From Botryllus schlosseri (taxonomy: Eukaryota), in contig CM119372.1 of assembly GCA_051294905.1 (NCBI GenBank), positions 15,254,001 through 15,318,000 on the forward strand: 64,000 bases of DNA. Reading direction: 5' to 3'. The translations under genes and the position numbers were made by a program. Shown here in pieces: positions 1 through 64,000 of this stretch; the first letter of the stretch is position 1, and each line of letters starts with the position of its first letter. The notes beneath the pieces were generated by a model. It searched no databases. It saw only the letters and a list, made by a program, of their open reading frames with translations, and was not told the origin of the DNA.

Positions 1-87
1 GAAGAAGTACTTCTACTCGTACTTGAGTAGATTTTTTCGTCGCTACTTCTACTTGAGTAGCTTTCTTGACTACTTTGACCACCTCTG
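1..87. mobile_element. Right end of a hAT-type non-autonomous DNA transposon, cut by the window edge
   Basis: Ends in ...TACTTTGACCACCTCTG (reverse complement CAGAGGTGGTCAAAGTA) with repeated TACTTGAGTAG subterminal motifs. Confidence 0.5.
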
Positions 88-114
88 GGTATAACCTCTA
101 ATGTCAAACGTAGA

Positions 115-1533
115 ATGGAAGATCCAGATAGCGACGAGGGAGCTGTTGGATCTTGCGGGAATACCAAGATTCCTGCCAGGAAATTCGCGATCGTAGATAA
201 TCCCAACGCTACGACGACTTCTCAGCCATCGTCTAGTCAAAACGTTGATAGCTCTTCACCGAGCATTATACCGAGTGCATCATTGGCAACAACGGTGTCA
301 AGTGGGGGATCCGCATTCGTGACGGATCCCGTCAGTAGTATGACCGTTATAATTTCGAGCAGAGATAGGGTGATGACACGATATCACCCTGGGAAAGTTA
401 ACAGAGCTCTATACGCTATCATCGACAGCTATGCTGGTATCAAGCCACTCCCTTCGGGAGATCTTCTCCTTACGTGTCATAACCACAAGCAAGTGACTAT
501 GTTAGAATGCGTTTCATTATGTGACACGACCACAAATACTAAAATTGCTATCTCAGTTACACCTCACACCGCACAGAAGCCATACGCCAGTCGCGCAGTC
601 ATCAAAGGGGTACCCTTAGAAATACCGGAGAGTGAGTTGTTAGAAGACCTGCCTGCCAGTAGTGTTTCGCACCTCAAACGCCTGAAACGGAGGGCAGAGA
701 AAGGGTTTGAGCCAAGCCTGTCCGTCTTGCTATACTTTAGTTCAACAGAGGTACCCAACTACGTCACGTTCGGTTACCTACGCTTCCGCACGAGCACTTA
801 CAATCCACCGCCCACTCGCTGCTCCAGATGTAACAAATTCGGCCACACCTCTAAATCTTGCCGCGGAAAACCGAGCTGCACAAAATGGGGCGCCATGGAC
901 CATGCATACAATGAATGCCAAAATAACAGAAAATGCATCAATTGCAATGAAAATCATAGTGCCGCTTATGGCGGGTGCCCCGTCTATAAAGAGGCAAAAG
1001 TCCAAATTGTCAAAGAGAGGGCAAACCTCTCCTTCCCTGAGGCGAGGCATCAAGTACGTACACAGGATATCGTATCGGACTCTTCGACAACGCCGCAGGA
1101 TTCCATTTCTGCTTCGTCGACAATGCCAAAAGAGTCACACGCACATAAAGTCACCGCCAAAAGCAAATCATTGAAAGTCAGAAATCCCCTAAACAGAAAT
1201 ATACCAACCGCGCCATCACCCAATAACGGGGACTTGAGAGAACTACAGAGAAATCAATCACAACAATCTGCGTTACGAAACCCCACCGCAACACAGACTG
1301 ATGATACCACAGGCAACACGACAGTTCACTTGAAACAATTAGAACCGATGCAACTGCTGGTGATGGTAGCAGAAATCGTCCAGGTTACGATTTCAGCTTG
1401 CCAAACTGGCAACGGAAACATATTTAACATCGTCGCAGAAGCGTTTGGAAATTACTGGAAAGCATATCGACTCGACCTTGTTGCAGAAAATGTCGAAAAA
1501 CGCAAACAATCAAAATTCGGAGGTACGAAATGA
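115..1533 (+). CDS. LINE ORF1, gag-like nucleic acid-binding protein with three CCHC knuckles
   Basis: 472-aa ORF containing CSRCNKFGHTSKSC, CTKWGAMDHAYNEC (one Cys lost) and CINCNENHSAAYGGC. Confidence 0.88.
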   Translation: MEDPDSDEGAVGSCGNTKIPARKFAIVDNPNATTTSQPSSSQNVDSSSPSIIPSASLATTVSSGGSAFVTDPVSSMTVIISSRDRVMTRYHPGKVNRALYAIIDSYAGIKPLPSGDLLLTCHNHKQVTMLECVSLCDTTTNTKIAISVTPHTAQKPYASRAVIKGVPLEIPESELLEDLPASSVSHLKRLKRRAEKGFEPSLSVLLYFSSTEVPNYVTFGYLRFRTSTYNPPPTRCSRCNKFGHTSKSCRGKPSCTKWGAMDHAYNECQNNRKCINCNENHSAAYGGCPVYKEAKVQIVKERANLSFPEARHQVRTQDIVSDSSTTPQDSISASSTMPKESHAHKVTAKSKSLKVRNPLNRNIPTAPSPNNGDLRELQRNQSQQSALRNPTATQTDDTTGNTTVHLKQLEPMQLLVMVAEIVQVTISACQTGNGNIFNIVAEAFGNYWKAYRLDLVAENVEKRKQSKFGGTK

Positions 1534-3109
1534 AGCCACGGTCCCACAAAATCGCGATGGACAATAAACCGTTAACCATATTACAATGGAATTGCCGTAG
1601 TATATATAAAAAATTGCCGGAGTTCAAGCATTTTCTATCGACCCTAGATCACAAACCAGATGTTATTCTTTTGCAAGAGACTCACCTAATCGACAAATAT
1701 ACTCCGAAATTACGGGGTTATCGGCTTTACCGACGCGACAAGACGTACGGTTCACAAGGGTGGTCTGGCAGCTTGTGTTGCAGAATCTCTGAGTTGTCGC
1801 GAGGACGTTTCCGTGGCATCGAATTGCTTCGAGTTGATGTGCCTAAGACTTGCCAACATAACTATATGCAACGTCTATATACCTCCCGATTGCACTTTGA
1901 GCCAAGACGACCTCTCTTTCTTGTCATCTTTAGAGTCGCGGTCACTCATTTGTGGTGACTTTAATGCTCACCATTGGGCATGGAGCCATCGCTCAAACCA
2001 ACGGGGTAACCGACTTTATGAGTATATTGACAGGCATAACTTTGTTTTGCTCAACACTTCGCAACCGACGAGAATCAACCTATCCGCAGATGCCATACAT
2101 ATATCGCTCATCCCTGATTGATTTAACCCTTGCGACACCAGACATTGCGGCTTGTTGTCACACCAGCGTGCCAGGTCACCTCATTGGCATCGATCACTTT
2201 TTAGTGTCCACGACATTTCACTGCAATGTGGCACGTTCGCCAAAAATACCAAGATGGGTTTTTAAAAAAGCCAACTGGCTGGATTTCTCGCAGAACGTGG
2301 ACCGTGCCCTCAGCAGCCCTATGCCGGAAAATGTACAGCAACTCAATACTACTCTCACAAATACCACAGTCAATTCCGCCAAAATCACAATTCCCCGGAC
2401 GCGAAACACCAACAAGATCCCTGTGCCTTGGTGGAATAAGGACTGTGAAAGGGCCGTTCGACGCAAGAAAGCCGCATTCTTGAAAATGAAAAGATCTTTC
2501 AATTACCGTGACGTGATCTGCTTTGAGCGACTGCGGTCGGAATGCCGCAAAACCATTCTGACTGCAAAGAGGTCGTGCTGGGAAGAGTTTTGCAATTCTA
2601 TTAACCGAAAAACGGACTTCCGCAAGGTGTGGAAAATTGTGGCATCGATGTCCGGGGCCTCCGCACCTCGCACAATACCGATACTCAATGTCAACAACAC
2701 TACATTGTAGGCCGATCGATCCAAAGCCGAAGCCCTCTCGGCGGCTTTCTGTAAAGTTAGTAGTAACGCGAATTACCCAGTGACCTTCATGCAGTCTAGA
2801 AATGAAATCGAAAGAATTCAAATGTCCACCGCAAGTTCAAATCGTATTAGAGGTGAATTGAACATACCCTTCAGTATGTCAGAGTTGGAATGCGCAATAC
2901 GCTCCCGGAAAGACACGTCTCCAGGGGGCGATTCAATTTGTTATGCAATGTTGAAACATATTTCCGGCAACTCGCTGCAGCATCTACTACGCCTCTTCAA
3001 TGCATCCTGGGACAGCGGAGAAATTCCCTTCGACTGGAAGCATTCTATTGTAATCCCGATTCTCAAGAAAGGCAAAGATGGCACCGATCCCAAGTCATAT
3101 CGACCAATT

Positions 3110-4723
3110 CAGGGCTTTGGAGCCGGAGCCCGGAGCCGGAGCCCCGGAGCCGTGCATTTTTACCGGAGCTGGAGCCGGAGCTCTATATAAAATTCAGCCG
3201 GAGCCGGAGCTGGAGCTGGAGCCAGTTATTTGAGGGGTAGCTCCGGCTCCGACGTATTTCATAAAATGCTATCATATATGCAACAACCATATCTGCCGAG
3301 TTCACCGAATTCAACAGCAAACCTTCGCCAAATCAAGAATCTGTTCCTCCTTGGCGCTAACCATGTTCATTGGTATTTAATAGTAGAGCAGTCGTATGTT
3401 CAATGTTGAATTTTCATACATGAGAGCCGAACCTCGGTATGCGACATATGCCTGTCAATATTGTGGGTATTCATCATACCCGCAATTTCATCATCAGCAC
3501 AAACTTGTTGGCCAATTGTATACGGTTCGAAAATAATGATCACTATGTATTACGCGAAAAGGGAGAGATTATAAAAACGTGATTTCGTTGCACATTTCGA
3601 TATGACGAGCACGAGCCGAGAAATTCCATCTCATCGTTGCTATATATAGGAATCGGATAAGCAAATACTCGTTTTTTCGTGATAGTTCTTTAGTCGGGCC
3701 GCGAAAGTGGACAGTGTTATTGCGAGTATGCAATTATGCATGCTAATTGAAATTCATTACTGCGCATCATTGTCATTCACTCCAGTAAGGATTTTCGAGC
3801 TTAAATAGGGGATGACAATGACATAAGAGTAGGCCAAAACCCCATGGTATTCTATGTTGGAGACAAACTGCTAATTTGATACGCGATTTCCAATTTGTAA
3901 TCAGCTGTTTCGTAAACTTGTAAATATGCAATGTGCATACTGCATAGTTTAATTCGTTATTGGCATGGCGCAATGTGCATGGCGCAGTGCTTATTTCGAT
4001 TATTCGATTCATTTCAACGGGACAATATTATTACGATAACTTGATCGACACCGGATGGACTGGTAACGAGTGCACCAATATCGAACGTCAAACCATAGGC
4101 CATTTGGTACAAATCGAATTTCTATTTATCACGTCGTTATATCTGCCCATTTTGCCCCTACTACAGTTACAGTTGAATAATAATCGCACATGTGAAGATT
4201 GAGCTGTATGGCCTAATGGCAATGAGTACAGTGCCAGTGTTAAAACGTCGCATCAGAATTTTAATGCTGTGGCACGGAGTAAAGTGCTTTTTTAGTTTAT
4301 TGTAATAGACGACGATTTACTAAAAATGTGACTGGACCCTGGATATGCCAATGTGTCGAAACTGATATTTTAGTCCAGTCATCAACATCCCAAGTGCCGC
4401 GGCCAGACTAATCATATTTTTGGTTGGCCTAGCTACTTCACAATCTGAGCAATTTAATTTCGATAATATAACATAATTTCGATAATATAATAAGAAATTA
4501 GCTCGCGGGCTACTCAAAGCCTTCTCGCGGGCCACATATGGTCCGCAGGCCGCGGGCTGCTCACCCCTGATATAGACAGACACCTTCGATAGTTTTCAGA
4601 GCCGGAGCTGGAGCAGTGGTAATAATGCTGCTCCGGAGCTGGAGCCGGAGCTGATGTATGATAGAAGAAAGCTCCGGAGCCGGAGCTGGAGCAATGCAAA
4701 TTTACGGCTGCTCCGAAGCCCTG
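3110..4723. mobile_element. hAT-type MITE with (GGAGCC)n subterminal repeats
   Basis: TIR CAGGGCTTTGGAGC / GCTCCGAAGCCCTG; 8-bp TSD GACCAATT at 3102-3109 and 4724-4731. Confidence 0.9.
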
Positions 4724-5038
4724 GACCAATTTCTCTTACGAGTCATCTCTGCAAAGGGATGGAGGTTATGGTCGCAAATAGAATACGCTGGCACTTGAAG
4801 GCCAACAATTTGCTACATCCCTCTCAGTCAGGATTCCGAAAGGGGAGATGTACTCTAGACCAGTGGTTCTCAACCACCGGTCCGCGGACCGGTGCCGGTC
4901 CGCGAGATATATTACAATTTTATATCTTAATGTCAAGATGCAATTTTGAAGGCAACAAGCACATATCATATACGAGCTGACTCATCGCTAAACAGCGCAG
5001 TTTACGCGATCATTCGTTTTTGATCCATTCATTTCGGG

Positions 5039-5572
5039 CAGGACCGTAACTGGGGCCCCCAAACCGCCCAATTGGAGAGGGGCCGAGCTTGAAAAGGGCC
5101 CAAAATTATTTTGCAAATGAACAAAAATCAGAGTGTAATTTTTGTAAAACTTTTTTCAACATTTTTCAACTTCTTTTCGCGCTTTGCGCCATTTAGTGTC
5201 ACTAAATGCCATGCTTATAGATGCCCCTTATCCGAAAAATACGCATGATTGATATAAATAGGCATTTCGGCGTCAGCCACTACAGCGCCGCGACGTACCA
5301 ACACAAGTTCAGGCTAACATGGGACTCTGAAGGTTATGCCAAAAATTCGGCAGCGACAATACCGATTCAGTCATGAATGATCGGAAATGTTCACTATTGG
5401 CGCTAGAAAGCTGCATAAACTTTCTGCTTACACTGAGTAGAATGAAAGTCCTCACAAGTCCAGGTGAAAACATCCACCCAACTGTAGGGTCTAGGGGCGA
5501 AGCCCCCGGAAGTTTGGCTTATCACCCTGTGTGGGCCCAAGACCAGCGTTTTTGGGGTGAGCTGACGAAGTA
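5039..5572. mobile_element. Truncated copy of the CAGGACCGTA-ended MITE, same family as 61637-62644
   Basis: Starts CAGGACCGTAAC; shares GGGCCCAAAATTATTT and TATCACCCTGT...GGCCCAAGACC...GCTGACGAAGT with the 61637 copy. Confidence 0.6.
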
Positions 5573-5907
5573 ATTTTTCGGCCCGGGTTTGCGCATGGCC
5601 GGTACAGCTGCTGTAAGGTTTTGTCTTGCGACACGCATTGTATTCGTAGTTGCCAGAGTAGCCTGCGTCTGGTGGTAGTGTTCAATGAGCAAAGTAGCAC
5701 GACAAGGTGCTTGGTTCTACTCCCAAACGCTTCCTCTCTACATATTGTCAAAGAGAAGAATATTATTCGTGTTGGTGGCGTCGGTTAAACCCACGGCCTT
5801 CGGCGCGAAAGACTGTAAACGACTCTCGGCGGTAGCACGTTTATCTGGACAAGGCAATTTTACCTCGACTCAGAAGACCCACTGCCATAAAATCACACGG
5901 ATGCCAT

Positions 5908-6183
5908 AGTGGCGAGATAGCACAGTGGTATAATCCGCGGCTGCGTCACCAATGGGTGTGGGTTCGAGTCCGACCGAGGTCGACCTAAGTGTTGGCGGTT
6001 CACCTAGACTCATCCTCGCCACCTCTTTCGCGTCAGCGGTGTCATACAAAAAGCCTAGCGGTGGGCCGTGCTATAAGTCGGCAGATAAGGAAAAATAAGA
6101 AGATATCGGCCTGGTGTAAATGACCATAGTAGTCGACAAGCACCATGAATACCCCAAAACAAACAAACAAACAAACAAACAAA
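5908..6183 (+). mobile_element. tRNA-derived SINE
   Basis: A box TAGCACAGTGG (5918-5928), B box GGTTCGAGTCC (5961-5971), (CAAA)n tail, and a 12-bp TSD CA(C/T)GGATGCCAT at 5896-5907 and 6184-6195. Confidence 0.8.
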
Positions 6184-8595
6184 CATGGATGCCATCATGA
6201 ATATTATTATGATCAAAACCCTCTGAATATCGCACTCTAACACCATATAATTGCAAAAAACGGTTGCATACTTTACATTTTGGCTTCATTACAATTTTGA
6301 AAGTTCACCGGTCCGCCAGACATTTTTGGAAATTTTACCGGTCCGCGAGGTGAAAAAGGTTGAGAACCACTGCTCTAGACCACGCCATACGACTCCATGA
6401 CTCGATATACAAGTCTATCAATAACCAACGCTCAACGATAGCCGTATTTCTCGATATTGAACGCGCTTACGACATGGTTTGGCAAAAAGGTTTACTATTG
6501 AAGCTATCTCGGCTTGGTATTGGTGATAAAGCGCTCTGTTGGATCCAGAATTTCCCAACAAATCGAACCTACCAAGTGCGTGTCGGGAATACGCTGTCCG
6601 ATGTAAACAGCCTCGATAACGGAATCCCCCAAGGAAGCGTTTTGAGTCCGTTGCTTTTCACCGTGATGTTAAACGATATGCCCCTAGATGTTCGAAGCAT
6701 TTACGCGGATGACTGTGCCATATGGGAGAGCGGGCTTGGTATACCCACGATCGTTTCATCAATTCAGAGGTCTCTAAACTCGGTGCAGGAATGGTGTAGT
6801 AAATGGGGATTCGTCCTCTCAAAAACGAAGTCTGTAGCAATGCTCTTCACTAGGAAAAGAAAGATTCCCGATGTGTACTTGCACATTGACGGAAAACGAA
6901 TCACCCTCGTTGACAACTTCAAGTATCTTGGTATTACTTTTGATAAGTTGTTGACGTATAAAACACACATTGACAACGTCGCGAAAAAATGCTCCAGAAG
7001 AATGGGATTACTTCGTGTCGTCACAAACACCGCATGGGGTGCTAATAAACACGCACTCCTACAGTTATACAGATCTCTTATCAGATCCGTCATCGACTAT
7101 GGTATGCCGGCATACTTTTTCACATCGAAGTATAACACTCACAAATTAGGGCTCATACAGAACCAAGCTTTACGCTTGTGTTGCGGAGCAATGCGGAGTA
7201 CACCCATATGTGCTTTGCAAGCCGCATGTAACGAACCGCCTCTCCACATTCGACACAAATATTTGTGTATGAATTATCGGTGCCACTTGCTTGGTCAGGA
7301 ATTCAACCAACACCCATAAACCGAACTACTAACTGATACATGGCATGAAATTCACTCCTTGATAAGACCAAACTTCAAGACGTTCAATACCCTGTCAAAA
7401 TCCCCTATTCTGGAACGGTTAATGGTGGAAAAAGAACGAATTCAGTTCGTGGCACCCTGGACAGTTCCACCTCCCACGGTCGACAGATCATTACTTCGGC
7501 TTATACGAAAGGGGGACTCGCCGATCTCAGTGAACTCGTGTTTCAGAGATTACCTTTTCGAGCGCCACGACCAAGCCGTCGAGATCTACACAGACGGTTC
7601 TAAGACGGATACAGCAACGGCTTTCGCGATTTTCATACCATCTCAGTCAGTCCGACTTACCCAGATCTGCCCGAGTTTATTTTCTGTTTTCCGAGTTTAT
7701 TTTCTGTTTTCCAAGTGGAGATGCTAGCTATCGCTAATGCCCTATCGTGGATAAACAATCATGGCAGTCGAACCGATAAATATGTTATTCTGACAGATTG
7801 TCTTAGTGTTCTGAACACAATCGCCACCCCGAACCGCACACCGAGCAGAACGTTCAATAAGATTTTTCCTCCCTTCCTGCAGATGGTAGGGATGGGGATC
7901 GACGTTGCCTTCTCCTGGGTTCCAGGACATAGTGGCATTCCCGGCAATGAGGTTGCAGATGAACTTGCACGTTCCACCGCCTCTTTCGCATTTGACAGTC
8001 AGTCAGTCAGTCAGTCAGTCAGTCAGGGAATACCTCAAATTACCTTTAGAGATGTCAAGAACGAAGTACGCAAATACGTCTGGACTGAGTGGCAGAACGA
8101 GTACCGTTCAACAGAGACGGGAAACCACTACAAACGTTTCCACCAAACGGTACAAACAACGTTTCCCTAGATGCACAGATCGCGTTTGTATGAAACGATA
8201 ATATTCCGTCTCCGGTCGGGCCATTGTCGCCTAAAAGGGCATTTATTTAAAATAGGCTGCATCGACACGCCTTTCTGTGACTTATGCCTCGTACCCGAGA
8301 ATGTGGATCACTTCCTCCTCGCATGCCCAAAATACGATTGGCACTGAGCATATTTGATTGATTTCTGCTTGAACTTGAAAGTTGAGTTCACCACATATAA
8401 CCTTCTCGTACGACCAGAACTTCTCTCGCCTCTCGTCGAGTTCGTCCTGGCCAGCAATGTTTTGATTTGAACAAATTTTCCTTAAGGTACACGATTTGCG
8501 ACAGGTAATACGACATTTCTGTCGTGGCGCACCAGACCGATAAGGTGACAAGCGCCACAATGTCCCATTTTCAAAATTAATAATAATAATAATAA

Positions 8596-9287
8596 TACGA
8601 TTACAGCCCAGCACCAGTGACAGAAAACGAACAAGTAAAAATTCTGTGGGATGTACCAGTTATAACTGACCGCGAAATCAGGAGCAACCGCCCGGATATA
8701 ATCGTCAAACTAAAAAAGAAAAGAGAATGCTTATTCATTGAACTGGCTGTCCCAGCTGATCACAACCTACTGCAAAAAGAATCAGAAAAATACTCCAAAT
8801 ACGCAGACCTCAAAATGGAATGTGAGAAAATGTGGCGATGCAAAATAAACATTGTACCGATAGTCATTGGTGCTACAGGGGTCGTGAGCAAAAAACTCAT
8901 GAGACATATCCAACAAATTCCGGGTAACGTTCGATTCGACATGATCCAAAAGATCACATTATTGGGCACTGTGCACATTCTTCGGAAGGCCCTGAATGCA
9001 CCACTGGACTAAAATTACACTTGTGAATCACAGCATAATTTCTGTAATTTCGATTCTTCATCTTCAATCATCTCTACCTCTGCTCTGTAACCCTTGCCAA
9101 TTCTTCATCTGCTGCAATTCTGTAATCTGACTTCTCCGTGTATTGCATAGGAATAACAATTTGAATGTATTACTGAAATTTTAAAAATTTACTCCAATCT
9201 CGCCATTTTCCTTTGGGGGCAGGTTGCTCCCCGGATTATGTGTGTATCTACCAGTTTTACTGTGAATAAAGAGAATAATAATAATAA
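8596..9287 (+). mobile_element. R4/Dong-like RLE non-LTR retrotransposon, 5'-truncated copy A
   Basis: ORF 8617-9012 with ILWD...RPDII...FIELAVP...KYADL (restriction-like endonuclease), shared 3'UTR, AATAAA and TAA tail. Confidence 0.85.
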
Positions 9288-10629
9288 AAGGTGGTCGAGG
9301 ACTACAAGAAATTGAACAAACTTTCAAAACAGAAATCATCGGCTTGTCACAGTACATCAACAACAGCGATAACATTTACTGCAAACTCATTGCACAGGAA
9401 GACAAACAACGCAAAACAAAATCACTGAGCTATCGTCACGACAAGTACGTCAAAGAAGTCAACATAGAAACAGCTAACCTGTACACTGCAGAAAACACTG
9501 TTGCTAAACCCACAACAATAGCAAAAGCAGCACGAGTCCGATACAAAAATGCAACGCTCAAAATGAGAGAAACGATATGGGAGTCGATGCCTCTTCATGG
9601 ACAGCACAAGAAGTTAACTTCACAGCCCCATGTAGACGAGCTTTCAAGGACCTGGCTATCCAGCTCTGGCCTGAAACCGGCAAGCGAAGGATTCATTTTC
9701 GCAGCACAAGACCAATCGCTTCCTACAAAATACTATCGCAAAAGAATTCTGAAGCAAAACACGGACGGCAAATGCAGAATGTGCCACAACCAAAATGAAA
9801 CTGTAGCACATCTCATGTCCGGCTGTGGTGCACTTGCAGCTACCGAATACACATGGAGACACAATAGGATTGGTCACTACATTCATCTTGAATTATGCAA
9901 ACATTTTAACATCACCACTTCGACAAAAAATTGGTACGATTACAGCCCAGCACCAGTGACAGAAAACGAACAAGTAAAAATTCTGTGGGATGTACCAGTT
10001 ATAACTGACCGCGAAATCAGGAGCAACCGCCCGGATATAATCGTCAAACTAAAAAAGAAAAGAGAATGCTTATTCATTGAACTGGCTGTCCCAGCTGATC
10101 ACAACCTACTGCAAAAAGAATCAGAAAAATACTCCAAATACGCAGACCTCAAAATGGAATGTGAGAAAATGTGGCGATGCAAAATAAACATTGTACCGAT
10201 AGTCATTGGTGCTACAGGGGTCGTGAGCAAAAAACTCATGAGACATATCCAACAAATTCCGGGTAACGTTCGATTCGACATGATCTAAAAGATCACATTA
10301 TTGGGCACTGTGCACATTCTTCGGAAGGCCCTGAATGCACCACTGGACTAAAATTACACTTGTGAATCACAGCATAATTTCTGTAATTTCGATTCTTCAT
10401 CTTCAATCATCTCTACCTCTGCTCTGTAACCCTTGCCAATTCTTCATCTGCTGCAATTCTGTAATCTGACTTCTCCGTGTATTGCATAGGAATAACAATT
10501 TGAATGTATTACTGAAATTTTAAAAATTTACTCCAATCTCGCCATTTTCCTTTGGGGGCAGGTTGCTCCCCGGATTATGTGTGTATCTACCAGTTTTACT
10601 GTGAATAAAGAGAATAAGAATAATAATAA
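9288..10629 (+). mobile_element. R4/Dong-like retrotransposon, 5'-truncated copy B
   Basis: Starts at the GGRGL motif; CRMC...HLMSGC knuckle, RHN and RPDI endonuclease motifs; premature stop at 10286-10288; same 3'UTR and TAA tail. Confidence 0.87.
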
Positions 10630-11133
10630 ATGCTCAAAACTCACCATACGACGCGGAAGAGCCACCAGCACTGGCGACATGAACTTCAAAATGGACGAAA
10701 CCATAACAGAATTGAATGCCGAAGATCACTATAAATATCTAAGGATCTGTGAAAGCGACAACATTAAACATGCTGCAATGAAATCTAAAGTCTAAAAAAA
10801 GAATACATCAGCAGGCTCAAGTCAATTCTCAAGACTGAACCCAATTCTAAAAACAAAATCAATGCCATAAACAGTCTTGCAGTGCCTGTCTTGAGATATA
10901 GCTTGGGTGTGGTGAACTGGCGCAAAGATGAAATTGAACAAACTTTCAAAACAGAAATCATCGGCTTGTCACAGTACATCAACAGAGAGAGAGAGAGAGA
11001 GAGAGTCTTTATTTCATCGAACCAAAATACATAACAAACGGCAGTGATGGTGGTACAGAAACTATGCGTGCACAGTATTCGGTATTAGATAGGAATGATC
11101 GATAAGACCGTGAAGGTCATCTAGTCTGATCAC

Positions 11134-11149
11134 ATTTGGTTGTATTAAG
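11134..11149 (+). other. 3'-most 16 nt of the spliced leader at the LINE 5' end
   Basis: ATTTGGTTGTATTAAG exactly at the insertion junction. Confidence 0.75.
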
Positions 11150-11210
11150 ATTATATCTTGTAAGATTTATATCTAAAAGTAGCATATACATCATAAGTTA
11201 TAGCTGCAAC

Positions 11211-12083
11211 ATGCCACCCAAGATGCCTCCCAAGAAATCTGAACAAAGTGAAGCTGATGCCATTCGCAAGTTGCTTCCAAGATTCGAAGATGAACTACTT
11301 GCCAGGATAAAAGATGACCTGCCATCAATCATCAATATATGTCTACAGGAACTTCTTAAATCAAGATCGTATGATACCTCCAAATTGCAACATTCTCTTG
11401 ATGCGATAAATGTATCAATCAAAGAACTGAACAATGATATCCAGACAGTAAAACATGCACAGCAATTTCAAAGCGAAAAATTTGATGAATTAATGAACGA
11501 GATTACTCAGGTCCAGAAGATGGCGAAAGCAAATGCTGAAAACATACGAGAGAACACTGAATTAATCAATTCGTACAAAGAATATTCTACACAATTGGAA
11601 GGAAAACTGGAGGAATTTGACAGACTCTCTCGCATGGAAATTCTGGAATTTCACAACATTCCAGAACAGGAAAATGAAAGCACTGATAGCCTCATCAAAG
11701 AATTACTTTCTCTCATGAACATTGATATTTCGGAAAATGACATTGATTACTCATTTAGAAGACGAAAAGCTAAAAATAAAGAAACTGGTCCCATTATTGC
11801 TAAATTTATCTCCCGCAAAACTAGGAACCACATCACGTCTTATTCTCGCTCGAACCTCAAAGCTGCTCACAACTCCATAAACATACCAGATGTATCGAAA
11901 GTTTTTGTTGTGGAAAATCTCACACCAAAAGCACTGAATCTGCTTTTCAAGGCAAAAGACCAAAAAAAGAAATCAGGATATTCCTTTCTCTGGACAAGAA
12001 ATGGCAAAATTCTTGCAAGAAAACATTCCGACGCCAACATACTTGTCATCGAGAATGAACAAGATTTAGTAAAGATGAGTTAA
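11211..12083 (+). CDS. ORF1 of the plus-strand LINE (coiled coil plus RNA-binding domain)
   Basis: First ATG after the SL (MPPKMPPKK); LEFHNIPE, ENLT and WTRNGKILARK motifs. Confidence 0.82.
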   Translation: MPPKMPPKKSEQSEADAIRKLLPRFEDELLARIKDDLPSIINICLQELLKSRSYDTSKLQHSLDAINVSIKELNNDIQTVKHAQQFQSEKFDELMNEITQVQKMAKANAENIRENTELINSYKEYSTQLEGKLEEFDRLSRMEILEFHNIPEQENESTDSLIKELLSLMNIDISENDIDYSFRRRKAKNKETGPIIAKFISRKTRNHITSYSRSNLKAAHNSINIPDVSKVFVVENLTPKALNLLFKAKDQKKKSGYSFLWTRNGKILARKHSDANILVIENEQDLVKMS

Positions 12084-12741
12084 ATTCCTGTTATATGGCT
12101 ATCAGAACTTCTGTCTCTATTATAATGCTTAACCAGCAGTATAATTTGGAAAAAGTGTTTCCTTTCTCACACCTCGGTAATATAGAATTTCATAATTTAT
12201 TTTCCTGTGATAACAGACCCTAACTTCTGACACAAGAAAATCACATAACCTTAAAACTAATAAGATTGATTTTTTGAATGTACAGGACTGTAAATACCAG
12301 GATACAGAACGTGGTCCACCATATATCAAATTCAGAAGTTTTGGCCGAAATGCAATGCTCCTGGGCCATGTAAATATTAGATCAATACAGAAGAATTTTG
12401 ACGAATTACACAATTTTCTTTGCTCCCTTGACTATCCTATTTCAATTCTTGGTATATCTGAGACCAAACTAAAGAATGACCCAATAGACAATATAACTAT
12501 AGATGGCTATACATTTATTCACAGTCCCACTGAATCCAATGCTGGTGGAGTGGGATTTTATATCAATAATAATGTTTCTTACAAACTGTTGAGTGAATAT
12601 GCTCTTCAAGAATGCAATATTGAACAACTCTGGATTGAGTTTGAAGGATCCAACAGTGATTCAAAAAACATAGTCTGCGGTGTGATCTATCGACACCCAA
12701 AAGGCAACTTGAAGAACTTCATAGATAATCTCTCATCTAGT

Positions 12742-12908
12742 TGTACTCGAAGATGTATATATTCAAATAAGTAATAAAACACGTCAACTGAAACAGCAAC
12801 ACACAGACTCCCCCACGTCCACTACACGCTTCCACTTCTTACTACCCCACGACTCCGAGCCGCCACCAAGCGTCTCTTTGTTCGATGGTTTGCATGAAGC
12901 ACATCACA
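12742..12908 (-). repeat. Gypsy 3' LTR
   Basis: Identical to 16773-16939. Confidence 0.95.
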
Positions 12909-13016
12909 TCCCCCCCTGATCTAAAGATCACAAAATTGCAGTTACAGTAATAACCCCAAAGACAGCAAAAAGAAAACGAGGCAAGAACAAAAACCAAGCA
13001 AAGGTAAAATGTCCAC

Positions 13017-16000
13017 TCATACGTCAACAAAGTAATCGGCCCACCATCTGGGCGGGACCCTATCACGAGAAGCGCGTTCAGTATCTTGTCCGTCTTCCGA
13101 TACTCTTTGAACACCCTCAACAGGTGGTTCAGGGTTGTTGTGCTCTCTCTCCTGCCCCACTTCCTCCTGGTTGAAGACCAGGTCTCTTCGACTGACAGCA
13201 TCAGGCGGTTCAGGATTGTCATAATCCCTGACCTCCCCCACCTCATCCCCGTCAAACACCAGTTCCAACATTCTTGAAGGTACCTTACTACTGCCAGCAA
13301 TTTTCCGTCGCTCCCCCACCATGTGCCTAACATCAGCAACATGCCTGTTTCTGCCGTCCACTTCCACCACAGCATCCGCAACTATCCCTGTCACAGTTCC
13401 CTCCCTCCACGGCGTGAAACACTTCGCGTTTCCAGGTTTCACAAAAACCTCCTCTCCCACCACATATGGGTTTGCATCGGTTGATCTATTCATTTCGTTC
13501 ACGGGAGATCCTGGCAACCTTACCGGATAACGGAGGACAGCTTCCGCCGGGACAATTCCTTCTGCGTTCGGAGTGTGATTGTACCAGAACGTCATTTCCT
13601 CCACACTTCTTCCAGACCGAGCAGCCATTCTCCTAATCGTTCTATGGTTTCGTTCAATGATCCCATTTCCAGAGTGTTTATAGCCACAGCTCGTCATATG
13701 CGTAACTCCCCAATCTTTGAGAAACTGAACTGTCTTTTGACATGTGAAACCAGCGCCTTGATCTGTCAGGATCTGAGATGGCGGTCCCCTCTCCAAGAAG
13801 ACCATCTGAAGGTTCCGGATAATCTGTTCGGCTGATTCATTCGCCACCTTTCTCCAGATTGTGAATCGACTCGGCCCGCAGTCGATCATACTCAAGTATG
13901 GCTGGTTACCAACGTAAGTTATATCCAATGCCAAGCGCTCCCACACGTTCTCCACTGACAGCTGGCCATGTTCCCATCTAACAGGGCTGGGGTCGATTTG
14001 TTGGCATATTCTACAATTTCCGACCACGTTTTTCACCAATTCCTGACTCACATCATCCGCGATACATCTCTGTGCGAGGAAAAGTGTTCTCGCGATTCCT
14101 AGGTGATGCTTCTCATGAATCTCGCGCACTTGATTCCTTAATGCGTTTGTTACCCCAACCGCCAGACCCACCCGTTTCAGCCAGGTCTTCGGGACCCTTG
14201 TCAAGGAATCAGCAATATTCTCACCTGAAGGAACCAAACGAATCGTCAACTTTAGAGCATACTCCTCAATGAGCTGCGAGATTATTCCCAACCGTCTCTT
14301 CGTGACCATCTCGCTTATCCCACCCACTTTTGGTCTGTGACTGTCTTCCAGTATAGACCTTACCCAATTGTACACACTGGTCGAGTCCGTAACCACTTCA
14401 ATGTTCTTTATATTCCACTTCAGCACCATGTTTAATCCTTTCACTACTGCATCCAACTCCGCAACATTGATGTGCCCACTGTCACTCTGCTTACGCATCC
14501 ACGCCGCGTCTTCTACAACGGCACCATCTACTCTCAGGCAACACCCCACAGCCAGATTGCTTGCATCACACCACACTTGCGCCCGACCACTAGGAGGCAC
14601 ACGCCAAATCCCACCGACTGGATCTTCTTTCCGCACCTTAGCCATCACATCTTCGGCCAAAGTCTTCACTTGCTCTGGAACAACTGCATCCCATTCAACG
14701 TCGTTGGCAAGTCTTTTGACATAACTACATGCCACTCTTAACCATCCCGCCACAGGATAATGTCCTATTAACTTCCCAAACAGCGAAAACAGTGCTCTCT
14801 TTGTCAGGGATCCCGCCACCACAGGAAGTTCTCCATCTCTCTTCCATTTCCGCATTCCGCCTTCTTCTGCCATGACTCTAAGGCCTAGTACGCGAGCATC
14901 ACATATCGACACTGGCTCTTTTGTCTGCAAACCGTACTTGGCCAGGTGATTCTTCACCTTTCCAACATCGACAACACTCGCATCGACCCATATGTCATCG
15001 ATATAGTGATCTGTTCCTTGAGCCACTTCCTCATCCAGACCTAGAACCGTGCCGATAATCTTTGACATAATTTTTGGAGCTACGTTCAGCCCAAATCCCA
15101 TTCGCGTCATGACGTATCTTTTGCCTTTGTACTCAACAACCTGAAACCGCTGCAGTCGCTCTGACACATGAATCTGCAAATACGCTTTTCTCAGATCAAG
15201 GACATATGCATTTTCACCGGTCGTTCGCCAAGACCTTAGCTTTTCTTGACATACCGCAGTGTTCAGACCGGGGTGACTCGTGACATAAGTGTTGAGTTCT
15301 CGGTAGTCCATCACCGGCCGCACTTTACGTTGCTTATTCGGTTGCTTCACGGCCATGAGCGGGATTAATCCGTCTTGATGCCCATGCTTTGCAGGACAAT
15401 ACTCTTGCAGCCACCCATCTTTGATCCACTGATCAACTTCGCCAGTAAAGGCCTCACGACACTCTGATGGAACTGGGTACATTGCACAGCGGTTTCTTAT
15501 CTCCGGCTCTTCTTCGTTCTCCCACACCCATTCCACAGTCCACTTCTCACCATCGAACACAGCTTTGAAATCGCAGTCAACTACTTCCACTGGCTGAATA
15601 CTCGAGGCAACCTTCGTTGCAACACATGCTTTAATCGCACGAAGTCCAAACTTCGCGTTTAGGTCAGCATAAACCTCAACACCACCAAGTACTTTCACAA
15701 TATCATCCCCCAGCACTATCTTTGAATTGTACACCAGATCCGACGCCACTAAGAACTCGATTTCTACAGCAATACCATCAATCTTCACCTTTGCCCGCAC
15801 CCACCCTGGGCAAGTAGTAAGTGTCCCATTTAACATTTCCACAACTATATAAGGTCCTTTTGGTGTCAGACCCAGTTGTTTACATAAGTCCTCATGAATA
15901 ACTGACCGCTCACAACCAGTGTCCACCAGCCCATTTGTCACCATGCCACAAATCTCCACTGGCACAAATGGTAGCACCTTTCGTCCTCCTAATGCGATGC

Positions 16001-16043
16001 GGAGGGGGCGTCCGGTGCCAACGTCCCTCCCTGGCCTTTTCCC
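13017..16043 (-). CDS. pol: Gypsy Pol (protease, RT, RNase H, integrase), probably expressed by a -1 frameshift
   Basis: LVDTG, DLRKAY, YIDD, CDAS, integrase HHCC and D-D-E (ALDIT, TDQG, IERN); the frame is open back to the slippery site G GGA AAA at 16043-16037. Confidence 0.92.
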   Translation of the reverse strand, partial: GKRPGRDVGTGRPLRIALGGRKVLPFVPVEICGMVTNGLVDTGCERSVIHEDLCKQLGLTPKGPYIVVEMLNGTLTTCPGWVRAKVKIDGIAVEIEFLVASDLVYNSKIVLGDDIVKVLGGVEVYADLNAKFGLRAIKACVATKVASSIQPVEVVDCDFKAVFDGEKWTVEWVWENEEEPEIRNRCAMYPVPSECREAFTGEVDQWIKDGWLQEYCPAKHGHQDGLIPLMAVKQPNKQRKVRPVMDYRELNTYVTSHPGLNTAVCQEKLRSWRTTGENAYVLDLRKAYLQIHVSERLQRFQVVEYKGKRYVMTRMGFGLNVAPKIMSKIIGTVLGLDEEVAQGTDHYIDDIWVDASVVDVGKVKNHLAKYGLQTKEPVSICDARVLGLRVMAEEGGMRKWKRDGELPVVAGSLTKRALFSLFGKLIGHYPVAGWLRVACSYVKRLANDVEWDAVVPEQVKTLAEDVMAKVRKEDPVGGIWRVPPSGRAQVWCDASNLAVGCCLRVDGAVVEDAAWMRKQSDSGHINVAELDAVVKGLNMVLKWNIKNIEVVTDSTSVYNWVRSILEDSHRPKVGGISEMVTKRRLGIISQLIEEYALKLTIRLVPSGENIADSLTRVPKTWLKRVGLAVGVTNALRNQVREIHEKHHLGIARTLFLAQRCIADDVSQELVKNVVGNCRICQQIDPSPVRWEHGQLSVENVWERLALDITYVGNQPYLSMIDCGPSRFTIWRKVANESAEQIIRNLQMVFLERGPPSQILTDQGAGFTCQKTVQFLKDWGVTHMTSCGYKHSGNGIIERNHRTIRRMAARSGRSVEEMTFWYNHTPNAEGIVPAEAVLRYPVRLPGSPVNEMNRSTDANPYVVGEEVFVKPGNAKCFTPWREGTVTGIVADAVVEVDGRNRHVADVRHMVGERRKIAGSSKVPSRMLELVFDGDEVGEVRDYDNPEPPDAVSRRDLVFNQEEVGQEREHNNPEPPVEGVQRVSEDGQDTERASRDRVPPRWWADYFVDV

Positions 16044-16756
16044 GCAGCCGGATTCCCTTTACATTGTCTGGCGATGTGCCCCCATTGTCCACAAGCAAAG
16101 CACTTCCTTGGAGCATTGTCATAGTATCTTCGTGCACCAGTAGAATTTCTACTTTGGCAGTCTCTGGCGATGTGACCCTCTTCCTTACATATGTAGCATG
16201 GGCCGTATACTCTACGCGGAGCCCCAGCAGCACAAAACACACTTTCACCATCTTTTGTGGGCAATAGTACACGTGCCCGAGATGCAATTCGGTCCAACTC
16301 TAATTGCTCTACCTCAGCCATAGACTTAAGCTGTGTCTTGGCATCCGCAGGCAAACCAGCAATGAATGCACACTTAATTATTGGATTAGCTATATCCCCG
16401 TCCAGACCCATCAACATTGCCAACCTCTTCAGATCAGACAGGAACACATCAACCGATTCCCCGACTTGAAGTACACGGTTACGGAATTGTTCATATGCCA
16501 CATAGCAATCCACTCCAAAAGCTGCCAATAACCCCTTTTTAGTCAATTTATAATCCTTCTTCGTCTCCTCAGGCAATTGTTTATACACTGCAAATGCCGG
16601 CCCGTCGAGCAATAAAGGTAGGGTGTTCACGAGAGACGCAGTCGAATTTTGCAGTTTGGCAACCAATTCCAATTTCTCCGTCCATTCTGCAAAGTCGCCT
16701 GACGTTCCATAGTCCACGTAATTCTTGACGATATCCGTTAACTTGACACTTGTCAT
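15989..16756 (-). CDS. gag: Gypsy Gag with two CCHC zinc knuckles
   Basis: ATG 16 nt after the LTR; CYICKEEGHIARDC and CFACGQWGHIARQC. Confidence 0.9.
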   Translation of the reverse strand: MTSVKLTDIVKNYVDYGTSGDFAEWTEKLELVAKLQNSTASLVNTLPLLLDGPAFAVYKQLPEETKKDYKLTKKGLLAAFGVDCYVAYEQFRNRVLQVGESVDVFLSDLKRLAMLMGLDGDIANPIIKCAFIAGLPADAKTQLKSMAEVEQLELDRIASRARVLLPTKDGESVFCAAGAPRRVYGPCYICKEEGHIARDCQSRNSTGARRYYDNAPRKCFACGQWGHIARQCKGNPAAGKGQGGTLAPDAPSASH

Positions 16757-16772
16757 CTTGGCCGCGATAGCT

Positions 16773-16939
16773 TGTACTCGAAGATGTATATATTCAAATA
16801 AGTAATAAAACACGTCAACTGAAACAGCAACACACAGACTCCCCCACGTCCACTACACGCTTCCACTTCTTACTACCCCACGACTCCGAGCCGCCACCAA
16901 GCGTCTCTTTGTTCGATGGTTTGCATGAAGCACATCACA
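16773..16939 (-). repeat. Gypsy 5' LTR
   Basis: Identical to 12742-12908. Confidence 0.95.
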
Positions 16940-19900
16940 CTAGTCTTGACCAATTAACAAACGACGGGAAACAATTCTTATTGATGGGTGACATGAACAT
17001 AGACCTTCTTCGATCATCCCCTACTGTACATGATTACTTAGATATGATTACCAACTATGCCTGTATTCCCATGATAACTAAACCTACTAGAGTGACCAGA
17101 ACATCGTCTACTTTATTGGATCATATGTATACTAACATCGTCGATCTTCGTTTAACGCCTTCTATAATTAATTCAGACCTGACTGATCATTACCCTATAT
17201 TTTGTCTCTTGGAAACCACAACCCGATTTATCAATAGCCGCTACAAGCGTAGGGATTTTGGTAGTATGGACTACGACAGTTTTACGGATGATATCGAGGA
17301 AATATCTGCCAATCTGTACCGAACAGAAATTGATGAAAAAAACTATGATTTAGTTTTTGATAAATTTATGCACGATATATGTGATGTTGTAGATAAACAT
17401 GCCCCATTGCGAATTCAATCAAAACGCGAACGCAGACTCTCTGCAAAGCCATGGCTGTCCAAGGGCATCTTGACATCTATCCGTAATAGGAATAAGCTGC
17501 ATAAGTATTTATTACTCAATTTTTCTGCTAGCAACCACTCTCATTACAAGTCCTATGCAAATCTACTTTCCAAAGTCAAAATAAAAGCCAAGGAACTTTA
17601 TTACAAAAAGCAATTTGCACAACATAGAAAAAATCGCCTGGAAAATGATTGGTGAAATAATAAATCGTGGCACAAATACTTGTATACCAAACAAAATCAT
17701 AGATTCGGAAACTGGTCTAACCAAAACTGATCAACGTGAAATATGTGAAGCGTTCAACCATTTCTTTTCATCAATTGGTTGCAAACTAGCCAACCAAACT
17801 GCTCCATCACAGCGAACTTATGGCCTTTCACCAGAATCTTCCATCTTCATGAAACCTATCACAAGTGCTGAGGTCATAACTGTTCTTGCATCACTAGAAA
17901 ACAAAAAGTCTCAAGGTTATGATATGCTACCAAATTATATTGTTAAATTAATTGGCACTCAACTTAGTGATAGTTTGGTTACTCTCTATAACCACTCATT
18001 AAATCTAGGAATCTTCCCAAACTATCTCAAAATAGCTAGAGTCATTCCCATATTCAAAAATGGTGACAGAGACATTATCTCAAACTACCGGCCAATATCT
18101 ATCCTGTCGCCCTTTGCAATTATCTTTGAAAAACTATTATTTCAAAGACTAAATGATTTCTTATGCCACAAAAAATTGTTAAATCAATGCCAATTCGGAT
18201 TTCGACAGAATCATACTACCTCTCAAGCTGTTATTCATATGACCTCGAAACTATATGATATACTATGTGCGAAGCAAACTGGATGTGGAGTATTTCTCGA
18301 CCTGAAAAAGGCATTTGACACCGTTGATCATACTATCTTAATAAAAAAACTTGAGTATTACGGTGTTCGTGGAATTGCAAAAAAACTTTTCAGTTCCTAC
18401 CTGAGAAATCGATCCCAATTTGTTGAAATCAATTCAATCAAGTCATTGGAACTACCAGTAACTACAGGTGTTCCACAAGGCTCTGTGTTGGGGCCACTAT
18501 TATTCATCATATTTATAAATGATATTGTCTACTCCTCCCCAGGAAATATCACACTCTTTGCAGATGATACTAGTATTGTCACATCTGGATTTGACTATGC
18601 ATCTGCCATTGACAATACTAACTCTGAACTAGCCTCCGTTAGCAATTGGGTGTCTTCGAATAAATTACATATCAATCCCCTCAAAACCAAAATTCTAGTA
18701 TTTGACTCTAAAGGATCTCTCAACAATGCGATCGCAGAATTCAAACTAAAGGACTCTTTGATTAAAACCAGTCAATCTGTCAAGTATCTAGGTATTATTA
18801 TCGATGATAATCTAGTATGGGACCATCACATCAACTACATAGCAAGCAAAATATCTCGTGGCATTGGTGCACTCTATCGCCTGAAGAAGCTGGTTCCAAT
18901 ATCACTTCTCCTACCTGTTTATCATGCGCTCGTCCACTGCCGTCTTACATATGGAATAACAGTGTGGGGCTGCTCTTACAAGAAGCATATCAACAAGCTC
19001 CAGGTATTACAAAACAAAGCCATTAGGATTATATCTAATATACCTGCACGTAGCAGGGTAGGTCCTGAATTTAGAAAATTGGGCATTCTCAAGGTCTCGG
19101 ATTTGTATGAATTTGAAATTGTAAAAATCATGAAACAATATAATGAAAGAACATTACCTGAATATTTCGACAACTTTTTTCAATGCCCCAATTCAATTCA
19201 CCATTATAACACAAGGTTCTCACAGAATCAGTCCCTATTTGTTAAATTGAATTCATCAAGACTGTCAAGAAATTCCCTATCTTATATAGGTGTGAAATTT
19301 TGGAACAATGTACCAACTTTGTACCGTACTCTTCCGTATCATACATTTAAAGCTCGCTATTGCAAATTTATATTATCCAAGTACTAAGAAGAACATATCT
19401 CATGACCACAGTAATGTTGTTTGTTGTTTTGATTCATTTAATATGCTACAATAATATTACCACTGTGTACATGGGTCAAATTGTTATTTTCTGATCACAC
19501 TGTTAACTATGGTAACCGTCCTTCACTAGTGTTGCTGTCTTTTATTTACTTTTGTTTATTTCGTTACTCTTTGCGGTGCTACTTGACTGAGAGAAGAAAT
19601 TGATCCATATTATAATTAATACTGCCAATATGCTTGGGTGACTCCGGCCTAGAAGACTTCGGTCATATCGGGTCTCCCAGTCTATACCGTGCAAATTATA
19701 GTGAGGAAATTTTTTTTTAAATGTATACTATTGGACGTGAATGTTTGTGGACATTGCCTTTACTATATTTCATGGTTGACGAATAAAAGAACTCTCTCTC
19801 TCTCTCTCTCACACCAGCATCAAACAGGTACACTTGACTCTGAACAGTCTGGCTGTAAAGAAATGTTTAGTTAAAGGAAAAAAAAAAAAAATTAAAACAA

Positions 19901-19951
19901 TGGTGGCAAATGATCAATGAAGCAATGTCTGGGCGAGGTAGGCCAACAGTG

Positions 19952-22880
19952 TTAGTGTAACGACAAGAGGTGATCAAGTAGGGCTTTTTTGAATCTATTA
20001 TAAGGCAATTCACGGATATGTGGTGGTAATGCATTCCAGATGATAGGTCCCGAGTAGTCGATAGATCTCTTAGTTAGGTTGCTATTGGGTGGGGGTAAGT
20101 AGATGTTTCCTTTAGACGAGGATCTCGTGTGCTGGGAATGGACATGTTTAGCAGGTATGAAAAAGTCATCGAACACAGTAGGCAGACTATTGGAAAATAT
20201 TTGTTAACAACTTTTGATACTTCGAAGCGATATAGTTCATCAACTCGCAAAATTCGATGCTTACGGTAGTAAGGCGATAAATTGGTACGTAAAGGTACAG
20301 ATGAGATCAGCCGTATCGCACGGTTTTGCAGGGTTCGAATTCTGCACAAAAATGTTGTGCATGCATTTCCCCATACTACGATTTCATATTGCAGATGAGA
20401 GTGGAAAAGGGAGAAGTAGATGGTTCGTAGCACTGATCTGGAAACCAAAGATTGAAGACGGGTCATTATTCCCACACACCGAGCTAGTTTTGATATTGTG
20501 CATTCAATATGCTGCTTCCAAGACAATTTGGAATCAATGGTGACGCCGAGATATTTTGCTGAGTCACATATTGAGATTTGTTTATGATTGACATTCACAG
20601 TGAAATTATGACTGGCATTATTTAAAACGAGCATCTCGGTCTTATCTGCATTCAAACTTAGTTTGTTTGCTTGGAGCCATCTCGACACTTTTGGGAGTTC
20701 CATATTCACAGATGCATGCAAACCATCGACAGTGTTGGAGGTTATGAAGAGGTGAGTATCATCAGCAAATAGCGTTGTGCGGAATAAAGATGCATTAACA
20801 ATGTCGTTAATATAAATGAGGAAAAAAGTCGGCCCAAGGACTGAGCCTTGTGGCACTCCACAAGTTATATCTCTGGTAGTCGTTCTTAATGACCCCAGTT
20901 CAACAAATTGTTTGCGGTTTGTCAGGTAGCTTTCAAGTAGAGTTGCTGCAATACCCCTGATTCCATAGTGTTCTAGCTTGTATCTTAAGATTCTGTGGTT
21001 AACTGTGTCGAAAGCTTTGCGGAGATCGATAAAAATGCTGCAGCCACTTTCTTTTTGCTTGATGGTTTTGTAAAAGTCCGTTACAATTGATAGTATTGCA
21101 TGGTTGGTGTTGTGGTTGGATCTGAATCCATGCTGAGTCGGAGACAGTACTGCATTCAATTCAAAAAAGTTCTTTAGTCGGCAGTCAATCAGTTTCTCAA
21201 AAACCGTGGCAAGATTTGGCAAAACAGATATTGGTCGGTAGTTAGAAATTAGCTTTTTACAGCCTTTCTTAAACACTGGCATTACTCTTGCAGTTTTCAG
21301 TGCATCTGGGAAAATGCCTAGACGTATCGACTCATTAAAGAAAATGCATATAACATCACCAATAATATTAAAGACTAGCTTCAGAAAGTGAGTTGGGATG
21401 AGATCGGGTCCTACTGCTTTGTTACTTTTCATTTCAGATAATACGATCGCAACTTCTCCTTTACTTGTCGGCTTAAGAAAAATGGATTTCTGAGGGCCAG
21501 GACTCAAGTACGAGAGAAAGTCATCGGAGGAGTCTGGTATTGAAGCTGCAAGATCCGGACCAATGTTGCAAAAATACTGATTAAACTTTTCTGCTACTGC
21601 AAGCTGGTCTTTGATGATGATGCCATTCTCGAGTAGCTCGATGTCATCAGCACTCTTGGGAGCATTACCTTTAGTTAGGTTGATAATTTCTCCAATGGTT
21701 TTCCATGTGTTCTTGGGATCTTTGGAGCACTCTTCAAATCTTTTTTGGAAGTATGCTTTTTTGGCATCTTCTTTCATATGCGTCACTTGGTTTGCATATT
21801 TTTTGTACACTTTTTTGCCTTCGACGGTGCCTTGCAGATAGTAGTGCTTATGCATCCAATCCCTTGTTTTGATCGCAACTAGTATGTCATGACCAATCCA
21901 GGGTTTCGATTTCAAGCGCCTTGCATTGCGGTTGACTTTCCTAATTGAGAAAGATGTGTCGAGGGCTGCCCGCAGTTCCTCAATAAATTTTTCAAAATGG
22001 CGGTTGTAGTTGTCAATTGTGAGTGGAGGAATTTTGTACTTGTTGAAGGTATTGCTGACAATTTCAATATACCCCTCAATACCGCGTGGGTTTAAGGGCG
22101 TTCGAGATTCAAATTCTTTAGCACAATGTCGCAGGGCCAATTTCATGTGGCAGATGATGGGATAGTGATCAGTCATACTGTGTTGGAGCACAAAAGGGGA
22201 CAGGTGATATTGATGAGTGTTGCAGTAAAAGTGATCTAGTAGAGTTTTGGATTGATCAGCTATTCTTGTGGGTTCAGTGATTATCTGAGCTATTCCATAA
22301 GAATCAAGCATTTCACGGTACCTTGTGTTAAAGTTGGTGGTCTTCAGCAAATCAGTATTTATGTCTCCCATAATAAATATTTGTTCGTGAGCTGCCGTTA
22401 GCTTTTCCCGAATATTTGAGAATTCGTCAAGAAAAGTCTCTTGCTTTGTTCCTGGGTGTTTGTAGATGACTGCCACTGTGAGAGCTTTTTGTACGTGTAC
22501 TCTGACAAATATATATTCTACGCCTTCGGTTTCAAATTTTACGTCGGGCATCATGTCATATCTCAGACCTTCGTTGATGTATAGTCCAACACCTCCAGCG
22601 TTCGTTTTAGATGGCGACTGTAAAAAGTTGAAACCTGTCAGGTTAACATTAGTCGTTGGATGTTCTTTCAACTTGGTCTCAGAGATTCCGATGATGGTTG
22701 GTGAGCAATTGAACATTTTAAACAGGGGGGGGGGGGGGGGGAATTTCATCTAGATGAGCTTGGAGGGATCTTGTGTTTAAGTGTGCAAGTAAAATTCCTT
22801 GAGATGATGGGATATCACTACTATTCGTTGAATTGATAGATCTGCAGTTGCTCACGTTGAAAAAGTTTTGAGTCATTTTT
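19952..22880 (-). pseudogene. ORF2 of the minus-strand LINE (APE plus RT), frameshifted at the G-run near 22730 and near 20180
   Basis: GISETK, MGDIN, TDHYPI, NYRPIS, DLRKAFDTV, GVPQGSVLGP and FADD motifs in the 891-aa ORF. Confidence 0.9.
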
Positions 22881-22988
22881 TAGTGTGGGTTGCGTTTGCA
22901 GTGTGAGAGCAGTATAGCAGTTTCTATTTGAGTTTATCAAGGTCATCCTTTGACTCAATGTGGATTCTGGGTGCGCCATCATTCTTTT

Positions 22989-23756
22989 TCATGTAGATAT
23001 TTCCATTTGCAGTCCGGAGGTATTTGAAGCTTTTTTTTGTTTCGCAGCTCGCGCTTCAAAGAAAACATCTCTTCTGTAATTTGTTAGATTTTCGTTTAGG
23101 AAGAGTTGTTTCATTCCATCTACACCAAAGTCCTTGATATCCCTTTTGGCCTTTTTCACTTTGAGCAATTCTTTTTTTGGTTTCTCTGAAGAGAATTTGT
23201 CTATAACCGGTCCTGTTTTGTCCAAGTTATTTTTGAAGCGCACTCTATAACACTGCACAATCTGTGGCGCAGTAATCTCAGCTTTCAAGGCGTTAGCTAT
23301 TTTCATGATAGTTTCAGGCAGATTTTCTTTTTCGGAGTGGGGAACACCATGAAATTCCAGGTTGTTGTTTCGAGATTGCTGCTCCAGGTTGTCGTTGGTG
23401 CGTTCTAGGTCAGAGATTTTTTTGTTCAGGAATCTCATAGTTGACTCAATTTTTTCGTGTTCCTTGAGCATGGATTCTTGTGAGGCGATTTCTAGATTTT
23501 TTTTGGTGTCCTCAAATTCTGCATTCATGAATTCCATGCCAGTCTTGCAAGATTCTATCTCTTTTCGCAGTTCTTCTACGGCAGAACCAGATTTTTTGAT
23601 ATCTTCAGCTGTAGTCTGCAGTTCTGAGATGATGTTGCGCAGTTCCTTGTTTTCTTCCTTTAACACTTTGACTTCAGCGAGCGTATCTTCCAGTTTTCTG
23701 TCCATCTTTTTCAGTCTCAGCAAGATGACATCTTCGTTTGTTCCGGGCTTTGTCAT
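22989..23756 (-). CDS. ORF1 of the minus-strand LINE (coiled coil plus RNA-binding domain), frameshifted near the C-terminus
   Basis: LEQQSRNNNLEFHGVP and FLNENLT motifs; homologous to ORF 11211-12083. Confidence 0.8.
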   Translation of the reverse strand: MTKPGTNEDVILLRLKKMDRKLEDTLAEVKVLKEENKELRNIISELQTTAEDIKKSGSAVEELRKEIESCKTGMEFMNAEFEDTKKNLEIASQESMLKEHEKIESTMRFLNKKISDLERTNDNLEQQSRNNNLEFHGVPHSEKENLPETIMKIANALKAEITAPQIVQCYRVRFKNNLDKTGPVIDKFSSEKPKKELLKVKKAKRDIKDFGVDGMKQLFLNENLTNYRRDVFFEARAAKQKKASNTSGLQMEIST

Positions 23757-23809
23757 TTTGTTTCTTGGATGGGTATATAGCCTAGATTATAGCCTAGATT
23801 ACTTTAAAT

Positions 23810-23833
23810 CTTAATACAACCAAATACTCCAAT
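23810..23833 (-). other. Genomic copy of the 24-nt spliced leader at the LINE 5' end
   Basis: Reverse complement reads ATTGGAGTATTTGGTTGTATTAAG, identical to 43176-43199; matches my recollection of the Halocynthia/Botryllus SL. Confidence 0.8.
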
Positions 23834-25653
23834 CAACAACAGCGATAACATTTACTGCAAACTCATTGCACAGGAAGACAAACAGCGCAAAACAAAATCT
23901 CTGAGCTATCGTCACGACAAGTACGCCGGAGAAGTCAACATGGAAACAGCTAACCTGTACACTGCAGAAAACACTGTTGCTAAACCCACAACAATAGCAA
24001 AAGCAACACGAGTCCGATACAAAAATGCAACGCTCAAAATGAGAGAAACGATATGGGAGTCGATGCCTCTTCATGGACAGCACAAGAAGTTAACTTCACA
24101 GCCCCATGTAGACGAGCTTTCATGGACCTGGCTATCCAGCTCTGGCCTGAAACCGGCAAGCGAAGGATTCATTTTCGCAGCACAAGACCAATCGCTTCCT
24201 ACAAAATCCTATCGCAAAAGAATTCTGAAGCAAAACACGACGACAAATGCAGAATGTGCCACAACCAAAATGAAACTGTAGCACATCTCATGTCCGGCTG
24301 TGGTGCACTTGCAGCTACGGAATACCCACGGAGACACAATAGGATTGGTCTCCACATTCATCTTGAATTATGCAACAATTTTAACATCACCACTTCGACA
24401 AAAAATTGGTACGATTACAGCCCAGCACCAGTGACAGAAAACGAACAAGTAAAAATTCTGTGGGATGTACCAGTTATAACTGACCACGAAATCAGAAGTA
24501 ACCGCCCGGATATAATCGTCAAACTAAAAAAGAAAAGAGAATGCTTATTCATTGAACTGGCTGTCCCAGCTGATCACAACCTACTGCAAAAAGAATCAGA
24601 AAAACACTCCAAATACGCAGACCTCAAAATGGAATGTGAGAAAATGTGGCGGTGCAAAATAAACATTGTACCTATAGTCATTGGCGCTACAGGGGTCGTG
24701 AGCAAAAAACTCATGAGACATATCCAACAAATTCCGGGTAACGTTCGATTCGACATGATCCAAAAGATCACATTATTGGGCACTGTGCACATTCTTCGGA
24801 AGGCCTTGAATGCACCACTGGACTAAAATTACACTTGTGAATCAAAGCATTATTTCTGTAATTTCGATTCTTCATCTTCAATCATCTCTACCTCTGCTCT
24901 GTAACCCTTGCCAATTCTTCATCTGCTGCAATTCTGTAATCTGACTTCTCCATGTATTGCATAGGAATATCAATTTGAATGTATTACTGAAATTTTAAAA
25001 ATTTACTCCAATCTCGCCATTTTCCTTTGGGGGCAGGTTGCTCCCCGGATTATGTGTGTATTTACCAGTTTTACTGTGAATAAAGAATATAATAATAATA
25101 CGGTGTAAAAGGATCGAGGAGAGTAGGTTTATGATAATCTTGAGTCATGACACCTCCAATCCATCGTCGGTAGTGAGGTCACGATTTTCGACATCAGCTG
25201 TCGACTATATCACGTCACATAATTGCCAATGCTGAAGGTTGCGAAAACGGCAGGCAATCATCAACAGTCTATCGCATATATTAGAGCTCGCTACCTTGTG
25301 ATACGTTGCTACAACTTCAGTCTCGCGAGTATATGAGAACAGCAAATAGACTCACGATTCTGTGTGTTCTACTCAATCTAACTTGAGAATTCATAACAGT
25401 TTAATAACGGTAAAGCAGCTTTTAGACTACAACCAAAATTTGAGTTTTGTGGCGTCTCTCGACCCGAGCCTCATTCATGAAAGGAATTCATTTTTAATAT
25501 TACAGTTGTATGCTACGATTTTGCGGGCATTTTCATCGAAACTTTTTTTTCGACAGGGCACGCGGTCTCCAAATCGCTACAACACTCGAAAATCTATTGA
25601 TCATCCCCGAAATGTTATCTCATGTTGCAGAGTCCGTTCTAGCGTGTGTTACA

Positions 25654-25900
25654 TCGACATCGAGGCCGTGACCACCAGATTGAGATCGCGTCCTATTGGG
25701 CCGATGGCGAATTGGATTTGGTTGTTAGCATCGGCGTCAGCCATTGCCTTTGCGATGGCAAGAGTTTTGGCGTCAGCCATTGCCTTTGCGATGGCAAGAG
25801 TGTTGTCTGCTACATCAACACGACATCGAGGCCGTGACCACCGCTATTGGGCCGATGGCGAATTGGATTTGGTTGTTTTGTTAGCATTGGCGTCAGCCCA
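25654..25900. repeat. Local direct repeats: a 39-bp tandem unit and a duplicated CGACATCGAGGCCGTGACCACC...CTATTGGGCCGATGGCGAATTGG block
   Basis: GGCGTCAGCCATTGCCTTTGCGATGGCAAGAGT occurs twice; the block at ~25654 recurs at ~25821. Confidence 0.65.
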
Positions 25901-28251
25901 AAGTCACTCAACTGTGACAAGTCGTCCGACTAATAAGCGCAATGTTATGAGAGTACTGGAGAGCAAAATGTTGCACCAAAGTCCGTCGGCGCTAACCTGC
26001 GGTAATGGAAATCCGTGCTTGCCGACCTTATATTTCGACTTTTAACGGTTATTTCTCGAGAATTATTTAGCTGTGTGTGATTTCAAGGATTGCAGTATGT
26101 ATTTCAACGACATTAAAACGAAATATTTATAAATGGTTGACCTTCAAACGAAATATACCTTATATATGCTGCAATATCAATCTTGGCGTAGACCGAAAAT
26201 ATTACTAGTCGGGATGCAGGATTATTGCTGGTCATGACCGTCCAGTTTTACAGTCCACCATAGCCGCACGAATTCGATGACCTGGTATCATTGCCCAATG
26301 GAACTGGAGTACCCACTGACTGGACAATCAGCCTGCAAGCAGACTACCACCCTTCGCACCGGGATTTCTGACTAGCCGCCGCGTCTAAACACATGTCTGC
26401 AGCAACTTTTATGCAATAGATGAGAACTTAACATGTAGAAACCTAATCTTCAAAGTCCTCAGATGTAAAAATAAGTATTTTATTATTTTTCGTCATATAC
26501 CTGACCTTGCAGCACATTTCCAAGCATACTGCTTTCTCCCTCGTACGATTCTTCGTTTCTCTTTAACAATTCTAAATCTGACAACAAACTTACGGGTGCT
26601 TTCTGTGATAATCCATGTATTTGGATGACACGAAATATAGGTAGTCCAAGCCATTTTATTGAAATTTCCATCAGATCAAAACACCACAAGATCGCAATAT
26701 AAGGAAAACAATTGAACAGTGTCTAAATGATTTGGATCGGTCATTTTAATCAGTCCCCACCTTGACCAAGAGCATGTAAATAAGAGGCATATACACTCCA
26801 GGAAAAGATAACATAAAAAGGACTAGCAATAAAAATGTCGACATATCATACTGCAGTCCTGCAGGCTGAATTGTATTCATTCAGTAGAAACAGCTTGCAT
26901 GTAGACCTAGACATGCTTGACGACTGCTGGTAATGTCCATTCTCGGTAACGTCAATTCTCGGTTATGGCATTCTCGGTAATGTCCATTCTTAGTAATGGT
27001 TTTCTCGGTGTTGGTATAGGACCGGTTCATAGTGGGCTGGCTACACGAACATCGACCAGTGCACCACGAAAAAAATGAACGATTGGTGAATTGTTCAACC
27101 CCGCAGGGCCAGATAGTATAAGACACTTCTGAGAGCGATTCCATGCATGAAGCGATGAATACCGTTGATGTTGCATGATAATTCCCCGCATGCAGACCTG
27201 AATAAAAATATAACATACTAAATGAATAAATACACTAAAATTCATCTCGTACCAAACTAAATAAATTTGCGAGTGCACCCTTTGTGGACTGCACAAACAT
27301 GAGAAAATCAAGGATGCGTTTTGCAGACAACAGCATGGGCGCAAATACCATTTATGTTAAAGGATGACGTGATTTTGCGCGTCTGGTCGAGAGACGAGTC
27401 GTAACTCGGCGCAGTGTTGTATACTGTAGGCTATGGGGTTGAATTCATAATTATATATATCATTGCTGCGTCCATGCAACCAATGAATAGCTATTGAATA
27501 AATTGGAACCCATCCTTATATACATGCAATTAAAAGATTCAATATCGATGGCTACATAAAGGTGACAGGTACTAACTCTGGCCAAGGCTAGCCTCGTTAT
27601 TAATAAAGCTGTTGCAGACAGCAAGGCAAATAAAAATGAGAGGATTCGTTATTTGGAAGACATCATACGAACAGAGTTCAATCGAAAATATTGCTTGCCT
27701 GTCTTCAGCATCTGGTTCGCCGGACAATATTCTCGATCGAATAGACGACATGGCGTTTAATAGACAGTTTGGCGAAGCACTTCACTATGGTAAGCACGCG
27801 ATACAAATATTACAAAATAAACCGCTAGGTGGGATACATCAGTATCATTATGACGTCATAGAGACATACAGTTCTCGCCAGCTACTTCTAATGTAAACAA
27901 TTTGGTAAGCTTTGATGAGCTTTTCTTGTAAATAGGCCCACATTTATGATGTTTTTCGACTGCAATGATCATTTGCACCAAACCGATATCCTACATTATC
28001 AATCCATATCTGCCGACTTGTAGCACGTCCCACATCTAGAGTCAGTGACTCACCAGTCGTGAACCTCACCGCATGTCAGTGGTACAGGCACAACTAAAAC
28101 GCCATAAAGGACGCGAAACCTAGAGCTGGTCTTCTGAGAGCCGTTAGAGCTGGTCTTCTGAGAGTCAAGTTGGAAAAATGACCAACAGTTTATCTTGAGA
28201 AAATTTTCAAATGAACCGTTTTTTAGTACGATATTACAATAGGGTTACCAT

Positions 28252-28412
28252 CAGGGCTGTGGAGTCGGTCAATTTTACCACCGACTCCAACTCCGACTAC
28301 GACCTCACAGATTTTCAATGGACCGACTCCGACTCCTAAGTCTGTAAGCGTATCGACTCCGACTCCGGCTCCGACTCCGACGTCTTTAAACCTATATACC
28401 GACTCCGACTCC
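28252..28412. mobile_element. End of a hAT-type MITE with (CCGACT)n subterminal repeats
   Basis: CAGGGCTGTGGAGTCGG followed by many CCGACTCC motifs; partner end not found. Confidence 0.55.
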
Positions 28413-30761
28413 AACAGTATTGCCAATTTACTTCGAAAATTATATGCCGCAGTGACGGTTAAATGACTATCATATAACCATTAAACATATGCAAACATTC
28501 GAATAACGATGGCATGCAAAATTGTTTCATTGTGGCACAGCTCGAATTATTCACTATGTATGAAAGATTGCCTTTCTAAATATCCTTCCTTTTTTCATGT
28601 TTTATCAGGTTTTATAACATGGACTCTCTAATAACCTAATATGTATGAATCATTCAAACACGACATATATCCCATCCTGTATAATTGAAATGTAGATAAA
28701 ACAATCGAAGTGTTGATACATCTTACTAATTTTGTCATTACACACAGTACTGATTACAAGCACACACATTCTGATTACTAATAGACAATGGTCATTCACG
28801 AAATTTAGGAAGTAGTCAAATATAGCATATGTCTAGTCTACATGCACTTCGTCAAGTATCCAAGGACTAGGACCTGCAGTCTTTCTTAATCATTTGTTCG
28901 ACCCAAGCAACTAAGCTACACTAAAATATTTTTAATTATTTACATCAATTTTACAACCAGACGATATATTTGCTCTGTCACAATATCATGGTATAATTCC
29001 AAAAATTGCATCAAATTGTGACTACATCGTGAAGATGCATATTGCTTCTTTCTTCCTGTATGCAACTGAATTGTAATTTGCAAATATTGTCCAATTCTAT
29101 CAATGTCAGGGGTGGCCAACCTTTTCGGCCAAAGAGCCACATAAGATTTACGAACCATTGCGCGGGCAACTTGAATGTTGATTACCTTTTTTAGTCGTCC
29201 GATAGGAACGATCCTAATGAGATAACATTAAAAACAAGACTTATATGACTACGCTTTAAAATTGATAACAATTATGTCATGAAATCTCCGTGTGCAACCG
29301 TACAGTGTGCACTGTGCACTCATCCCCGGATTGTCCTTGATCTGGGGATTATCAACGAAAAACTCAAATAGGTCCCCTTCTACTAGTTGGAATTGAGTCA
29401 AATTTGTTTTTCAGCGTATTTGAAGACAACTCAACAATTTCATGGGGTTGACAGAAAAATTTGAATTTTTTTTTCCTAATAAATTAAAAATTTCAATTCA
29501 AGATTGCACGACCTGATCATTTAGTCGAGTGAGATTTGGAATTTTTTTAAACAACCCTACTGTGCAGTGCTGAACTGAACTTTGCTCGTCAAAAGCCACA
29601 GCGTTAGTCGACGGATTAGGAAATCAACGTTACATGGTCGTATCTTTCTTTATTCCATCAAGTCGATTCGCCTAGTGATTAGCCTACTGATTAGCGTGAT
29701 CAGTAACGAATTACTTCTACTTTTTCGTAGTAGTTTTGCTCTACTTGTAGCTTTTACCCAAGTAAATCCTTCATAGAGCTATTTATGCATGACTCTTTTG
29801 TACTCCTTGCAGGGATGAATTGGTAAGTTCAGGGAATCCTGCATCACAGGAGTTGGTGATCAATTACAAAAATTAAAGCACTGAAGAACATTGCTATATA
29901 GAAATAGAATCATGAGATTCACGAACGAGCGGGAATAGGTAAGCCGAACCAAGAAGTAAAACATTTTTGTTTCTATTGGCTTATACGTACCAAAATCGGA
30001 ATAATTACATTTAAATATCAATGGATATTAGCGGTCTAGACGCGCCAAGAGCGAATTATTTATGCTCTTTAATAAATTGTCAATAATATACGTTTTCGCT
30101 TAGATTACTATTATTTTTTAGTCATGTCTCAGTCCACGTGATCAGATACACCAGTGGTGTTGAAGTGGGTGGTGTATTGGAAAATTTAGGGCACTTCTCC
30201 TGTACTACATTTACAATTTTCACACAAAAGATCGTGCTAATCGCGAGGATTTTTTGTTGCAAGAAATTCAGCACGTACAAACCAAAAAATCTCTCTGGTG
30301 GGTCGCGACCGAAATTTATACCCTTCGCCACCGTTTGGGCCGCGAACCCCTGCCCTATAACTTTCACAAGCCTTGAACTTGATTGGTGTGTAAGTAATGG
30401 ACTTTACGGAATGAGAAATTCAATGCTGTTGCTATAAAAACCAATACTTTTTAATAATGAAGAAGACACACTGACCGATTAGGCTATTTTTTACAGGAGC
30501 GCTAGGCTTATATATATCATTAATGTTTGTATGCAACCAATGAATAACTATTGAATAAATACAAATACATCCTTACATAGGCTCCGACTTTTATTTTTTT
30601 TACGAGGTGGCGAAGTCTTGTGACGTCATAATTGTTCCATATCGATGACGTCATCGTCGCACTAAAACGCACTTTACTACATGCTGCTGGTGTACCTGCA
30701 GCGTTAAACCATTCGTGTGACGTTAGTAGTTATGTAGATCGCTGGTGACCTGCGTGGGGTT

Positions 30762-31020
30762 CTTATGGCCCGCTCGCACGCGGCTGGGAAACTCGTATTG
30801 GCACGCGGCTCCTTATGTCTTATGGGCCCGCTCGCACGCGGCTATTGCGTCTTATGGCCCCTCTCGCACGGTAACTCTTTTCAGTATAGCGATCGCTCGC
30901 ACGCGGCTGGGAAACTCGTGTTGGCATGCGGCTCTTATGTCTTATGGGTCCGCTCGCACGCGGCTATTGCATCTTGTGGTCGCGCGGTAACCCTTTTCAG
31001 TATAGCTCGCACGCGGCTTC
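30762..31020. repeat. Subterminal tandem repeats with a GCTCGCACGCGGCT core, mirrored at 57238-57496
   Basis: Core occurs about every 60 bp, with a higher-order ~120-bp unit. Confidence 0.8.
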
Positions 31021-31630
31021 GTTGTTGGCATGTCGTACTTCGTGTTGAATATGTATCAAGTAAATAGTCATGTGATTGGTCCTTAGGTAATGTGTATATT
31101 CCAAATTACGGCGAGTACGACAATGATATATCGTTATTCTTATGGACGCGGCGATGATTCGTACTTTCAGGTATCTCTCGCGTGGTGTTGAATATGCACG
31201 AGTCACCAACAATAACCGCGCGGACGGAAACGTGGTTTGTTGTGAGGATTAAGCAGTGCGACCTATATTTCGAATGACCTGTGCGCTGAATTATTCCTCG
31301 TCCAGTCGCTACTATCGATTATTACACTATTCCATTCAGTGCGAAATAGTTTGATCGTAATTATGATATATGATGTCGTAGTTTAGTCGTATCAAATGAC
31401 CGATCGTGTTCTCTCTTTCCTCGCTATTGATTGCTAGCTGAATAATACTTTCGGCTTATTCGCTGTATCGCACCTACAAAATAATCTGCTGTTCACAGTC
31501 GCGACTTCACCGCGATAGCGCAATTTTCACACCTCGATCAGTAGAACAACACTGCACTAACCCAGTTGTCGAAACACATAGGTCATACATATTACGTGAA
31601 ATATTGTATTGTGGTATACAAATATGCAAA

Positions 31631-32242
31631 CTATTCTTTCAATTCAACAAGTCTAGTTAACGAATCGATTTTCAAGCGGCCGACACAGTTTTTAACACGA
31701 GTGAGTTGATATTTCTTCCCGGGTACGAGCGAGGCTTTGTTCCATTGACCCAAAACCACCTCGCCAGTATCATCCTTCAATGTAAAACTGTATAATTTCA
31801 ACTCCTTTCCGGCACCAGAATTGACCGTCTTCTCCTCTCGAGAAACACAAGTAGCGGCGATCGAGACGTATTCATCTTTATTTCCGTATACCGATTCACA
31901 GGTCAATAATGGGTATTCTTCAGTCGTATGTCTCGATTTTCCATGCAGAGTTACTGACGAAGCCCGTCCCAGTAATACAGCAGGTTTTCCAGTAAACTTG
32001 TCAATTTGGACCCAACCGGATTTGACCATGAGTTTTTTTCGTTTGGAGAATGCTTTCTCAATGACCCCGAACAATTCACGATTGAAACACGTGAAAGATA
32101 TCTCTTCGTTATTGCCGTCGATGAATATACCTTTGAGATATTGGCTAACGCCACCTCTTTTGGGTGATGAGACGAATTTGACGCCGACGTGAAAATTTGA
32201 AGTTGCTCCGACTTGCATAGTGTTGACGCTGTTCGATGTCAT
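31631..32242 (-). CDS. Tandem OB-fold, RPA-like ssDNA-binding protein, left-arm copy
   Basis: Intact 203-aa ORF; FIDGNNEEISFTCF and FTLKDDTGEVVLGQW resemble the LxDxxG-(I/V)xxxx(F/W) strands of RPA70 OB domains. Confidence 0.65.
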   Translation of the reverse strand: MTSNSVNTMQVGATSNFHVGVKFVSSPKRGGVSQYLKGIFIDGNNEEISFTCFNRELFGVIEKAFSKRKKLMVKSGWVQIDKFTGKPAVLLGRASSVTLHGKSRHTTEEYPLLTCESVYGNKDEYVSIAATCVSREEKTVNSGAGKELKLYSFTLKDDTGEVVLGQWNKASLVPGKKYQLTRVKNCVGRLKIDSLTRLVELKE

Positions 32243-35200
32243 ATCGTTTGATAAAGTGTCAACTTGAAATGTAACTCACTACACAAATCGAGTTGAATCG
32301 TATTTGAATGTATTGATTCGACCCAACTCAAATCCTTTGACAAATCCTATTAACGCGATCTGTTGAATCGAACGTAACCTGAATATTACTGACGCCAACA
32401 TTCACCCGCGTCGGATCATTCACACATTCCACGCCGCTGTTTTAACACTTATAGAATCAATACCAACTATCTCTAACCCGATAATATTCAATCATTTTGG
32501 TAATTTGCCAACTTTAAATCCATTCGCGGGATGTACTAAAGGTAAATCCAAATAATCCAGATTGAAATATTTGGACTTTGACATTGCGTGAATTGAAATA
32601 GGTTTGACAAACATGACTACCAACTTTCACCCAGTCACATTTCAAGATTATACTTTGAAACAATCCTTGAAACTGACAACTCTATTCACGACTCCGTTTC
32701 CGTTTGTAAAATAGAGTTTCAGAAATACTATCACTATGACAACTCAACATTTTAACATCTCGCCATGCACAAACGAGTAAAATACAAAAACCTTGGTAAG
32801 TCAATCCGTTTGTAGTAACTCACCAAACCAAAACAAAAAGTGTCCGTATGAAAGTAGACAAGACTACGCGAGTAATCACTACAACCCACAAACATACCAA
32901 CTCAGTTGTATCCATGTCCCATATTTTTTTTTATTCAACTGCAAGATGAAGTAATTACTACTTGGCGCGCGGTTTGAGATTAACACATTACATTTGAGTA
33001 TACGAGATTTGAATGTCCGACCAACGTAGTTGAGAATTCTTACAATCGAACGCAGGTGTTATATTGAAAATTTTCACGAATTGACACATTGATTTTGACA
33101 TATGAGATTTTGTAATAGTCGATCATGACTTGATTATTAAATTATGACATTATTAGACCAGGTTGTGTTGAAGGTTATTACGATACCAACAAACTTTTCA
33201 GAAACATTGTTATTAACATATCGATTTGTAAAACTAGATTAACATGTCTGAAATGTTTTGATTGGGAAGATTAAGCCGTGTTCGTAAAAACCACGCAGCG
33301 TATTGTGGAAATCAGGAAATAATTTACAAATGTAATTGTCTCCAGTAACCAAGACTAAAGATGAAACAACAATTTTCTTTGTTGAACAATAACCGGTACA
33401 ATACTTTATCGTCGTAATCTGCGGTGGGAATTGAAACACTTTCGCACATTTCCCGGTGTCAAGATATCACACTAGGTGAATTGACATATCGCCGCTTGAT
33501 TAATGCTTAATCCGTTCGCGCCATTTCACACACTTTGATCATTACAAAAAACAAATTGGAATATGTTTGCTAGATGCATTCAATTCAGTTAGAAATGTCT
33601 GGTACACAACAATCGTAATATCAATGAAGTACTTGCTACACTGTAATTCACTTAACGTGTTTTGCATTGTTGTTCATTTGTAGTATTGATTGTTTTTGAA
33701 CCCCCAAATAATAATTCCCCGACATGAAACCAAACCGCTGAAAGTCGTTACCATCACAACGAAACAATTTGTACGATGTTTGCCAAATGTATCCTATAGT
33801 TAGGTGTACTAGAATTATTTGTCTAACACATACACCGACAATACAATCGAAAATTTTTCCGTTGTCATTCACTAGAGTAAATGTCATCACAATACTCTAT
33901 CACTAAAAGACGTTACTTGTATGTGATTGAATCCCTAACAATTATCTCACTAAACCGAACTCCAAAGAAATTTTACTCACTCGACGGATATGAAACAGCG
34001 TCGCTTAATAGGTCTATATCGTTTTTCTAAAGGTAAATCATATCCATCCAATAGAAAACAATTTTCGGTACTAGTGAAATAAGTACCCGGAGATTACTAC
34101 GGCAATAGTTGCTGCATCAGAAAGTGGGTGTGTTGTAGGATTGGAAGTGTTGCACATATACATTGAATTAAGGGTGGAAGAATCACTAGGTCTAGTAAGG
34201 AACAAGTGAAAAAAACCACCCTGCCATATGAATAGCACGGGATCAAATGGGAGAGAATCGTAGAGTTATGAGTTGTCGAGAAAAACGACGTTAGCCCCGC
34301 ACATGGCGGTAGGGATCTGATAGTCCACACATGTTGTGCTGTTTGCCTACGCATATCTACGCAGGCCGTCAAAGAAGGACATACAATGTACTGCGCTTGG
34401 TCCCGTCAGGGGCAGTACACAAATGTCACACGAATAAACACCACAAGCATTTCCGATGAGACACCTGAACAAAATAGACCAAAACGTCAATATTCGAGCC
34501 ACAAGCGGTGCTATTGTAGCGATCATGGTTCCAGCCGCGGTTCCATCGTCTGGACCGCTCAGTTCTGGTAGAATAAAATCATCCCAAATTAATACCCCGG
34601 TTCTGACCGAGCTACGTAGAATGTCAAGTCCAGTATTAAAAGCGCGGGTGCGCAATACGTTCGAAACTGAGCCCTATACGCAACCAATCCGTGTAATCAA
34701 TCGTCTCGTAACAACAACTCAACACCATGACGAAGTGCCTGACACAATACAAGTGGCCAGAAAAATCGAAACGAACAACTACGTCACAAGCAAGAAACAC
34801 TTCAGCACCAGGGCGGACTATCATACCCGAGATCAAGGTCGGAAGGTAAGTACCAAATTAACCAGATTCATTTCGTCAGGGGATGGCCAGAATGTTCCAA
34901 CAACATTGGGCCGAAACGACGTGACGGAGAGCTGGACGCCAACTGCGAACATAATATTTGCGACGATTAGACCAGGGACCAAATAATAATAATAATACTA
35001 TTCGCAACGATCACAGCACATAACATAGTGCTGAGAATATCGAGTTGGTCCAAGTACTGCAAAAACAGTACTAGAAAATATATTAGGGGTGTTACTCGTC
35101 GTAATAACCAGTAAACGTAAATAACAGCTATTGCTTTGCAGGACAAATTAAAATCGTCAATAATAAAGACGAAATAATTGAACTAATGAATTAATAATTG

Positions 35201-38200
35201 TATTTCTTGAAGGTGGGGGAGATTGTTGGTGTTAATTTTATGTCTGTCCACCGTCTGAGCGATATTATTTTCAACTATGGAAGCTTTGAAACCTCCATTT
35301 GCCACATCGCAACATATTAAGCATTCAGTACAAAGCTACGCAATATGCACGTTATTGGAATGGCATATCTATGAAGACGTGTGTGTTCACACCACAGTCT
35401 GACGATCACTTTTTGTCAAAGGTGAACGCACACAGTGGGAATGTGCACTTTTGAATCCAAATTGAAATTAGCTGACATTATAATGTAGAATTGCGTGATC
35501 TAACAAACCGCAAAGTTACGGAAAACAATAGCTTTGAATGCTCACGGAAAATATATCTGTTGCAGCGGACTTTGCTTGACGAATATGCTAATAAATAGAA
35601 AAATCTTGAAAGGCCCGCTGAACTAATAGTGACTAATAGTGACTAAGAAGTAACCCCACCAATGTCTACCATACTGGTCCCCCAAACATTCGGTAACTTA
35701 CTGCTTTATCAGTAACTCGTGAATTCTAACTATTGGCTAGCGAGTGAATAGTTGTGGCTAAAAAGTATTAACAGCAATTCTAAATTGTTATCATGGTCGG
35801 TGTTGTAAGCTGCATGAATGCAGGTGGTTATGCGTGCATACCGCATCACCATTTGCATTAGATCTTTCGGAACCAGTGGGTAGGTTTTTGTGTCGGGTGA
35901 GTTGATTTTCCAACACTTCTGTCAATTTGGTTTTTACAACTACTGCTGTCTAACGACACGAAGTGAATACCGCTTGTTTCGCGGCTTTGGTTTAGTATAA
36001 GTAAATTGCATTACACAATGCGCTACATCGTGCATTCGAGTACACAAAGAAGAGTGGTAATTCTGACATATGTCAGTAACAAAACAGTATGTACATAGCA
36101 CCAGTCACGACTGCGCGTAAGATCAATAATTGAATTAAAGTACCGATTTCCACAAAAATTACCGGAAATCTCTTGTGCGGTGCAGGCAGTTATGAATAGG
36201 TATTCTGTTGAAAGGCCATAAAGTAGTATAGCTCAAAATGGTAGAATGCGAACTATCAACAACTTACCCTTTGCAGTTTAGGCAAAAAAGTACATGGTTT
36301 TACAATAACAATAACTAGAATTAATATGCGTGGTGTCGACCATATTTTGAATTTGAACTGTGCAGATTCCACACACATTGTAAATGTATTATGTATACTA
36401 TAGCAACATTTGCGCCTGTCACGAGAAAAAAGGTACATTTTGGAATAGCTGAATAGAGGGGTAGTTGCGCTTGGCATGGATTGTCGGGGTTGTGTGACGG
36501 CGGATTAGTGCGGGCGTGCGGTTGCGTCGCGCATAGTGGGTTCTGTCGCGTTGAAGTTTTCCGGCCGTGGAAAGATTTAATGTTCACCAAAATCTATTGA
36601 AGTCTAAATATAGATTTATCTTCGAATATTGGAACGGATAAATAACAACACCATTAACCTACTGAATTAGTCTACCTTGGTAATTGATGTTGTATTATGG
36701 TGCTCGACAGAAGGGGCTTTGTACCTAAATGTTACGTGGCAAGGAAGGGTTCAGTCGCCTAGCATTCCGTGGGTGATTACCGCTGTCGAGCCCACCGGTT
36801 TGTTGCTCGCTGTCTTTCGATTGGCGATGGTGGCGTGGTTAGAGATACCCAAGTCCTAACCTCCTTACGACCCTTTGAGAAGTTACTGAACCTCGTGACA
36901 GATTCTGCGGACAACTTGCCCCAAACAGGAGTGTTTTCCGCTAAATTGTAGAACTTGGATTGACTAATAATGTGTGAAAGGACGATATTGTGAGTCAAAA
37001 TCATACACATATGATGATAACTACACTATATACACGAAAAACCACGTTTTGAACGAAGTAGGTTTTAGTAGTTTCGGGCGCTAGGGAGTTAACAGTGCTT
37101 GTTACAAGTATAACATCGGTTTTTTAACAAATGGAGAAGTTTTTTTTTTTTTTCGGCTCTGGTTAAGCCTGTGGAAAGTAAATTTAATTCGCGCGAACTG
37201 GCCGAAGATTGCGGCTTGCGTAACAAGCGCAAATGCGAATTGCAGAACAAGCAAAAAATGTGAATTGCGTAATGAGTAAAAATTAAAAATTACATAACTA
37301 GCAAAACTGAGGATTGCATAACAAGAGGAAAAATAATTGATGTAACTGAGGAAGTTGCGGATTGGGTAATAGAGCCAAGTGCTGTTTATGTAATGCGTCA
37401 ATATGCGAATTTGGAATCAAATTGCGAAATTTTTGCAAAATAATTTTGCAGAAGGCGGTGGGAATTGCAATGTTGTAATGGCATAATGACGCGCAGGAAA
37501 CTATTAACTATTAACTATAGCGAAATGGTGCGATCTTGCTTAATCACAGTATAATCACTCCATAGGACGCCTTATAGGGGCAAAAAATTTGCTTGATGAA
37601 TGTTCGGATGTGCGTCAGTCCCTACTTTCCGAAAATAATTTATCGCTCGTAAAGATGGGGGGGCGGATGCAGGCATGTCAACGATCTTCCGCTCATAACT
37701 GAATATAACTCGAAGCGTAAGAACAGAAAATTCAGTTCACCCTACATAGAGCTGAACAGCATGAAGAGTCTAGAAAGTTAGCAGGGTTTGAAAAGAAGTT
37801 GACTAAGATTAATGACAAGTTAGTCAAATCTTATAGACAACAGCATTGCGACATTTAAGGATGGTTTTTAATTTGGTTTAGCAAATTATTTGTCTCTTGG
37901 TAAGTCACCTAAGATATTACAACCCTCGTTAATACGTGATGTTATCAGTTGTATGATCCTATGCCACATAGCTATAGGCAGGGGCTGTATCCGACCCCTC
38001 ACGCAAAATCACCTGGCCCAATACTTTGATGATACAAGATTATGACCACCATTTTATCATTCAAACGGACGTCATAGAACAAAAGAGGTTGAAATAGGTG
38101 ATGGAGAATATCTGGGCGGAATATAATATATCAGTGCTGACTAATCGAGTGGAATGAAGGATAATTTTAATATAATTTTGTCCCTCTAACCGAATCGTCA

Positions 38201-41200
38201 TCAATGTTATGCTAAAATAACCAGAAGCATGGAATCAATAGGACGAAATGATATCATCTTCCCTGTTTGCGCATTAAATCAAGTAGCTATACTTGCGTGA
38301 GGCTATTAACTGTGAAACAAAACGGCAACTTTGATCGAAAGTACGAATAACGCTGACTCATAATCTTATAATTAAAAAAAATAGGTATATAGCCTTGCTC
38401 TCCTGATACAGTTAATATCACAATCTGAACAAATAGAATTTACTACTTAAGGTAAAACATCTGAATATATGGGATATAAGGACATCTTCTAATCAAATCA
38501 GCATCTAGGAAAATTTCAACAGTACAAAGACATTGATGCTCATTTTCATATGAAGGGGAGAGAAAACAACAACGATGTACCTATAACCATAACATGAATA
38601 TTCACCCGCTTCCCTGACACCTCTTCTATACAAAAATAAATCCTAAATACTCAACGCTAATTCAATATCGACGCTAAATCTTGTCCGTAAAATTAAAATG
38701 AGCCTTCGGAAATGCGAGGCAGTCGGATTTAATGACGAATATTTCACACGGAGCATATTGCAATAAAAATACAATCTTGAAATCTATCTTTATCATATGA
38801 CCAATAATGCAAAGGTCACTACATTGATTTTTAGTAGTGTGCATACGTATGTGATCGATAGTTTTGAACACCAAAATTATGAAAGAACAAGCTAATATCA
38901 CGAATTTGGGAAGCCTATATGGAATATGGTTTGACTCTTGCTTCACCTGACCTATTGTCAGAAGTTGACGATCTTTCGTAAAGCAAGCGGCATCAATTAT
39001 GGCATTCATTTTGCGTTAATGAAGTATAAATGCTTGTGTTTTATGGTTGGGATGATTAAGTTTGCGTTGGATAGTATAATATACTGATATAAGCGTGAAA
39101 TATACCACGAAATAAAATCATGACTTGCTAAACACTCGCTCACTCATAATTTTGCCTGTGTCTAAAAAAGTACTGATGATCTCTGCTAAAGACGTTTGCA
39201 AATACAATCATTTGCGGCACATAATGACAGTAGGTCTGGAATTTTATGATTTATGGTATCAGCCTGCTGCCGACACCTTTTGCTATTATAGCTGTTCCTT
39301 ACATATAAACTGAAAATGGCATCTTCGCCGTCTGATTTTGGCATCTGATTCCGATAATCCTTTTGGGCATTGCTTGCAATGGCATAATATGACGCATTGC
39401 AGCGTATCGGTTGGGATCGCCACACTGGGGGATTCGATTTAGCCTGTGGCAAACTACTGGGTTCTATGCTAGGTTTATAGTTTTATAGGACAGATGCCAT
39501 GTCACCATGCAGTCGCAAGTGATCTCAAGCATCACGACTGTTACTAAGATTAATGCGTGCATTGCGGAAATAAAATGAATACGTTAATCCGTGATACTTA
39601 TATTCTTCGGCATTGCCGGTCATCGCAATGACTTGTGATTAGGGCTGGTCCATGTCAAGTATTTGAGTGATTCGATTCGGAATGGAGTATATATCAGGCT
39701 TCTGGTATAATCTGTGCATGTTCCCGCAAATAAGTTCATGATTATAACACACCGGACACTCAAACTTTGGCACACTGATATTAAAGGTCAATTGGTTTTT
39801 TTCACTTAGTCTAAAGTTCTAAAACATTAGCTGTGCTTTTGCGTATAGCTTGCTTCGTCGTGTCCTAATTTAGGCATTTTGGCACAATAATTCAACGCCA
39901 AGTATTTGCGACAACGAGGTCCGAGCCGCATAGACAACTCCCAGGGGTGTCAAACTCATATTACGTTGCGGGCCGGATAATTGTTGAACAATAACGACTT
40001 TGCGCAAGACGCCCTATCTAGAAAAAGTACTTGAAAGTTAGGAATGCGCTAGTCATATGTATGTGACGATTCCTACATCAAGGCGCAACTATTCTAGTTT
40101 GTGTACGTTGAAATTTGATGAGCTACGAATTTATTGATCCGCTTTAATGTGTGAAAGCTACGACTATCAAAGTCGTACCGTTCTCAAGCCTCCCTTATGT
40201 GCCAAGATGCTAACATAAATATAATGCGGTGGACTGTTCACAATTCAATAGCGTGGAAACGCCGGTGTGAGTTCGTGCCTTTCCAAAACGAGCCGCATTG
40301 TCACTGAGTTTCAAATGCATAAATCCGCGCTTCATGGATTGTAGCTATACAAAGTAAAAGGTCGTAAATTTAAGCTCTCAACTATAGGCACTGCAAATCT
40401 TATATTTCAGAGAATGCCTACACTGCCCCTCCAAATTGTTAAGGTAAGGAATTATAGTAACCGAAAAAATAGAGGTGACTTCTGTAGTCATGAGGCTGCC
40501 CATATGAGCCGTTAGTAAGAAGAATTGCCGTTGCGTAAGCAACAGATATAATCACCCTAAATAACTCTCAATAGAATTAAAAACAAAAATTCTTATATAC
40601 AATAGAAAAATACACACATCAGTTTTTGCGAAATTGATGTGTCGAATATTGAGTCCCAGGGTTCACGCTTTCGTTTCATGAGATCGATTGCGTCAACGCT
40701 AAATTAACAGAACGTGTTCGAACTTTATAATTGCCGATACTTACTATCGTGTCGAGTTAACAAAAATGCCGCCATTTTGTATTTCGAATTTGCGCATGGG
40801 TTAATGAATGAACAGTCGAATATGCTTTGTGGATTTGGCCGTTGTGTTGATAGCACTTTGTGCTTATCTGGAATTGTCGTATGCATGTTAGTAGTTAGCT
40901 ATACCATCAGGTTGCTTTACCGAAAATGGCGCCACCATTTTTCTATGTATGCGAACTTTTGCAGTGAGCTGAAGTATATGTAATATATGTGTGTATGCAT
41001 ATTGTATATCCATGCCATGTATGGTGCCCACATGAATTGTACATTCAATTGTAATATCCAATGACTACCAATGCAGACATCATGAATGTGTCCCCTAGTG
41101 TTGGCTAATTTCTGGCTCTACCAATGTAAAGCCACCAGCAGTCCAGCACTCTCGAAACACAGCCCAAAACGAAGCATCCAGTATCAGACTATATCCACAA

Positions 41201-41838
41201 AACAGTATATTGACGATTGATTGCGGGAGGTTCTAAAGTCTTTCGGCATTGAAGGGTGATGTTCGCATGTCCCCCTGGAAGCTCTTGACCTTATAATGAT
41301 TGGATCGGCTGCTTGCCACAGTTGCAAAGTATACAGAAATAAAGCAGTGCAATAAAATGGGATTGACTGCTAGCCGAAGTTGCAAAGTATACAGAAATGG
41401 AGAAGCCAAATGAAATGTGCTGGAATAGCTCCATGAAGTCGATGAACTAAAGATGAAAAGAGCCAAGAGTATAGAGATATTGCATTCGGAATCTCTGCCT
41501 ACGACGAACCCTCAACAAACGCCGCCTTCTGTTGGAATGCCCGATCCCCGAATCGACACGAAAGTACTTGATGATGTAAAGTACTCAACAAGGGGTCGGT
41601 TTCTGGACTGCTTTCGGTTCTATACCTGCAGCTGGAAGACTGGAGAACTCTTATAATACACGAGTCTGCAAGTTGGTCAACTTGAACTCTGAGTGTATTT
41701 TTTTGTAACATCTATTGGCATGTTTCTTGTATATTGCATATGCTTGTGTGTCGAGGCAGGAAAGGCCTTCACATTTATATGTGTAAACTAACCTTGGAGT
41801 ATTGAAAATGTTTATTAATCATGTATGATGATGTATAG

Positions 41839-43070
41839 CAGGGGTTCTCAACTTCGCTCGTATAACGGGCCGCATTGTAACAACAAAAGACGCCGCGGGC
41901 CGCATAACATTATCGCCACGTATTTGTGGGCTACTATTAAATTTAGGCTACTGTAGCCTATTTACCATTCTTATACGGAAATTTAGTACATTTTAATGCA
42001 TTCTAAAGCAATAATGGACAGCGTTCGTAAGTTTGCAGTTGCTGTTTTTTTTGTGACAATATCTATCTTTCAGCCGCGCAAGTAAATCCCTTCATGGAGC
42101 GTGCGCATAGCATTCGTTGCAAGTCGGTATATGCACCTTCAAACCTTTCCACCATATAGTCAAACCTCTGTTTCAATGCGTGAGCGAGCAAGTATAATAT
42201 TACGTTCACATTACGTTATTCGTTACAGAGGCCATTATCACTTTGAGCTCTCAGTGATACGAGAAGATGTCTGGTGTGCGGTCTCATTTCTGAGCAAACC
42301 AATCAACCCATCTCATTTTTCCATTACTGGACCCCAACACAGAGTTACAGAAGTCAGCTTTCTCCAGTTGATGTTTTTCACTGGTCCCATTCGCACGTTT
42401 GCCCCGTCAGCATTTACTCTGGAAATATGTCCATGTCCAATCTGATAAAACGCACCTGGATAATTAGCTATGCAATGTGTGTGAAGTCGGTGGATTCGTC
42501 CAACCCTAGAGGTTGAAGTAGTCTACGTGGCAACGTGTTTCAGAACACGCGATAAAACATCGACTGAGACTGCGCTGTTACTCTTCTGGTGACGATTGAA
42601 TCAGACAACTGTAGCTTCGAAATTTGTCAGGTGATGTTGTGTTGGCCTTGCTGCTAAGTTGCAGAAACAGCGAATATTCGCACAGTACGTTGGAAGTTTT
42701 ATAGCAGTCACACCTTCTCTCGCAGATTCTTGGGTTTAGCGATATTCTAAGAATTTTGAACAATGCGTCGGTAACGTCGTCGGCAATTTTAACAATGCCT
42801 CGAAATATGGATTGCTGGGCTTGACACCTAGCTAGCAACGTTTTACCTAAGATCAGGCGATATGTATAACTCCAGAAGAAACTATCGTGCTATCATTTTA
42901 AGCTTCTACGCTTCATTACAACAACTCTTCTTCGACAAATATGACACATCGGTCTTCCATAACAATACTGTGCCAGAAGCAATTGGGTTCATATTGGAAG
43001 ATGTCGCGGGCCGCAAAATAATCGTCGGCGGGCCGCATGCGGCCCGCGGGCCGCGGGTTGAGAACCCCTG
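41839..43070. mobile_element. hAT-type MITE
   Basis: TIR CAGGGGTTCTCAAC / GTTGAGAACCCCTG; 8-bp TSD ATGTATAG; GCGGGCCGC subterminal motifs. Confidence 0.9.
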
Positions 43071-43175
43071 ATGTATAGGTTAAACCGTGCTTTGTGTTAT
43101 AATTGATGAATGATGTGTATGCCAATTTAACCAAGCTTTGCATAGGGTTACCTCATTTCCGTCTGCATGATAATT

Positions 43176-43199
43176 ATTGGAGTATTTGGTTGTATTAAG
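43176..43199 (+). other. Complete 24-nt spliced-leader copy heading an LTR-type retroelement
   Basis: ATTGGAGTATTTGGTTGTATTAAG; not followed by GT, so it is not an SL RNA gene. Confidence 0.8.
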
Positions 43200-43467
43200 A
43201 TTTTAGATTACTTGTAAAGAGTTAGATTAGAGCTTTGGACCTAATGGTCATTGGCTGTTTGGAAACAAGACAATATTACGACTACGGAATACTTCAATCA
43301 ACATTTAAGACTGTGAAAAATCTCTAATCAACATCTACACATCTACGAACGTCGTCATTACTACACAAGAGAGCAAAGAGTGTCAACTTTTGTCCTACGA
43401 AGTATCCCGAACAAGTGTGGACTACTCGCATAACAATCGTTGTGGAGCTGCACTATAAAAACAAAAT

Positions 43468-43485
43468 TGGTGGCCAGTACGGGGA
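43468..43485 (+). promoter_or_regulatory. 18-nt primer binding site complementary to the tRNA-Ile(AAU) 3' end
   Basis: TGGTGGCCAGTACGGGGA is the reverse complement of TCCCCGTACTGGCCA-CCA; it follows ...AAACA and a 4-nt spacer. Confidence 0.85.
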
Positions 43486-43515
43486 AACTTCCGGTGTTCA
43501 GACGTTGACCAATCG

Positions 43516-43782
43516 ATGCTTTCTAAGACGACCATCGTAAAACTTGTACTTGTCGTATCCTTGCTTTCATCGTCTGTATCTCTCCTGATAATATTGGCAG
43601 CAATTTATCTGCACGTATCGCCTGGAGCGCTTTCTAATCTGTTGAACGTATTTTTGGGATCAAATAGCAGCGAACCCACTGCTTACGTCAAAACCACGAA
43701 TACGCCGCCAGGACCTACAGTCTTTTTCAACGCATCCTTGCCTGATTTAATATTTGTCAACAGTACTTCCTCTAGTCAATAG
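43516..43782 (+). CDS. 88-aa predicted membrane protein upstream of gag
   Basis: ATG-initiated; long hydrophobic N-terminal stretch followed by three N-x-S/T sequons; ends 8 nt before the gag ATG. Confidence 0.5.
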   Translation: MLSKTTIVKLVLVVSLLSSSVSLLIILAAIYLHVSPGALSNLLNVFLGSNSSEPTAYVKTTNTPPGPTVFFNASLPDLIFVNSTSSSQ

Positions 43783-43790
43783 AGAGTACT

Positions 43791-45620
43791 ATGCGAAGAA
43801 TATTGAAAGCATTTAAAAAGAAAAAGTCGTCAGAGGCAACAAAAGAACTCAAACAAGGGATTACCTTGCTTAAAGCGACACAAAAACGCCATGAAGATGC
43901 ACGGCGACAAGAAAGACAACTTGCTAAAGATGTGGCGGAACAAGCTGAACTTTTAAAGGAAGTAAAAACAGCTCTTCCGGAAACCATGAAAGGTTTAGAG
44001 AAGGCAAAGAAAGAGGTTCGAAAAGCTCAAGCGGACCTCAAAGCTGTTTGTGATGCCACAACAAAAGTTAGCGGGAACGTCTCCGCCGATGTGCTGAATG
44101 ACATTCTTACGTCAGAGTTTGAGCTCGGAAAGTCGCATGCACAGGTTACGCGAGATAGAACGCAACCTCCCATTTTGACGGTACTTCCAAATGCACCAGA
44201 ATATGATCCTCCGGCGTACGTTCTTGCTGCTGAGCGGCCAAGTGGGGACGTAAAACAAGGACCAACTATGACGGTTCGTAAGGGTTTAGATTGTCACACT
44301 GTAACGGCCGTCTATCCCACGTTCCCGAATTCCGTGCCCGTCGCATTATCCGACTCTTCTGAAGGATCAACGTCCTGTTTCCCTGTGGGTAGTGGTGCAC
44401 GCGCCAAACAAAAAAATGGAAACTTAGCAACGGTGGGAACAAGGCCGGAACCTGCAAAAAGTTCCTTGAGTAAATATAGTGGATATCAAGGATGGCAAGA
44501 ACGCCGCAATTCGGAGACAGAATCTCGTATAAATGCGGATGGCGCCTCCCGACGGGTAACCTTTCATAGTCCAGGGGAGGAACGATCTGATGCAGAAAAC
44601 AGTGAAGTTGATTTCAATACCCGACTAAAACGTGTTTCCAAAGAAATCAGAGATAATATAAGGTCCTTACGGGGCGGTGCAAGCTCTCAGGATTCCGCGG
44701 AAGAATCTCTCGATGAGGAACTTTCCGACATCTCTCGTTCTCCTGATACACCTCGCGCTACCTCCACTCCAAAAGAGTATGGGGGGAGGACTAGGCGACA
44801 ACAGCAACAACAACAGTTGCACCAATATCCAGGTGTAACAGTTCCAATGCTCAACGTACCCATTAAAATACAATCAGAAAAAGAAATGCTTCAGCTAATG
44901 GTGGATCCTGGAGACATGCCACTACTAAAGTGGATGGAAAATTCGATGCGACGAATACGTCACGGTCCCGGGAATACAGATGCTGATGTTATTTTGGCTA
45001 ATGCGATGCAGACGAAATTGAGGGCGGCTGGCAGACACAAGCATGCTACCCAACTGGGAAATTTTTTTAATACCAATTCGGGGGAAGCGGAATGGGAATC
45101 GGTGATGCGATCCCTTTCCTTATCCAATCCCCAGGGTTTGGTAAATGATGAGAAGATCATTGGGGATTTCCGCAGAAATTATCGCTGGGAGGATGAGCCG
45201 CTACCTCTGCTGAATAGCGCTTTGAAGCAACTAGAAATAGACATGGATAGTCTTATTGAGGATAATCCGGATGGATTGCGTCTTTTCCGAAATTTACGAC
45301 AACGACTACCAGAAGCACTCAGACTGATGTTACGAGGATGGGAAGAAGAGAAAACTTGGCGGGACGTTGCGGAGGAGCTACAACTCGTCTGGAACTCCGA
45401 GTTTCTGGATGAACAAGAGACGCGCCCTAGGAACCAGGAAACAAAGGAAGAGCGTGACACAAAGTCATCTTTACCGCCTGCACACTCGTCCCGAGGTAAT
45501 AGCCAAGTGGCTTGGACGGAACCTCAATACCCTGATCATCCACGTCGATATAATGCTTCATATTGGACGGATGATGAACTGAATCAAGGTATTCGACTCT
45601 CGATCGCTTGCGGGAGCTGA
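43791..45620 (+). CDS. gag: Gag-like protein (N-terminal coiled coil, PPxY late motif, helical capsid-like C-terminal region)
   Basis: 609-aa ORF between the PBS and the protease; PEYDPPAY; no CCHC knuckle seen. Confidence 0.65.
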   Translation: MRRILKAFKKKKSSEATKELKQGITLLKATQKRHEDARRQERQLAKDVAEQAELLKEVKTALPETMKGLEKAKKEVRKAQADLKAVCDATTKVSGNVSADVLNDILTSEFELGKSHAQVTRDRTQPPILTVLPNAPEYDPPAYVLAAERPSGDVKQGPTMTVRKGLDCHTVTAVYPTFPNSVPVALSDSSEGSTSCFPVGSGARAKQKNGNLATVGTRPEPAKSSLSKYSGYQGWQERRNSETESRINADGASRRVTFHSPGEERSDAENSEVDFNTRLKRVSKEIRDNIRSLRGGASSQDSAEESLDEELSDISRSPDTPRATSTPKEYGGRTRRQQQQQQLHQYPGVTVPMLNVPIKIQSEKEMLQLMVDPGDMPLLKWMENSMRRIRHGPGNTDADVILANAMQTKLRAAGRHKHATQLGNFFNTNSGEAEWESVMRSLSLSNPQGLVNDEKIIGDFRRNYRWEDEPLPLLNSALKQLEIDMDSLIEDNPDGLRLFRNLRQRLPEALRLMLRGWEEEKTWRDVAEELQLVWNSEFLDEQETRPRNQETKEERDTKSSLPPAHSSRGNSQVAWTEPQYPDHPRRYNASYWTDDELNQGIRLSIACGS

Positions 45621-45748
45621 TTGATCCGGTAAATCAGCTCCCAGATAATTTATTACCCCCAACATACAAAAACTGTACATAACTCTTCTTTACCCTTATT
45701 TACATTTCTTGATACGCCGGATGACCCATTACAGCCCGATTTACGGAA

Positions 45749-46045
45749 TTGTTCGGAGGCCAATTGTTGTATTTGATTGATACCATAACGGGTTCGAAAT
45801 TCCTAGCTGACACGGGAAGCATCCCCAATTTGATAATGAAAAGGTCGTTATTACTAAATACCCACAAAGCTGGGAGGAACGTCAACCAATAGACATGGAA
45901 TTGACAGGAATAGGTGGCTCGTCCCAAGTAGATTCCTTGGTAGAGATTAATTTTGATGGTCTGTCCGTTCCATTTGTGACCGGATTAGGAGTTCCACTTA
46001 ATATCATAGGGTTGAAATGGATTGAAAAAGTACAGCAATTACCAA
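45749..46045 (+). pseudogene. Retropepsin-type aspartic protease, frameshifted
   Basis: LYLIDTITGSKFLADTGS (DTG at 45809-45817), followed in the next frame by LTGIGG and NIIG. Confidence 0.75.
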
Positions 46046-46384
46046 GCATAGTAATTGGGTTGAAAACACCGTCTAATGCAATTGAAGATATGTCTTTAGT
46101 AACTCTACATGATGGGATCTCATGAGATCAACGGGACGGAACCAAAGTCGGAAGCAGTCCTCGCGACACTGTAACCGATGATGGGGTTGATGGAAGCTGC
46201 AAATCAAATAAGCGTCGAGCCGGCACGCTGGCCATCGCCGCTGGCTGTTGCCGCTGGCGCAAGTACCGAGATGGTAATCACCACTGGTGCGAACGACGAG
46301 TTGAAAATAGCAACTAACGTCACACAGAACCCATGGGAAACTATTGGTGTTGAGACAGGAATGCCTGCTAACACCGTTAATGAA

Positions 46385-46654
46385 GACGTCGAGCGTGGAA
46401 TCCCCGCTGGCGTAAATAAGGACCTGCACGAGAAAACTGGTCCCGAAGGCTCTTGCGGATGCACTTGTCCGGATAACTGTAAAGATCCGGCCCATAGATG
46501 CATGGCGACTGCCACAGCTGACATCGAACGAAGAATGTCCGCTGGCGAAAATAAAGACCTGCACGAGAAAACTGGTCCTAAATGCTTTCGTGGATGCACT
46601 TGTCCGAATTACCTTAATGAATCGGCCCATAGATGCATGACGACAGCCACAGTA
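46385..46654 (+). repeat. Two 135-bp in-frame repeats encoding a Cys/His-rich 45-aa unit
   Basis: NKDLHEKTGP...GCTCP...AHRCM occurs twice within ORF 46178-46906. Confidence 0.8.
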
Positions 46655-46949
46655 ATGAGTACTTTCCCAAAAGGTTCAAACGAAGCAGCGATTGCCGGTC
46701 AACCGGATATACACCCGGTCATGTCCGACAAGGAGTCTGGGGATTTTAGGATGCACGTCTCCCCAGAAAAAGGGTCCCCGGCGGAAAAGGAGTCCGTCGG
46801 CGTGACGGTAGGTGCGGGCACGCACCGACATCAGAGGCCTACATCGAAGGACCTCGCCCTCTCTCCACCAACAACAGAACCCCGTTCATCACGAGATTCC
46901 CATTAGCCAATGGCTGGCCAAGTTACCACAACAAGGGACCAGTCCAAGC

Positions 46950-47444
46950 GTTAAGACGGAACTCAAGAGTCTCATCATCGCCATGATCTTTGTAATGACT
47001 CAGTGGATGGATATCATCCCTGGGAAGGAATTTGCGGCGTCATTAAAAAGAAAATGGGGATGCAAATGAGAATTGAAGAAATCACGTACGTCATGAAAAG
47101 GTGCGACAGAGCAATAGTCTCGAAAAATGGATTGGCGGCCGCCCATGGACATACAAAGGGGACGCCTCCTCAATACTGTAAATATGAAGGTAACGAGATA
47201 TTGTACCCACATGACGACTGAAAACAATGCAAGACAGATAATGTCAGCAGGCATTGAACGAATGAACAGGAGATTCGTTCATTTGAGCAAAACGATAACG
47301 AAGAGAAGCAAAACAAGGAATGTGGTAATTTGTATGAAAGCAGCCGATATAAGGAATAAAGGGCTCGTGCTGCTGCAATCAAACGTACAAGAAGTGGTGT
47401 TGTGCGAAGGCCCTATACCACCCACGATCATACAAAAGATGTAA
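46950..47444 (+). pseudogene. kptA: Tpt1/KptA-family RNA 2'-phosphotransferase (ADP-ribosyltransferase fold) domain with about two frameshifts
   Basis: Joined frames give ELKSL..RH..DGY...AAAHGH...LY-HMT...IMSAGIERMNRRFVHLS...G...S...VVL...IPP, matching the LRH, DG(W/F), ANQGHS, LYHGT, MxRxHVHLS and VPP motifs in order. Confidence 0.8.
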
Positions 47445-49254
47445 AGCTGCTTTTGGCAGAGTGTAAATATGTGATATAATAAGGGTGAACGGACAAAAAT
47501 CCCTTTAATGGGAGCAAACGGACAAAACTGAAACGTCGTAACTAGAAAAAATGCTGAGTCAGCATTTTTCTATCTCGTGCGGAAAAACGAGAGAACAAGA
47601 AGAAAAAAGAATAAGTGATAGAATAAACAAGGAGATTGAATTAAATGATCATGGGGAAACATGATAGATGACGTCAATCATTCACACGAGTGAAGCGGGC
47701 ATATAGTTCACTAGTTCCCAATTTTCACTAGCTTGGTAATGAAACCGAAGTCTTCATTCGATATTTTGTTTGTGTCAAATACTTTGTAATAAACACATTT
47801 GAGTGGTTGAGCTTTACATCATCAAGCTGTCATCTGTAAATCGAGATCACATCCGACTTGTAACTGTATCGTTTACCTAACCGAGTTGTATGCACATTGC
47901 ACAGTTTCATATTTTTATCATTTAGTGATTGCTGAACATACCAAACGATACACATTCACTTCCGAAATACTGCGTTGATCTCAATTCCCTTTGTCGTGAT
48001 AACCGAAGTACATTTGTTTCGAATTCGTAACAGCCGACTTTTCTATGACACGATAAATTTTGACAAGTTATGCTTAGAAGATTGGTTGCATATCGCGAAA
48101 AATAACATACTGCTCATATTGATACTGTTAATCGGTATTTTCACGCGAGTCGATTTTCAAATGAGTAAAATTTATTACATGAGTTTCTCCGCTTAATGTA
48201 AATGAAAACTCAGTCGTCTTTTAACATCACAAAGACATTGATAAAAAGTAAGCAATCAAACACAACACTTTGTACGACACTGATTATTGTTCCACACATC
48301 TCATTTCATACTAAGTGTATACGAAAGATATTCATGTTACACGAAAATATTCGCTCATGCTACAAACCTGTACAATGATTGGTGGTGTAAGTCCAGCACA
48401 ATTGTGGTATCCATACGAGTTTAGTTAACACAATTTACGACACCGAGGTCGCCTCATCTTTCGTAAGACAACAAACCAAGGCTTCAGGATATGTCCATGT
48501 CATAACAATAAATCAGCTACTCCAACAACAGAGTACATATGTTTTCTAGCACGGTGCTTACATCTTACACACAAATCAACCTACTTTGCTAACGAAAAGT
48601 GCTGAGTCATCACATGGTTGTCCTCACAACAATACAACTAAAACATACTATCATACAAAATGGCCGTTATAGTTTGCACACCAACGATACATCGTACAAG
48701 TAGCAAGTCTCGAGAATCCAGTTATTCAAAAAACGTGAAAGTGTTTCTACACCAAGTCGGTATGTTGACGAAAGCATAAATTGTAATATCGTGATCGATT
48801 TACATTCGTTGGTCACAAAATGTCACTACTCTAAATAATTATTTTTCACTCAAAGCCTACTTGTCACCATTCGTTTCATCAAGCACGAGTTCAAGAAACC
48901 TGCTACGACATGAATTGTTATTTTTATGTTGTGTAAATAGGTAATAATTAATTTTAGTAACACTATATCAACATCATCGAGTTGCGCGAATAGATTTACA
49001 TGCGGTCTTGTGGTTTTAGTCGAAGTATACAGCACGGTCTAATGTAGAGTCATCTCTACTGTACAGCAACTCGGTAATCGAAATGCATTAAAATTTAAAC
49101 AACGATCTTGTTTCGTCGCACCAAAAATATGTTTACTATCGCGATACTCTGCACAGGCCGTGTAAATCCTTTTCACACTCGTAATAGTATACCAACAGCT
49201 ACCGGCGACAACGTTTAACAATACCAACAACACTAAACATACGATACCTACCCA

Positions 49255-49810
49255 AGTAAAATTACCATTTTCACCTAGAGGTCGGTCGTTACCCGAGTAG
49301 AAATACCATTATCCTTTGGAGATTTGTCGTTTACCCAGTGTAACAAACCCCTTTTCCTTTGGTAATCTATTTTTTCTCTGGGTAACAATCCTTTTTCACT
49401 TGGAAATATATTTTTTCTCTGGTTAACAAACCTTTTTCACTTGGAAATATATTTTTTCTCTGGTTAACAAACCTTTTTTCACTTGGAAATATATTTTTTC
49501 TCTGGGTAACAAACCTTTTTCACTTGGAAATATATTTTTTCCCCGGGTAACAAACCTTTTTCCCTGAGCAACAAACCATTTTCACTTGGTGATCCGTCGT
49601 TTACCCGAGTAAAAATATCATTTTCTTTTGGAGATCCGGCGTTTACCCAGTGTAACAATACATTTTCACTTGGAAAAATACTTTTACCTAGAGTAACTAA
49701 TCATTTTCTCCTGGGTAACAAACCCTTTTCGTCTGGAAACTATCATTTACCTGAGTACCAATACCGTTTTCACTTGGAAATCTATCTTTTCCCCGGGTAA
49801 CAATACCATT
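49255..49810. repeat. 41-42-bp tandem repeat array in the left arm
   Basis: Unit TTTTCACTTGGAAATATATTTTTTCTCTGGTTAACAAACC, degenerating towards both edges. Confidence 0.85.
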
Positions 49811-50789
49811 TTCGTTTTGAAAACTGACAACCACACCGGTCAATTTGATATTTTTTGTATATTGTTACAACAGACAGCGACAAAATATACACCAACAACG
49901 ACTCCGATACATTTGTCTAATCAAATCTTCACTTGTTCTGGTGCATCCCATCAAAATCGACGGTTAGCCACACACACACACACGCACACACAATACCAAT
50001 GCACTATTTCGATATGACTGCGATGTCCGGGTTCGTGCTTTAGATTTTCCAGAACCAATCCGTCTAAAGTTGTAATCCCCCCGCCTTTGTTAACTGGTTG
50101 ATACACGGATAACAATCTTCGGAAAATGTAGGAACGCATACTACCCATCGTGCTAACGATTCCAGGTTACTTGTGATTAATTTCCTTGCTCACCCTATAC
50201 AGATTATACGTACAGCGATATGTAGTGGTAATCGGTTTGGTCAATACATATCGCCCCATTCAGTATGGAATTACAAACCCAATACAGGTCAGTTCATAAC
50301 CGGATCCGGATATTCAATGCAAAGCGATAAAGCAGAACCAATTACCAAATGTAATTAAACATGTAGATTCACAACCCTTGATTTTTTTTTCGTGAAAAAT
50401 GACAATACATATCGAATATATATTTTACGATGGTTCAACCCTGCCAAGTATTCACGTAAATGTGGTTTATGACATTACATACAATGTATCAGTGTATCAA
50501 TGTTGGGTGTTTATGCACACATCGGTATGACCCATAGACAATATCATCATACCCTCCAGGACTTCGTTATTGCATCGTGAGGTCAATAAAATCAATCGGT
50601 GGCATAGACGACAGAAGGCTTGGAGATCCAATGTAAAATTCAGACAAACAAACGGATATATTTGTCCATCTTGGTTATTCACTCAACTACCATTGGTGCT
50701 CTCGATACAGCGAACGGTACAGTATGCAACGCATATCATTCGAGTGATATATCCACAGATAAATATGGGGCCTGGCCACAATAATTGTA

Positions 50790-51128
50790 CGACGCCGACA
50801 AATCGATGCACGCAAGGTGTGGTTGATAATAATTGTTTCATGTGTCAAAGAGACAGCACTCTCTCGTAAAGGTTATCAGATCCCACAGAAACACACCTTG
50901 GATTACATTATCAAATCGATTTTAAACTTAAACCGAATCACTGGTGTTGAGAGTAGTGATATCCGATTTTTTGAATATTCATATCAACTTAGTGAACGAT
51001 CGGTAACGACACTTATCATAAACATTATGAATATTAGTAATTCCAGTCGTATCTATCTTGTGTTGTTACAAGTTGCTAAAACCATCGAGTGAATCAGTGA
51101 ACGGATAGTAATCTGGGTTAAATCTCGA
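50790..51128. other. Unique 339-bp spacer (loop) of the giant palindrome
   Basis: Symmetry (x pairs with 101918-x) ends at 50789/51129. Confidence 0.85.
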
Positions 51129-52107
51129 TACAATTATTGTGGCCAGGCCCCATATTTATCTGTGGATATATCACTCGAATGATATGCGTTGCATACTGTA
51201 CCGTTCGCTGTATCGAGAGCACCAATGGTAGTTGAGTGAATAACCAAGATGGACAAATATATCCGTTTGTTTGTCTGAATTTTACATTGGATCTCCAAGC
51301 CTTCTGTCGTCTATGCCACCGATTGATTTTATTGACCTCACGATGCAATAACGAAGTCCTGGAGGGTATGATGATATTGTCTATGGGTCATACCGATGTG
51401 TGCATAAACACCCAACATTGATACACTGATACATTGTATGTAATGTCATAAACCACATTTACGTGAATACTTGGCAGGGTTGAACCATCGTAAAATATAT
51501 ATTCGATATGTATTGTCATTTTTCACGAAAAAAAAATCAAGGGTTGTGAATCTACATGTTTAATTACATTTGGTAATTGGTTCTGCTTTATCGCTTTGCA
51601 TTGAATATCCGGATCCGGTTATGAACTGACCTGTATTGGGTTTGTAATTCCATACTGAATGGGGCGATATGTATTGACCAAACCGATTACCACTACATAT
51701 CGCTGTACGTATAATCTGTATAGGGTGAGCAAGGAAATTAATCACAAGTAACCTGGAATCGTTAGCACGATGGGTAGTATGCGTTCCTACATTTTCCGAA
51801 GATTGTTATCCGTGTATCAACCAGTTAACAAAGGCGGGGGGATTACAACTTTAGACGGATTGGTTCTGGAAAATCTAAAGCACGAACCCGGACATCGCAG
51901 TCATATCGAAATAGTGCATTGGTATTGTGTGTGTGTGTGTGTGTGTGTGGCTAACCGTCGATTTTGATGGGATGCACCAGAACAAGTGAAGATTTGATTA
52001 GACAAATGTATCGGAGTCGTTGTTGGTGTATATTTTGTCGCTGTCTGTTGTAACAATATACAAAAAATATCAAATTGACCGGTGTGGTTGTCAGTTTTCA
52101 AAACGAA

Positions 52108-52663
52108 AATGGTATTGTTACCCGGGGAAAAGATAGATTTCCAAGTGAAAACGGTATTGGTACTCAGGTAAATGATAGTTTCCAGACGAAAAGGGTTTGT
52201 TACCCAGGAGAAAATGATTAGTTACTCTAGGTAAAAGTATTTTTCCAAGTGAAAATGTATTGTTACACTGGGTAAACGCCGGATCTCCAAAAGAAAATGA
52301 TATTTTTACTCGGGTAAACGACGGATCACCAAGTGAAAATGGTTTGTTGCTCAGGGAAAAAGGTTTGTTACCCGGGGAAAAAATATATTTCCAAGTGAAA
52401 AAGGTTTGTTACCCAGAGAAAAAATATATTTCCAAGTGAAAAAAGGTTTGTTAACCAGAGAAAAAATATATTTCCAAGTGAAAAAGGTTTGTTAACCAGA
52501 GAAAAAATATATTTCCAAGTGAAAAAGGATTGTTACCCAGAGAAAAAATAGATTACCAAAGGAAAAGGGGTTTGTTACACTGGGTAAACGACAAATCTCC
52601 AAAGGATAATGGTATTTCTACTCGGGTAACGACCGACCTCTAGGTGAAAATGGTAATTTTACT
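52108..52663. repeat. 41-42-bp tandem repeat array in the right arm (inverted copy)
   Basis: Reverse complement of 49255-49810. Confidence 0.85.
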
Positions 52664-55600
52664 TGGGTAGGTATCGTATGTTTAGTGTTGTTGGTATTGT
52701 TAAACGTTGTCGCCGGTAGCTGTTGGTATACTATTACGAGTGTGAAAAGGATTTACACGGCCTGTGCAGAGTATCGCGATAGTAAACATATTTTTGGTGC
52801 GACGAAACAAGATCGTTGTTTAAATTTTAATGCATTTCGATTACCGAGTTGCTGTACAGTAGAGATGACTCTACATTAGACCGTGCTGTATACTTCGACT
52901 AAAACCACAAGACCGCATGTAAATCTATTCGCGCAACTCGATGATGTTGATATAGTGTTACTAAAATTAATTATTACCTATTTACACAACATAAAAATAA
53001 CAATTCATGTCGTAGCAGGTTTCTTGAACTCGTGCTTGATGAAACGAATGGTGACAAGTAGGCTTTGAGTGAAAAATAATTATTTAGAGTAGTGACATTT
53101 TGTGACCAACGAATGTAAATCGATCACGATATTACAATTTATGCTTTCGTCAACATACCGACTTGGTGTAGAAACACTTTCACGTTTTTTGAATAACTGG
53201 ATTCTCGAGACTTGCTACTTGTACGATGTATCGTTGGTGTGCAAACTATAACGGCCATTTTGTATGATAGTATGTTTTAGTTGTATTGTTGTGAGGACAA
53301 CCATGTGATGACTCAGCACTTTTCGTTAGCAAAGTAGGTTGATTTGTGTGTAAGATGTAAGCACCGTGCTAGAAAACATATGTACTCTGTTGTTGGAGTA
53401 GCTGATTTATTGTTATGACATGGACATATCCTGAAGCCTTGGTTTGTTGTCTTACGAAAGATGAGGCGACCTCGGTGTCGTAAATTGTGTTAACTAAACT
53501 CGTATGGATACCACAATTGTGCTGGACTTACACCACCAATCATTGTACAGGTTTGTAGCATGAGCGAATATTTTCGTGTAACATGAATATCTTTCGTATA
53601 CACTTAGTATGAAATGAGATGTGTGGAACAATAATCAGTGTCGTACAAAGTGTTGTGTTTGATTGCTTACTTTTTATCAATGTCTTTGTGATGTTAAAAG
53701 ACGACTGAGTTTTCATTTACATTAAGCGGAGAAACTCATGTAATAAATTTTACTCATTTGAAAATCGACTCGCGTGAAAATACCGATTAACAGTATCAAT
53801 ATGAGCAGTATGTTATTTTTCGCGATATGCAACCAATCTTCTAAGCATAACTTGTCAAAATTTATCGTGTCATAGAAAAGTCGGCTGTTACGAATTCGAA
53901 ACAAATGTACTTCGGTTATCACGACAAAGGGAATTGAGATCAACGCAGTATTTCGGAAGTGAATGTGTATCGTTTGGTATGTTCAGCAATCACTAAATGA
54001 TAAAAATATGAAACTGTGCAATGTGCATACAACTCGGTTAGGTAAACGATACAGTTACAAGTCGGATGTGATCTCGATTTACAGATGACAGCTTGATGAT
54101 GTAAAGCTCAACCACTCAAATGTGTTTATTACAAAGTATTTGACACAAACAAAATATCGAATGAAGACTTCGGTTTCATTACCAAGCTAGTGAAAATTGT
54201 TTTCTATTGGATGGATATGATTTACCTTTAGAAAAACGATATAGACCTATTAAGCGACGCTGTTTCATATCCGTCGAGTGAGTAAAATTTCTTTGGAGTT
54301 CGGTTTAGTGAGATAATTGTTAGGGATTCAATCACATACAAGTAACGTCTTTTAGTGATAGAGTATTGTGATGACATTTACTCTAGTGAATGACAACGGA
54401 AAAATTTTCGATTGTATTGTCGGTGTATGTGTTAGACAAATAATTCTAGTACACCTAACTATAGGATACATTTGGCAAACATCGTACAAAATGTTTCGTT
54501 GTGATGGTAACGACTTTCAGCGGTTTGGTTTCATGTCGGGGAATTATTATTTGGGGGTTCAAAAACAATCATTACTACAAATGAACAACAATGCAAAACA
54601 CGTTAAGTGAATTACAGTGTAGCAAGTACTTCATTGATATTACGATTGTTGTGTACCAGACATTTCTAACTGAATTGAATGCATCTAGCAAACATATTCC
54701 AATTTGTTTTTTGTAATGATCAAAGTGTGTGAAATGGCGCGAACGGATTAAGCATTAATCAAGCGGCGATATGTCAATTCACCTAGTGTGATATCTTGAC
54801 ACCGGGAAATGTGCGAAAGTGTTTCAATTCCCACCGCAGATTACGACGATAAAGTATTGTACCGGTTATTGTTCAACAAAGAAAATTGTTGTTTCATCTT
54901 TAGTCTTGGTTACTGGAGACAATTACATTTGTAAATTATTTCCTGATTTCCACAATACGCTGCGTGGTTTTTACGAACACGGCTTAATCTTCCCAATCAA
55001 AACATTTCAGACATGTTAATCTAGTTTTACAAATCGATATGTTAATAACAATGTTTCTGAAAAGTTTGTTGGTATCGTAATAACCTTCAACACAACCTGG
55101 TCTAATAATGTCATAATTTAATAATCAAGTCATGATCGACTATTACAAAATCTCATATGTCAAAATCAATGTGTCAATTCGTGAAAATTTTCAATATAAC
55201 ACCTGCGTTCGATTGTAAGAATTCTCAACTACGTTGGTCGGACATTCAAATCTCGTATACTCAAATGTAATGTGTTAATCTCAAACCGCGCGCCAAGTAG
55301 TAATTACTTCATCTTGCAGTTGAATAAAAAAAAATATGGGACATGGATACAACTGAGTTGGTATGTTTGTGGGTTGTAGTGATTACTCGCGTAGTCTTGT
55401 CTACTTTCATACGGACACTTTTTGTTTTGGTTTGGTGAGTTACTACAAACGGATTGACTTACCAAGGTTTTTGTATTTTACTCGTTTGTGCATGGCGAGA
55501 TGTTAAAATGTTGAGTTGTCATAGTGATAGTATTTCTGAAACTCTATTTTACAAACGGAAACGGAGTCGTGAATAGAGTTGTCAGTTTCAAGGATTGTTT

Positions 55601-56015
55601 CAAAGTATAATCTTGAAATGTGACTGGGTGAAAGTTGGTAGTCATGTTTGTCAAACCTATTTCAATTCACGCAATGTCAAAGTCCAAATATTTCAATCTG
55701 GATTATTTGGATTTACCTTTAGTACATCCCGCGAATGGATTTAAAGTTGGCAAATTACCAAAATGATTGAATATTATCGGGTTAGAGATAGTTGGTATTG
55801 ATTCTATAAGTGTTAAAACAGCGGCGTGGAATGTGTGAATGATCCGACGCGGGTGAATGTTGGCGTCAGTAATATTCAGGTTACGTTCGATTCAACAGAT
55901 CGCGTTAATAGGATTTGTCAAAGGATTTGAGTTGGGTCGAATCAATACATTCAAATACGATTCAACTCGATTTGTGTAGTGAGTTACATTTCAAGTTGAC
56001 ACTTTATCAAACGAT

Positions 56016-56627
56016 ATGACATCGAACAGCGTCAACACTATGCAAGTCGGAGCAACTTCAAATTTTCACGTCGGCGTCAAATTCGTCTCATCACCCAAAA
56101 GAGGTGGCGTTAGCCAATATCTCAAAGGTATATTCATCGACGGCAATAACGAAGAGATATCTTTCACGTGTTTCAATCGTGAATTGTTCGGGGTCATTGA
56201 GAAAGCATTCTCCAAACGAAAAAAACTCATGGTCAAATCCGGTTGGGTCCAAATTGACAAGTTTACTGGAAAACCTGCTGTATTACTGGGACGGGCTTCG
56301 TCAGTAACTCTGCATGGAAAATCGAGACATACGACTGAAGAATACCCATTATTGACCTGTGAATCGGTATACGGAAATAAAGATGAATACGTCTCGATCG
56401 CCGCTACTTGTGTTTCTCGAGAGGAGAAGACGGTCAATTCTGGTGCCGGAAAGGAGTTGAAATTATACAGTTTTACATTGAAGGATGATACTGGCGAGGT
56501 GGTTTTGGGTCAATGGAACAAAGCCTCGCTCGTACCCGGGAAGAAATATCAACTCACTCGTGTTAAAAACTGTGTCGGCCGCTTGAAAATCGATTCGTTA
56601 ACTAGACTTGTTGAATTGAAAGAATAG
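56016..56627 (+). CDS. Tandem OB-fold, RPA-like ssDNA-binding protein, right-arm copy
   Basis: Protein identical to 31631-32242. Confidence 0.65.
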   Translation: MTSNSVNTMQVGATSNFHVGVKFVSSPKRGGVSQYLKGIFIDGNNEEISFTCFNRELFGVIEKAFSKRKKLMVKSGWVQIDKFTGKPAVLLGRASSVTLHGKSRHTTEEYPLLTCESVYGNKDEYVSIAATCVSREEKTVNSGAGKELKLYSFTLKDDTGEVVLGQWNKASLVPGKKYQLTRVKNCVGRLKIDSLTRLVELKE

Positions 56628-58805
56628 TTTGCATATTTGTATACCACAATACAATATTTCACGTAATATGTATGACCTATGTGTTTCGACAACTGGGTTA
56701 GTGCAGTGTTGTTCTACTGATCGAGGTGTGAAAATTGCGCTATCGCGGTGAAGTCGCGACTGTGAACAGCAGATTATTTTGTAGGTGCGATACAGCGAAT
56801 AAGCCGAAAGTATTATTCAGCTAGCAATCAATAGCGAGGAAAGAGAGAACACGATCGGTCATTTGATACGACTAAACTACGACATCATATATCATAATTA
56901 CGATCAAACTATTTCGCACTGAATGGAATAGTGTAATAATCGATAGTAGCGACTGGACGAGGAATAATTCAGCGCACAGGTCATTCGAAATATAGGTCGC
57001 ACTGCTTAATCCTCACAACAAACCACGTTTCCGTCCGCGCGGTTATTGTTGGTGACTCGTGCATATTCAACACCACGCGAGAGATACCTGAAAGTACGAA
57101 TCATCGCCGCGTCCATAAGAATAACGATATATCATTGTCGTACTCGCCGTAATTTGGAATATACACATTACCTAAGGACCAATCACATGACTATTTACTT
57201 GATACATATTCAACACGAAGTACGACATGCCAACAACGAAGCCGCGTGCGAGCTATACTGAAAAGGGTTACCGCGCGACCACAAGATGCAATAGCCGCGT
57301 GCGAGCGGACCCATAAGACATAAGAGCCGCATGCCAACACGAGTTTCCCAGCCGCGTGCGAGCGATCGCTATACTGAAAAGAGTTACCGTGCGAGAGGGG
57401 CCATAAGACGCAATAGCCGCGTGCGAGCGGGCCCATAAGACATAAGGAGCCGCGTGCCAATACGAGTTTCCCAGCCGCGTGCGAGCGGGCCATAAGAACC
57501 CCACGCAGGTCACCAGCGATCTACATAACTACTGACGTTTTAATACTGGCCCTGCACTCATTAATATCAAAACATGCAGTCGAGTTATTAAATGGAATCT
57601 TTAAACGGTACGATCATTCGAAAGTGTAACTGCAGCCTGCGCTACCAGTCCGTCCGACGGAATTCATCGATCAAAAATCAGATTTTACGTCACTGAGAAT
57701 CTGGAATTGCATCAATGTTATTCACTTCACGCGCAACACGCCGTGTGAGTAACGAAATACACTACGCACTAGCCTGCCAATTAATATACGAGAACTCTGG
57801 AATATTTCAAGCAGTCAATAATGATGATTAAAAACGCGAATTCGCGCACCCATCAGTAATTGTCTCTTGCGGTTTCTTGGCTTGCTTCGCGTTGACCAAC
57901 TCGCATCGCGGCAATTATTGGCAGATTAAAAGAGCGATTTGGGCGGCATTTGTGCATTTCCGATTTACGTTCACAAAGCATTTCGGGAGTACATCGGTCA
58001 TTTCGTAAATTCAATTTGCATGTCGACGGCCGCCAACACGTACTGATTGAATTACGTCTTTACGTATTGACTGCCGCAGGTTGGCCACCACTGGGCTAGA
58101 ATTAATTCCACTTCCGGGCGCATGCCGCGATCTTATCAATAGAAATCCACTGTGTACCTAATAGTTTAATATTCGATATTGTTGTTCACGATACGAGTAC
58201 ATCCAGCAATCAAGTTTACCGGAATGTAGAAGGTGCCCTGCTCGAACGAATCGAATAAAATCAAAATTTGTGCCACCCAGGATCTTGTGATGCATCAATA
58301 TTTGATAATGGCATGGCATGACCATTCACGTTAATAATGAAAGGAACACTGAAAAATGACTTTGTGCGACAATTTCGGAGTACGAATGTATCAAGTAGAT
58401 AACGAGAAATATGGATACCGAAATGGCAAACGAGAAAGCGTGTATAATGAGTATCGCCACGAATGGGTTTGAGTCTGACACCGTATTGAGTAGCTTTCGT
58501 TGCGACAATTGTTTTCTCATTATATCGATGTTTAAGCTGTATTGCTGCATTTCCCGAATAATGTCACTGGCAAAACATTGTAGAGAAACTAATCTGCGCA
58601 GAAATGAATTCCAATTTGCAGGCACACGCCAACACACCATTCAATTTCGCGATCCGATTACCAAGACTATCACGAAGCTAGCTAGCTCACGAATGGTTTT
58701 GTAAACGAATACGAGCGCACATAATTTAGATGTCAGAAAGGCAGAACGTCTATTTGGGCGCCTGATCGGGAGAAGAGATCCAGGGTGGTGCTTCTCAGCA
58801 CAGGC

Positions 58806-59796
58806 TAGGCGCGTAGCCATGCAGTCGAAAAATTAGGGGGATTTAGATTATTTTCCAATTTACCAATATAGCATCAATTCAAATCGAGTCAAGTACATGT
58901 GCATATGGCGATCATATAATCTCTTCGTATTGACGATTTTAGGCGTATGATAAGCTTGCCAAAGAGGCCGGGAGTGCTGTCAATTAGCGAGTCCCTGATC
59001 TCTGGTGAGCAATTAAATACGCGCGCGTATTACGCAGTCTCGGCGACAGATTCCGCAAATCAAAATGTCCGAACTTGATCGCAGCGAGTTCAAACCTTTG
59101 TCGTCTTTCAGAACTCAAGCCATGATAAACATCTTCTGATCGTTACGTTCAAGTCTTAGCGGGACTAAATTTCGCACGTTAAAGTCTGTTTGCAGCGATT
59201 TGATGTTATTCAGTTTCGCGATGTCGCTTTTTAATCAATATGACATAAAACAATCACTACCGTAATTAGCGTAAACTCGACCGCATTGTCTCCAAACCAG
59301 CTAGAGATAGGAGCCAAAGCATGCTATGCCCGAGACGCGATAGTCAGGCCAGCAATGCAATGATATCTTTCACACCAGGCCTATTGCCGATGCTACTGTG
59401 TAGGCAAGCGTGATATCGTGCACATCAGGCCGAAGCCGCCAATGCAGATGCGATTGCGCAGGCAAACGATGATATAGTGTGAACTGGGCCTATTGCAGAT
59501 GCGACTGTTCCAGCCTGCAGAACCAGGCTTGTTCGAGACGCGATAAATTAGGCTAGCGACGATTGCCACGCGCAGGGGAATGAATGACCTAATTTCGTGA
59601 CTATCTCAGCAGGCGATCATCGCAGACTCTTCTCAACAGGTTTCTCGCAAATCAGCCGCGCGGAACACTGATAACGCAATTATTGAATTGCAACTGAATA
59701 TTAGAGTTAGAATGATCATTTCAAAATAACGGGGATTCACGTTTCAAATAGAGAAGTTCGACTCGCGAAACCACCGTGGCTACGCCTACGCGCCTG
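58806..59796. mobile_element. hAT-type MITE
   Basis: TIR TAGGCGCGTAG / CTACGCGCCTG; near-TSD GCACAGGC / GCACACGC. Confidence 0.6.
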
Positions 59797-61205
59797 GCAC
59801 ACGCGCGTATCGAAATCGAAGATGTCTCTAATGAGGCCGCATCGATTCGCCTGATTAATAATTACTGGTCACAAATCACTTGGGCGTTTGAGCAGTTGTA
59901 CGAGGTGGCCGCCACCTCGTAAATGTGATCACGAGGTGGCTACGCCACCTCGTAACCTCGTAAGTCGACGCCTATGCATCCCAATATATTATATACCCAT
60001 GCCATGATGAATCTAATTCCGACCGCCGAGCGGAATAAAGACCTTTAACGTCAGAGTCCCTACTCACAGATACACATACTATTTGACCACTTGGCCAGTC
60101 ATCGAATTCACGATATCAAGCGGAAGGGCTATATAAGGAATTGTAAACCATTGAAATAGTACAGGAGCCATTATCGCCAGATATCGTCCTGCAGTAAAAA
60201 TCCGAGTAATCCCCATTACCCCCCCCCCAAATACCTACCTACCTTATATATACATACGTCGATTGCTGTATCGAGTTGACTGGTACTTACTCTGGTCGAG
60301 GACAGCAAAGCAAATAAAAAGTGAGCTAGGATTCATTATTTCGGGTACATCATACGAATAGAATTCAATCGGAAATATTTCTTACCTGTCGTTACCAGCT
60401 GGGTCCTCGGCCGATATTGTAGATCGAATACACGACATGTTTAATAGTTTCGCGAAGCAGTTCTCTAGGAAACTAGGATAAGCACACGATATAAAAAAAT
60501 ATTACAAAAATACCGCTAGGTGGGAAAGTTCTGAGTCATTATGACGTCACAAAGACATATAGTTTTCATCAGCTTATTCGGGTCGGATGCTAGAATGCTG
60601 ATTACTGTTTAGCTTAGCTACTGATTACTGATTAGTGGGAAAAATTTTTGCAACTTTTGCAACTTTTTTGGCACCTTTCGGCAGCTAATTAGTCAGAGTT
60701 CATGTAGTATCGTGTTTTAAGCAGTTTGTAGGAATTTTATATTGCAACTTTTTGCAACGTTTGTCTATTTTTATCATGCAACTTTTCACTGTGACTATTA
60801 TCAAGTATTGCGCAAAATGTGAAGGAGTGATATAAAAAAAACATTCTGTAGAACTATTTCTAATATGGTTCTATTCTCTTTGATTTGCTTAACAAAGAGG
60901 CTGGTGATGGATTAGCTGAATCTCAATGTTATCTTTGACGCAAGTCCAGGGCTTTGGAGCCGGAGCCGGAGCCCCGAGCCGGAGCCCCGGAGCCGTGCAT
61001 TTTCACCGGAGTTGGAGCCGGAGCCGGAGCTCTACATAAAATTCAGCCGGAGCCGGAGCTGGAGCCCGTTATTTGAGTAGTAGCTCCGGCTCCGACCTAT
61101 TTCATAAGATGCCATTATATATATATGCAACAACCACATCTGCTGATTTATCATAATTGAACAGCAGGCCTGAATTTTAATGCTGTGCACAGCAATGGCA
61201 TAGAT

Positions 61206-62710
61206 CAGTGGTTCCCAAACAGTGGGGGATTCCCCACTGGTGGGGAATTCAATGGTTTCTGGTGGGGAATAGACGCATTTGTTCAAAATTATATACAGGA
61301 CAGTCTACATGTTCACGGAGGCACGTAAGCAAGTACCGCTACGGTACCAGTTAACTGCTCTGGAATGTAGGCCTATGTATCGAAAATTATATTGCGTGTT
61401 GTTCACAGAATATCATTTTTAACTCTGGATGGCCCATCATGGCGCAACAGACGCATCCAGCACGACTAGTTTGACGTGAAATAACCCTTTCACGAAATTT
61501 TGACCGTTACTGGAATCGGTTCACAATACGTTTCATGTTGCAGTTATAGGCGATTTTCTTGCGTACTGGTGTGTATTGTGTAGTCAAACCAGCAAATAGC
61601 TGCTCTGTGATGACAAAAGTGTTGGGTAGTGGGGAACAGGACCGTAGCTGCCGCACCCCAAACCCTTAAATTGGGGGGGCAATCACGAAGGGGCCCAAAA
61701 TTATTTCGTGAATTCACATAAATTACAGAGTATTTTTTGGAAATTTATGCCACTTTTTCAAAAATTTTTCGCGCTGGGGCCGCAATTTAATATTGCCATA
61801 TATATTGATTATTGGGTACCCTTCCCCCACGAAAATACGTAAATTTTATAGAAATGGAGACTTCGGCTATTACTGCGCCTCGACGCACCAAGACATATGA
61901 AGTTATAGGCCATGTTAAATGTGACTCCGAGAAGTGTGCCAGAGCGATCATCAGCGAGAAGAGCTTGGCCGTGAAGGAATGCCCTTGTGCTGACCGAAAA
62001 CTTCGATATATATACAATAATATACATAAATGTTGAATTGTACATGGGTGGCTAAATGGCTGGCACCGAATGTTCCTGTCCTGGCGATCTGAACCCCACA
62101 GGACAAATGCCATCACACAGGGAAAAATTATTTGCCAGTAAAGCAATACCAATTTGAAATCGTATGTGCCTTTTAGTTTTGGAGATTTGCATATCTTTTG
62201 GCATAGCAGATATAGGAGGTCACAAAATAGCATAATGTAACGAAGTCAATATACCAACGGGTCCGCCCGAAGATGTTTAATTATTATTTAAGTGTTCTAT
62301 CTTTTCCAACACACCTCACTCAGCTCCACCGGTAAATCTGATTACGTGAGCAGAGAGAGGATAAATAATTGATAGCAAAATATATGCAATTCCCGATCAT
62401 ATTGACAGATTCAAACATTAGTTATATAAATTTTTCGTGCTTCGCGCGTTTAGTCGAAATAAAGGCGACGCACTAAACAGTAGACCCAATGTAGTTGATA
62501 AGTAACGGGGGAAAGCGTACAGGCTCAGGGGGGCTGAGGGGGTTATGGGGTGCAAACCCCCCCGGAAAAACGGTTTATCACCCTGTGGGGGCCCAAGACC
62601 AACGTTATTTTTATGGGGGCTGACGAAGTGCTGTTACGGTCCAGGTGGGGAATGAAGTCTCGGAATGAATCTGAAGTGGGGAATGAAGACAAAAAGGTTG
62701 GGAACCACTG
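61206..62710. mobile_element. hAT-type MITE (nested)
   Basis: TIR CAGTGGTTCCCAA / TTGGGAACCACTG; TSD GCATAGAT. Confidence 0.9.
61637..62644. mobile_element. hAT-type MITE (doubly nested)
   Basis: TIR CAGGACCGTAGC / GTTACGGTCCAG; TSD GTGGGGAA. Confidence 0.85.
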
Positions 62711-62904
62711 GCATAGATAGAGTAAACTGCGTTCTAGTGCAACTATGATGTTGTCGACAATTGACAAGTATTCAGTATGACGTCACAAGCTGGCACGGCG
62801 GCACCTATATGTCTTCGTTGCTACATCGGATGTTACTGACGGCTGACAGACTCTAGATTACTATAGATAACTAACCTGTGGGTAGATTAGTAATCTATAT
62901 AGAC

Positions 62905-63589
62905 CAGGAATGGCCAACCTTTTCGGCTAAAGGGGCACATGCAATTGAAGAACGAGTGTGCGGTCCACTAGCCGCGCCAAGCGGATAAACTTTTCTAAGT
63001 TTATAAATAAACGAGGTCAATAATATTATTACTTGAGTATTGCGGGTCTATTGTATACCGCCCGCTAGGCTCAGTTTGCAAGGACACGACTATTCGGCGT
63101 CTATGGCCACATCGATATCGAAGGTCTCCGTTAATATGCGACAATAATGTTGTGCCTACATTTCACTGTCGACGATCTTTATGCGAGCGCAAACACGAAA
63201 AGACTTTCACGCGTAATTGCGAGTACAGTTAGACTAAATCGGGTAAATTGGGCGTTTTTTCATTGTCAGTAGGGGGTAGGCTACCAAGCAAGAAATCGTG
63301 TGACAGTTAAACACGCGAGGCGCGAAGAAAAATGTCGCTACTATTTTAGTTTATTGTAATGTACGACGATTTACTGAAAATGTGACTGAACCCTGGATCT
63401 GCCAATGCGTCGGAACTGATATTTTAGTCATCAATATCCCAAGTGTCGCAGCCAGAATTGTAATTTTTGGTTGGCATTGCAAGTTCACAATCTGAGCAAT
63501 TCATTTTCGATAATATAATAGGAGATTACCTCACGGGCCACGCAAAACCTCTCGCGGGCCACATTTGGCCCGCGGGTTGGCCACTCCTG
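62905..63589. mobile_element. hAT-type MITE (nested)
   Basis: TIR CAGGAATGGCCAACC / GGTTGGCCACTCCTG; TSD ATATAGAC / ATATAGAT. Confidence 0.85.
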
Positions 63590-64000
63590 ATATAGATAGG
63601 CCAATTCGATAATTTCAGAGCCGGAGCTGGAGCCGGAGCAGTAGTAATAATGCGGCTCCGGAGCTGGAGCCGGAGCTAATGTATGATAGAAGAGAGCTCC
63701 GGAGCCGGAGCCGGAGCAGTTTAAATTTACGGCTGCTCCAAAGCCCAGGACGCAACAGCTGGCTTGCGAGCTAGAAGTTCAACAACCCCAGCGGCCCAGC
63801 CTAACACGACAGTGGCCGAACTAAATTAGAAGTGGAAATATGACTTGGCTTTGGGCCAAGCCCGCGCAACCGGCAACAGGTTGTGTCTAGTATTTCGAGG
63901 TCAAGTTTTGATATAGATCGCTTGATTAATTCACTACCGCTTAGATTTGAGGTCATTTCCCATTTTACGGACGCCCGGGCAAGACCGCCAAAAATACATT

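Follow-up and report, generated by a model that had tools for sequence, protein, structure and literature searches.

A host spliced leader at the 5′ end of two LINE families and inside a gag–pol retroelement of Botryllus schlosseri

Two LINE families of Botryllus schlosseri, here called M and P, carry the host spliced leader (SL) as the first bases of their insertions, and a third retroelement carries the same sequence internally. The most probable reading, to which we give considerable confidence, is that RNAs of these ascidian retroelements are trans-spliced with the host SL before reverse transcription, so that the leader is written into new copies. For the LINEs, the presence of the SL in 28 of 30 sampled M copies and nine of ten P copies supports transposition from RNAs with the SL at their very 5′ end, as the initial annotation of this DNA had proposed.

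The window analysed is a stretch of 64,000 nucleotides, and its features are collected in Table 1. The 24-mer ATTGGAGTATTTGGTTGTATTAAG is found exactly at 23810–23833 on the minus strand and 43176–43199 on the plus strand, with its final 16 nt at 11134–11149 (plus); ATT follows directly at all three sites. These positions and the adjoining ATT were confirmed as annotated. When up to three mismatches were allowed, two full copies were present in the window against none expected (0 of 100 shuffles), and the 14-nt 3′ part of the SL occurred three times against 0.03 expected. Genome-wide there are 236 exact 24-mers (111 plus, 125 minus), and the reversed 24-mer pattern used as a control gave no match. 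Judging by the sequences printed for five species, the 24-mer is the SL of stolidobranch ascidians (PMC3795323), which bears out the earlier identification. It is printed there for B. schlosseri, Halocynthia roretzi and Polyandrocarpa misakiensis; the Boltenia villosa SL is listed with 22 nt, and the Herdmania curvata SL with one mismatch.

Table 1. Retroelement features in the 64-kb window, with strand (SL, spliced leader)
Feature	Positions	Strand	Remarks
Full-length LINE, family M	10985..23833	-	SL at 5′ end; interrupted by the nested plus-strand LINE
Complete 24-nt SL, first bases of LINE M	23810..23833	-	Exact match; SL here in 28/30 family copies
LINE M ORF1, 255 aa, coiled-coil	22989..23756	-	ATG 53 nt past SL
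LINE M ORF2, 891 aa, AP-type endonuclease and reverse transcriptase	20074..22749	-	Pfam Exo_endo_phos E=8e-5, RVT_1 E=1.8e-33
LINE, family P, with (CT)n tail and nested LTR element	11134..19813	+	Inserted in 3′ part of LINE M
5′-truncated SL (last 15–16 nt), first bases of LINE P insertion	11134..11149	+	
LINE P ORF1, 290 aa	11211..12083	+	Pfam Baculo_FP_2nd E=9e-16
LINE P ORF2, reverse transcriptase part	17615..19387	+	RVT_1 E=2.9e-34
Nested Ty3/gypsy-type LTR retrotransposon	12737..16939	-	Pfam: gag with zinc knuckles; protease-RT-RNaseH-integrase
Upstream module of third element, type U2	40426..41838	+	98.6% identical to module upstream of SL in L011; left limit beyond 40426
Insert of ~1.23 kb in promoter-like block	41839..43068	.	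~10 nt of block duplicated either side
Promoter-like block	43069..43175	+	Conserved upstream of SL in all sampled relatives (21 loci aligned)
Complete SL, internal to third element, presumed 5′ end of gag-pol RNA	43176..43199	+	
Body of internally deleted, non-autonomous RT-RNaseH-Tpt1 copy	43200..47722	+	

The two LINEs are nested. LINE M ends in a (CT)n tail (10985–11005) and has the target duplication CAACA/ATCAACA, sited within an older LINE; in a contig of the uninterrupted older LINE, 10948–10977 runs directly into 23832 onward. The insertion of LINE P, with a possible target duplication CACA, is delimited by contigs of other copies that pass directly from 11134 to 19814, the loose ends at 11134 reading CCAGCATCAAACAGGTA, which is the window sequence 19814–19830. 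Likewise, contigs of other P copies jump over 12737–16939, the LTR retrotransposon nested in LINE P, in which no SL was found within three mismatches. Of four read sets compared with 10900–24100, the raw RNA run contributed 17 low-complexity reads and the other three gave DNA-like contigs. The contigs served only as paralogous empty sites; since the flanking sequences are repeats too, they do not demonstrate insertion polymorphism. Exo_endo_phos together with RVT_1 in the M ORF2, RVT_1 in P and an ORF1 in both place the two families among the AP-endonuclease LINEs, and the target duplication, simple-repeat tail and variable 5′ truncation expected of LINEs were all observed. By protein comparison LINE P and LINE M are distant relatives (ORF2 42% and ORF1 27% identical), which corrects the earlier view of the elements as otherwise unrelated. 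The short distance annotated between SL and ORF1 ATG (approximately 55–60 nt) was essentially reproduced, with 53 nt in LINE M and 61 nt in the window copy of LINE P, versus 46 nt in other P copies; the 15 nt following the truncated SL of the window copy, ATTATATCTTGTAAG, are copy-specific and absent from the others.

Family M was sampled as the best 30 of 43 matches to the 510 nt 3′ of the SL. Both in the 28 SL-carrying M copies and in the nine P copies the SL is full or 5′-nibbled, and the flanks beyond it are unrelated. In M, the canonical SL directly abuts the element with 24 nt in seven copies, 22–23 nt in nine, 12–18 nt in five and with one mismatch in one, so that shortening at the 5′ end amounts to 1–12 nt; variant 2 of the SL (see below) is found in two copies, variant 1 in one and a degenerate variant-1-like form in one. 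In the two remaining cases a 7-nt spacer ending in AG separates SL and element, or the SL joins 8 nt further in, after the element's AAAG. The same junction base is used in 25 of the 28 copies, and the SL is present in both M subfamilies (96–100% and approximately 80% identity to the window copy). Taken by themselves, the common junction, the relatedness of P and M, which would allow a single acquisition in their ancestor, and the possibility that an internal promoter starts most copies exactly at SL base 1 would also suit an SL acquired once, or a sequence resembling it by descent, and since inherited in the 5′ UTR of each family, with no present trans-splicing. We consider this improbable. 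The SL is exact although the 5′ UTRs of M and P cannot be aligned and their proteins are only 27–42% identical, and, as described next, the leader on near-identical copies is not always the same one.

Two further SL types exist in the genome, variant 1 (...GTATTTGAAG, 16 copies) and variant 2 (...GTTATAAG, 39 copies); one of the SL types differs by a 2-nt insertion. Contig C8 ends in a tandem array of 5,808 bp in which each variant occurs nine times, as a divergent pair. The variant-1 unit has the order exon, GTACGT, perfect hairpin and TTTTTTGA; the array holds two SL-RNA-like genes, which match the variant SLs on LINE copies. M copy L050 and P copy L072 start with variant 1, whereas variant 2 is the leader of M copies L044 and L060 as well as the inner SL of P copy L071. 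In their bodies these copies are 97–100% identical to copies with the canonical SL. An SL inherited from a single acquisition does not readily explain three SL types, matching separate SL-RNA-like genes, on M copies of 96–98% identity. Such swapping is what would be expected if the AG of an integrated SL became the next acceptor; the renewal of the SL at one junction and the exchange of variants agree with the earlier suggestion that this AG is reused. The comparison with SL RNA genes that had been called for was successful for the variants, which match the array genes, but not for the canonical leader: in the genome, the canonical SL stands directly before a splice donor of the form GTRNGT (R, purine; N, any base) at seven dispersed sites, both of the two inspected being mobile-element copies, and no canonical SL RNA genes were located. 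Rfam families had no hit in the window under gathering thresholds, and neither six SL loci nor the SL-RNA-like genes had one at E ≤ 1.

Two SLs each are present in L071, L072 and L055. The layout of L071 is a new SL, 37 nt of a foreign repeat, the old truncated SL and then LINE P. The repeat that supplied the 37 nt has about 3,500 genomic copies (3,517 matches for its 31-mer, so that a single source locus is not traceable), and AG precedes these 37 nt in all six intact repeat copies. The new SL hence stands directly after the AG of foreign sequence, a position that an inherited SL does not account for, and L071 can be regarded as a fossil of the host read-through and trans-splicing envisaged in the initial annotation. 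In combination, the swaps, the double SLs and the transduced flank of L071 argue for repeated trans-splicing rather than simple inheritance.

Leaders could in principle also be added if the reverse transcriptase, at the 5′ end of its template, jumped to a second RNA, either SL RNA or a different mRNA capped with the SL; U6/L1 chimeras are a precedent for template jumps. Out-of-register duplications of the last 11 or 14 nt of the SL in three copies (L006, L014 and L055), with no AG before them, would fit such an event. A jump would however bring in 3′ sequence of the donor RNA and give varying junctions, whereas in M and P the SL exon alone, without SL-RNA intron, abuts the same element base (25 of 28 in M). 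For the third element, in which GT often follows the SL, this sign is ambiguous. The exon alone and the constant junction fit splicing and not template switching, and the jump is accordingly given very little weight.

The third element differs from the LINEs in that similarity between copies extends 3 kb upstream of the SL. The SL is therefore not its 5′ junction, and the annotation of all three elements as beginning with the leader holds for both LINEs only. For the same reason, a family consensus reaching well upstream of the SL, named beforehand as an observation that would speak against transposition through SL-carrying RNAs, is absent from M and P, whose flanks are unrelated beyond the SL, and present in the third element. 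This element is a unit of approximately 10.1 kb encoding gag and RT-RNaseH-Tpt1, lacking LTRs and integrase. A search of the window and of five 20-kb copies revealed neither LTRs nor inverted terminal or split direct repeats, self-comparison showed the duplicated promoter block only, and the pol of a full copy combines RVT_1, RNase H and Tpt1 domains without an rve domain. Its annotation as an LTR-type element was consequently abandoned. A DIRS/Ngaro identity was likewise rejected, as there is no tyrosine recombinase Pfam domain and there are no inverted or split direct terminal repeats. The ends are fixed: for 17 of the 21 left ends, a matching right end lies at a distance of 9.97–10.32 kb, and no right-end-to-left-end (tandem or circle) junctions were found, which is not the pattern of a pararetrovirus-like (Caulimoviridae-like) integrated form. 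The only close relative of the pol has the identical domain set, and the element further encodes an E2-ubiquitin-conjugase ORF, its Tpt1/KptA domain being C-terminal. The element thus equipped suggests a retroelement type with an unusual set of enzymes.

In the window copy, the limits of the insert within the promoter-like block follow from B05, of which 9525–9611 corresponds to 41755–41838 and 9602 onward to 43069 onward, and the body lacks the parts matching B05 12089–13086 and 14367–16163. The promoter-like block has a CCAAT motif and a terminal TAAT-type motif approximately 26–30 nt before the AG of the SL; in full elements, a second promoter-like block is followed by an ordinary outron and a TTTCTTTCAG acceptor. 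Downstream of the SL the window copy has CTGGACC-N4-GGTCATTG in its leader, a PBS-like TGGTGGCCAGTACGGGG at 43468–43484, approximately 270 nt 3′ of the SL, a gag-like ORF at 43791–45620 and, at the end of the body, the right end of the family, ...CACTAGTTCCCAA. In different sub-families the same place is occupied by two TGG... motifs that have the shape of the 3′ end of a tRNA; a search for the primer tRNA revealed no tRNA genes in the window or 60 further loci. Of 30 sampled exact-SL loci, 20 belong to the superfamily of this element. At other SL loci (L001/L029, L007, L021/L030 and L024), the first ORF matches no Pfam family and is not similar to proteins of M, P or the third element, and SL locus L028 has no long ORF.

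Throughout the superfamily the SL is exact while the neighbouring sequence is 65–85% identical. At the SL-to-right-end distance of the family there are 22 canonical SLs, one variant 1 and two variant 2. The sequence directly 3′ of the SL is where the window copy is atypical: the absence of a GT, correctly reported for the window sites, is for this element a single-copy change to ATT, since GT follows in 12 of 19 aligned superfamily loci (scored by eye) and is the family consensus. In L002 and L088 the SL is followed by GTACG, as in the variant-1 gene, and the 11 nt after the SL of L002 differ at one base from the intron start of that gene. The GT and these intron-like 11 nt hint at an origin of this module from an SL RNA gene. 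Together with the CTGGACC-N4-GGTC conserved approximately 50 nt 3′ of the SL across aligned superfamily loci and with the failure of the SL-GTRNGT search to find canonical SL RNA genes elsewhere, they could mean that the third element carries an SL-RNA-like gene of its own, composed of promoter block, SL exon, GT donor, Sm-like site (AGCTTTGG or AATTTTGG) and hairpin. The SL would then be the native start of its RNA, which might even act as a leader donor for host mRNAs. We regard this as unlikely, if the least unlikely of the alternatives. L089 has variant 2 where L019 has the canonical SL, the upstream block and the body being the same in both, i.e. host variants have been swapped into an otherwise identical context; sub-families D2 and D4 have no GT; the layout after the SL is unlike that of the array genes, whose hairpin precedes the U-tract; and no Rfam family matches.

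The block that always precedes the SL and the GT that often follows it might also point to site-specific insertion beside the SL of SL RNA genes, the promoter of the gene being used. SLACS, CZAR, CRE and NeSL-1 use a restriction-like endonuclease to enter SL RNA genes, and they resemble the ascidian LINEs in being physically linked to SL sequence; those elements can use the promoter of the SL RNA gene. For the ascidian elements this is the least credible alternative. Among the 28 M and nine P copies the flanks share no relationship, either with one another or with the SL-RNA-like genes (L086), the LINE endonuclease is of the AP type, the 3 kb upstream of the third element's SL moves with the unit, and no SL-RNA-intron-like sequence lies past its right end. 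An SL-gene-specific LINE class was thus rejected, there being neither a common SL-gene insertion site nor a restriction-enzyme-like endonuclease; instead, the SL appears to belong to the inserted RNA copy.

The mechanism we favour is that the host SL is trans-spliced onto retroelement RNA and then reverse-transcribed into each new DNA copy. On LINEs, where the SL forms the first bases of the insertion, its ...UUAAG end would be placed exactly where a 3′ splice site is needed, and a read-through transcript from upstream could be trans-spliced again at the integrated SL to regain a capped, full-length 5′ end. From these sequence relationships we infer trans-splicing as the cause and the SL's own AG as the reused acceptor, and the SL-headed LINEs can probably do without a promoter. 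For the third element, the SL would be the 5′ end of the gag-pol RNA. Because the whole 10.1-kb unit moves with fixed ends, an RNA starting at the SL cannot alone explain the 3 kb upstream. We infer that reverse transcription puts the SL between the 3-kb upstream module, with the promoter-like block at its end, and the leader, i.e. at the position of a U3/R boundary. More tentatively, and with less than even confidence, the SL may be a working part of these retroelements, serving as a self-renewing acceptor that makes the LINEs promoterless and as R-like homology for strand transfer in the third element. If true, the R-like role would account for the exact SL, the SL swapping and the shuffling of modules at the SL.

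One of the closest parallels lies in dinoflagellates, in which Slamovits and Keeling reportedly described retrogenes with DNA-encoded relict spliced leaders in 2008. Such retrogenes also appear in further sources (PMC6050394, PMC5585692, PMC12014239). In both systems genomic SLs would stem from reverse transcription of trans-spliced RNA, several rounds of which leave leaders that are stacked or truncated, and the leader once encoded is open to re-splicing; the stacked or replaced leaders expected of repeated cycles are represented here by L071, L072, L055 and the variant swaps. The dinoflagellate copies are, however, host genes retroposed in trans, whereas the ascidian ones are autonomous LINEs and a gag-pol element in a chordate, and the ascidian SL is a regular, family-wide 5′ end that is mostly replaced in register, unlike the stacked dinoflagellate leaders. 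SL-bearing retrotransposons were suspected in Schistosoma mansoni in a passing remark that gives assembly error as the alternative (PMC5832876); in the part of that source available, it comes without the junctions, family counts, variant swapping or transduced flank of the ascidian case. Apart from this hint, neither tunicate LINEs headed by an SL nor RT-Tpt1 retroelements were found described in literature searches, and the accessible parts of PMC12460157 and 10.1101/2022.08.27.505549 hold nothing on either. The RT-RNaseH of the third element groups with Ty3/gypsy-type proteins, and the element has a gag zinc knuckle and a TGG... primer-binding-like site approximately 225–270 nt past the RNA start. 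Like Caulimoviridae, it has neither integrase nor LTRs (PMC11363490). Priming by tRNA is known from Caulimoviridae. From both groups the third element is set apart by the fixed ends in 17 of 21 cases, the Tpt1/KptA domain, the E2-ubiquitin-conjugase ORF, the internal SL and the lack of tandem or circle junctions.

Every LINE has to renew its 5′ end in each generation, and the solutions known to us are internal promoters and ribozymes. A DNA-encoded, re-spliced SL would be a third way of rebuilding a full-length, translatable 5′ end, and it would make the activity of transposons depend on read-through transcription in the host and on the SL machinery of a chordate. The SL is moreover a natural tag, which marks the true 5′ end of the RNA, records the SL RNA variant used and exposes transduced flanks. 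With such a tag on every copy, the history of a family would be readable from the genome alone.

The 24-mer ATTGGAGTATTTGGTTGTATTAAG, taken in the initial annotation to be the spliced leader (SL) of stolidobranch ascidians, is indeed that leader. Complete copies are found in the window at 23810-23833 (minus) and 43176-43199 (plus), and its last 16 nt at 11134-11149 (plus). A full-text search with pieces of the SL sequence matched one paper only, PMC3795323, whose Table 1 enters GATTGGAGTATTTGGTTGTATTAAG as 'Chordata 1' and whose supplement files 1 and 2 print the same SL for Botryllus schlosseri, Halocynthia roretzi and Polyandrocarpa misakiensis; the SL of Boltenia villosa is given there as 22 nt and that of Herdmania curvata with one mismatch. 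Allowing ≤3 mismatches, two full copies were seen in the window versus 0 in 100 shuffles, and the 14-nt 3' part occurs three times versus 0.03 expected. The window corresponds to C2:15254001-15318000 of a 495.5-Mb assembly (219 contigs), and genome-wide the exact SL has 236 copies and the reversed control 0. ATT directly follows the SL at all three window sites. Whatever the element type, the first base after the SL is far more variable than its neighbours (window 23809, 11150 and 43200 are examples). Among 27 copies in the family of the minus-strand LINE (M), 19 have A there, 3 have C, 4 have G and 1 has T, with the next ~20 nt nearly invariant; the family of the plus-strand LINE (P) has A or G, and the third SL-bearing element of the window G, A or C.

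The limits of the two LINEs were read from paralogous empty sites, in the form of contigs from three public runs. Contigs arriving at 11134 from the left go on with CCAGCATCAAACAGGTA, which is window 19814-19830, and LINE P is therefore an insertion with the ends listed in the table. Likewise, contigs arriving at 23832 from the right have the 30-mer of 10948-10977 just before, from which the span of LINE M follows. LINE M is flanked by CAACA/ATCAACA within an older LINE, and LINE P is placed in the 3' part of M; the nest order is older LINE, M, P and a gypsy-type LTR element. The older host LINE retains zf-RVT-type ORF remnants (9344-10288 and 24053-24826), and a 30-mer of it is present twice, 1.6 kb apart (9326-9355 and 10948-10977). 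ORF1 lies a short way 3' of the SL in both M and P, and the proposed SL-to-ATG distance of about 55-60 nt agrees with the measured 53 nt (M) and 61 nt (P). The elements had been regarded as otherwise unrelated around the SL; the two LINEs are 42% identical in ORF2 and 27% in ORF1, and their 5' UTRs have the first five bases in common and no more.

Features of the LINEs and of the third element (window positions, except for the full third-element copy, locus L038)
Feature	Position	Strand	Content
LINE P insertion	11134-19813	plus	truncated SL at start, (CT)n at end
P reverse transcriptase ORF	17615-19387	plus	Pfam
Gypsy-type LTR element	12737-16939		protease, RT, RNase H, integrase, gag; nested in P
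LINE M	23833 down to 10985	minus	SL at start, (CT)n tail
M ORF2, 891 aa	20074-22749	minus	AP-type endonuclease + reverse transcriptase (Pfam)
Pol ORF of full third-element copy	L038:3145-6624		
Pol remnant of window copy of third element	46979-47722		

A query with the 510 nt 3' of M's SL gave 43 genomic matches, the best 30 of which were read with their flanks; the other 13 are weaker and mostly partial. The SL stands at the element start in 28 of these 30 copies, whose flanks are all different, and it is present in both M subfamilies (96-100% and ~80%). Seven copies have all 24 nt of a canonical SL directly abutting the element, 9 others have 22-23 nt of it, 5 have 12-18 nt, and a single copy has 21 nt with one mismatch. 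Three copies are headed by variant leaders, and a fourth by a degenerate one; in copy L061 (L-numbers denote loci cut out of the genome) the full SL is followed by TCTGCAG, and in one copy the SL is joined 8 nt further in, after the element's own AAAG. The two copies lacking the SL have a different 5' part. The frequent loss or replacement of just the first one to three SL bases is as a cap-adjacent RNA end would yield. Family P returned 11 match rows, corresponding to 10 copies, and flanks were read for the 9 copies beyond that of the window. The SL is present in 9 of the 10. It is complete in one copy, truncated in several and degenerate in one; another copy has it behind a 7-nt spacer, and two copies carry two SLs each. 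In one older copy none was seen. A GC-rich GCGGCCCGCGGGCCGCGGGTTGAGAACCCCTG-like motif was observed in the 5' flanks of several M copies (L043, L046, L047 and L070) and at window 43020-43068, closing the 1.23-kb insertion 41839-43068; it is probably part of a common short repeat.

Two variant SLs occur in the genome, variant 1 ending in ...GTATTTGAAG (16 copies; a 2-nt insertion versus the canonical SL) and variant 2 in ...GTTATAAG (39 copies). At the extreme end of contig C8 (C8:28362634-28420649), a tandem array whose period is 5,808 bp contains 9 variant-1 and 9 variant-2 sites as divergent pairs, ~550 bp apart. For variant 1 of one array unit (L086, C8:28362520-28363320), a 26-nt exon is followed by GTACGT, by the perfect hairpin GGCTGAGTGCGCTCAGCC and by TTTTTTGA, which is how an SL RNA gene is laid out; variant 2 is similar. 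Rfam has no family for these SL-RNA-like genes. A genome search for the canonical SL plus splice-donor consensus gave 7 dispersed sites, and the two of these that were read are mobile-element copies, so that no canonical-SL gene was found. Variant 1 heads one M copy (L050) and one P copy (L072), while variant 2 heads two M copies (L044, L060) and forms the inner leader of P copy L071, in each case on bodies 97-100% identical to those of canonical-SL copies. These copies have therefore had their leader exchanged in register for another from a pool of SL RNAs. Exchange at the same junction would be expected were the ...AAG of the encoded SL itself the acceptor.

Stacked leaders were also observed. 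In L071 an unrelated flank is followed by the SL, 37 nt, a truncated variant-2 SL and LINE P. The 37 nt are part of a repeat (a 31-mer has 3,517 genomic matches), and ...CAAAAAAG is found just 5' of them in 6/6 intact repeat copies, the repeat extending past them; it is ~300 nt long (L080-L085). In the simplest history, a P copy with a nibbled SL would have been resident in such a repeat, a transcript would have come in from upstream, a new SL would have been spliced behind the repeat's AG, and the spliced product would have been reverse transcribed. Other P leaders read SL, 9 nt and a 16-nt SL (L072), a 12-nt SL then 7 nt (L079), and, in the window copy, a 16-nt SL followed by 15 nt private to that copy. 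An inherited leader with transcription from an internal promoter, conceivable though unlikely for most copies, leaves the swapped variants and L071 unexplained. Template switching, in which the reverse transcriptase jumps onto the SL RNA, does not fit, as the SL RNA contributes nothing but its exon and the junction does not vary, and a SLACS-like insertion into SL genes fails on the flanks and the endonuclease type. The swapped variants, L071 and the double SLs argue instead for the proposed cycle through SL-trans-spliced RNA; its promoter-less part is well motivated but unproven. AG-dependent splicing does not account for the tandem, out-of-register duplication of the SL's last 11 or 14 nt (L006, L014, L055), which no AG precedes and which in its 11-nt form is identical in two different families. 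L048 carries a tandem duplication of the SL's first 9 nt, likewise with no AG before it.

The third element, around 43176-43199, had been called LTR-type and SL-headed. Neither description holds, since no direct repeats were found around the window copy or in five 20-kb relatives, and the copies are alike for ~3 kb 5' of the SL as well as 3' of it. Placing the SL 268 nt upstream of a primer-binding site was a fair description: the SL is followed by a leader and a tRNA-3'-end-like TGG... motif. A right-end 25-mer occurs 49 times and a left-end 29-mer 21 times; 17 of the 21 left ends have a right end 9.97-10.32 kb away, in pairs spread over many contigs, and no junction of a right end followed by a left end exists among them. 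From the SL it is 3.0 kb to the left end and 7.0-7.3 kb to the right end, the latter distance shrinking to 4.3-4.6 kb in deleted forms, one of which is the window copy (end at 47722). In a full copy (L037+L038) the SL is followed by a gag-like ORF, a zinc-knuckle ORF and a 1,160-aa pol that combines RVT_1 and RNase H with, at its C terminus, a Tpt1/KptA RNA 2'-phosphotransferase domain (Pfam E=2e-9; PDB 7kw8 E=4e-6), in which the GH(S/T), H.T and R..HLS motifs align with 7kw8; this pol has a weak protease match (E=0.1) and no integrase. Among 5.8 billion proteins searched, one cluster alone (P0002, 215 members) had the same RT-RNaseH-Tpt1 architecture, the next matches being Ty3/gypsy pols, integrase included. 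The upstream 3-kb module contains an intron-less ubiquitin-conjugating-enzyme ORF (L037:7090-7608; UQ_con, E=5e-47), common to both full copies compared (B05, B18).

This superfamily makes up 20/30 of the exact-SL loci sampled genome-wide. All aligned members have a promoter-like block (CCAAT motif, and a TAAT-type motif right before the SL), then the SL, ~45 variable nt, CTGGACC-N4-6-GGTCAYTG, CTTCAATCA, CACTATAAA and the TGG... motif. The latter has the form of a tRNA 3' end and exists in two versions in different sub-families; matching tRNAs were not found in the window and 60 loci. From this order, the SL should mark the start of the gag-pol RNA, as the equivalent of a U3/R boundary. Full copies have this promoter-like block a second time, 1.4 kb upstream, and there an ordinary outron and acceptor follow it: ~40 nt lead to TTTCTTTCAG, and a 157-aa ORF has its ATG 11 nt further on.

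The SL of the third element is exact while neighbouring sequence is just 65-85% identical between sub-families. ATT in place of a GT donor, reported for the three window sites and correct there, is private to the window copy of this element, its nearest relatives (L005, L018, L009) having GTTTTAG. The SL-to-right-end distance is kept by 22 canonical sites among the first 100 listed, by 1/8 variant-1 sites entered (7 dispersed and 1 from the C8 array) and by 2/30 dispersed variant-2 sites. In L089, variant 2 lies between the same upstream block and the same body that flank the canonical SL in L019. In the third element, too, the SL is swapped. It is also the point at which upstream and downstream modules have been reassorted between copies: L003 and L014 are 97% alike upstream and different downstream, L011 shares its upstream part with L020 and its downstream part with L019, and the window copy matches L011 at 98.6% upstream but only 84% downstream. 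Strong-stop DNA copied from freshly trans-spliced RNA would carry the SL, which could then supply the homology when a transfer adds the upstream module. As to origin, it is possible that the element's SL came from an SL-RNA-like gene of its own, given the GT after the SL in 12/19 loci, the single base by which the first 11 nt after the SL in L002 differ from the variant-1 intron start, and the outcome of the search for canonical SL genes; the L089 swap is not explained by such an origin.

Further SL-bearing repeats were encountered. A family represented by L024, L025 and L087 starts with the SL (5'-truncated in L087) in unrelated flanks, and a perfect donor, GTAAG(C/T)ATCG, comes right after it; this family may derive from unspliced SL RNA. 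The 1.8-1.9-kb tandem units of L021, L022 and L030 (C1:40.61 Mb, C2:25.73 Mb) contain an internal exact SL, followed after 30 nt by AAATACTCC, which repeats part of the SL as its reverse complement, and a 467-aa ORF of no known family.

SL relics in retroposed dinoflagellate genes are reportedly well described, by Slamovits and Keeling in 2008. For animals, a literature search lying largely outside subscription journals returned a single report of SL-bearing retrotransposons, PMC5832876, which remarks on the basis of six gene models that retrotransposons of Schistosoma 'might bear the SL' and offers assembly error as an alternative; the same search turned up neither SL-headed tunicate LINEs nor RT-Tpt1 retroelements. 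With its description corrected, the third element is itself unusual. The SL finding holds and reaches further than the initial annotation saw, extending to at least two LINE families, a large gag-pol superfamily and several unclassified repeat families, and the fossils left in the genome point to repeated trans-splicing before reverse transcription.

Follow-up and report, generated by a model that had tools for sequence, protein, structure and literature searches.

The question raised by this locus is how a 13-kb hairpin with the ends of a Maverick/Polinton came to be inserted in the genome of Botryllus schlosseri. We analyzed a stretch of 64,000 nucleotides of contig CM119372.1 (the window), which contains zero N. 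Read directly in the sequence, the element begins with AGTAGT at 30725 and ends with ACTACT at 57533, and it is flanked by a perfect 6-bp target site duplication (TSD) (Table 1). Self-comparison gave two inverted matches, 30720-34066 against 54192-57538 and 47719-50789 against 51129-54199; the inner ends are 339 nt apart. Inverted complementarity runs over nearly the whole length of the element around this short centre, and the inverted repeat makes up 97% of the element once a nested insertion is removed. A preliminary description had reported these termini, the GACGTT duplication, 6405-bp arms around a 339-bp loop, at least three substitutions between the arms, and an insertion in one arm only. 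All of this held, and a position-by-position count put the substitutions at exactly three (33686/54572, 33767/54491, and 49984/51934). Rfam and tRNA scans of 30000-58000 returned nothing.

Table 1. Features of the palindromic element; positions are those of the 64,000-nucleotide window
Feature	Position	Strand	Basis or remark
Left TSD copy, GACGTT (6 bp)	30719..30724	.	Same hexamer at 57534-57539
Terminal motif, AGTAGTTA-4 nt-GATCG	30725..30744	+	End alignment; common to palindromes and autonomous elements
Left arm, outer part	30725..34066	+	Pairs with 54192-57533; 2 substitutions
Subterminal tandem repeats, periods ~32 and ~122 bp	30761..31014	.	Mirror at 57244-57498
Module 94% identical to subterminal region of autonomous P_C8	31127..32258	.	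Mirror at 56000-57131
ORF214, left copy, orphan gene	31631..32275 (ATG form 31634-32242, 203 aa)	-	ORF list
8-bp duplication CAATTTTC, left copy	34059..34066	.	Flanks nested transposon
Nested 13,652-bp transposon, unrelated unclassified family, ends GGTACTAGTGAA / TTCACTAGTTCC	34067..47718	+	Outside palindrome
8-bp duplication CAATTTTC, right copy	47719..47726	.	Flanks nested transposon
Left arm, inner part	47727..50789	+	Pairs with 51129-54191; 1 substitution
41-42-bp tandem repeat array	49340..49822	.	Mirror at 52105-52578
Unique loop, 339 bp, centre of symmetry	50790..51128	.	Spacing of inner arm ends
Right arm, 6,405 bp, uninterrupted	51129..57533	-	Self-alignment and substitution count
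ORF214, right copy	56016..56627	+	Protein 100% identical to left copy
Right TSD copy, GACGTT (6 bp)	57534..57539	.	Perfect match to left copy

The insertion lies in the left arm, and its empty site is visible in the uninterrupted right arm. Each of its ends has at least 40 matches in the genome, and paired ends lie 11 to 12.4 kb apart. When the 614-aa, 243-aa, and 182-aa ORFs were searched against Pfam along with 27 additional ORFs in the insertion, only a Tpt1/KptA fragment was found. Long-read assemblers can generate inverted duplications, and a related locus, L044, is interrupted by 100 N next to a second axis of symmetry; both points favor a fold-back artefact of assembly. The window copy, however, has no N, sits inside a 40-Mb contig, and has a perfect TSD; one of its arms carries a transposon flanked by a separate 8-bp duplication, and a dozen other copies occupy unique sites. 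Furthermore, both arm/loop junctions were found in contigs of independent runs. Contigs of four public runs (four studies) cover the centre stretch; the left junction is bridged in three runs, and the right one is crossed by at least 30 nt in two. These contigs stop soon inside the second arm, and none among the pieces listed spans the whole 1.1-kb stretch. Taken together, we consider an assembly artefact next to impossible. The double-loop locus L044 (contig C15) resembled a terminus-to-terminus concatemer and was rejected as evidence because of the gap beside its axis.

What does the element encode? Pfam assigned no family to its ORFs, including the arm ORF. Searching the arms and loop by tblastn with all helper ORFs of at least 100 aa (E ≤ 1e-3) uncovered no remnant of a polymerase, integrase, ATPase, or capsid gene, and the two methods together gave no rve integrase match in the window element. 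Across the palindromes, tblastn matches were limited to repeat-derived ORFs of the terminal repeats, a 217-aa gene with an overlapping frame on the opposite strand, and a piece of the helper's right-end ORF that copy C8 carries in both arms. The earlier statement that the element has no polymerase, integrase, or capsid gene is thus correct for these genes but fails if read as gene-less. Each arm holds an intact frame of 203 to 214 aa, ORF214, so the element carries one gene, twice. ORF214 has 1 homologue among 5.8 billion proteins, and its dN/dS against the helper copy is 0.17; among the sampled copies, it is present in both arms of the window element, C7c, and C3c only. Its best matches in the ESM Atlas are OB-fold clusters (score, 0.95), and we take its product as a candidate OB-fold/RPA-like protein, a lead from structural comparison. 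An AlphaFold2 model of ORF214 made with no alignment had a mean pLDDT of 34.8 and was unusable.

The preliminary description had proposed looking for partners that bear a polymerase and an integrase behind the same termini. Such elements are indeed present in this genome, with (AGT)2 ends and the terminal motif. One of them, P_C8, is autonomous, measures 16,496 bp, and has 770-bp terminal inverted repeats (TIRs), AGTAGT ends, and the TSD GATGCT. It encodes an integrase with an rve domain (E = 2.6e-16) and a chromodomain, shows a weak match to an A32-like ATPase, and has a candidate double-jelly-roll capsid (score, 0.98). A frame of 1,300 aa in P_C8 shares 97% identity with P0001, a protein with 99 homologues, 40 of which carry PF03175; in a polymerase search of the genome, the best 48 of 325 candidates were 91 to 100% identical to P0001. 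Searched directly against Pfam and PDB, the helper polymerase gave no meaningful match. Its PF03175-bearing homologues, together with motifs read by eye, point to a putative protein-primed polymerase (pPolB).

The arm shares about 1.1 kb of its 6.4 kb with P_C8, and the rest is without a match in the sampled autonomous element. The remaining ~5 kb is non-coding and, among the sampled elements, was seen outside palindromes only in C2b, a defective hybrid in which the arm is joined to a polymerase segment; ~5.4 kb is collinear with the left side of C2b. Since only 1.1 kb matches the sampled autonomous element, the arm does not look like simply one helper end, as it would be in a classical snap-back genome. 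The preliminary description had asked whether the loop is the helper's continuation of one arm. The loops have no similarity to C2b, and the window element's centre has no match in P_C8 or P_C4, so none of the sampled helpers continues into the loop. Whether it flips between copies is not definable because the element is symmetric.

We next consider the rest of the family. Among 15 elements sampled by DNA similarity, 14 are palindromes of 12.4 to 15.5 kb with arms of 5.7 to 6.7 kb. Intact AGTAGT/ACTACT ends and a perfect 6-bp TSD were found in 12 of the 14, and all 12 hexamers are distinct; the proposed search for further palindromic copies with different TSDs was successful. Besides GACGTT, there are 12 further hexamers, from the 11 other palindromic copies and C2b. 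The first 17 to 20 nt are conserved across the 12 palindromic copies, C2b, and P_C8, and ~45 nt can be aligned; ends and TSD length are common to the palindromes and an autonomous element of the same genome, at many sites. A slightly stricter form of the terminal motif, which the window copy's terminus mismatches at the last base, occurs 523 + 532 times in the genome (1,055), compared to 5 + 7 (12) for a control. Among the first 100 places listed, we counted 40 adjacent plus/minus motif pairs; 24 span 12 to 15 kb (17 of these 13 to 14 kb), and 5 span 16 to 18.5 kb.

These data bear on the original proposal, in which template switching gave rise to one snap-back defective genome and a single integration followed. 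That idea fits the architecture of the window copy taken alone, but it is refuted by the family. In addition to the 14 sampled palindromes, 12 with distinct TSDs, the loop occurs at least 40 times (the best 40 of 362 candidates are all full-length and at least 97% identical to the window loop), inner-arm matches fall mostly into plus/minus pairs (~18 pairs among 40 scored matches), and loops are homologous between copies. A one-time accident is thus extremely improbable. The window element is a member of a high-copy group of non-autonomous Maverick/Polinton-derived palindromes with loops of 0.3 to 1 kb. Our 14 palindromes are a sample out of probably hundreds, and the family amounts to roughly 1% of the genome, a figure extrapolated from motif counts and pair spans in which the share of palindromes comes from element sizes rather than from sequence.

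A foldback transposon from another, unrelated superfamily (FB/MuDR type, for example) would likewise have long inverted arms with tandem repeats inside them and hardly any coding sequence; its AGTAGT ends would then have arisen by chance. This origin is very unlikely: all 12 copies whose ends are intact have a 6-bp TSD, the terminal motif and the 1.1-kb module are common to elements with pPolB and rve integrase, the hybrid element joins the arm to a polymerase segment, and Pfam and tblastn found no other transposase in the arms.

How, then, are the arms kept alike? In the 14 copies, the arms differ by 2 to 51 substitutions per ~6.2 kb (0.03 to 0.76%; identity, 99.2 to 99.97%), a 25-fold range of divergence. 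In local alignments, the nearest sampled copy differs by 1.1 to 12% over only 60 to 93% of the arm, distances that are upper bounds given 14 sampled copies; for C9a and C8, no other sampled copy covers 60% of the arm. Global MAFFT distances between copies (3.7 to 20%) were inflated by non-homologous modules, and the local figures are preferred. In every sampled palindrome, the two arms resemble each other far more closely than any two of the sampled copies do. Where the arms of other copies differ by indels of 40, 41, and 82 bp, the indels map to the 41-42-bp array. The copies are mosaics of exchangeable modules, and the modules are mirrored in both arms, as seen for ORF214, the helper fragment of C8, and the centres. 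The centre of the window copy is common to C11b, yet it is unrelated to the centre of the window copy's closest relatives.

Gene conversion between the arms of large chromosomal palindromes is well known. It is conceivable that the palindrome arose once in the same integrase-dependent family and was spread by integrase-mediated cut-and-paste or ordinary copying, with intrachromosomal conversion keeping the arms alike. The high arm identity in 14 of 14 copies, regardless of subfamily, could equally result from conversion after integration, and no extrachromosomal, hairpin, or encapsidated form was seen in the data at hand, namely copies in the chromosomes and short contigs from public runs. However, close relatives differ in whole modules, yet the modules are always mirrored, and all 14 copies together have a single local patch of asymmetry (a 200-column window with 5% mismatch or more). 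The 13.65-kb insertion in one arm of the window copy was neither copied across nor removed, and the 25-fold spread is expected if divergence counts time since insertion. We consider conversion an unlikely explanation, if one to be taken seriously, and infer that symmetry was established prior to integration, probably through self-templated copy-back.

The reading we favor, and judge probable though far from certain on sequence evidence, is a helper-dependent palindromic satellite that is inserted in trans by the helper integrase and owes its symmetry to replication. Its observed part is that the element has helper-type ends and motif, entered the chromosome in one piece with a 6-bp TSD, and is without polymerase or integrase. 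In the proposed cycle, the protein-primed polymerase of the helper would also start replication at the ends of the palindrome. As it copied by strand displacement, the new strand or the displaced one would fold back on itself, and one arm would template the other by self-templated copy-back or hairpin repair. The helper integrase would insert each new copy as a fresh perfect palindrome, whose arms would then slowly diverge. The palindromes keep to a narrow range of 12 to 15 kb, and the helper measures 16.5 kb, which suggests that something limits their length, for instance packaging in helper capsids. Under such a constraint, the family would be a satellite or a defective-interfering lineage and not just a truncated transposon. 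A more far-reaching version is a self-perpetuating snap-back satellite of an active Maverick virus, copied by the helper polymerase, renewed by copy-back in each cycle, selected for size by the capsid, and carried into the germ line by the integrase; we put it forward tentatively and find it rather doubtful. From the snap-back satellite of the preliminary description, the Polinton ends, the snap-back build, and integration of the whole palindrome with a 6-bp TSD survive; the single accident and a loop that continues any sampled helper do not, and the match of the arm to the sampled autonomous element is limited to 1.1 kb.

Whether Mavericks/Polintons are viruses or transposons is still argued, and their replication mode has not been shown. 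Protein-primed strand-displacement replication and packaging predict three features that transposon biology alone does not: arms that are mosaic and mirrored, a narrow range of sizes, and ends of the helper type. The palindrome family is a natural substrate for testing the Maverick replication model. A full-text literature search found no description of a defective-interfering or satellite lineage of Mavericks/Polintons; this would be, to our knowledge, the first for this virus group. If the snap-back satellite is real, the genome holds both a fossil and a living record of defective-interfering DNA genomes, and long hairpins with a helper gene module might feed RNA silencing against the helper. 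A 13-kb palindrome per copy is also relevant to genome stability and assembly.

Several known systems resemble the palindromes in part. Foldback transposons such as Drosophila FB have very long inverted arms, tandem subrepeats, little or no coding sequence, and high copy number. FB-type elements have 9-bp TSDs and belong to another transposase superfamily, whereas the palindromes here have 6-bp TSDs, and Polintons are the partners that were found. Daniell reportedly described, in 1976, long inverted repetitions in DNA from incomplete adenovirus particles. Such DNA is a close parallel in that adenovirus is a protein-primed linear double-stranded DNA replicon related to Polintons, and its defective genomes retain the end with cis signals, with a repeated packaging domain near the terminal repeat (PMC5033970); unlike the palindromes, it is not known to integrate into the host germ line. 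According to Barreat and Katzourakis (2021; PMC8097293), animal Mavericks/Polintons have 5′-(AGT)2 // (ACT)2-3′ ends and perfect 6-bp TSDs, as the window element does; their core genes number eight, and their TIRs measure 46 to 1,447 bp, with a mean of 402. The window element differs in its 6,405-bp inverted repeat and in having no core gene. Snap-back or copy-back defective genomes share inverted complementarity, a short unpaired centre, the lack of replication genes, and the need for a helper, and they are described as transient products, known for the most part from RNA viruses or parvoviruses and seen in particles or infected cells (PMC13506859; for AAV, PMC8235507). Unlike them, the palindromes, known here from chromosomal copies, form a stable germ-line lineage of hundreds of copies that diversify and recombine and whose arm is mostly non-helper sequence.

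The palindrome in the window is a real feature. Its AGTAGT and ACTACT ends lie where the preliminary description had placed them, the GACGTT hexamers on both flanks are identical, and a repeat finder reproduced the inverted arms and the loop between them. A position-by-position comparison of the 6.4-kb arms, for which at least three substitutions had been claimed, found exactly three (33686/54572, 33767/54491 and 49984/51934). The insertion described in one arm is likewise present. Without it, the element measures about 13.15 kb, 97% of it palindrome, and its stretch of the assembly has zero N.

Features of the window element and its partner elements
Feature	Position	Size	Basis or remark
Terminus AGTAGT	start at 30725		sequence read directly
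Terminus ACTACT	end at 57533		sequence read directly
Target duplication GACGTT	30719-30724 and 57534-57539		both flanks
Inverted arm pair	30720-34066 / 54192-57538		repeat finder
Inverted arm pair	47719-50789 / 51129-54199		repeat finder
Loop	between inner arm ends	339 nt	repeat finder
Nested insertion	34067-47718	13,652 bp	left arm only; right arm is the empty site
C2b, non-palindromic hybrid (L027+L028)	G000:C2:29488846-29505437		
Polymerase frame of P_C8, autonomous helper		1,300 aa	

Four public runs, each from a different study, have contigs that fall on the central stretch of the element; contigs of three runs bridge the junction of left arm and loop, and those of two extend at least 30 nt into the right arm. 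Taken with the target duplication, the insertion in just one arm and the numerous relatives described below, these contigs rule out an assembly artefact. Of the sampled words of a loop-centred stretch (50400-51500), 0.59-0.81 occur in runs from 11 studies, and these runs comprise four coded organism labels and two seawater metagenome runs. The palindrome family may extend beyond one assembly or one species label.

The nested insertion is bordered by an 8-bp duplication, CAATTTTC, and its 12-nt ends are imperfectly inverted. Both ends match at least 40 places in the genome, in pairs 11-12.4 kb apart among the matches scored. This is an ordinary mobile element of a separate family, unrelated to the palindrome, that landed in one arm. 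Its 614-aa ORF (43776-45620) has no Pfam family. A 108-aa frame at 47118-47441 (plus strand) matches the C-terminal part of Tpt1/KptA, an RNA 2'-phosphotransferase (PF01885, E=4e-9), and could belong, as an exon, to a captured or cargo gene.

We searched the 495-Mb eukaryotic assembly that contains the window. The terminal 300 bp of the element gave at least 57 matches, mostly plus/minus pairs 12-17 kb apart (best 40 of 1,121 candidates); a 1.4-kb inner-arm probe gave at least 40, at 96-100%, again mostly in plus/minus pairs (best 40 of 2,512 candidates). Our sample of 15 elements consists of the window copy, ten terminal-probe pairs and four inner-arm-probe pairs. Fourteen of the 15 are palindromes, the window copy included, with arms of 5.7-6.7 kb; one loop measures 2.9 kb and the others 332-988 bp. 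In 12 of these 14, both termini (AGTAGT and ACTACT) are intact and the 6-bp duplication is perfect, and all 12 hexamers are distinct; the two others (C8c and C3) have no recognisable termini. The preliminary description had read the element as an integrated snap-back defective genome or satellite formed by template switching. It is a member of a family rather than a one-off product, and the palindromic copies with different duplications, for which a search had been proposed, do exist.

Loop homology holds inside subfamilies of palindromes, and the window's 339-bp loop has at least 40 full-length matches of at least 97% identity (best 40 of 362 candidates). A 20-nt terminal motif, common to most sampled ends, occurs 523 + 532 times in the genome, versus 5 + 7 for its reversed control. 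Among the first 100 places listed are 40 adjacent plus/minus motif pairs; 24 span 12-15 kb, 17 of these 13-14 kb, and five span 16-18.5 kb. Extrapolating from these element sizes, not from sequence, we estimate that palindromic copies number some hundreds and make up roughly 1% of the genome's DNA. One further locus (L044, G000:C15:14242301-14252300) contains the 339-bp loop twice, in direct orientation with 9.7 kb separating the copies, and the inner-arm sequence between them runs outward and then returns around a second axis. It resembles a terminus-to-terminus joint without the termini; a 100-N gap lies beside the axis, and this may be an assembly join.

The sole non-palindrome of the first sample, C2b, is 16.6 kb long, with 847-bp TIRs and the duplication TGTGAC. 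It contains a 958-aa frame, P0001, in which we read exonuclease and polymerase motifs by eye. P0001 has no direct match in Pfam or PDB; of its 99 homologues, 40 have PF03175, the organellar and viral type B DNA polymerase family, and the source annotation of some reads DNA-directed DNA polymerase. It has at least 48 matches in the genome, 91-100% identical (best 48 of 325 candidates), many with long uninterrupted frames. We retrieved two of these polymerase-bearing loci for analysis. One, P_C8, is 16,496 bp long, with 770-bp TIRs that are 98.4% identical, AGTAGT/ACTACT ends and the duplication GATGCT. It encodes an integrase (rve core, E=2.6e-16; chromodomain, E=2.5e-9), a P-loop protein with a weak poxvirus A32-like match, and a 432-aa protein whose nearest ESM Atlas clusters carry a double-jelly-roll-like domain (score 0.98, a lead only). 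Polymerase plus integrase define a Polinton in the available text of PMC5499653, and P_C8 is therefore one. It is also the autonomous partner with shared termini that the preliminary description had called for. Ends of (AGT)2/(ACT)2 with perfect 6-bp duplications are the signature of vertebrate Mavericks, whose TIRs are 46-1,447 bp and whose mean length is 16.9 kb, according to the available portions of PMC8097293.

P0002 (L029:3671-4705, minus strand), from the helper polymerase frame, has a C2H2 zinc-finger-like stretch (E=0.007) on the N-terminal side of the polymerase domain. Zinc fingers of PF00096 or PF13894 occur in many homologous polymerases (P0009-P0095) from echinoderms and cnidarians, and the sources list these polymerases as zinc-finger proteins.

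C2b is a hybrid. Its left ~5.4 kb is collinear with a palindrome arm. Fused to this part is helper sequence with a small ORF, the polymerase (its frame split in two) and the ATPase gene up to codon 62. C2b is either a helper/satellite recombinant or a relic of the palindromes' parent. Palindromes, C2b and P_C8 all keep the outermost 17-20 nt (AGTAGTTA, then four variable bases, then GATCG), and the alignable terminus is about 45 nt. Farther in, 31127-32258 of the window element is 94% identical to P_C8 beside the latter's left TIR. This module holds ORF214, an intact 203-214-aa frame, identical between the two arms. ORF214 has no Pfam family, and a search of 5.8 billion proteins found a single homologue; ESM Atlas gives a lead towards nucleic-acid-binding proteins of the OB-fold, RPA-like kind (score 0.95). 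It differs from the helper copy by 16 synonymous and 10 non-synonymous changes, and with dN/dS of 0.17 it is therefore a real gene of this element group. Among the 14 palindromes it is found in the window copy, C7c and C3c only. The other ~5 kb of the arm is non-coding, includes an array of 41-42-bp repeats and, among the elements compared, has its only collinear counterpart in C2b, within that element's left 5.4 kb. Apart from the ORF214 module and a right-end fragment in the palindrome C8, no helper protein is detectable in arms or loops, and scans of the window element turned up no Rfam family or tRNA. As the preliminary description had it, we found no polymerase, integrase or capsid gene in the palindrome.

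The palindromic copies are mosaics. Local alignment puts the nearest sampled copy at 1.1-12% divergence over just 60-93% of the arm; C9a and C8 have no sampled partner covering 60%. The window copy differs by 0.05% between its own arms versus 1.1% from C7c over 81% of the arm. Its mid-arm is like C7c and C3c; over the central 1.5 kb it resembles C11b (96%) and shows no relation to the C7c/C3c centre. The arms of C8 (L021+L022, arm positions 808-1080) have, in the place that the helper's left-end gene occupies in the window copy, a fragment from the right end of the helper, so satellite lineages took up different helper ends. Each of these modules is present in mirror image in the two arms.

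Arm-to-arm differences amount to 2-51 substitutions (0.03-0.76%) in all 14 palindromes. Larger indels of 40, 41 and 82 bp reflect changed numbers of 41-bp repeat units, one of 261 bp adjoins an assembly gap, and only one window of 200 columns, over the whole set of 14, has as much as 5% mismatch. With 14 copies sampled, the main rival, that conversion between arms after integration keeps them alike, is in our view less likely and still has an appreciable probability. We favor restoration of symmetry before integration, which would yield mirrored mosaics and a 25-fold spread of arm divergence between copies, as if counting time since insertion.

How might this work? The window element has no polymerase or integrase and has helper-type ends, and it and at least 11 relatives were inserted whole with a helper-type duplication. 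The helper integrase would act in trans on ends common to helper and palindrome. Jump-back initiation is a feature of protein-primed replication in adenovirus and phi29, and the tandem AGT-AGT at the extreme end would fit it. On a palindromic template, the nascent strand beyond the loop is self-complementary and could use its own first arm as a template; another route would be for the displaced strand to form a hairpin, with its mismatches then repaired. By either route the palindrome would be perfect again when it integrates. The palindromes fall in a narrow size range, near but under that of the helper, which suggests a limit on length from packaging or replication; non-autonomous transposons of the ordinary kind tend to become shorter.

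Searches of openly accessible full texts turned up no account of non-autonomous Polintons of palindromic or snap-back form, and the available portions of two reviews (PMC6431247 and PMC5499653) do not mention them. The window element has the end motif and duplication of Polintons and the properties of a non-autonomous derivative. It is not a Polinton proper, because the core genes (polymerase, integrase, capsid) are absent and its TIR is too long, more than four times the maximum of 1,447 bp reported in the accessible part of PMC8097293. Foldback transposons are alike in form and unlike in duplication length and partners. The link to the helper fixes the superfamily of the palindromes. The element probably behaves as a snap-back defective genome or satellite does, as defined in the available text of PMC13506859, and as a snap-back type it compares with the AAV snapback genomes described in the accessible part of PMC8235507.

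What the first reader, a model, noticed from the sequence alone, without database searches (positions are those of the whole stretch)
43176..47718. SL-headed gag-protease retroelement with a Tpt1/KptA domain in place of RT and integrase
Seen, in order: SL, ~260 nt ending ...ACA, tRNA-Ile PBS, small membrane ORF, 609-aa Gag-like ORF, DTG protease, Cys/His repeat linker, then a complete but frameshifted Tpt1/KptA domain ending at 47444. No RT, RNase H, integrase or second LTR is visible. Known: Tpt1/KptA enzymes use NAD+ to remove RNA 2'-phosphates, and some ADP-ribosylate 5'-phosphorylated nucleic acid ends. I do not recall this domain as an LTR retroelement accessory. Inference: this is a non-autonomous, particle-forming element whose polyprotein delivered an RNA end-healing or capping enzyme, perhaps as counter-defence or for primer tRNA repair.
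Basis: partly seen in the sequence, partly recalled or inferred. Interest (0 to 1): 0.85.

Follow-up and report, generated by a model that had tools for sequence, protein, structure and literature searches.

The report
Retrovirus-like Tpt1 module inside giant Merlin transposon
The stretch is the broken tail end of a cut-down copy of a very large sea-squirt jumping gene that combines a cut-and-paste transposase with retrovirus-like genes whose polymerase carries an RNA-repair-type enzyme (Tpt1) where retroviruses carry integrase, a combination not found described in the papers searched.

Summary
These are the 25-nt host spliced leader (SL), a tRNA-Ile primer site, a small membrane ORF, a 609-aa Gag-like ORF, a DTG protease, a Cys/His repeat and a Tpt1/KptA domain (Pfam E 4e-9).

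The interpretation needs three corrections.
- This copy is an internally deleted derivative. In 58 of 64 related Pol loci of the same genome the frame reads PR-RT-RNase H-Tpt1. Tpt1 therefore sits where integrase would be and does not replace RT.
- There are no LTRs and no integrase anywhere in the family.
- The mobile unit is window 34067-47718. It has GG...CC inverted termini and an 8-bp target duplication, and an exact empty site lies at 54140-54251.

Full-length relatives have their two ends 12-80 kb apart, about 35-38 kb in most; the one copy read end to end is 34 kb. That copy, and a partly read permuted copy, encode two Merlin/IS1595 DDE transposases and an envelope-like glycoprotein; the fully read copy has a second.

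Pol and transposase are linked in 60 of 64 loci and diverge together. All genes tested are under purifying selection (Tpt1 dN/dS about 0.2). The primer site has switched from tRNA-Ile to tRNA-Thr between subfamilies.

How Tpt1 acts, and how reverse transcription connects to transposase integration, is inferred only. No paper describing either combination was found.

The parts
34059..34066 (.). Left copy of the 8-bp target-site duplication (CAATTTTC)
   Evidence: Identical to 47719-47726. The other palindrome arm holds a single copy.
34067..34078 (+). 5' terminus of the mobile unit, GGTACTAGTGAA. It is an inverted repeat of the 3' terminus at 11 of 12 positions.
   Evidence: The 26-mer starting here occurs 48 times in the genome with up to 3 mismatches, and 0 times in the reversed control. 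The count of about 18 of 24 matching positions, if the repeat is extended, was made by eye.
34669..34983 (+). Remnant of the 1140-aa glycoprotein-like ORF3 of full-length copies (aa 914-1022, 39% identity)
   Evidence: tblastn. No other Pfam-recognisable coding sequence lies in 34067-43175 (84 frames scanned).
41839..43068 (.). Nested 1.23-kb insertion, absent from 2 of 8 sister copies. Its ends read CAGGGG...CCCCTG and it has an 8- to 10-bp duplication. It looks like a hAT-type non-autonomous element (type recalled from memory).
43069..43174 (+). Conserved stretch directly upstream of the SL. In full-length copies about 180 nt here are 80% identical between two subfamilies.
43175..43199 (+). 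DNA-encoded copy of the host 25-nt spliced leader (24 of 25 positions)
43200..43467 (+). 268-nt leader with blocks conserved across subfamilies
43468..43485 (+). Primer-binding site, 18 of 18 complementary to the tRNA-Ile(AAT) 3' end plus CCA
43516..43782 (+). Small single-pass membrane ORF (88 aa), conserved in all subfamilies read
   Evidence: dN/dS is 0.33-0.45.
43791..45620 (+). Gag-like ORF, truncated form (609 aa). The stretch that holds the CCHC knuckle in full-length copies (about aa 198-500 of the second Gag piece) is deleted.
45725..46122 (+). Aspartic protease (LADTGS ... TGIGG ... NIIGLKW), split over two frames
46175..46906 (+). Linker ORF with two Cys/His repeat units (46385-46517 and 46520-46652)
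   Evidence: Repeat number varies between copies. dN/dS is 0.42-0.78.
46926..46979 (+). Deletion junction. About 570 residues (RT and RNase H) present in full-length copies are missing here.
46973..47444 (+). Tpt1/KptA domain in two frames (46973-47206 and 47208-47441), followed by the stop codon
   Evidence: The fold of the domain from an open copy matches Tpt1/KptA.
47589..47615 (+). Polypurine-tract-like run, seen in the sequence only
47622..47627 (+). AATAAA, a candidate polyadenylation signal (sequence only)
47707..47718 (+). 3' terminus of the mobile unit, TTCACTAGTTCC
47719..47726 (.). Right copy of the 8-bp target-site duplication
54140..54251 (-). Exact empty site on the opposite arm of the host palindrome: left flank, one copy of the duplication, then right flank (112 of 112 nt identical)
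   Evidence: arms

Best explanation
SHOWN
- Window 43176-47718 is the 3' retrovirus-like cassette of a dead, internally deleted copy of a composite mobile element of a tunicate. The copy spans 34067-47718 (13,652 bp) and includes a nested 1.23-kb insertion.
- The unit inserted as DNA, giving an 8-bp target duplication between GG...CC inverted termini.
- Full-length relatives have their ends 12-80 kb apart (about 35-38 kb in most). The 34-kb copy read end to end encodes, all on one strand:
  - two paralogous Merlin/IS1595-type DDE transposases;
  - two type-I membrane-glycoprotein-like ORFs;
  - host-like cargo (an LRR protein and an E2 ubiquitin-conjugating enzyme);
  - a cassette made of SL, leader, tRNA PBS, small TM ORF, gag (CCHC), an A_AAA_AAC -1 frameshift site, and pol = PR, Cys/His linker, RT, RNase H, Tpt1.
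- No integrase and no LTRs were found in the copies read.
- The cassette and the transposase are linked and diverge together in every subfamily found. All genes tested are under purifying selection.
- Gene order is circularly permuted between subfamilies.
- The PBS has switched primer tRNA between subfamilies.

INFERRED
- The element keeps a working tRNA-primed reverse-transcription step. The Merlin-type transposase performs the genomic integration that integrase performs in retroviruses.
- The Tpt1 domain is an active NAD+-dependent enzyme acting on nucleic-acid phosphates next to RT/RNase H. It would either ADP-ribosylate (cap) 5'-phosphate ends of replication intermediates or remove RT-blocking 2'-phosphates from template or primer RNA.
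- The window copy does none of this. It was moved in trans.
For: Boundaries
- Eight sister copies align to 34062/34067-47718/47729.
- 8-bp TSDs are present in 5 of 5 copies with both ends in hand: the window plus 4 of the 8 copies fetched.
- An exact empty site lies on the other palindrome arm.

Merlin features
- DDE_Tnp_IS1595 scores E 5.9e-11 and 1.6e-17 on the two transposase ORFs.
- NCBIfam IS1595 transposase covers profile positions 2-214 of 215.
- Passages of PMC8101967 define Merlin by 5'-GG termini, 8-9-bp TSDs and this domain.

Pol
- RVT_1 scores 1.4e-17, RT_RNaseH_2 2.2e-19, and PTS_2-RNA 2.2e-9 over profile positions 6-177 of 177.
- Of 64 scored Pol loci (1,505 candidates), 58 cover the whole RT-RH-Tpt1 query, at identities from 100% down to 51%. 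Fifty-six of the 64 have no stop.
- dN/dS within family A: RT 0.01-0.06, RH 0.05-0.07, PR 0.09-0.26, Tpt1 0.18-0.25.
- pN/pS between subfamilies: 0.07-0.37 for pol, gag, Tnp1, Tnp2 and ORF2, with synonymous sites near saturation.

Linkage
- Sixty of 64 Pol loci have a same-strand Merlin transposase match within 85 kb. Spearman rho of the paired identities is 0.88.
- In one subfamily the transposase frame follows pol directly, in frame behind a single TAG.

Tpt1
- The AF2 model has pLDDT 89.2. The top 21 Foldseek PDB hits are all Tpt1/KptA, with E 1e-10 to 6e-6 and TM about 0.7 where both lobes superpose (0.37-0.53 in five rows).

Primer site
- tRNA-Ile(AAT) in family A and tRNA-Thr(AGT) in other subfamilies.

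Frameshift site.
Against: - No expression of gag-pol was seen in four RNA runs. Depth was 0-1 over the cassette, with 6-13% of each run read.
- The central Gag domain gave a poor model (pLDDT 61) and no fold match. 'Gag' therefore rests on position, the frameshift site and the CCHC knuckle, which scores just at the Pfam cut-off (21.2 against 20.8 bits).
- The inverted termini match well over only 12 bp. That is shorter than the 24-462 bp quoted for Merlin.
- No R repeat or LTR exists that would allow the usual strand transfers. The PBS lies about 27 kb from the 5' terminus in the family-A copy read end to end. How cDNA could rebuild a TIR-to-TIR unit is therefore unexplained.
- Pure DNA transposition accounts for all the insertions examined.
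- The HMMER pairwise alignment places R69 two residues away from the tetrad arginine, opposite Lys60 of PhoTpt1. That assignment rests on the gap-free MAFFT alignments.
- The ends of the permuted subfamily were not found.
- Tpt1 activity, NAD+ use and substrate are untested.
Confidence: 0.7

Rival explanations
1. One reading: a stand-alone, non-autonomous gag-protease retroelement in which a Tpt1 domain replaced both RT and integrase.
For: In the window copy itself no RT, RNase H or integrase is present. The order gag-PR-linker-Tpt1 is real.
Against: - The missing RT-RH is a deletion shared by one derivative lineage. Sixteen of 40 Tpt1 matches span the junction.
- Fifty-eight of 64 Pol loci keep the complete RT-RH-Tpt1 stretch.
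- The mobile unit starts 9.1 kb upstream, at 34067, and has transposon-type termini and TSDs.
Confidence: 0.03
2. Passenger model: an LTR-retroelement transcript was once trans-spliced, reverse transcribed and captured by a Merlin transposon. The cassette is now only cargo, moved solely by DNA transposition, and RT, PBS and Tpt1 play no part in the element's spread.
For: - The SL head is what a copy of a trans-spliced RNA would carry.
- There are no LTRs.
- All insertions examined are explained by TIR/TSD transposition.
- The RT-less derivative spread to at least 16 copies.
- No expression was seen.
Against: - Selection on RT, RH, PR, gag and Tpt1 is strong, with synonymous sites near saturation.
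- The PBS was replaced by another perfectly tRNA-complementary site (Ile to Thr) at the same position.
- The -1 frameshift site is kept.
- The SL is kept with at most 1 mismatch in 21 upstream of Pol in subfamilies down to 52% Pol identity, by comparing coordinates.
- Two subfamilies carry an extra partial SL copy.
Confidence: 0.17
3. Endogenous pararetrovirus-like virus: a large enveloped reverse-transcribing virus with a circular DNA stage. The genomic copies are integrated, differently linearised genomes.
For: - No integrase or LTR was found.
- A tRNA PBS and a PPT-like tract are present.
- Two envelope-like glycoprotein ORFs each have a signal peptide, a C-terminal anchor and 11-13 N-glycosylation sequons.
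- Gene order is circularly permuted between subfamilies.
Against: - Within family A the ends are fixed. The 48 matching 5' termini are at the same sequence, and clean 8-bp TSDs are seen. This pattern indicates transposase integration rather than random capture.
- A 34-kb genome is far beyond the roughly 10 kb the giant-transposon review gives as the traditional limit for RNA-copied elements (passages of PMC6431247).
- No capsid fold was shown.
- This model overlaps with the best explanation more than it excludes it.
Confidence: 0.1

Closest known systems
Ty3/gypsy-type LTR retrotransposons and retroviruses (Metaviridae/Retroviridae)
   Same: - Gag with a CCHC knuckle, -1 frameshift heptamer, D-T/S-G protease, RVT_1 RT with RT_RNaseH-type RNase H, tRNA PBS with primer switching, and a PPT-like tract.
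- Apart from the one close relative (P0004), the nearest database relatives are pols with the same RVT_1 plus RT_RNaseH domains at 21-25% identity. Eleven of these 15 also carry an integrase domain, and one is named gypsy by its source.
   Different: - No LTRs and no integrase domain.
- TSD of 8 bp rather than 4-6 bp (the usual size is recalled).
- A Tpt1 domain follows RNase H.
- The cassette never stands alone; it lies inside a TIR-bounded unit with DDE transposases.
Merlin superfamily DNA transposons (IS1595/IS1016-related; Feschotte 2004 as summarised in PMC8101967, passages read)
   Same: DDE_Tnp_IS1595 transposase next to the 5' end, terminal 5'-GG...CC-3', 8-bp TSD, and known presence in ascidians.
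   Different: - Ends lie 12-80 kb apart, where Merlin elements are a few kb (size recalled).
- Two transposase paralogues.
- Many co-oriented genes, including gag-pol with RT.
- Well-matched TIR of only 12 bp.
- The word 'Merlin' does not occur in the giant-transposon review PMC6431247 (0 occurrences).
Teratorn of medaka (piggyBac transposon fused with a herpesvirus; PMC10175614, search listing and abstract only)
   Same: A giant composite in which a cut-and-paste transposase provides integration for a virus-like gene set.
   Different: Here the virus-like part is reverse-transcribing (gag-pol) and the transposase is Merlin-type. The size is tens of kb rather than 180 kb.
Cellular and prokaryotic Tpt1/KptA (PF01885; PDB 8tfi, 6e3a, 9ld4 and others)
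   Same: - Two-lobe fold over the whole 179 residues.
[quoted passage not shown]
   Different: - Fused to the C-terminus of a retroelement Pol.
- Only 19-22% identity to solved structures.
- Far below the NCBIfam equivalog cut-offs (50 against 231 bits).
- Clade-specific loss of the structural Arg of the 'IRA' motif (counterpart of Ape Arg72) and of the Lys60 counterpart.
Tpt1-bearing Copia elements of dinoflagellates and marine algae
   Same: A Tpt1 domain built into a retroelement polyprotein in an organism that trans-splices its mRNAs.
   Different: There it is Copia-type, with the domain between gag and protease and with LTRs. Here it is gypsy-like, with the domain after RNase H, no LTR or integrase, and a Merlin context. 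Not compared by sequence here.
SL-headed LINEs and SINEs of this genome (earlier notes e1-7803915 and e1-7804379)
   Same: The retroelement DNA begins with the host SL. One such LINE lies in this window at 20074-23834 on the minus strand.
   Different: Those are non-LTR elements said to target the SL donor. Here the SL heads a tRNA-primed gag-pol cassette that sits inside a DNA transposon, and the sequence upstream of the SL is part of the same repeat.

Membership tests
Tpt1/KptA (PF01885) | Profile match above the curated cut-off | tested here: met
   - Window piece 47118-47441: 37.2 bits against a cut-off of 26, E 4.1e-9.
- Pol from an open copy: 38 bits, profile positions 6-177 of 177.
Tpt1/KptA (PF01885) | Two-lobe fold (RNA lobe plus NAD+ lobe) | tested here: met
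   The AF2 model has pLDDT 89.2. Foldseek PDB ranks 1-21 are all Tpt1/KptA, with E 1e-10 to 6e-6.
Tpt1/KptA (PF01885) | Arg-His dipeptide and distal Arg of the catalytic tetrad | tested here: met
   - R26-H27 aligns to Arg14-His15 of PhoTpt1, and R122 aligns to the MxR...HLS arginine.
- These residues are still encoded in the window copy.
Tpt1/KptA (PF01885) | Second Arg of the tetrad (Pho Arg62) | tested here: inconclusive
   R69 is invariant and aligns with it in the gap-free MAFFT alignments. The HMMER pairwise alignment puts it two residues off.
Tpt1/KptA (PF01885) | NAD+-dependent 2'-phosphotransferase or 5'-phosphate ADP-ribosylating activity | not testable with these tools
   Needs a biochemical assay.
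LTR retrotransposon / retrovirus | Long terminal direct repeats | tested here: not met
   - No direct repeat of 18 nt or more links the two sides of the cassette in L037-L039.
- None of 40 nt or more occurs in window 33000-55000 apart from internal repeats.
LTR retrotransposon / retrovirus | Integrase (rve) in Pol | tested here: not met
   Pfam finds RVT_1, RNase H and PTS_2-RNA in Pol but no rve. The Pol ORFs end with Tpt1.
LTR retrotransposon / retrovirus | RT with RNase H, gag with a zinc knuckle, and a tRNA PBS | tested here: met
LTR retrotransposon / retrovirus | Capsid fold in Gag | tested here: inconclusive
   The model has pLDDT 61.4 and gave no Foldseek match at E<=0.001.
Merlin superfamily | DDE_Tnp_IS1595 transposase | tested here: met
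   Pfam E 5.9e-11 and 1.6e-17. NCBIfam NF033547 E 1.5e-18 to 3.9e-28. The DDE residues themselves were not inspected.
Merlin superfamily | 8- or 9-bp target-site duplication | tested here: met
   8 bp in 5 of 5 copies with both ends in hand. An exact empty site exists.
Merlin superfamily | Terminal 5'-GG ... CC-3' | tested here: met
   GGTACTAGTGAA ... TTCACTAGTTCC.
Merlin superfamily | TIR length of 24-462 bp | tested here: inconclusive
   11 of 12 terminal bases match. When extended to 24 bp only about 18 match (sequence; counted by eye).
Host spliced leader | Identity to the SL and use at mRNA 5' ends | tested here: met
   - 24 of 25 positions in the window and 25 of 25 in L038, against the 'Chordata 1' consensus.
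- Template-switch oligo plus SL reads: 1825 in run X14 and 3461 in run X18, diverging after the 25-mer.

The most novel reading that the evidence does not exclude
These elements are a new class of reverse-transcribing, probably enveloped, virus-like mobile element.
- It has exchanged retroviral integrase for a Merlin/IS1595 DDE transposase. In one subfamily the transposase is encoded in frame behind a single stop codon of pol.
- It has added a Tpt1-type NAD+-dependent enzyme that marks or repairs the ends of its replication intermediates.
- It therefore integrates cDNA-derived genomes by cut-and-paste chemistry, giving 8-bp TSDs.
- The host spliced leader is re-acquired with each RNA generation.
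Probability: 0.35. Interest if true: 0.95.

Novelty: new variant of a known kind. Interest (0 to 1): 0.85.

Why it matters
Mobile elements are sorted into RNA-copied and DNA-cut classes. This family keeps both machineries, a selected RT with a tRNA primer site and a selected non-retroviral DDE transposase, as one co-diverging gene set. That makes the origin and exchangeability of integrases directly testable.

It also gives Tpt1/KptA a defined genetic context. The role of this enzyme outside fungal and plant tRNA splicing is an open question: it is fused to RT/RNase H, so candidate substrates (primer, template, cDNA ends) can be tested.

On the practical side, a Styela clava gene model named 'probable RNA 2'-phosphotransferase' is closer to this element clade than any ordinary stand-alone Tpt1 in the search. 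It may be a mis-annotated element fragment.

Tried and rejected
- Rfam on the whole window gave no family at gathering score.
- A Pfam scan of 84 open frames in 34067-43175 found nothing at or near the cut-offs.
- The Gag central domain gave a low-confidence AF2 model and no fold match.
- ORF3 in the protein atlas had no hit at 0.9 or above. ORF2 had one unnamed homologue only.
- RNA evidence: no RNA holder was listed by the index. Raw reads laid on L038 showed only the SL peak. I do not take this as evidence of silence.
- The first test of the two alternative PBS sequences was flawed, because my 15-mers included one base of the CCA tail. Four of 4 loci fetched held no tRNA. It was repeated correctly for one of them. 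The third PBS, which looks Gln-like from memory, was not tested.
- I first read the Arg of the 'IRA' motif as the catalytic one and noted 'catalytic Arg lost'. Passages of PMC10622864 and residue counting showed this was wrong.
- I expected a 'compact' subfamily with the transposase right after pol. The locus fetched turned out to be a permuted giant whose ends I did not reach.
- The SL-RNA-gene-promoter idea for the stretch upstream of the SL could not be tested, because no bona fide SL RNA gene was in hand.
- The metagenome relatives (L047, L048) are too short to show whether a transposase is linked in other taxa.

Full report
**What is at the coordinates**

The window is eukaryotic DNA from a 495-Mb assembly. 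From 43175 the plus strand carries the following features.
- A 25-mer matches the published tunicate spliced leader 'Chordata 1' at 24 of 25 positions (Table 1 of PMC3795323, passage read).
- A 268-nt leader follows.
- An 18-nt primer-binding site lies at 43468-43485.
- An 88-aa ORF with one transmembrane helix lies at 43516-43782, and a 609-aa ORF at 43791-45620.
- A protease motif, LADTGS, continues in a second frame.
- Two 133-nt Cys/His repeat units lie at 46385-46652.
- A Tpt1/KptA domain is split over two frames and ends at 47444. Its second half alone reaches Pfam PTS_2-RNA with E 4.1e-9, which is 37.2 bits against a cut-off of 26.

The PBS 15-mer without the CCA tail ends two of two tRNA-Ile(AAT) genes that I fetched.

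Raw RNA reads of the same species were laid on a sister copy. They show thousands of reads made of a template-switch oligo, the same 25-mer, and then diverse sequence (1825 reads in run X14 and 3461 in X18). The 25-mer is therefore the host's real spliced leader.

**The copy is a deletion derivative**

The Tpt1 stretch has at least 40 copies in the genome (40 scored of 74 candidates). Sixteen of these span the window's linker-Tpt1 junction. Twenty-four stop matching at window position 46969-46979.

Three of those longer copies (L037-L039) were read. They have:
- an open Gag of about 963 aa with a CCHC knuckle. In L038 it is in two pieces.
- an open Pol of 1152-1205 aa.

Pfam on the L038 Pol finds RVT_1 (1.4e-17), RT_RNaseH_2 (2.2e-19) and PTS_2-RNA (2.2e-9, profile positions 6-177 of 177). 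It finds no integrase.

Compared with that copy, the window has four defects:
- It lacks about aa 432-1004 of Pol, which is RT plus RNase H.
- It lacks about aa 198-500 of the second Gag piece, including the knuckle.
- It has a frameshift in the protease.
- It has a frameshift in Tpt1.

The gag-pol overlap of the open copy holds the classical -1 slippery heptamer A_AAA_AAC. The window copy has lost it.

**The mobile unit is much larger and moves as DNA**

Eight sister copies align with the window from 34062-34067 to 47718-47729. The window copy sits in one arm of a perfect palindrome. Joining its two flanks with one copy of CAATTTTC gives a 112-nt string that is found exactly on the other arm, at 54140-54251.

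The unit is therefore 34067-47718, with an 8-bp target duplication. Different 8-bp duplications flank the four other copies for which I had both ends, so 5 of 5 copies show one. The termini read GGTACTAGTGAA ... TTCACTAGTTCC.

The 5' terminal 26-mer occurs 48 times in the genome, against 0 in the reversed control. In derivatives it lies 11-16 kb upstream of the Tpt1 stretch. In most long copies it lies about 32-55 kb upstream.

One long copy (34 kb) was read completely. Every ORF of 129 aa or more outside the gag-pol cassette lies on one strand. In order they are:
- a DDE_Tnp_IS1595 transposase (5.9e-11) directly behind the 5' terminus;
- an 860-aa and a 1140-aa ORF. Each has a signal-peptide-like start, a C-terminal membrane anchor and 11-13 N-glycosylation sequons.
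- several unknown ORFs;
- an LRR protein;
- a second IS1595-type transposase (1.6e-17);
- a ubiquitin-conjugating enzyme;
- the SL-headed gag-pol cassette, which ends about 280 nt before the 3' terminus.

NCBIfam confirms the IS1595 transposase domain over nearly its whole profile. The three features that passages of PMC8101967 give for the Merlin superfamily are 5'-GG termini, 8-9-bp duplications and this transposase domain. All three are met. Only the length of the well-matched inverted repeat (12 bp) falls short of the quoted range.

**The cassette and the transposase belong together**

A search of the genome with the RT-RH-Tpt1 part of Pol gave 64 scored loci out of 1,505 candidates, at 100% to 51% identity.
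- 58 loci cover the whole query.
- 61 loci reach the end of Tpt1.
- 56 loci have no stop.

A search with the transposase gave 112 matches. Sixty of the 64 Pol loci have a same-strand transposase match within 85 kb. The paired identities fall together, with Spearman rho 0.88. The loci are related, so this rho is descriptive and not a probability.

In most subfamilies the transposase lies 11-55 kb upstream of pol. In seven loci it begins about 90 nt behind the pol match. One such locus was read. Its gene order is second transposase, SL, small ORF, gag, pol, first transposase, first glycoprotein-like ORF. This is a circular permutation of the order in the 34-kb copy. Here the transposase frame is in frame with pol behind a single TAG. 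Homology to the other transposase begins 44 codons before the first Met of that frame. By coordinates, 4 of 6 loci of that subfamily have the same spacing.

Between the two subfamilies synonymous sites are near saturation (pS 0.6-0.9), all frames are open, and pN/pS is as follows:

| Gene | pN/pS |
|---|---|
| RT-RH | 0.07 |
| pol | 0.22 |
| gag | 0.23 |
| Tnp2 | 0.30 |
| Tnp1 | 0.31 |
| Tpt1 | 0.35 |
| ORF2 | 0.37 |

Within the young family, dN/dS is as follows:

| Region | dN/dS |
|---|---|
| RT | 0.01-0.06 |
| RNase H | 0.05-0.07 |
| Protease | 0.09-0.26 |
| Tpt1 | 0.18-0.25 |
| Cys/His linker | 0.42-0.78 |

**Signs that reverse transcription is kept in use**

- At the same place behind a conserved leader block, family A has a PBS for tRNA-Ile (18 of 18).
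- A more distant family keeps 15 of 18 of that PBS.
- Other subfamilies carry a different 17-mer, whose complement ends two of two tRNA-Thr(AGT) genes fetched.
- A third variant was not tested.
- By comparing coordinates, an SL with at most one mismatch in 21 lies 4-6.5 kb upstream of Pol in 18 of the 22 Pol loci on the three contigs for which SL hits were fully listed. This includes subfamilies at 52-55% Pol identity.
- Two subfamilies have an 11-nt partial second SL copy behind the full one.

There are no LTRs, and no repeat that could serve the usual strand transfers. The stretch upstream of the SL is itself part of the repeat, with 80% identity over 183 nt between two subfamilies. I therefore cannot say how a cDNA would be turned into a complete unit.

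No expression of the cassette was seen in four RNA runs.

**The Tpt1 domain**

An AlphaFold model of the domain from an open copy, built with a 15-sequence alignment, has pLDDT 89.2. Its 21 best matches among solved structures are all Tpt1/KptA. They include archaeal KptA bound to DNA and to 5'-phospho-ADP-ribosylated DNA, judging by entry titles.

The paper on archaeal Tpt1 structures (PMC10622864, passages) defines the tetrad Arg14-His15-Arg62-Arg115 in the Pyrococcus enzyme.
- R26-H27 and R122 of the element align unambiguously with three of these residues.
- R69 is invariant in all 15 aligned sequences. It aligns with Arg62 in the gap-free MAFFT alignments. It is two residues off in the HMMER pairwise alignment.

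The arginine that the whole element clade lacks, in the 'IRA' motif, corresponds to a structural residue of the RNA lobe.

The domain is very divergent.
- Only 31 of 1.84 billion representative proteins match it at E<=0.001.
- Fourteen of those hits were scanned with Pfam. Five (P0004, P0023, P0027, P0037, P0044) carry RNase H, with or without RT, in front of Tpt1.
- A marine metagenome contig shows gag(CCHC)-PR-RT-RH-Tpt1 at 48% identity.
- One hit is a Styela clava protein named 'probable RNA 2'-phosphotransferase'.

**How it most likely works**

Shown:
- Insertion happens by a transposase-type reaction with 8-bp staggered target joining.
- The deleted window-type derivative spread to at least 16 copies without RT or transposase of its own, that is, in trans.

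Inferred:
- The Merlin-type DDE enzyme does the job of integrase for a lineage that still reverse transcribes from a tRNA primer.
- Tpt1 is tethered to RT/RNase H and acts on phosphates of the nucleic acids handled there. Two activities are documented for Tpt1 enzymes: removal of an internal RNA 2'-phosphate, and one-step ADP-ribosylation of 5'-phosphate ends of RNA or DNA (abstracts of PMC6182162 and PMC12170183). Either could serve, by clearing a block on the template or primer or by capping ends of intermediates.
- I put about 0.7 on the structural and evolutionary account with transposase-mediated integration. I put no more than about 0.3 on any one Tpt1 role.

**Comparison and novelty**

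The element fails the tests for an LTR retrotransposon, because it has no LTR and no integrase. It passes those for Merlin, except for TIR length.

The closest analogy for the whole is Teratorn, a transposase fused with a virus (abstract only).

Searches of the held library found no paper that joins Tpt1/KptA with retroelements and none that joins Merlin or a DDE transposase with gag-pol or RT in one element. The giant-transposon review does not mention Merlin. Supplements and Repbase were not searched.

Earlier notes of this scan report Tpt1 inside Copia elements of dinoflagellates (e1-7693539, e1-7625380), which I did not check.

Noticed in passing
window about 30700-57560 (arms 47719-50789 / 51129-54199 and 33258-34066 / 54192-55000, extending outward about 3.3 kb): - The host of the insertion is a large, perfect palindrome with arms of about 6.4 kb around a 339-nt loop.
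- The arms contain 41-nt minisatellites at 49289-49815 and 52103-52588.
- The same arms occur as inverted pairs about 5 kb apart at many genomic places.
   Followed up: partly
window 20074-23834 (- strand): A non-LTR retrotransposon (ORF1 22989-23786, EN-RT ORF2 20074-22749) whose DNA copy begins with a perfect 25-nt spliced leader at 23810-23834. This fits the SL-headed LINEs noted earlier in this genome.
   Followed up: partly
window 13017-16852 (- strand): An ordinary LTR-type retroelement with gag (two CCHC knuckles) and a 1013-aa PR-RT-RH-integrase ORF, read from the translation. It serves as a contrast to the integrase-less cassette.
   Followed up: no
window 41839-43068: A 1.23-kb non-autonomous DNA element (ends CAGGGG...CCCCTG, short target duplication) is nested in the window copy. 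It is absent from sister copies C5a and C5b.
   Followed up: partly
L044:4838-4840 (genome C1, permuted subfamily): A single TAG separates pol (ending in Tpt1) from the in-frame Merlin transposase frame, whose first Met comes only 67 codons later. This could mean stop-codon read-through giving a Pol-transposase fusion. Four of 6 loci of that subfamily have the same spacing by coordinates.
   Followed up: partly
L031:1497-1532 and L043:5831-5866: In two subfamilies a full SL is followed directly by an 11-nt partial second copy of its 3' end. This is reminiscent of repeated rounds of trans-splicing and reverse transcription.
   Followed up: no
protein P0024 (public record named for Styela clava): A 198-aa model annotated 'probable RNA 2'-phosphotransferase' matches the element's Tpt1 domain at E 1e-23 and 35% identity. 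Ordinary stand-alone Tpt1/KptA-sized proteins in the same search score E 1e-6 or worse. It may be a fragment of such an element and not the host TRPT1.
   Followed up: no
L040:1434-4013 and L040:4088-7507 (34-kb copy): Two large orphan ORFs have signal peptide, C-terminal anchor and many N-glycosylation sequons, and so are envelope-like. ORF2 also has an internal hydrophobic stretch and a Cys-rich tail. It is conserved at 57% identity in the permuted subfamily.
   Followed up: partly
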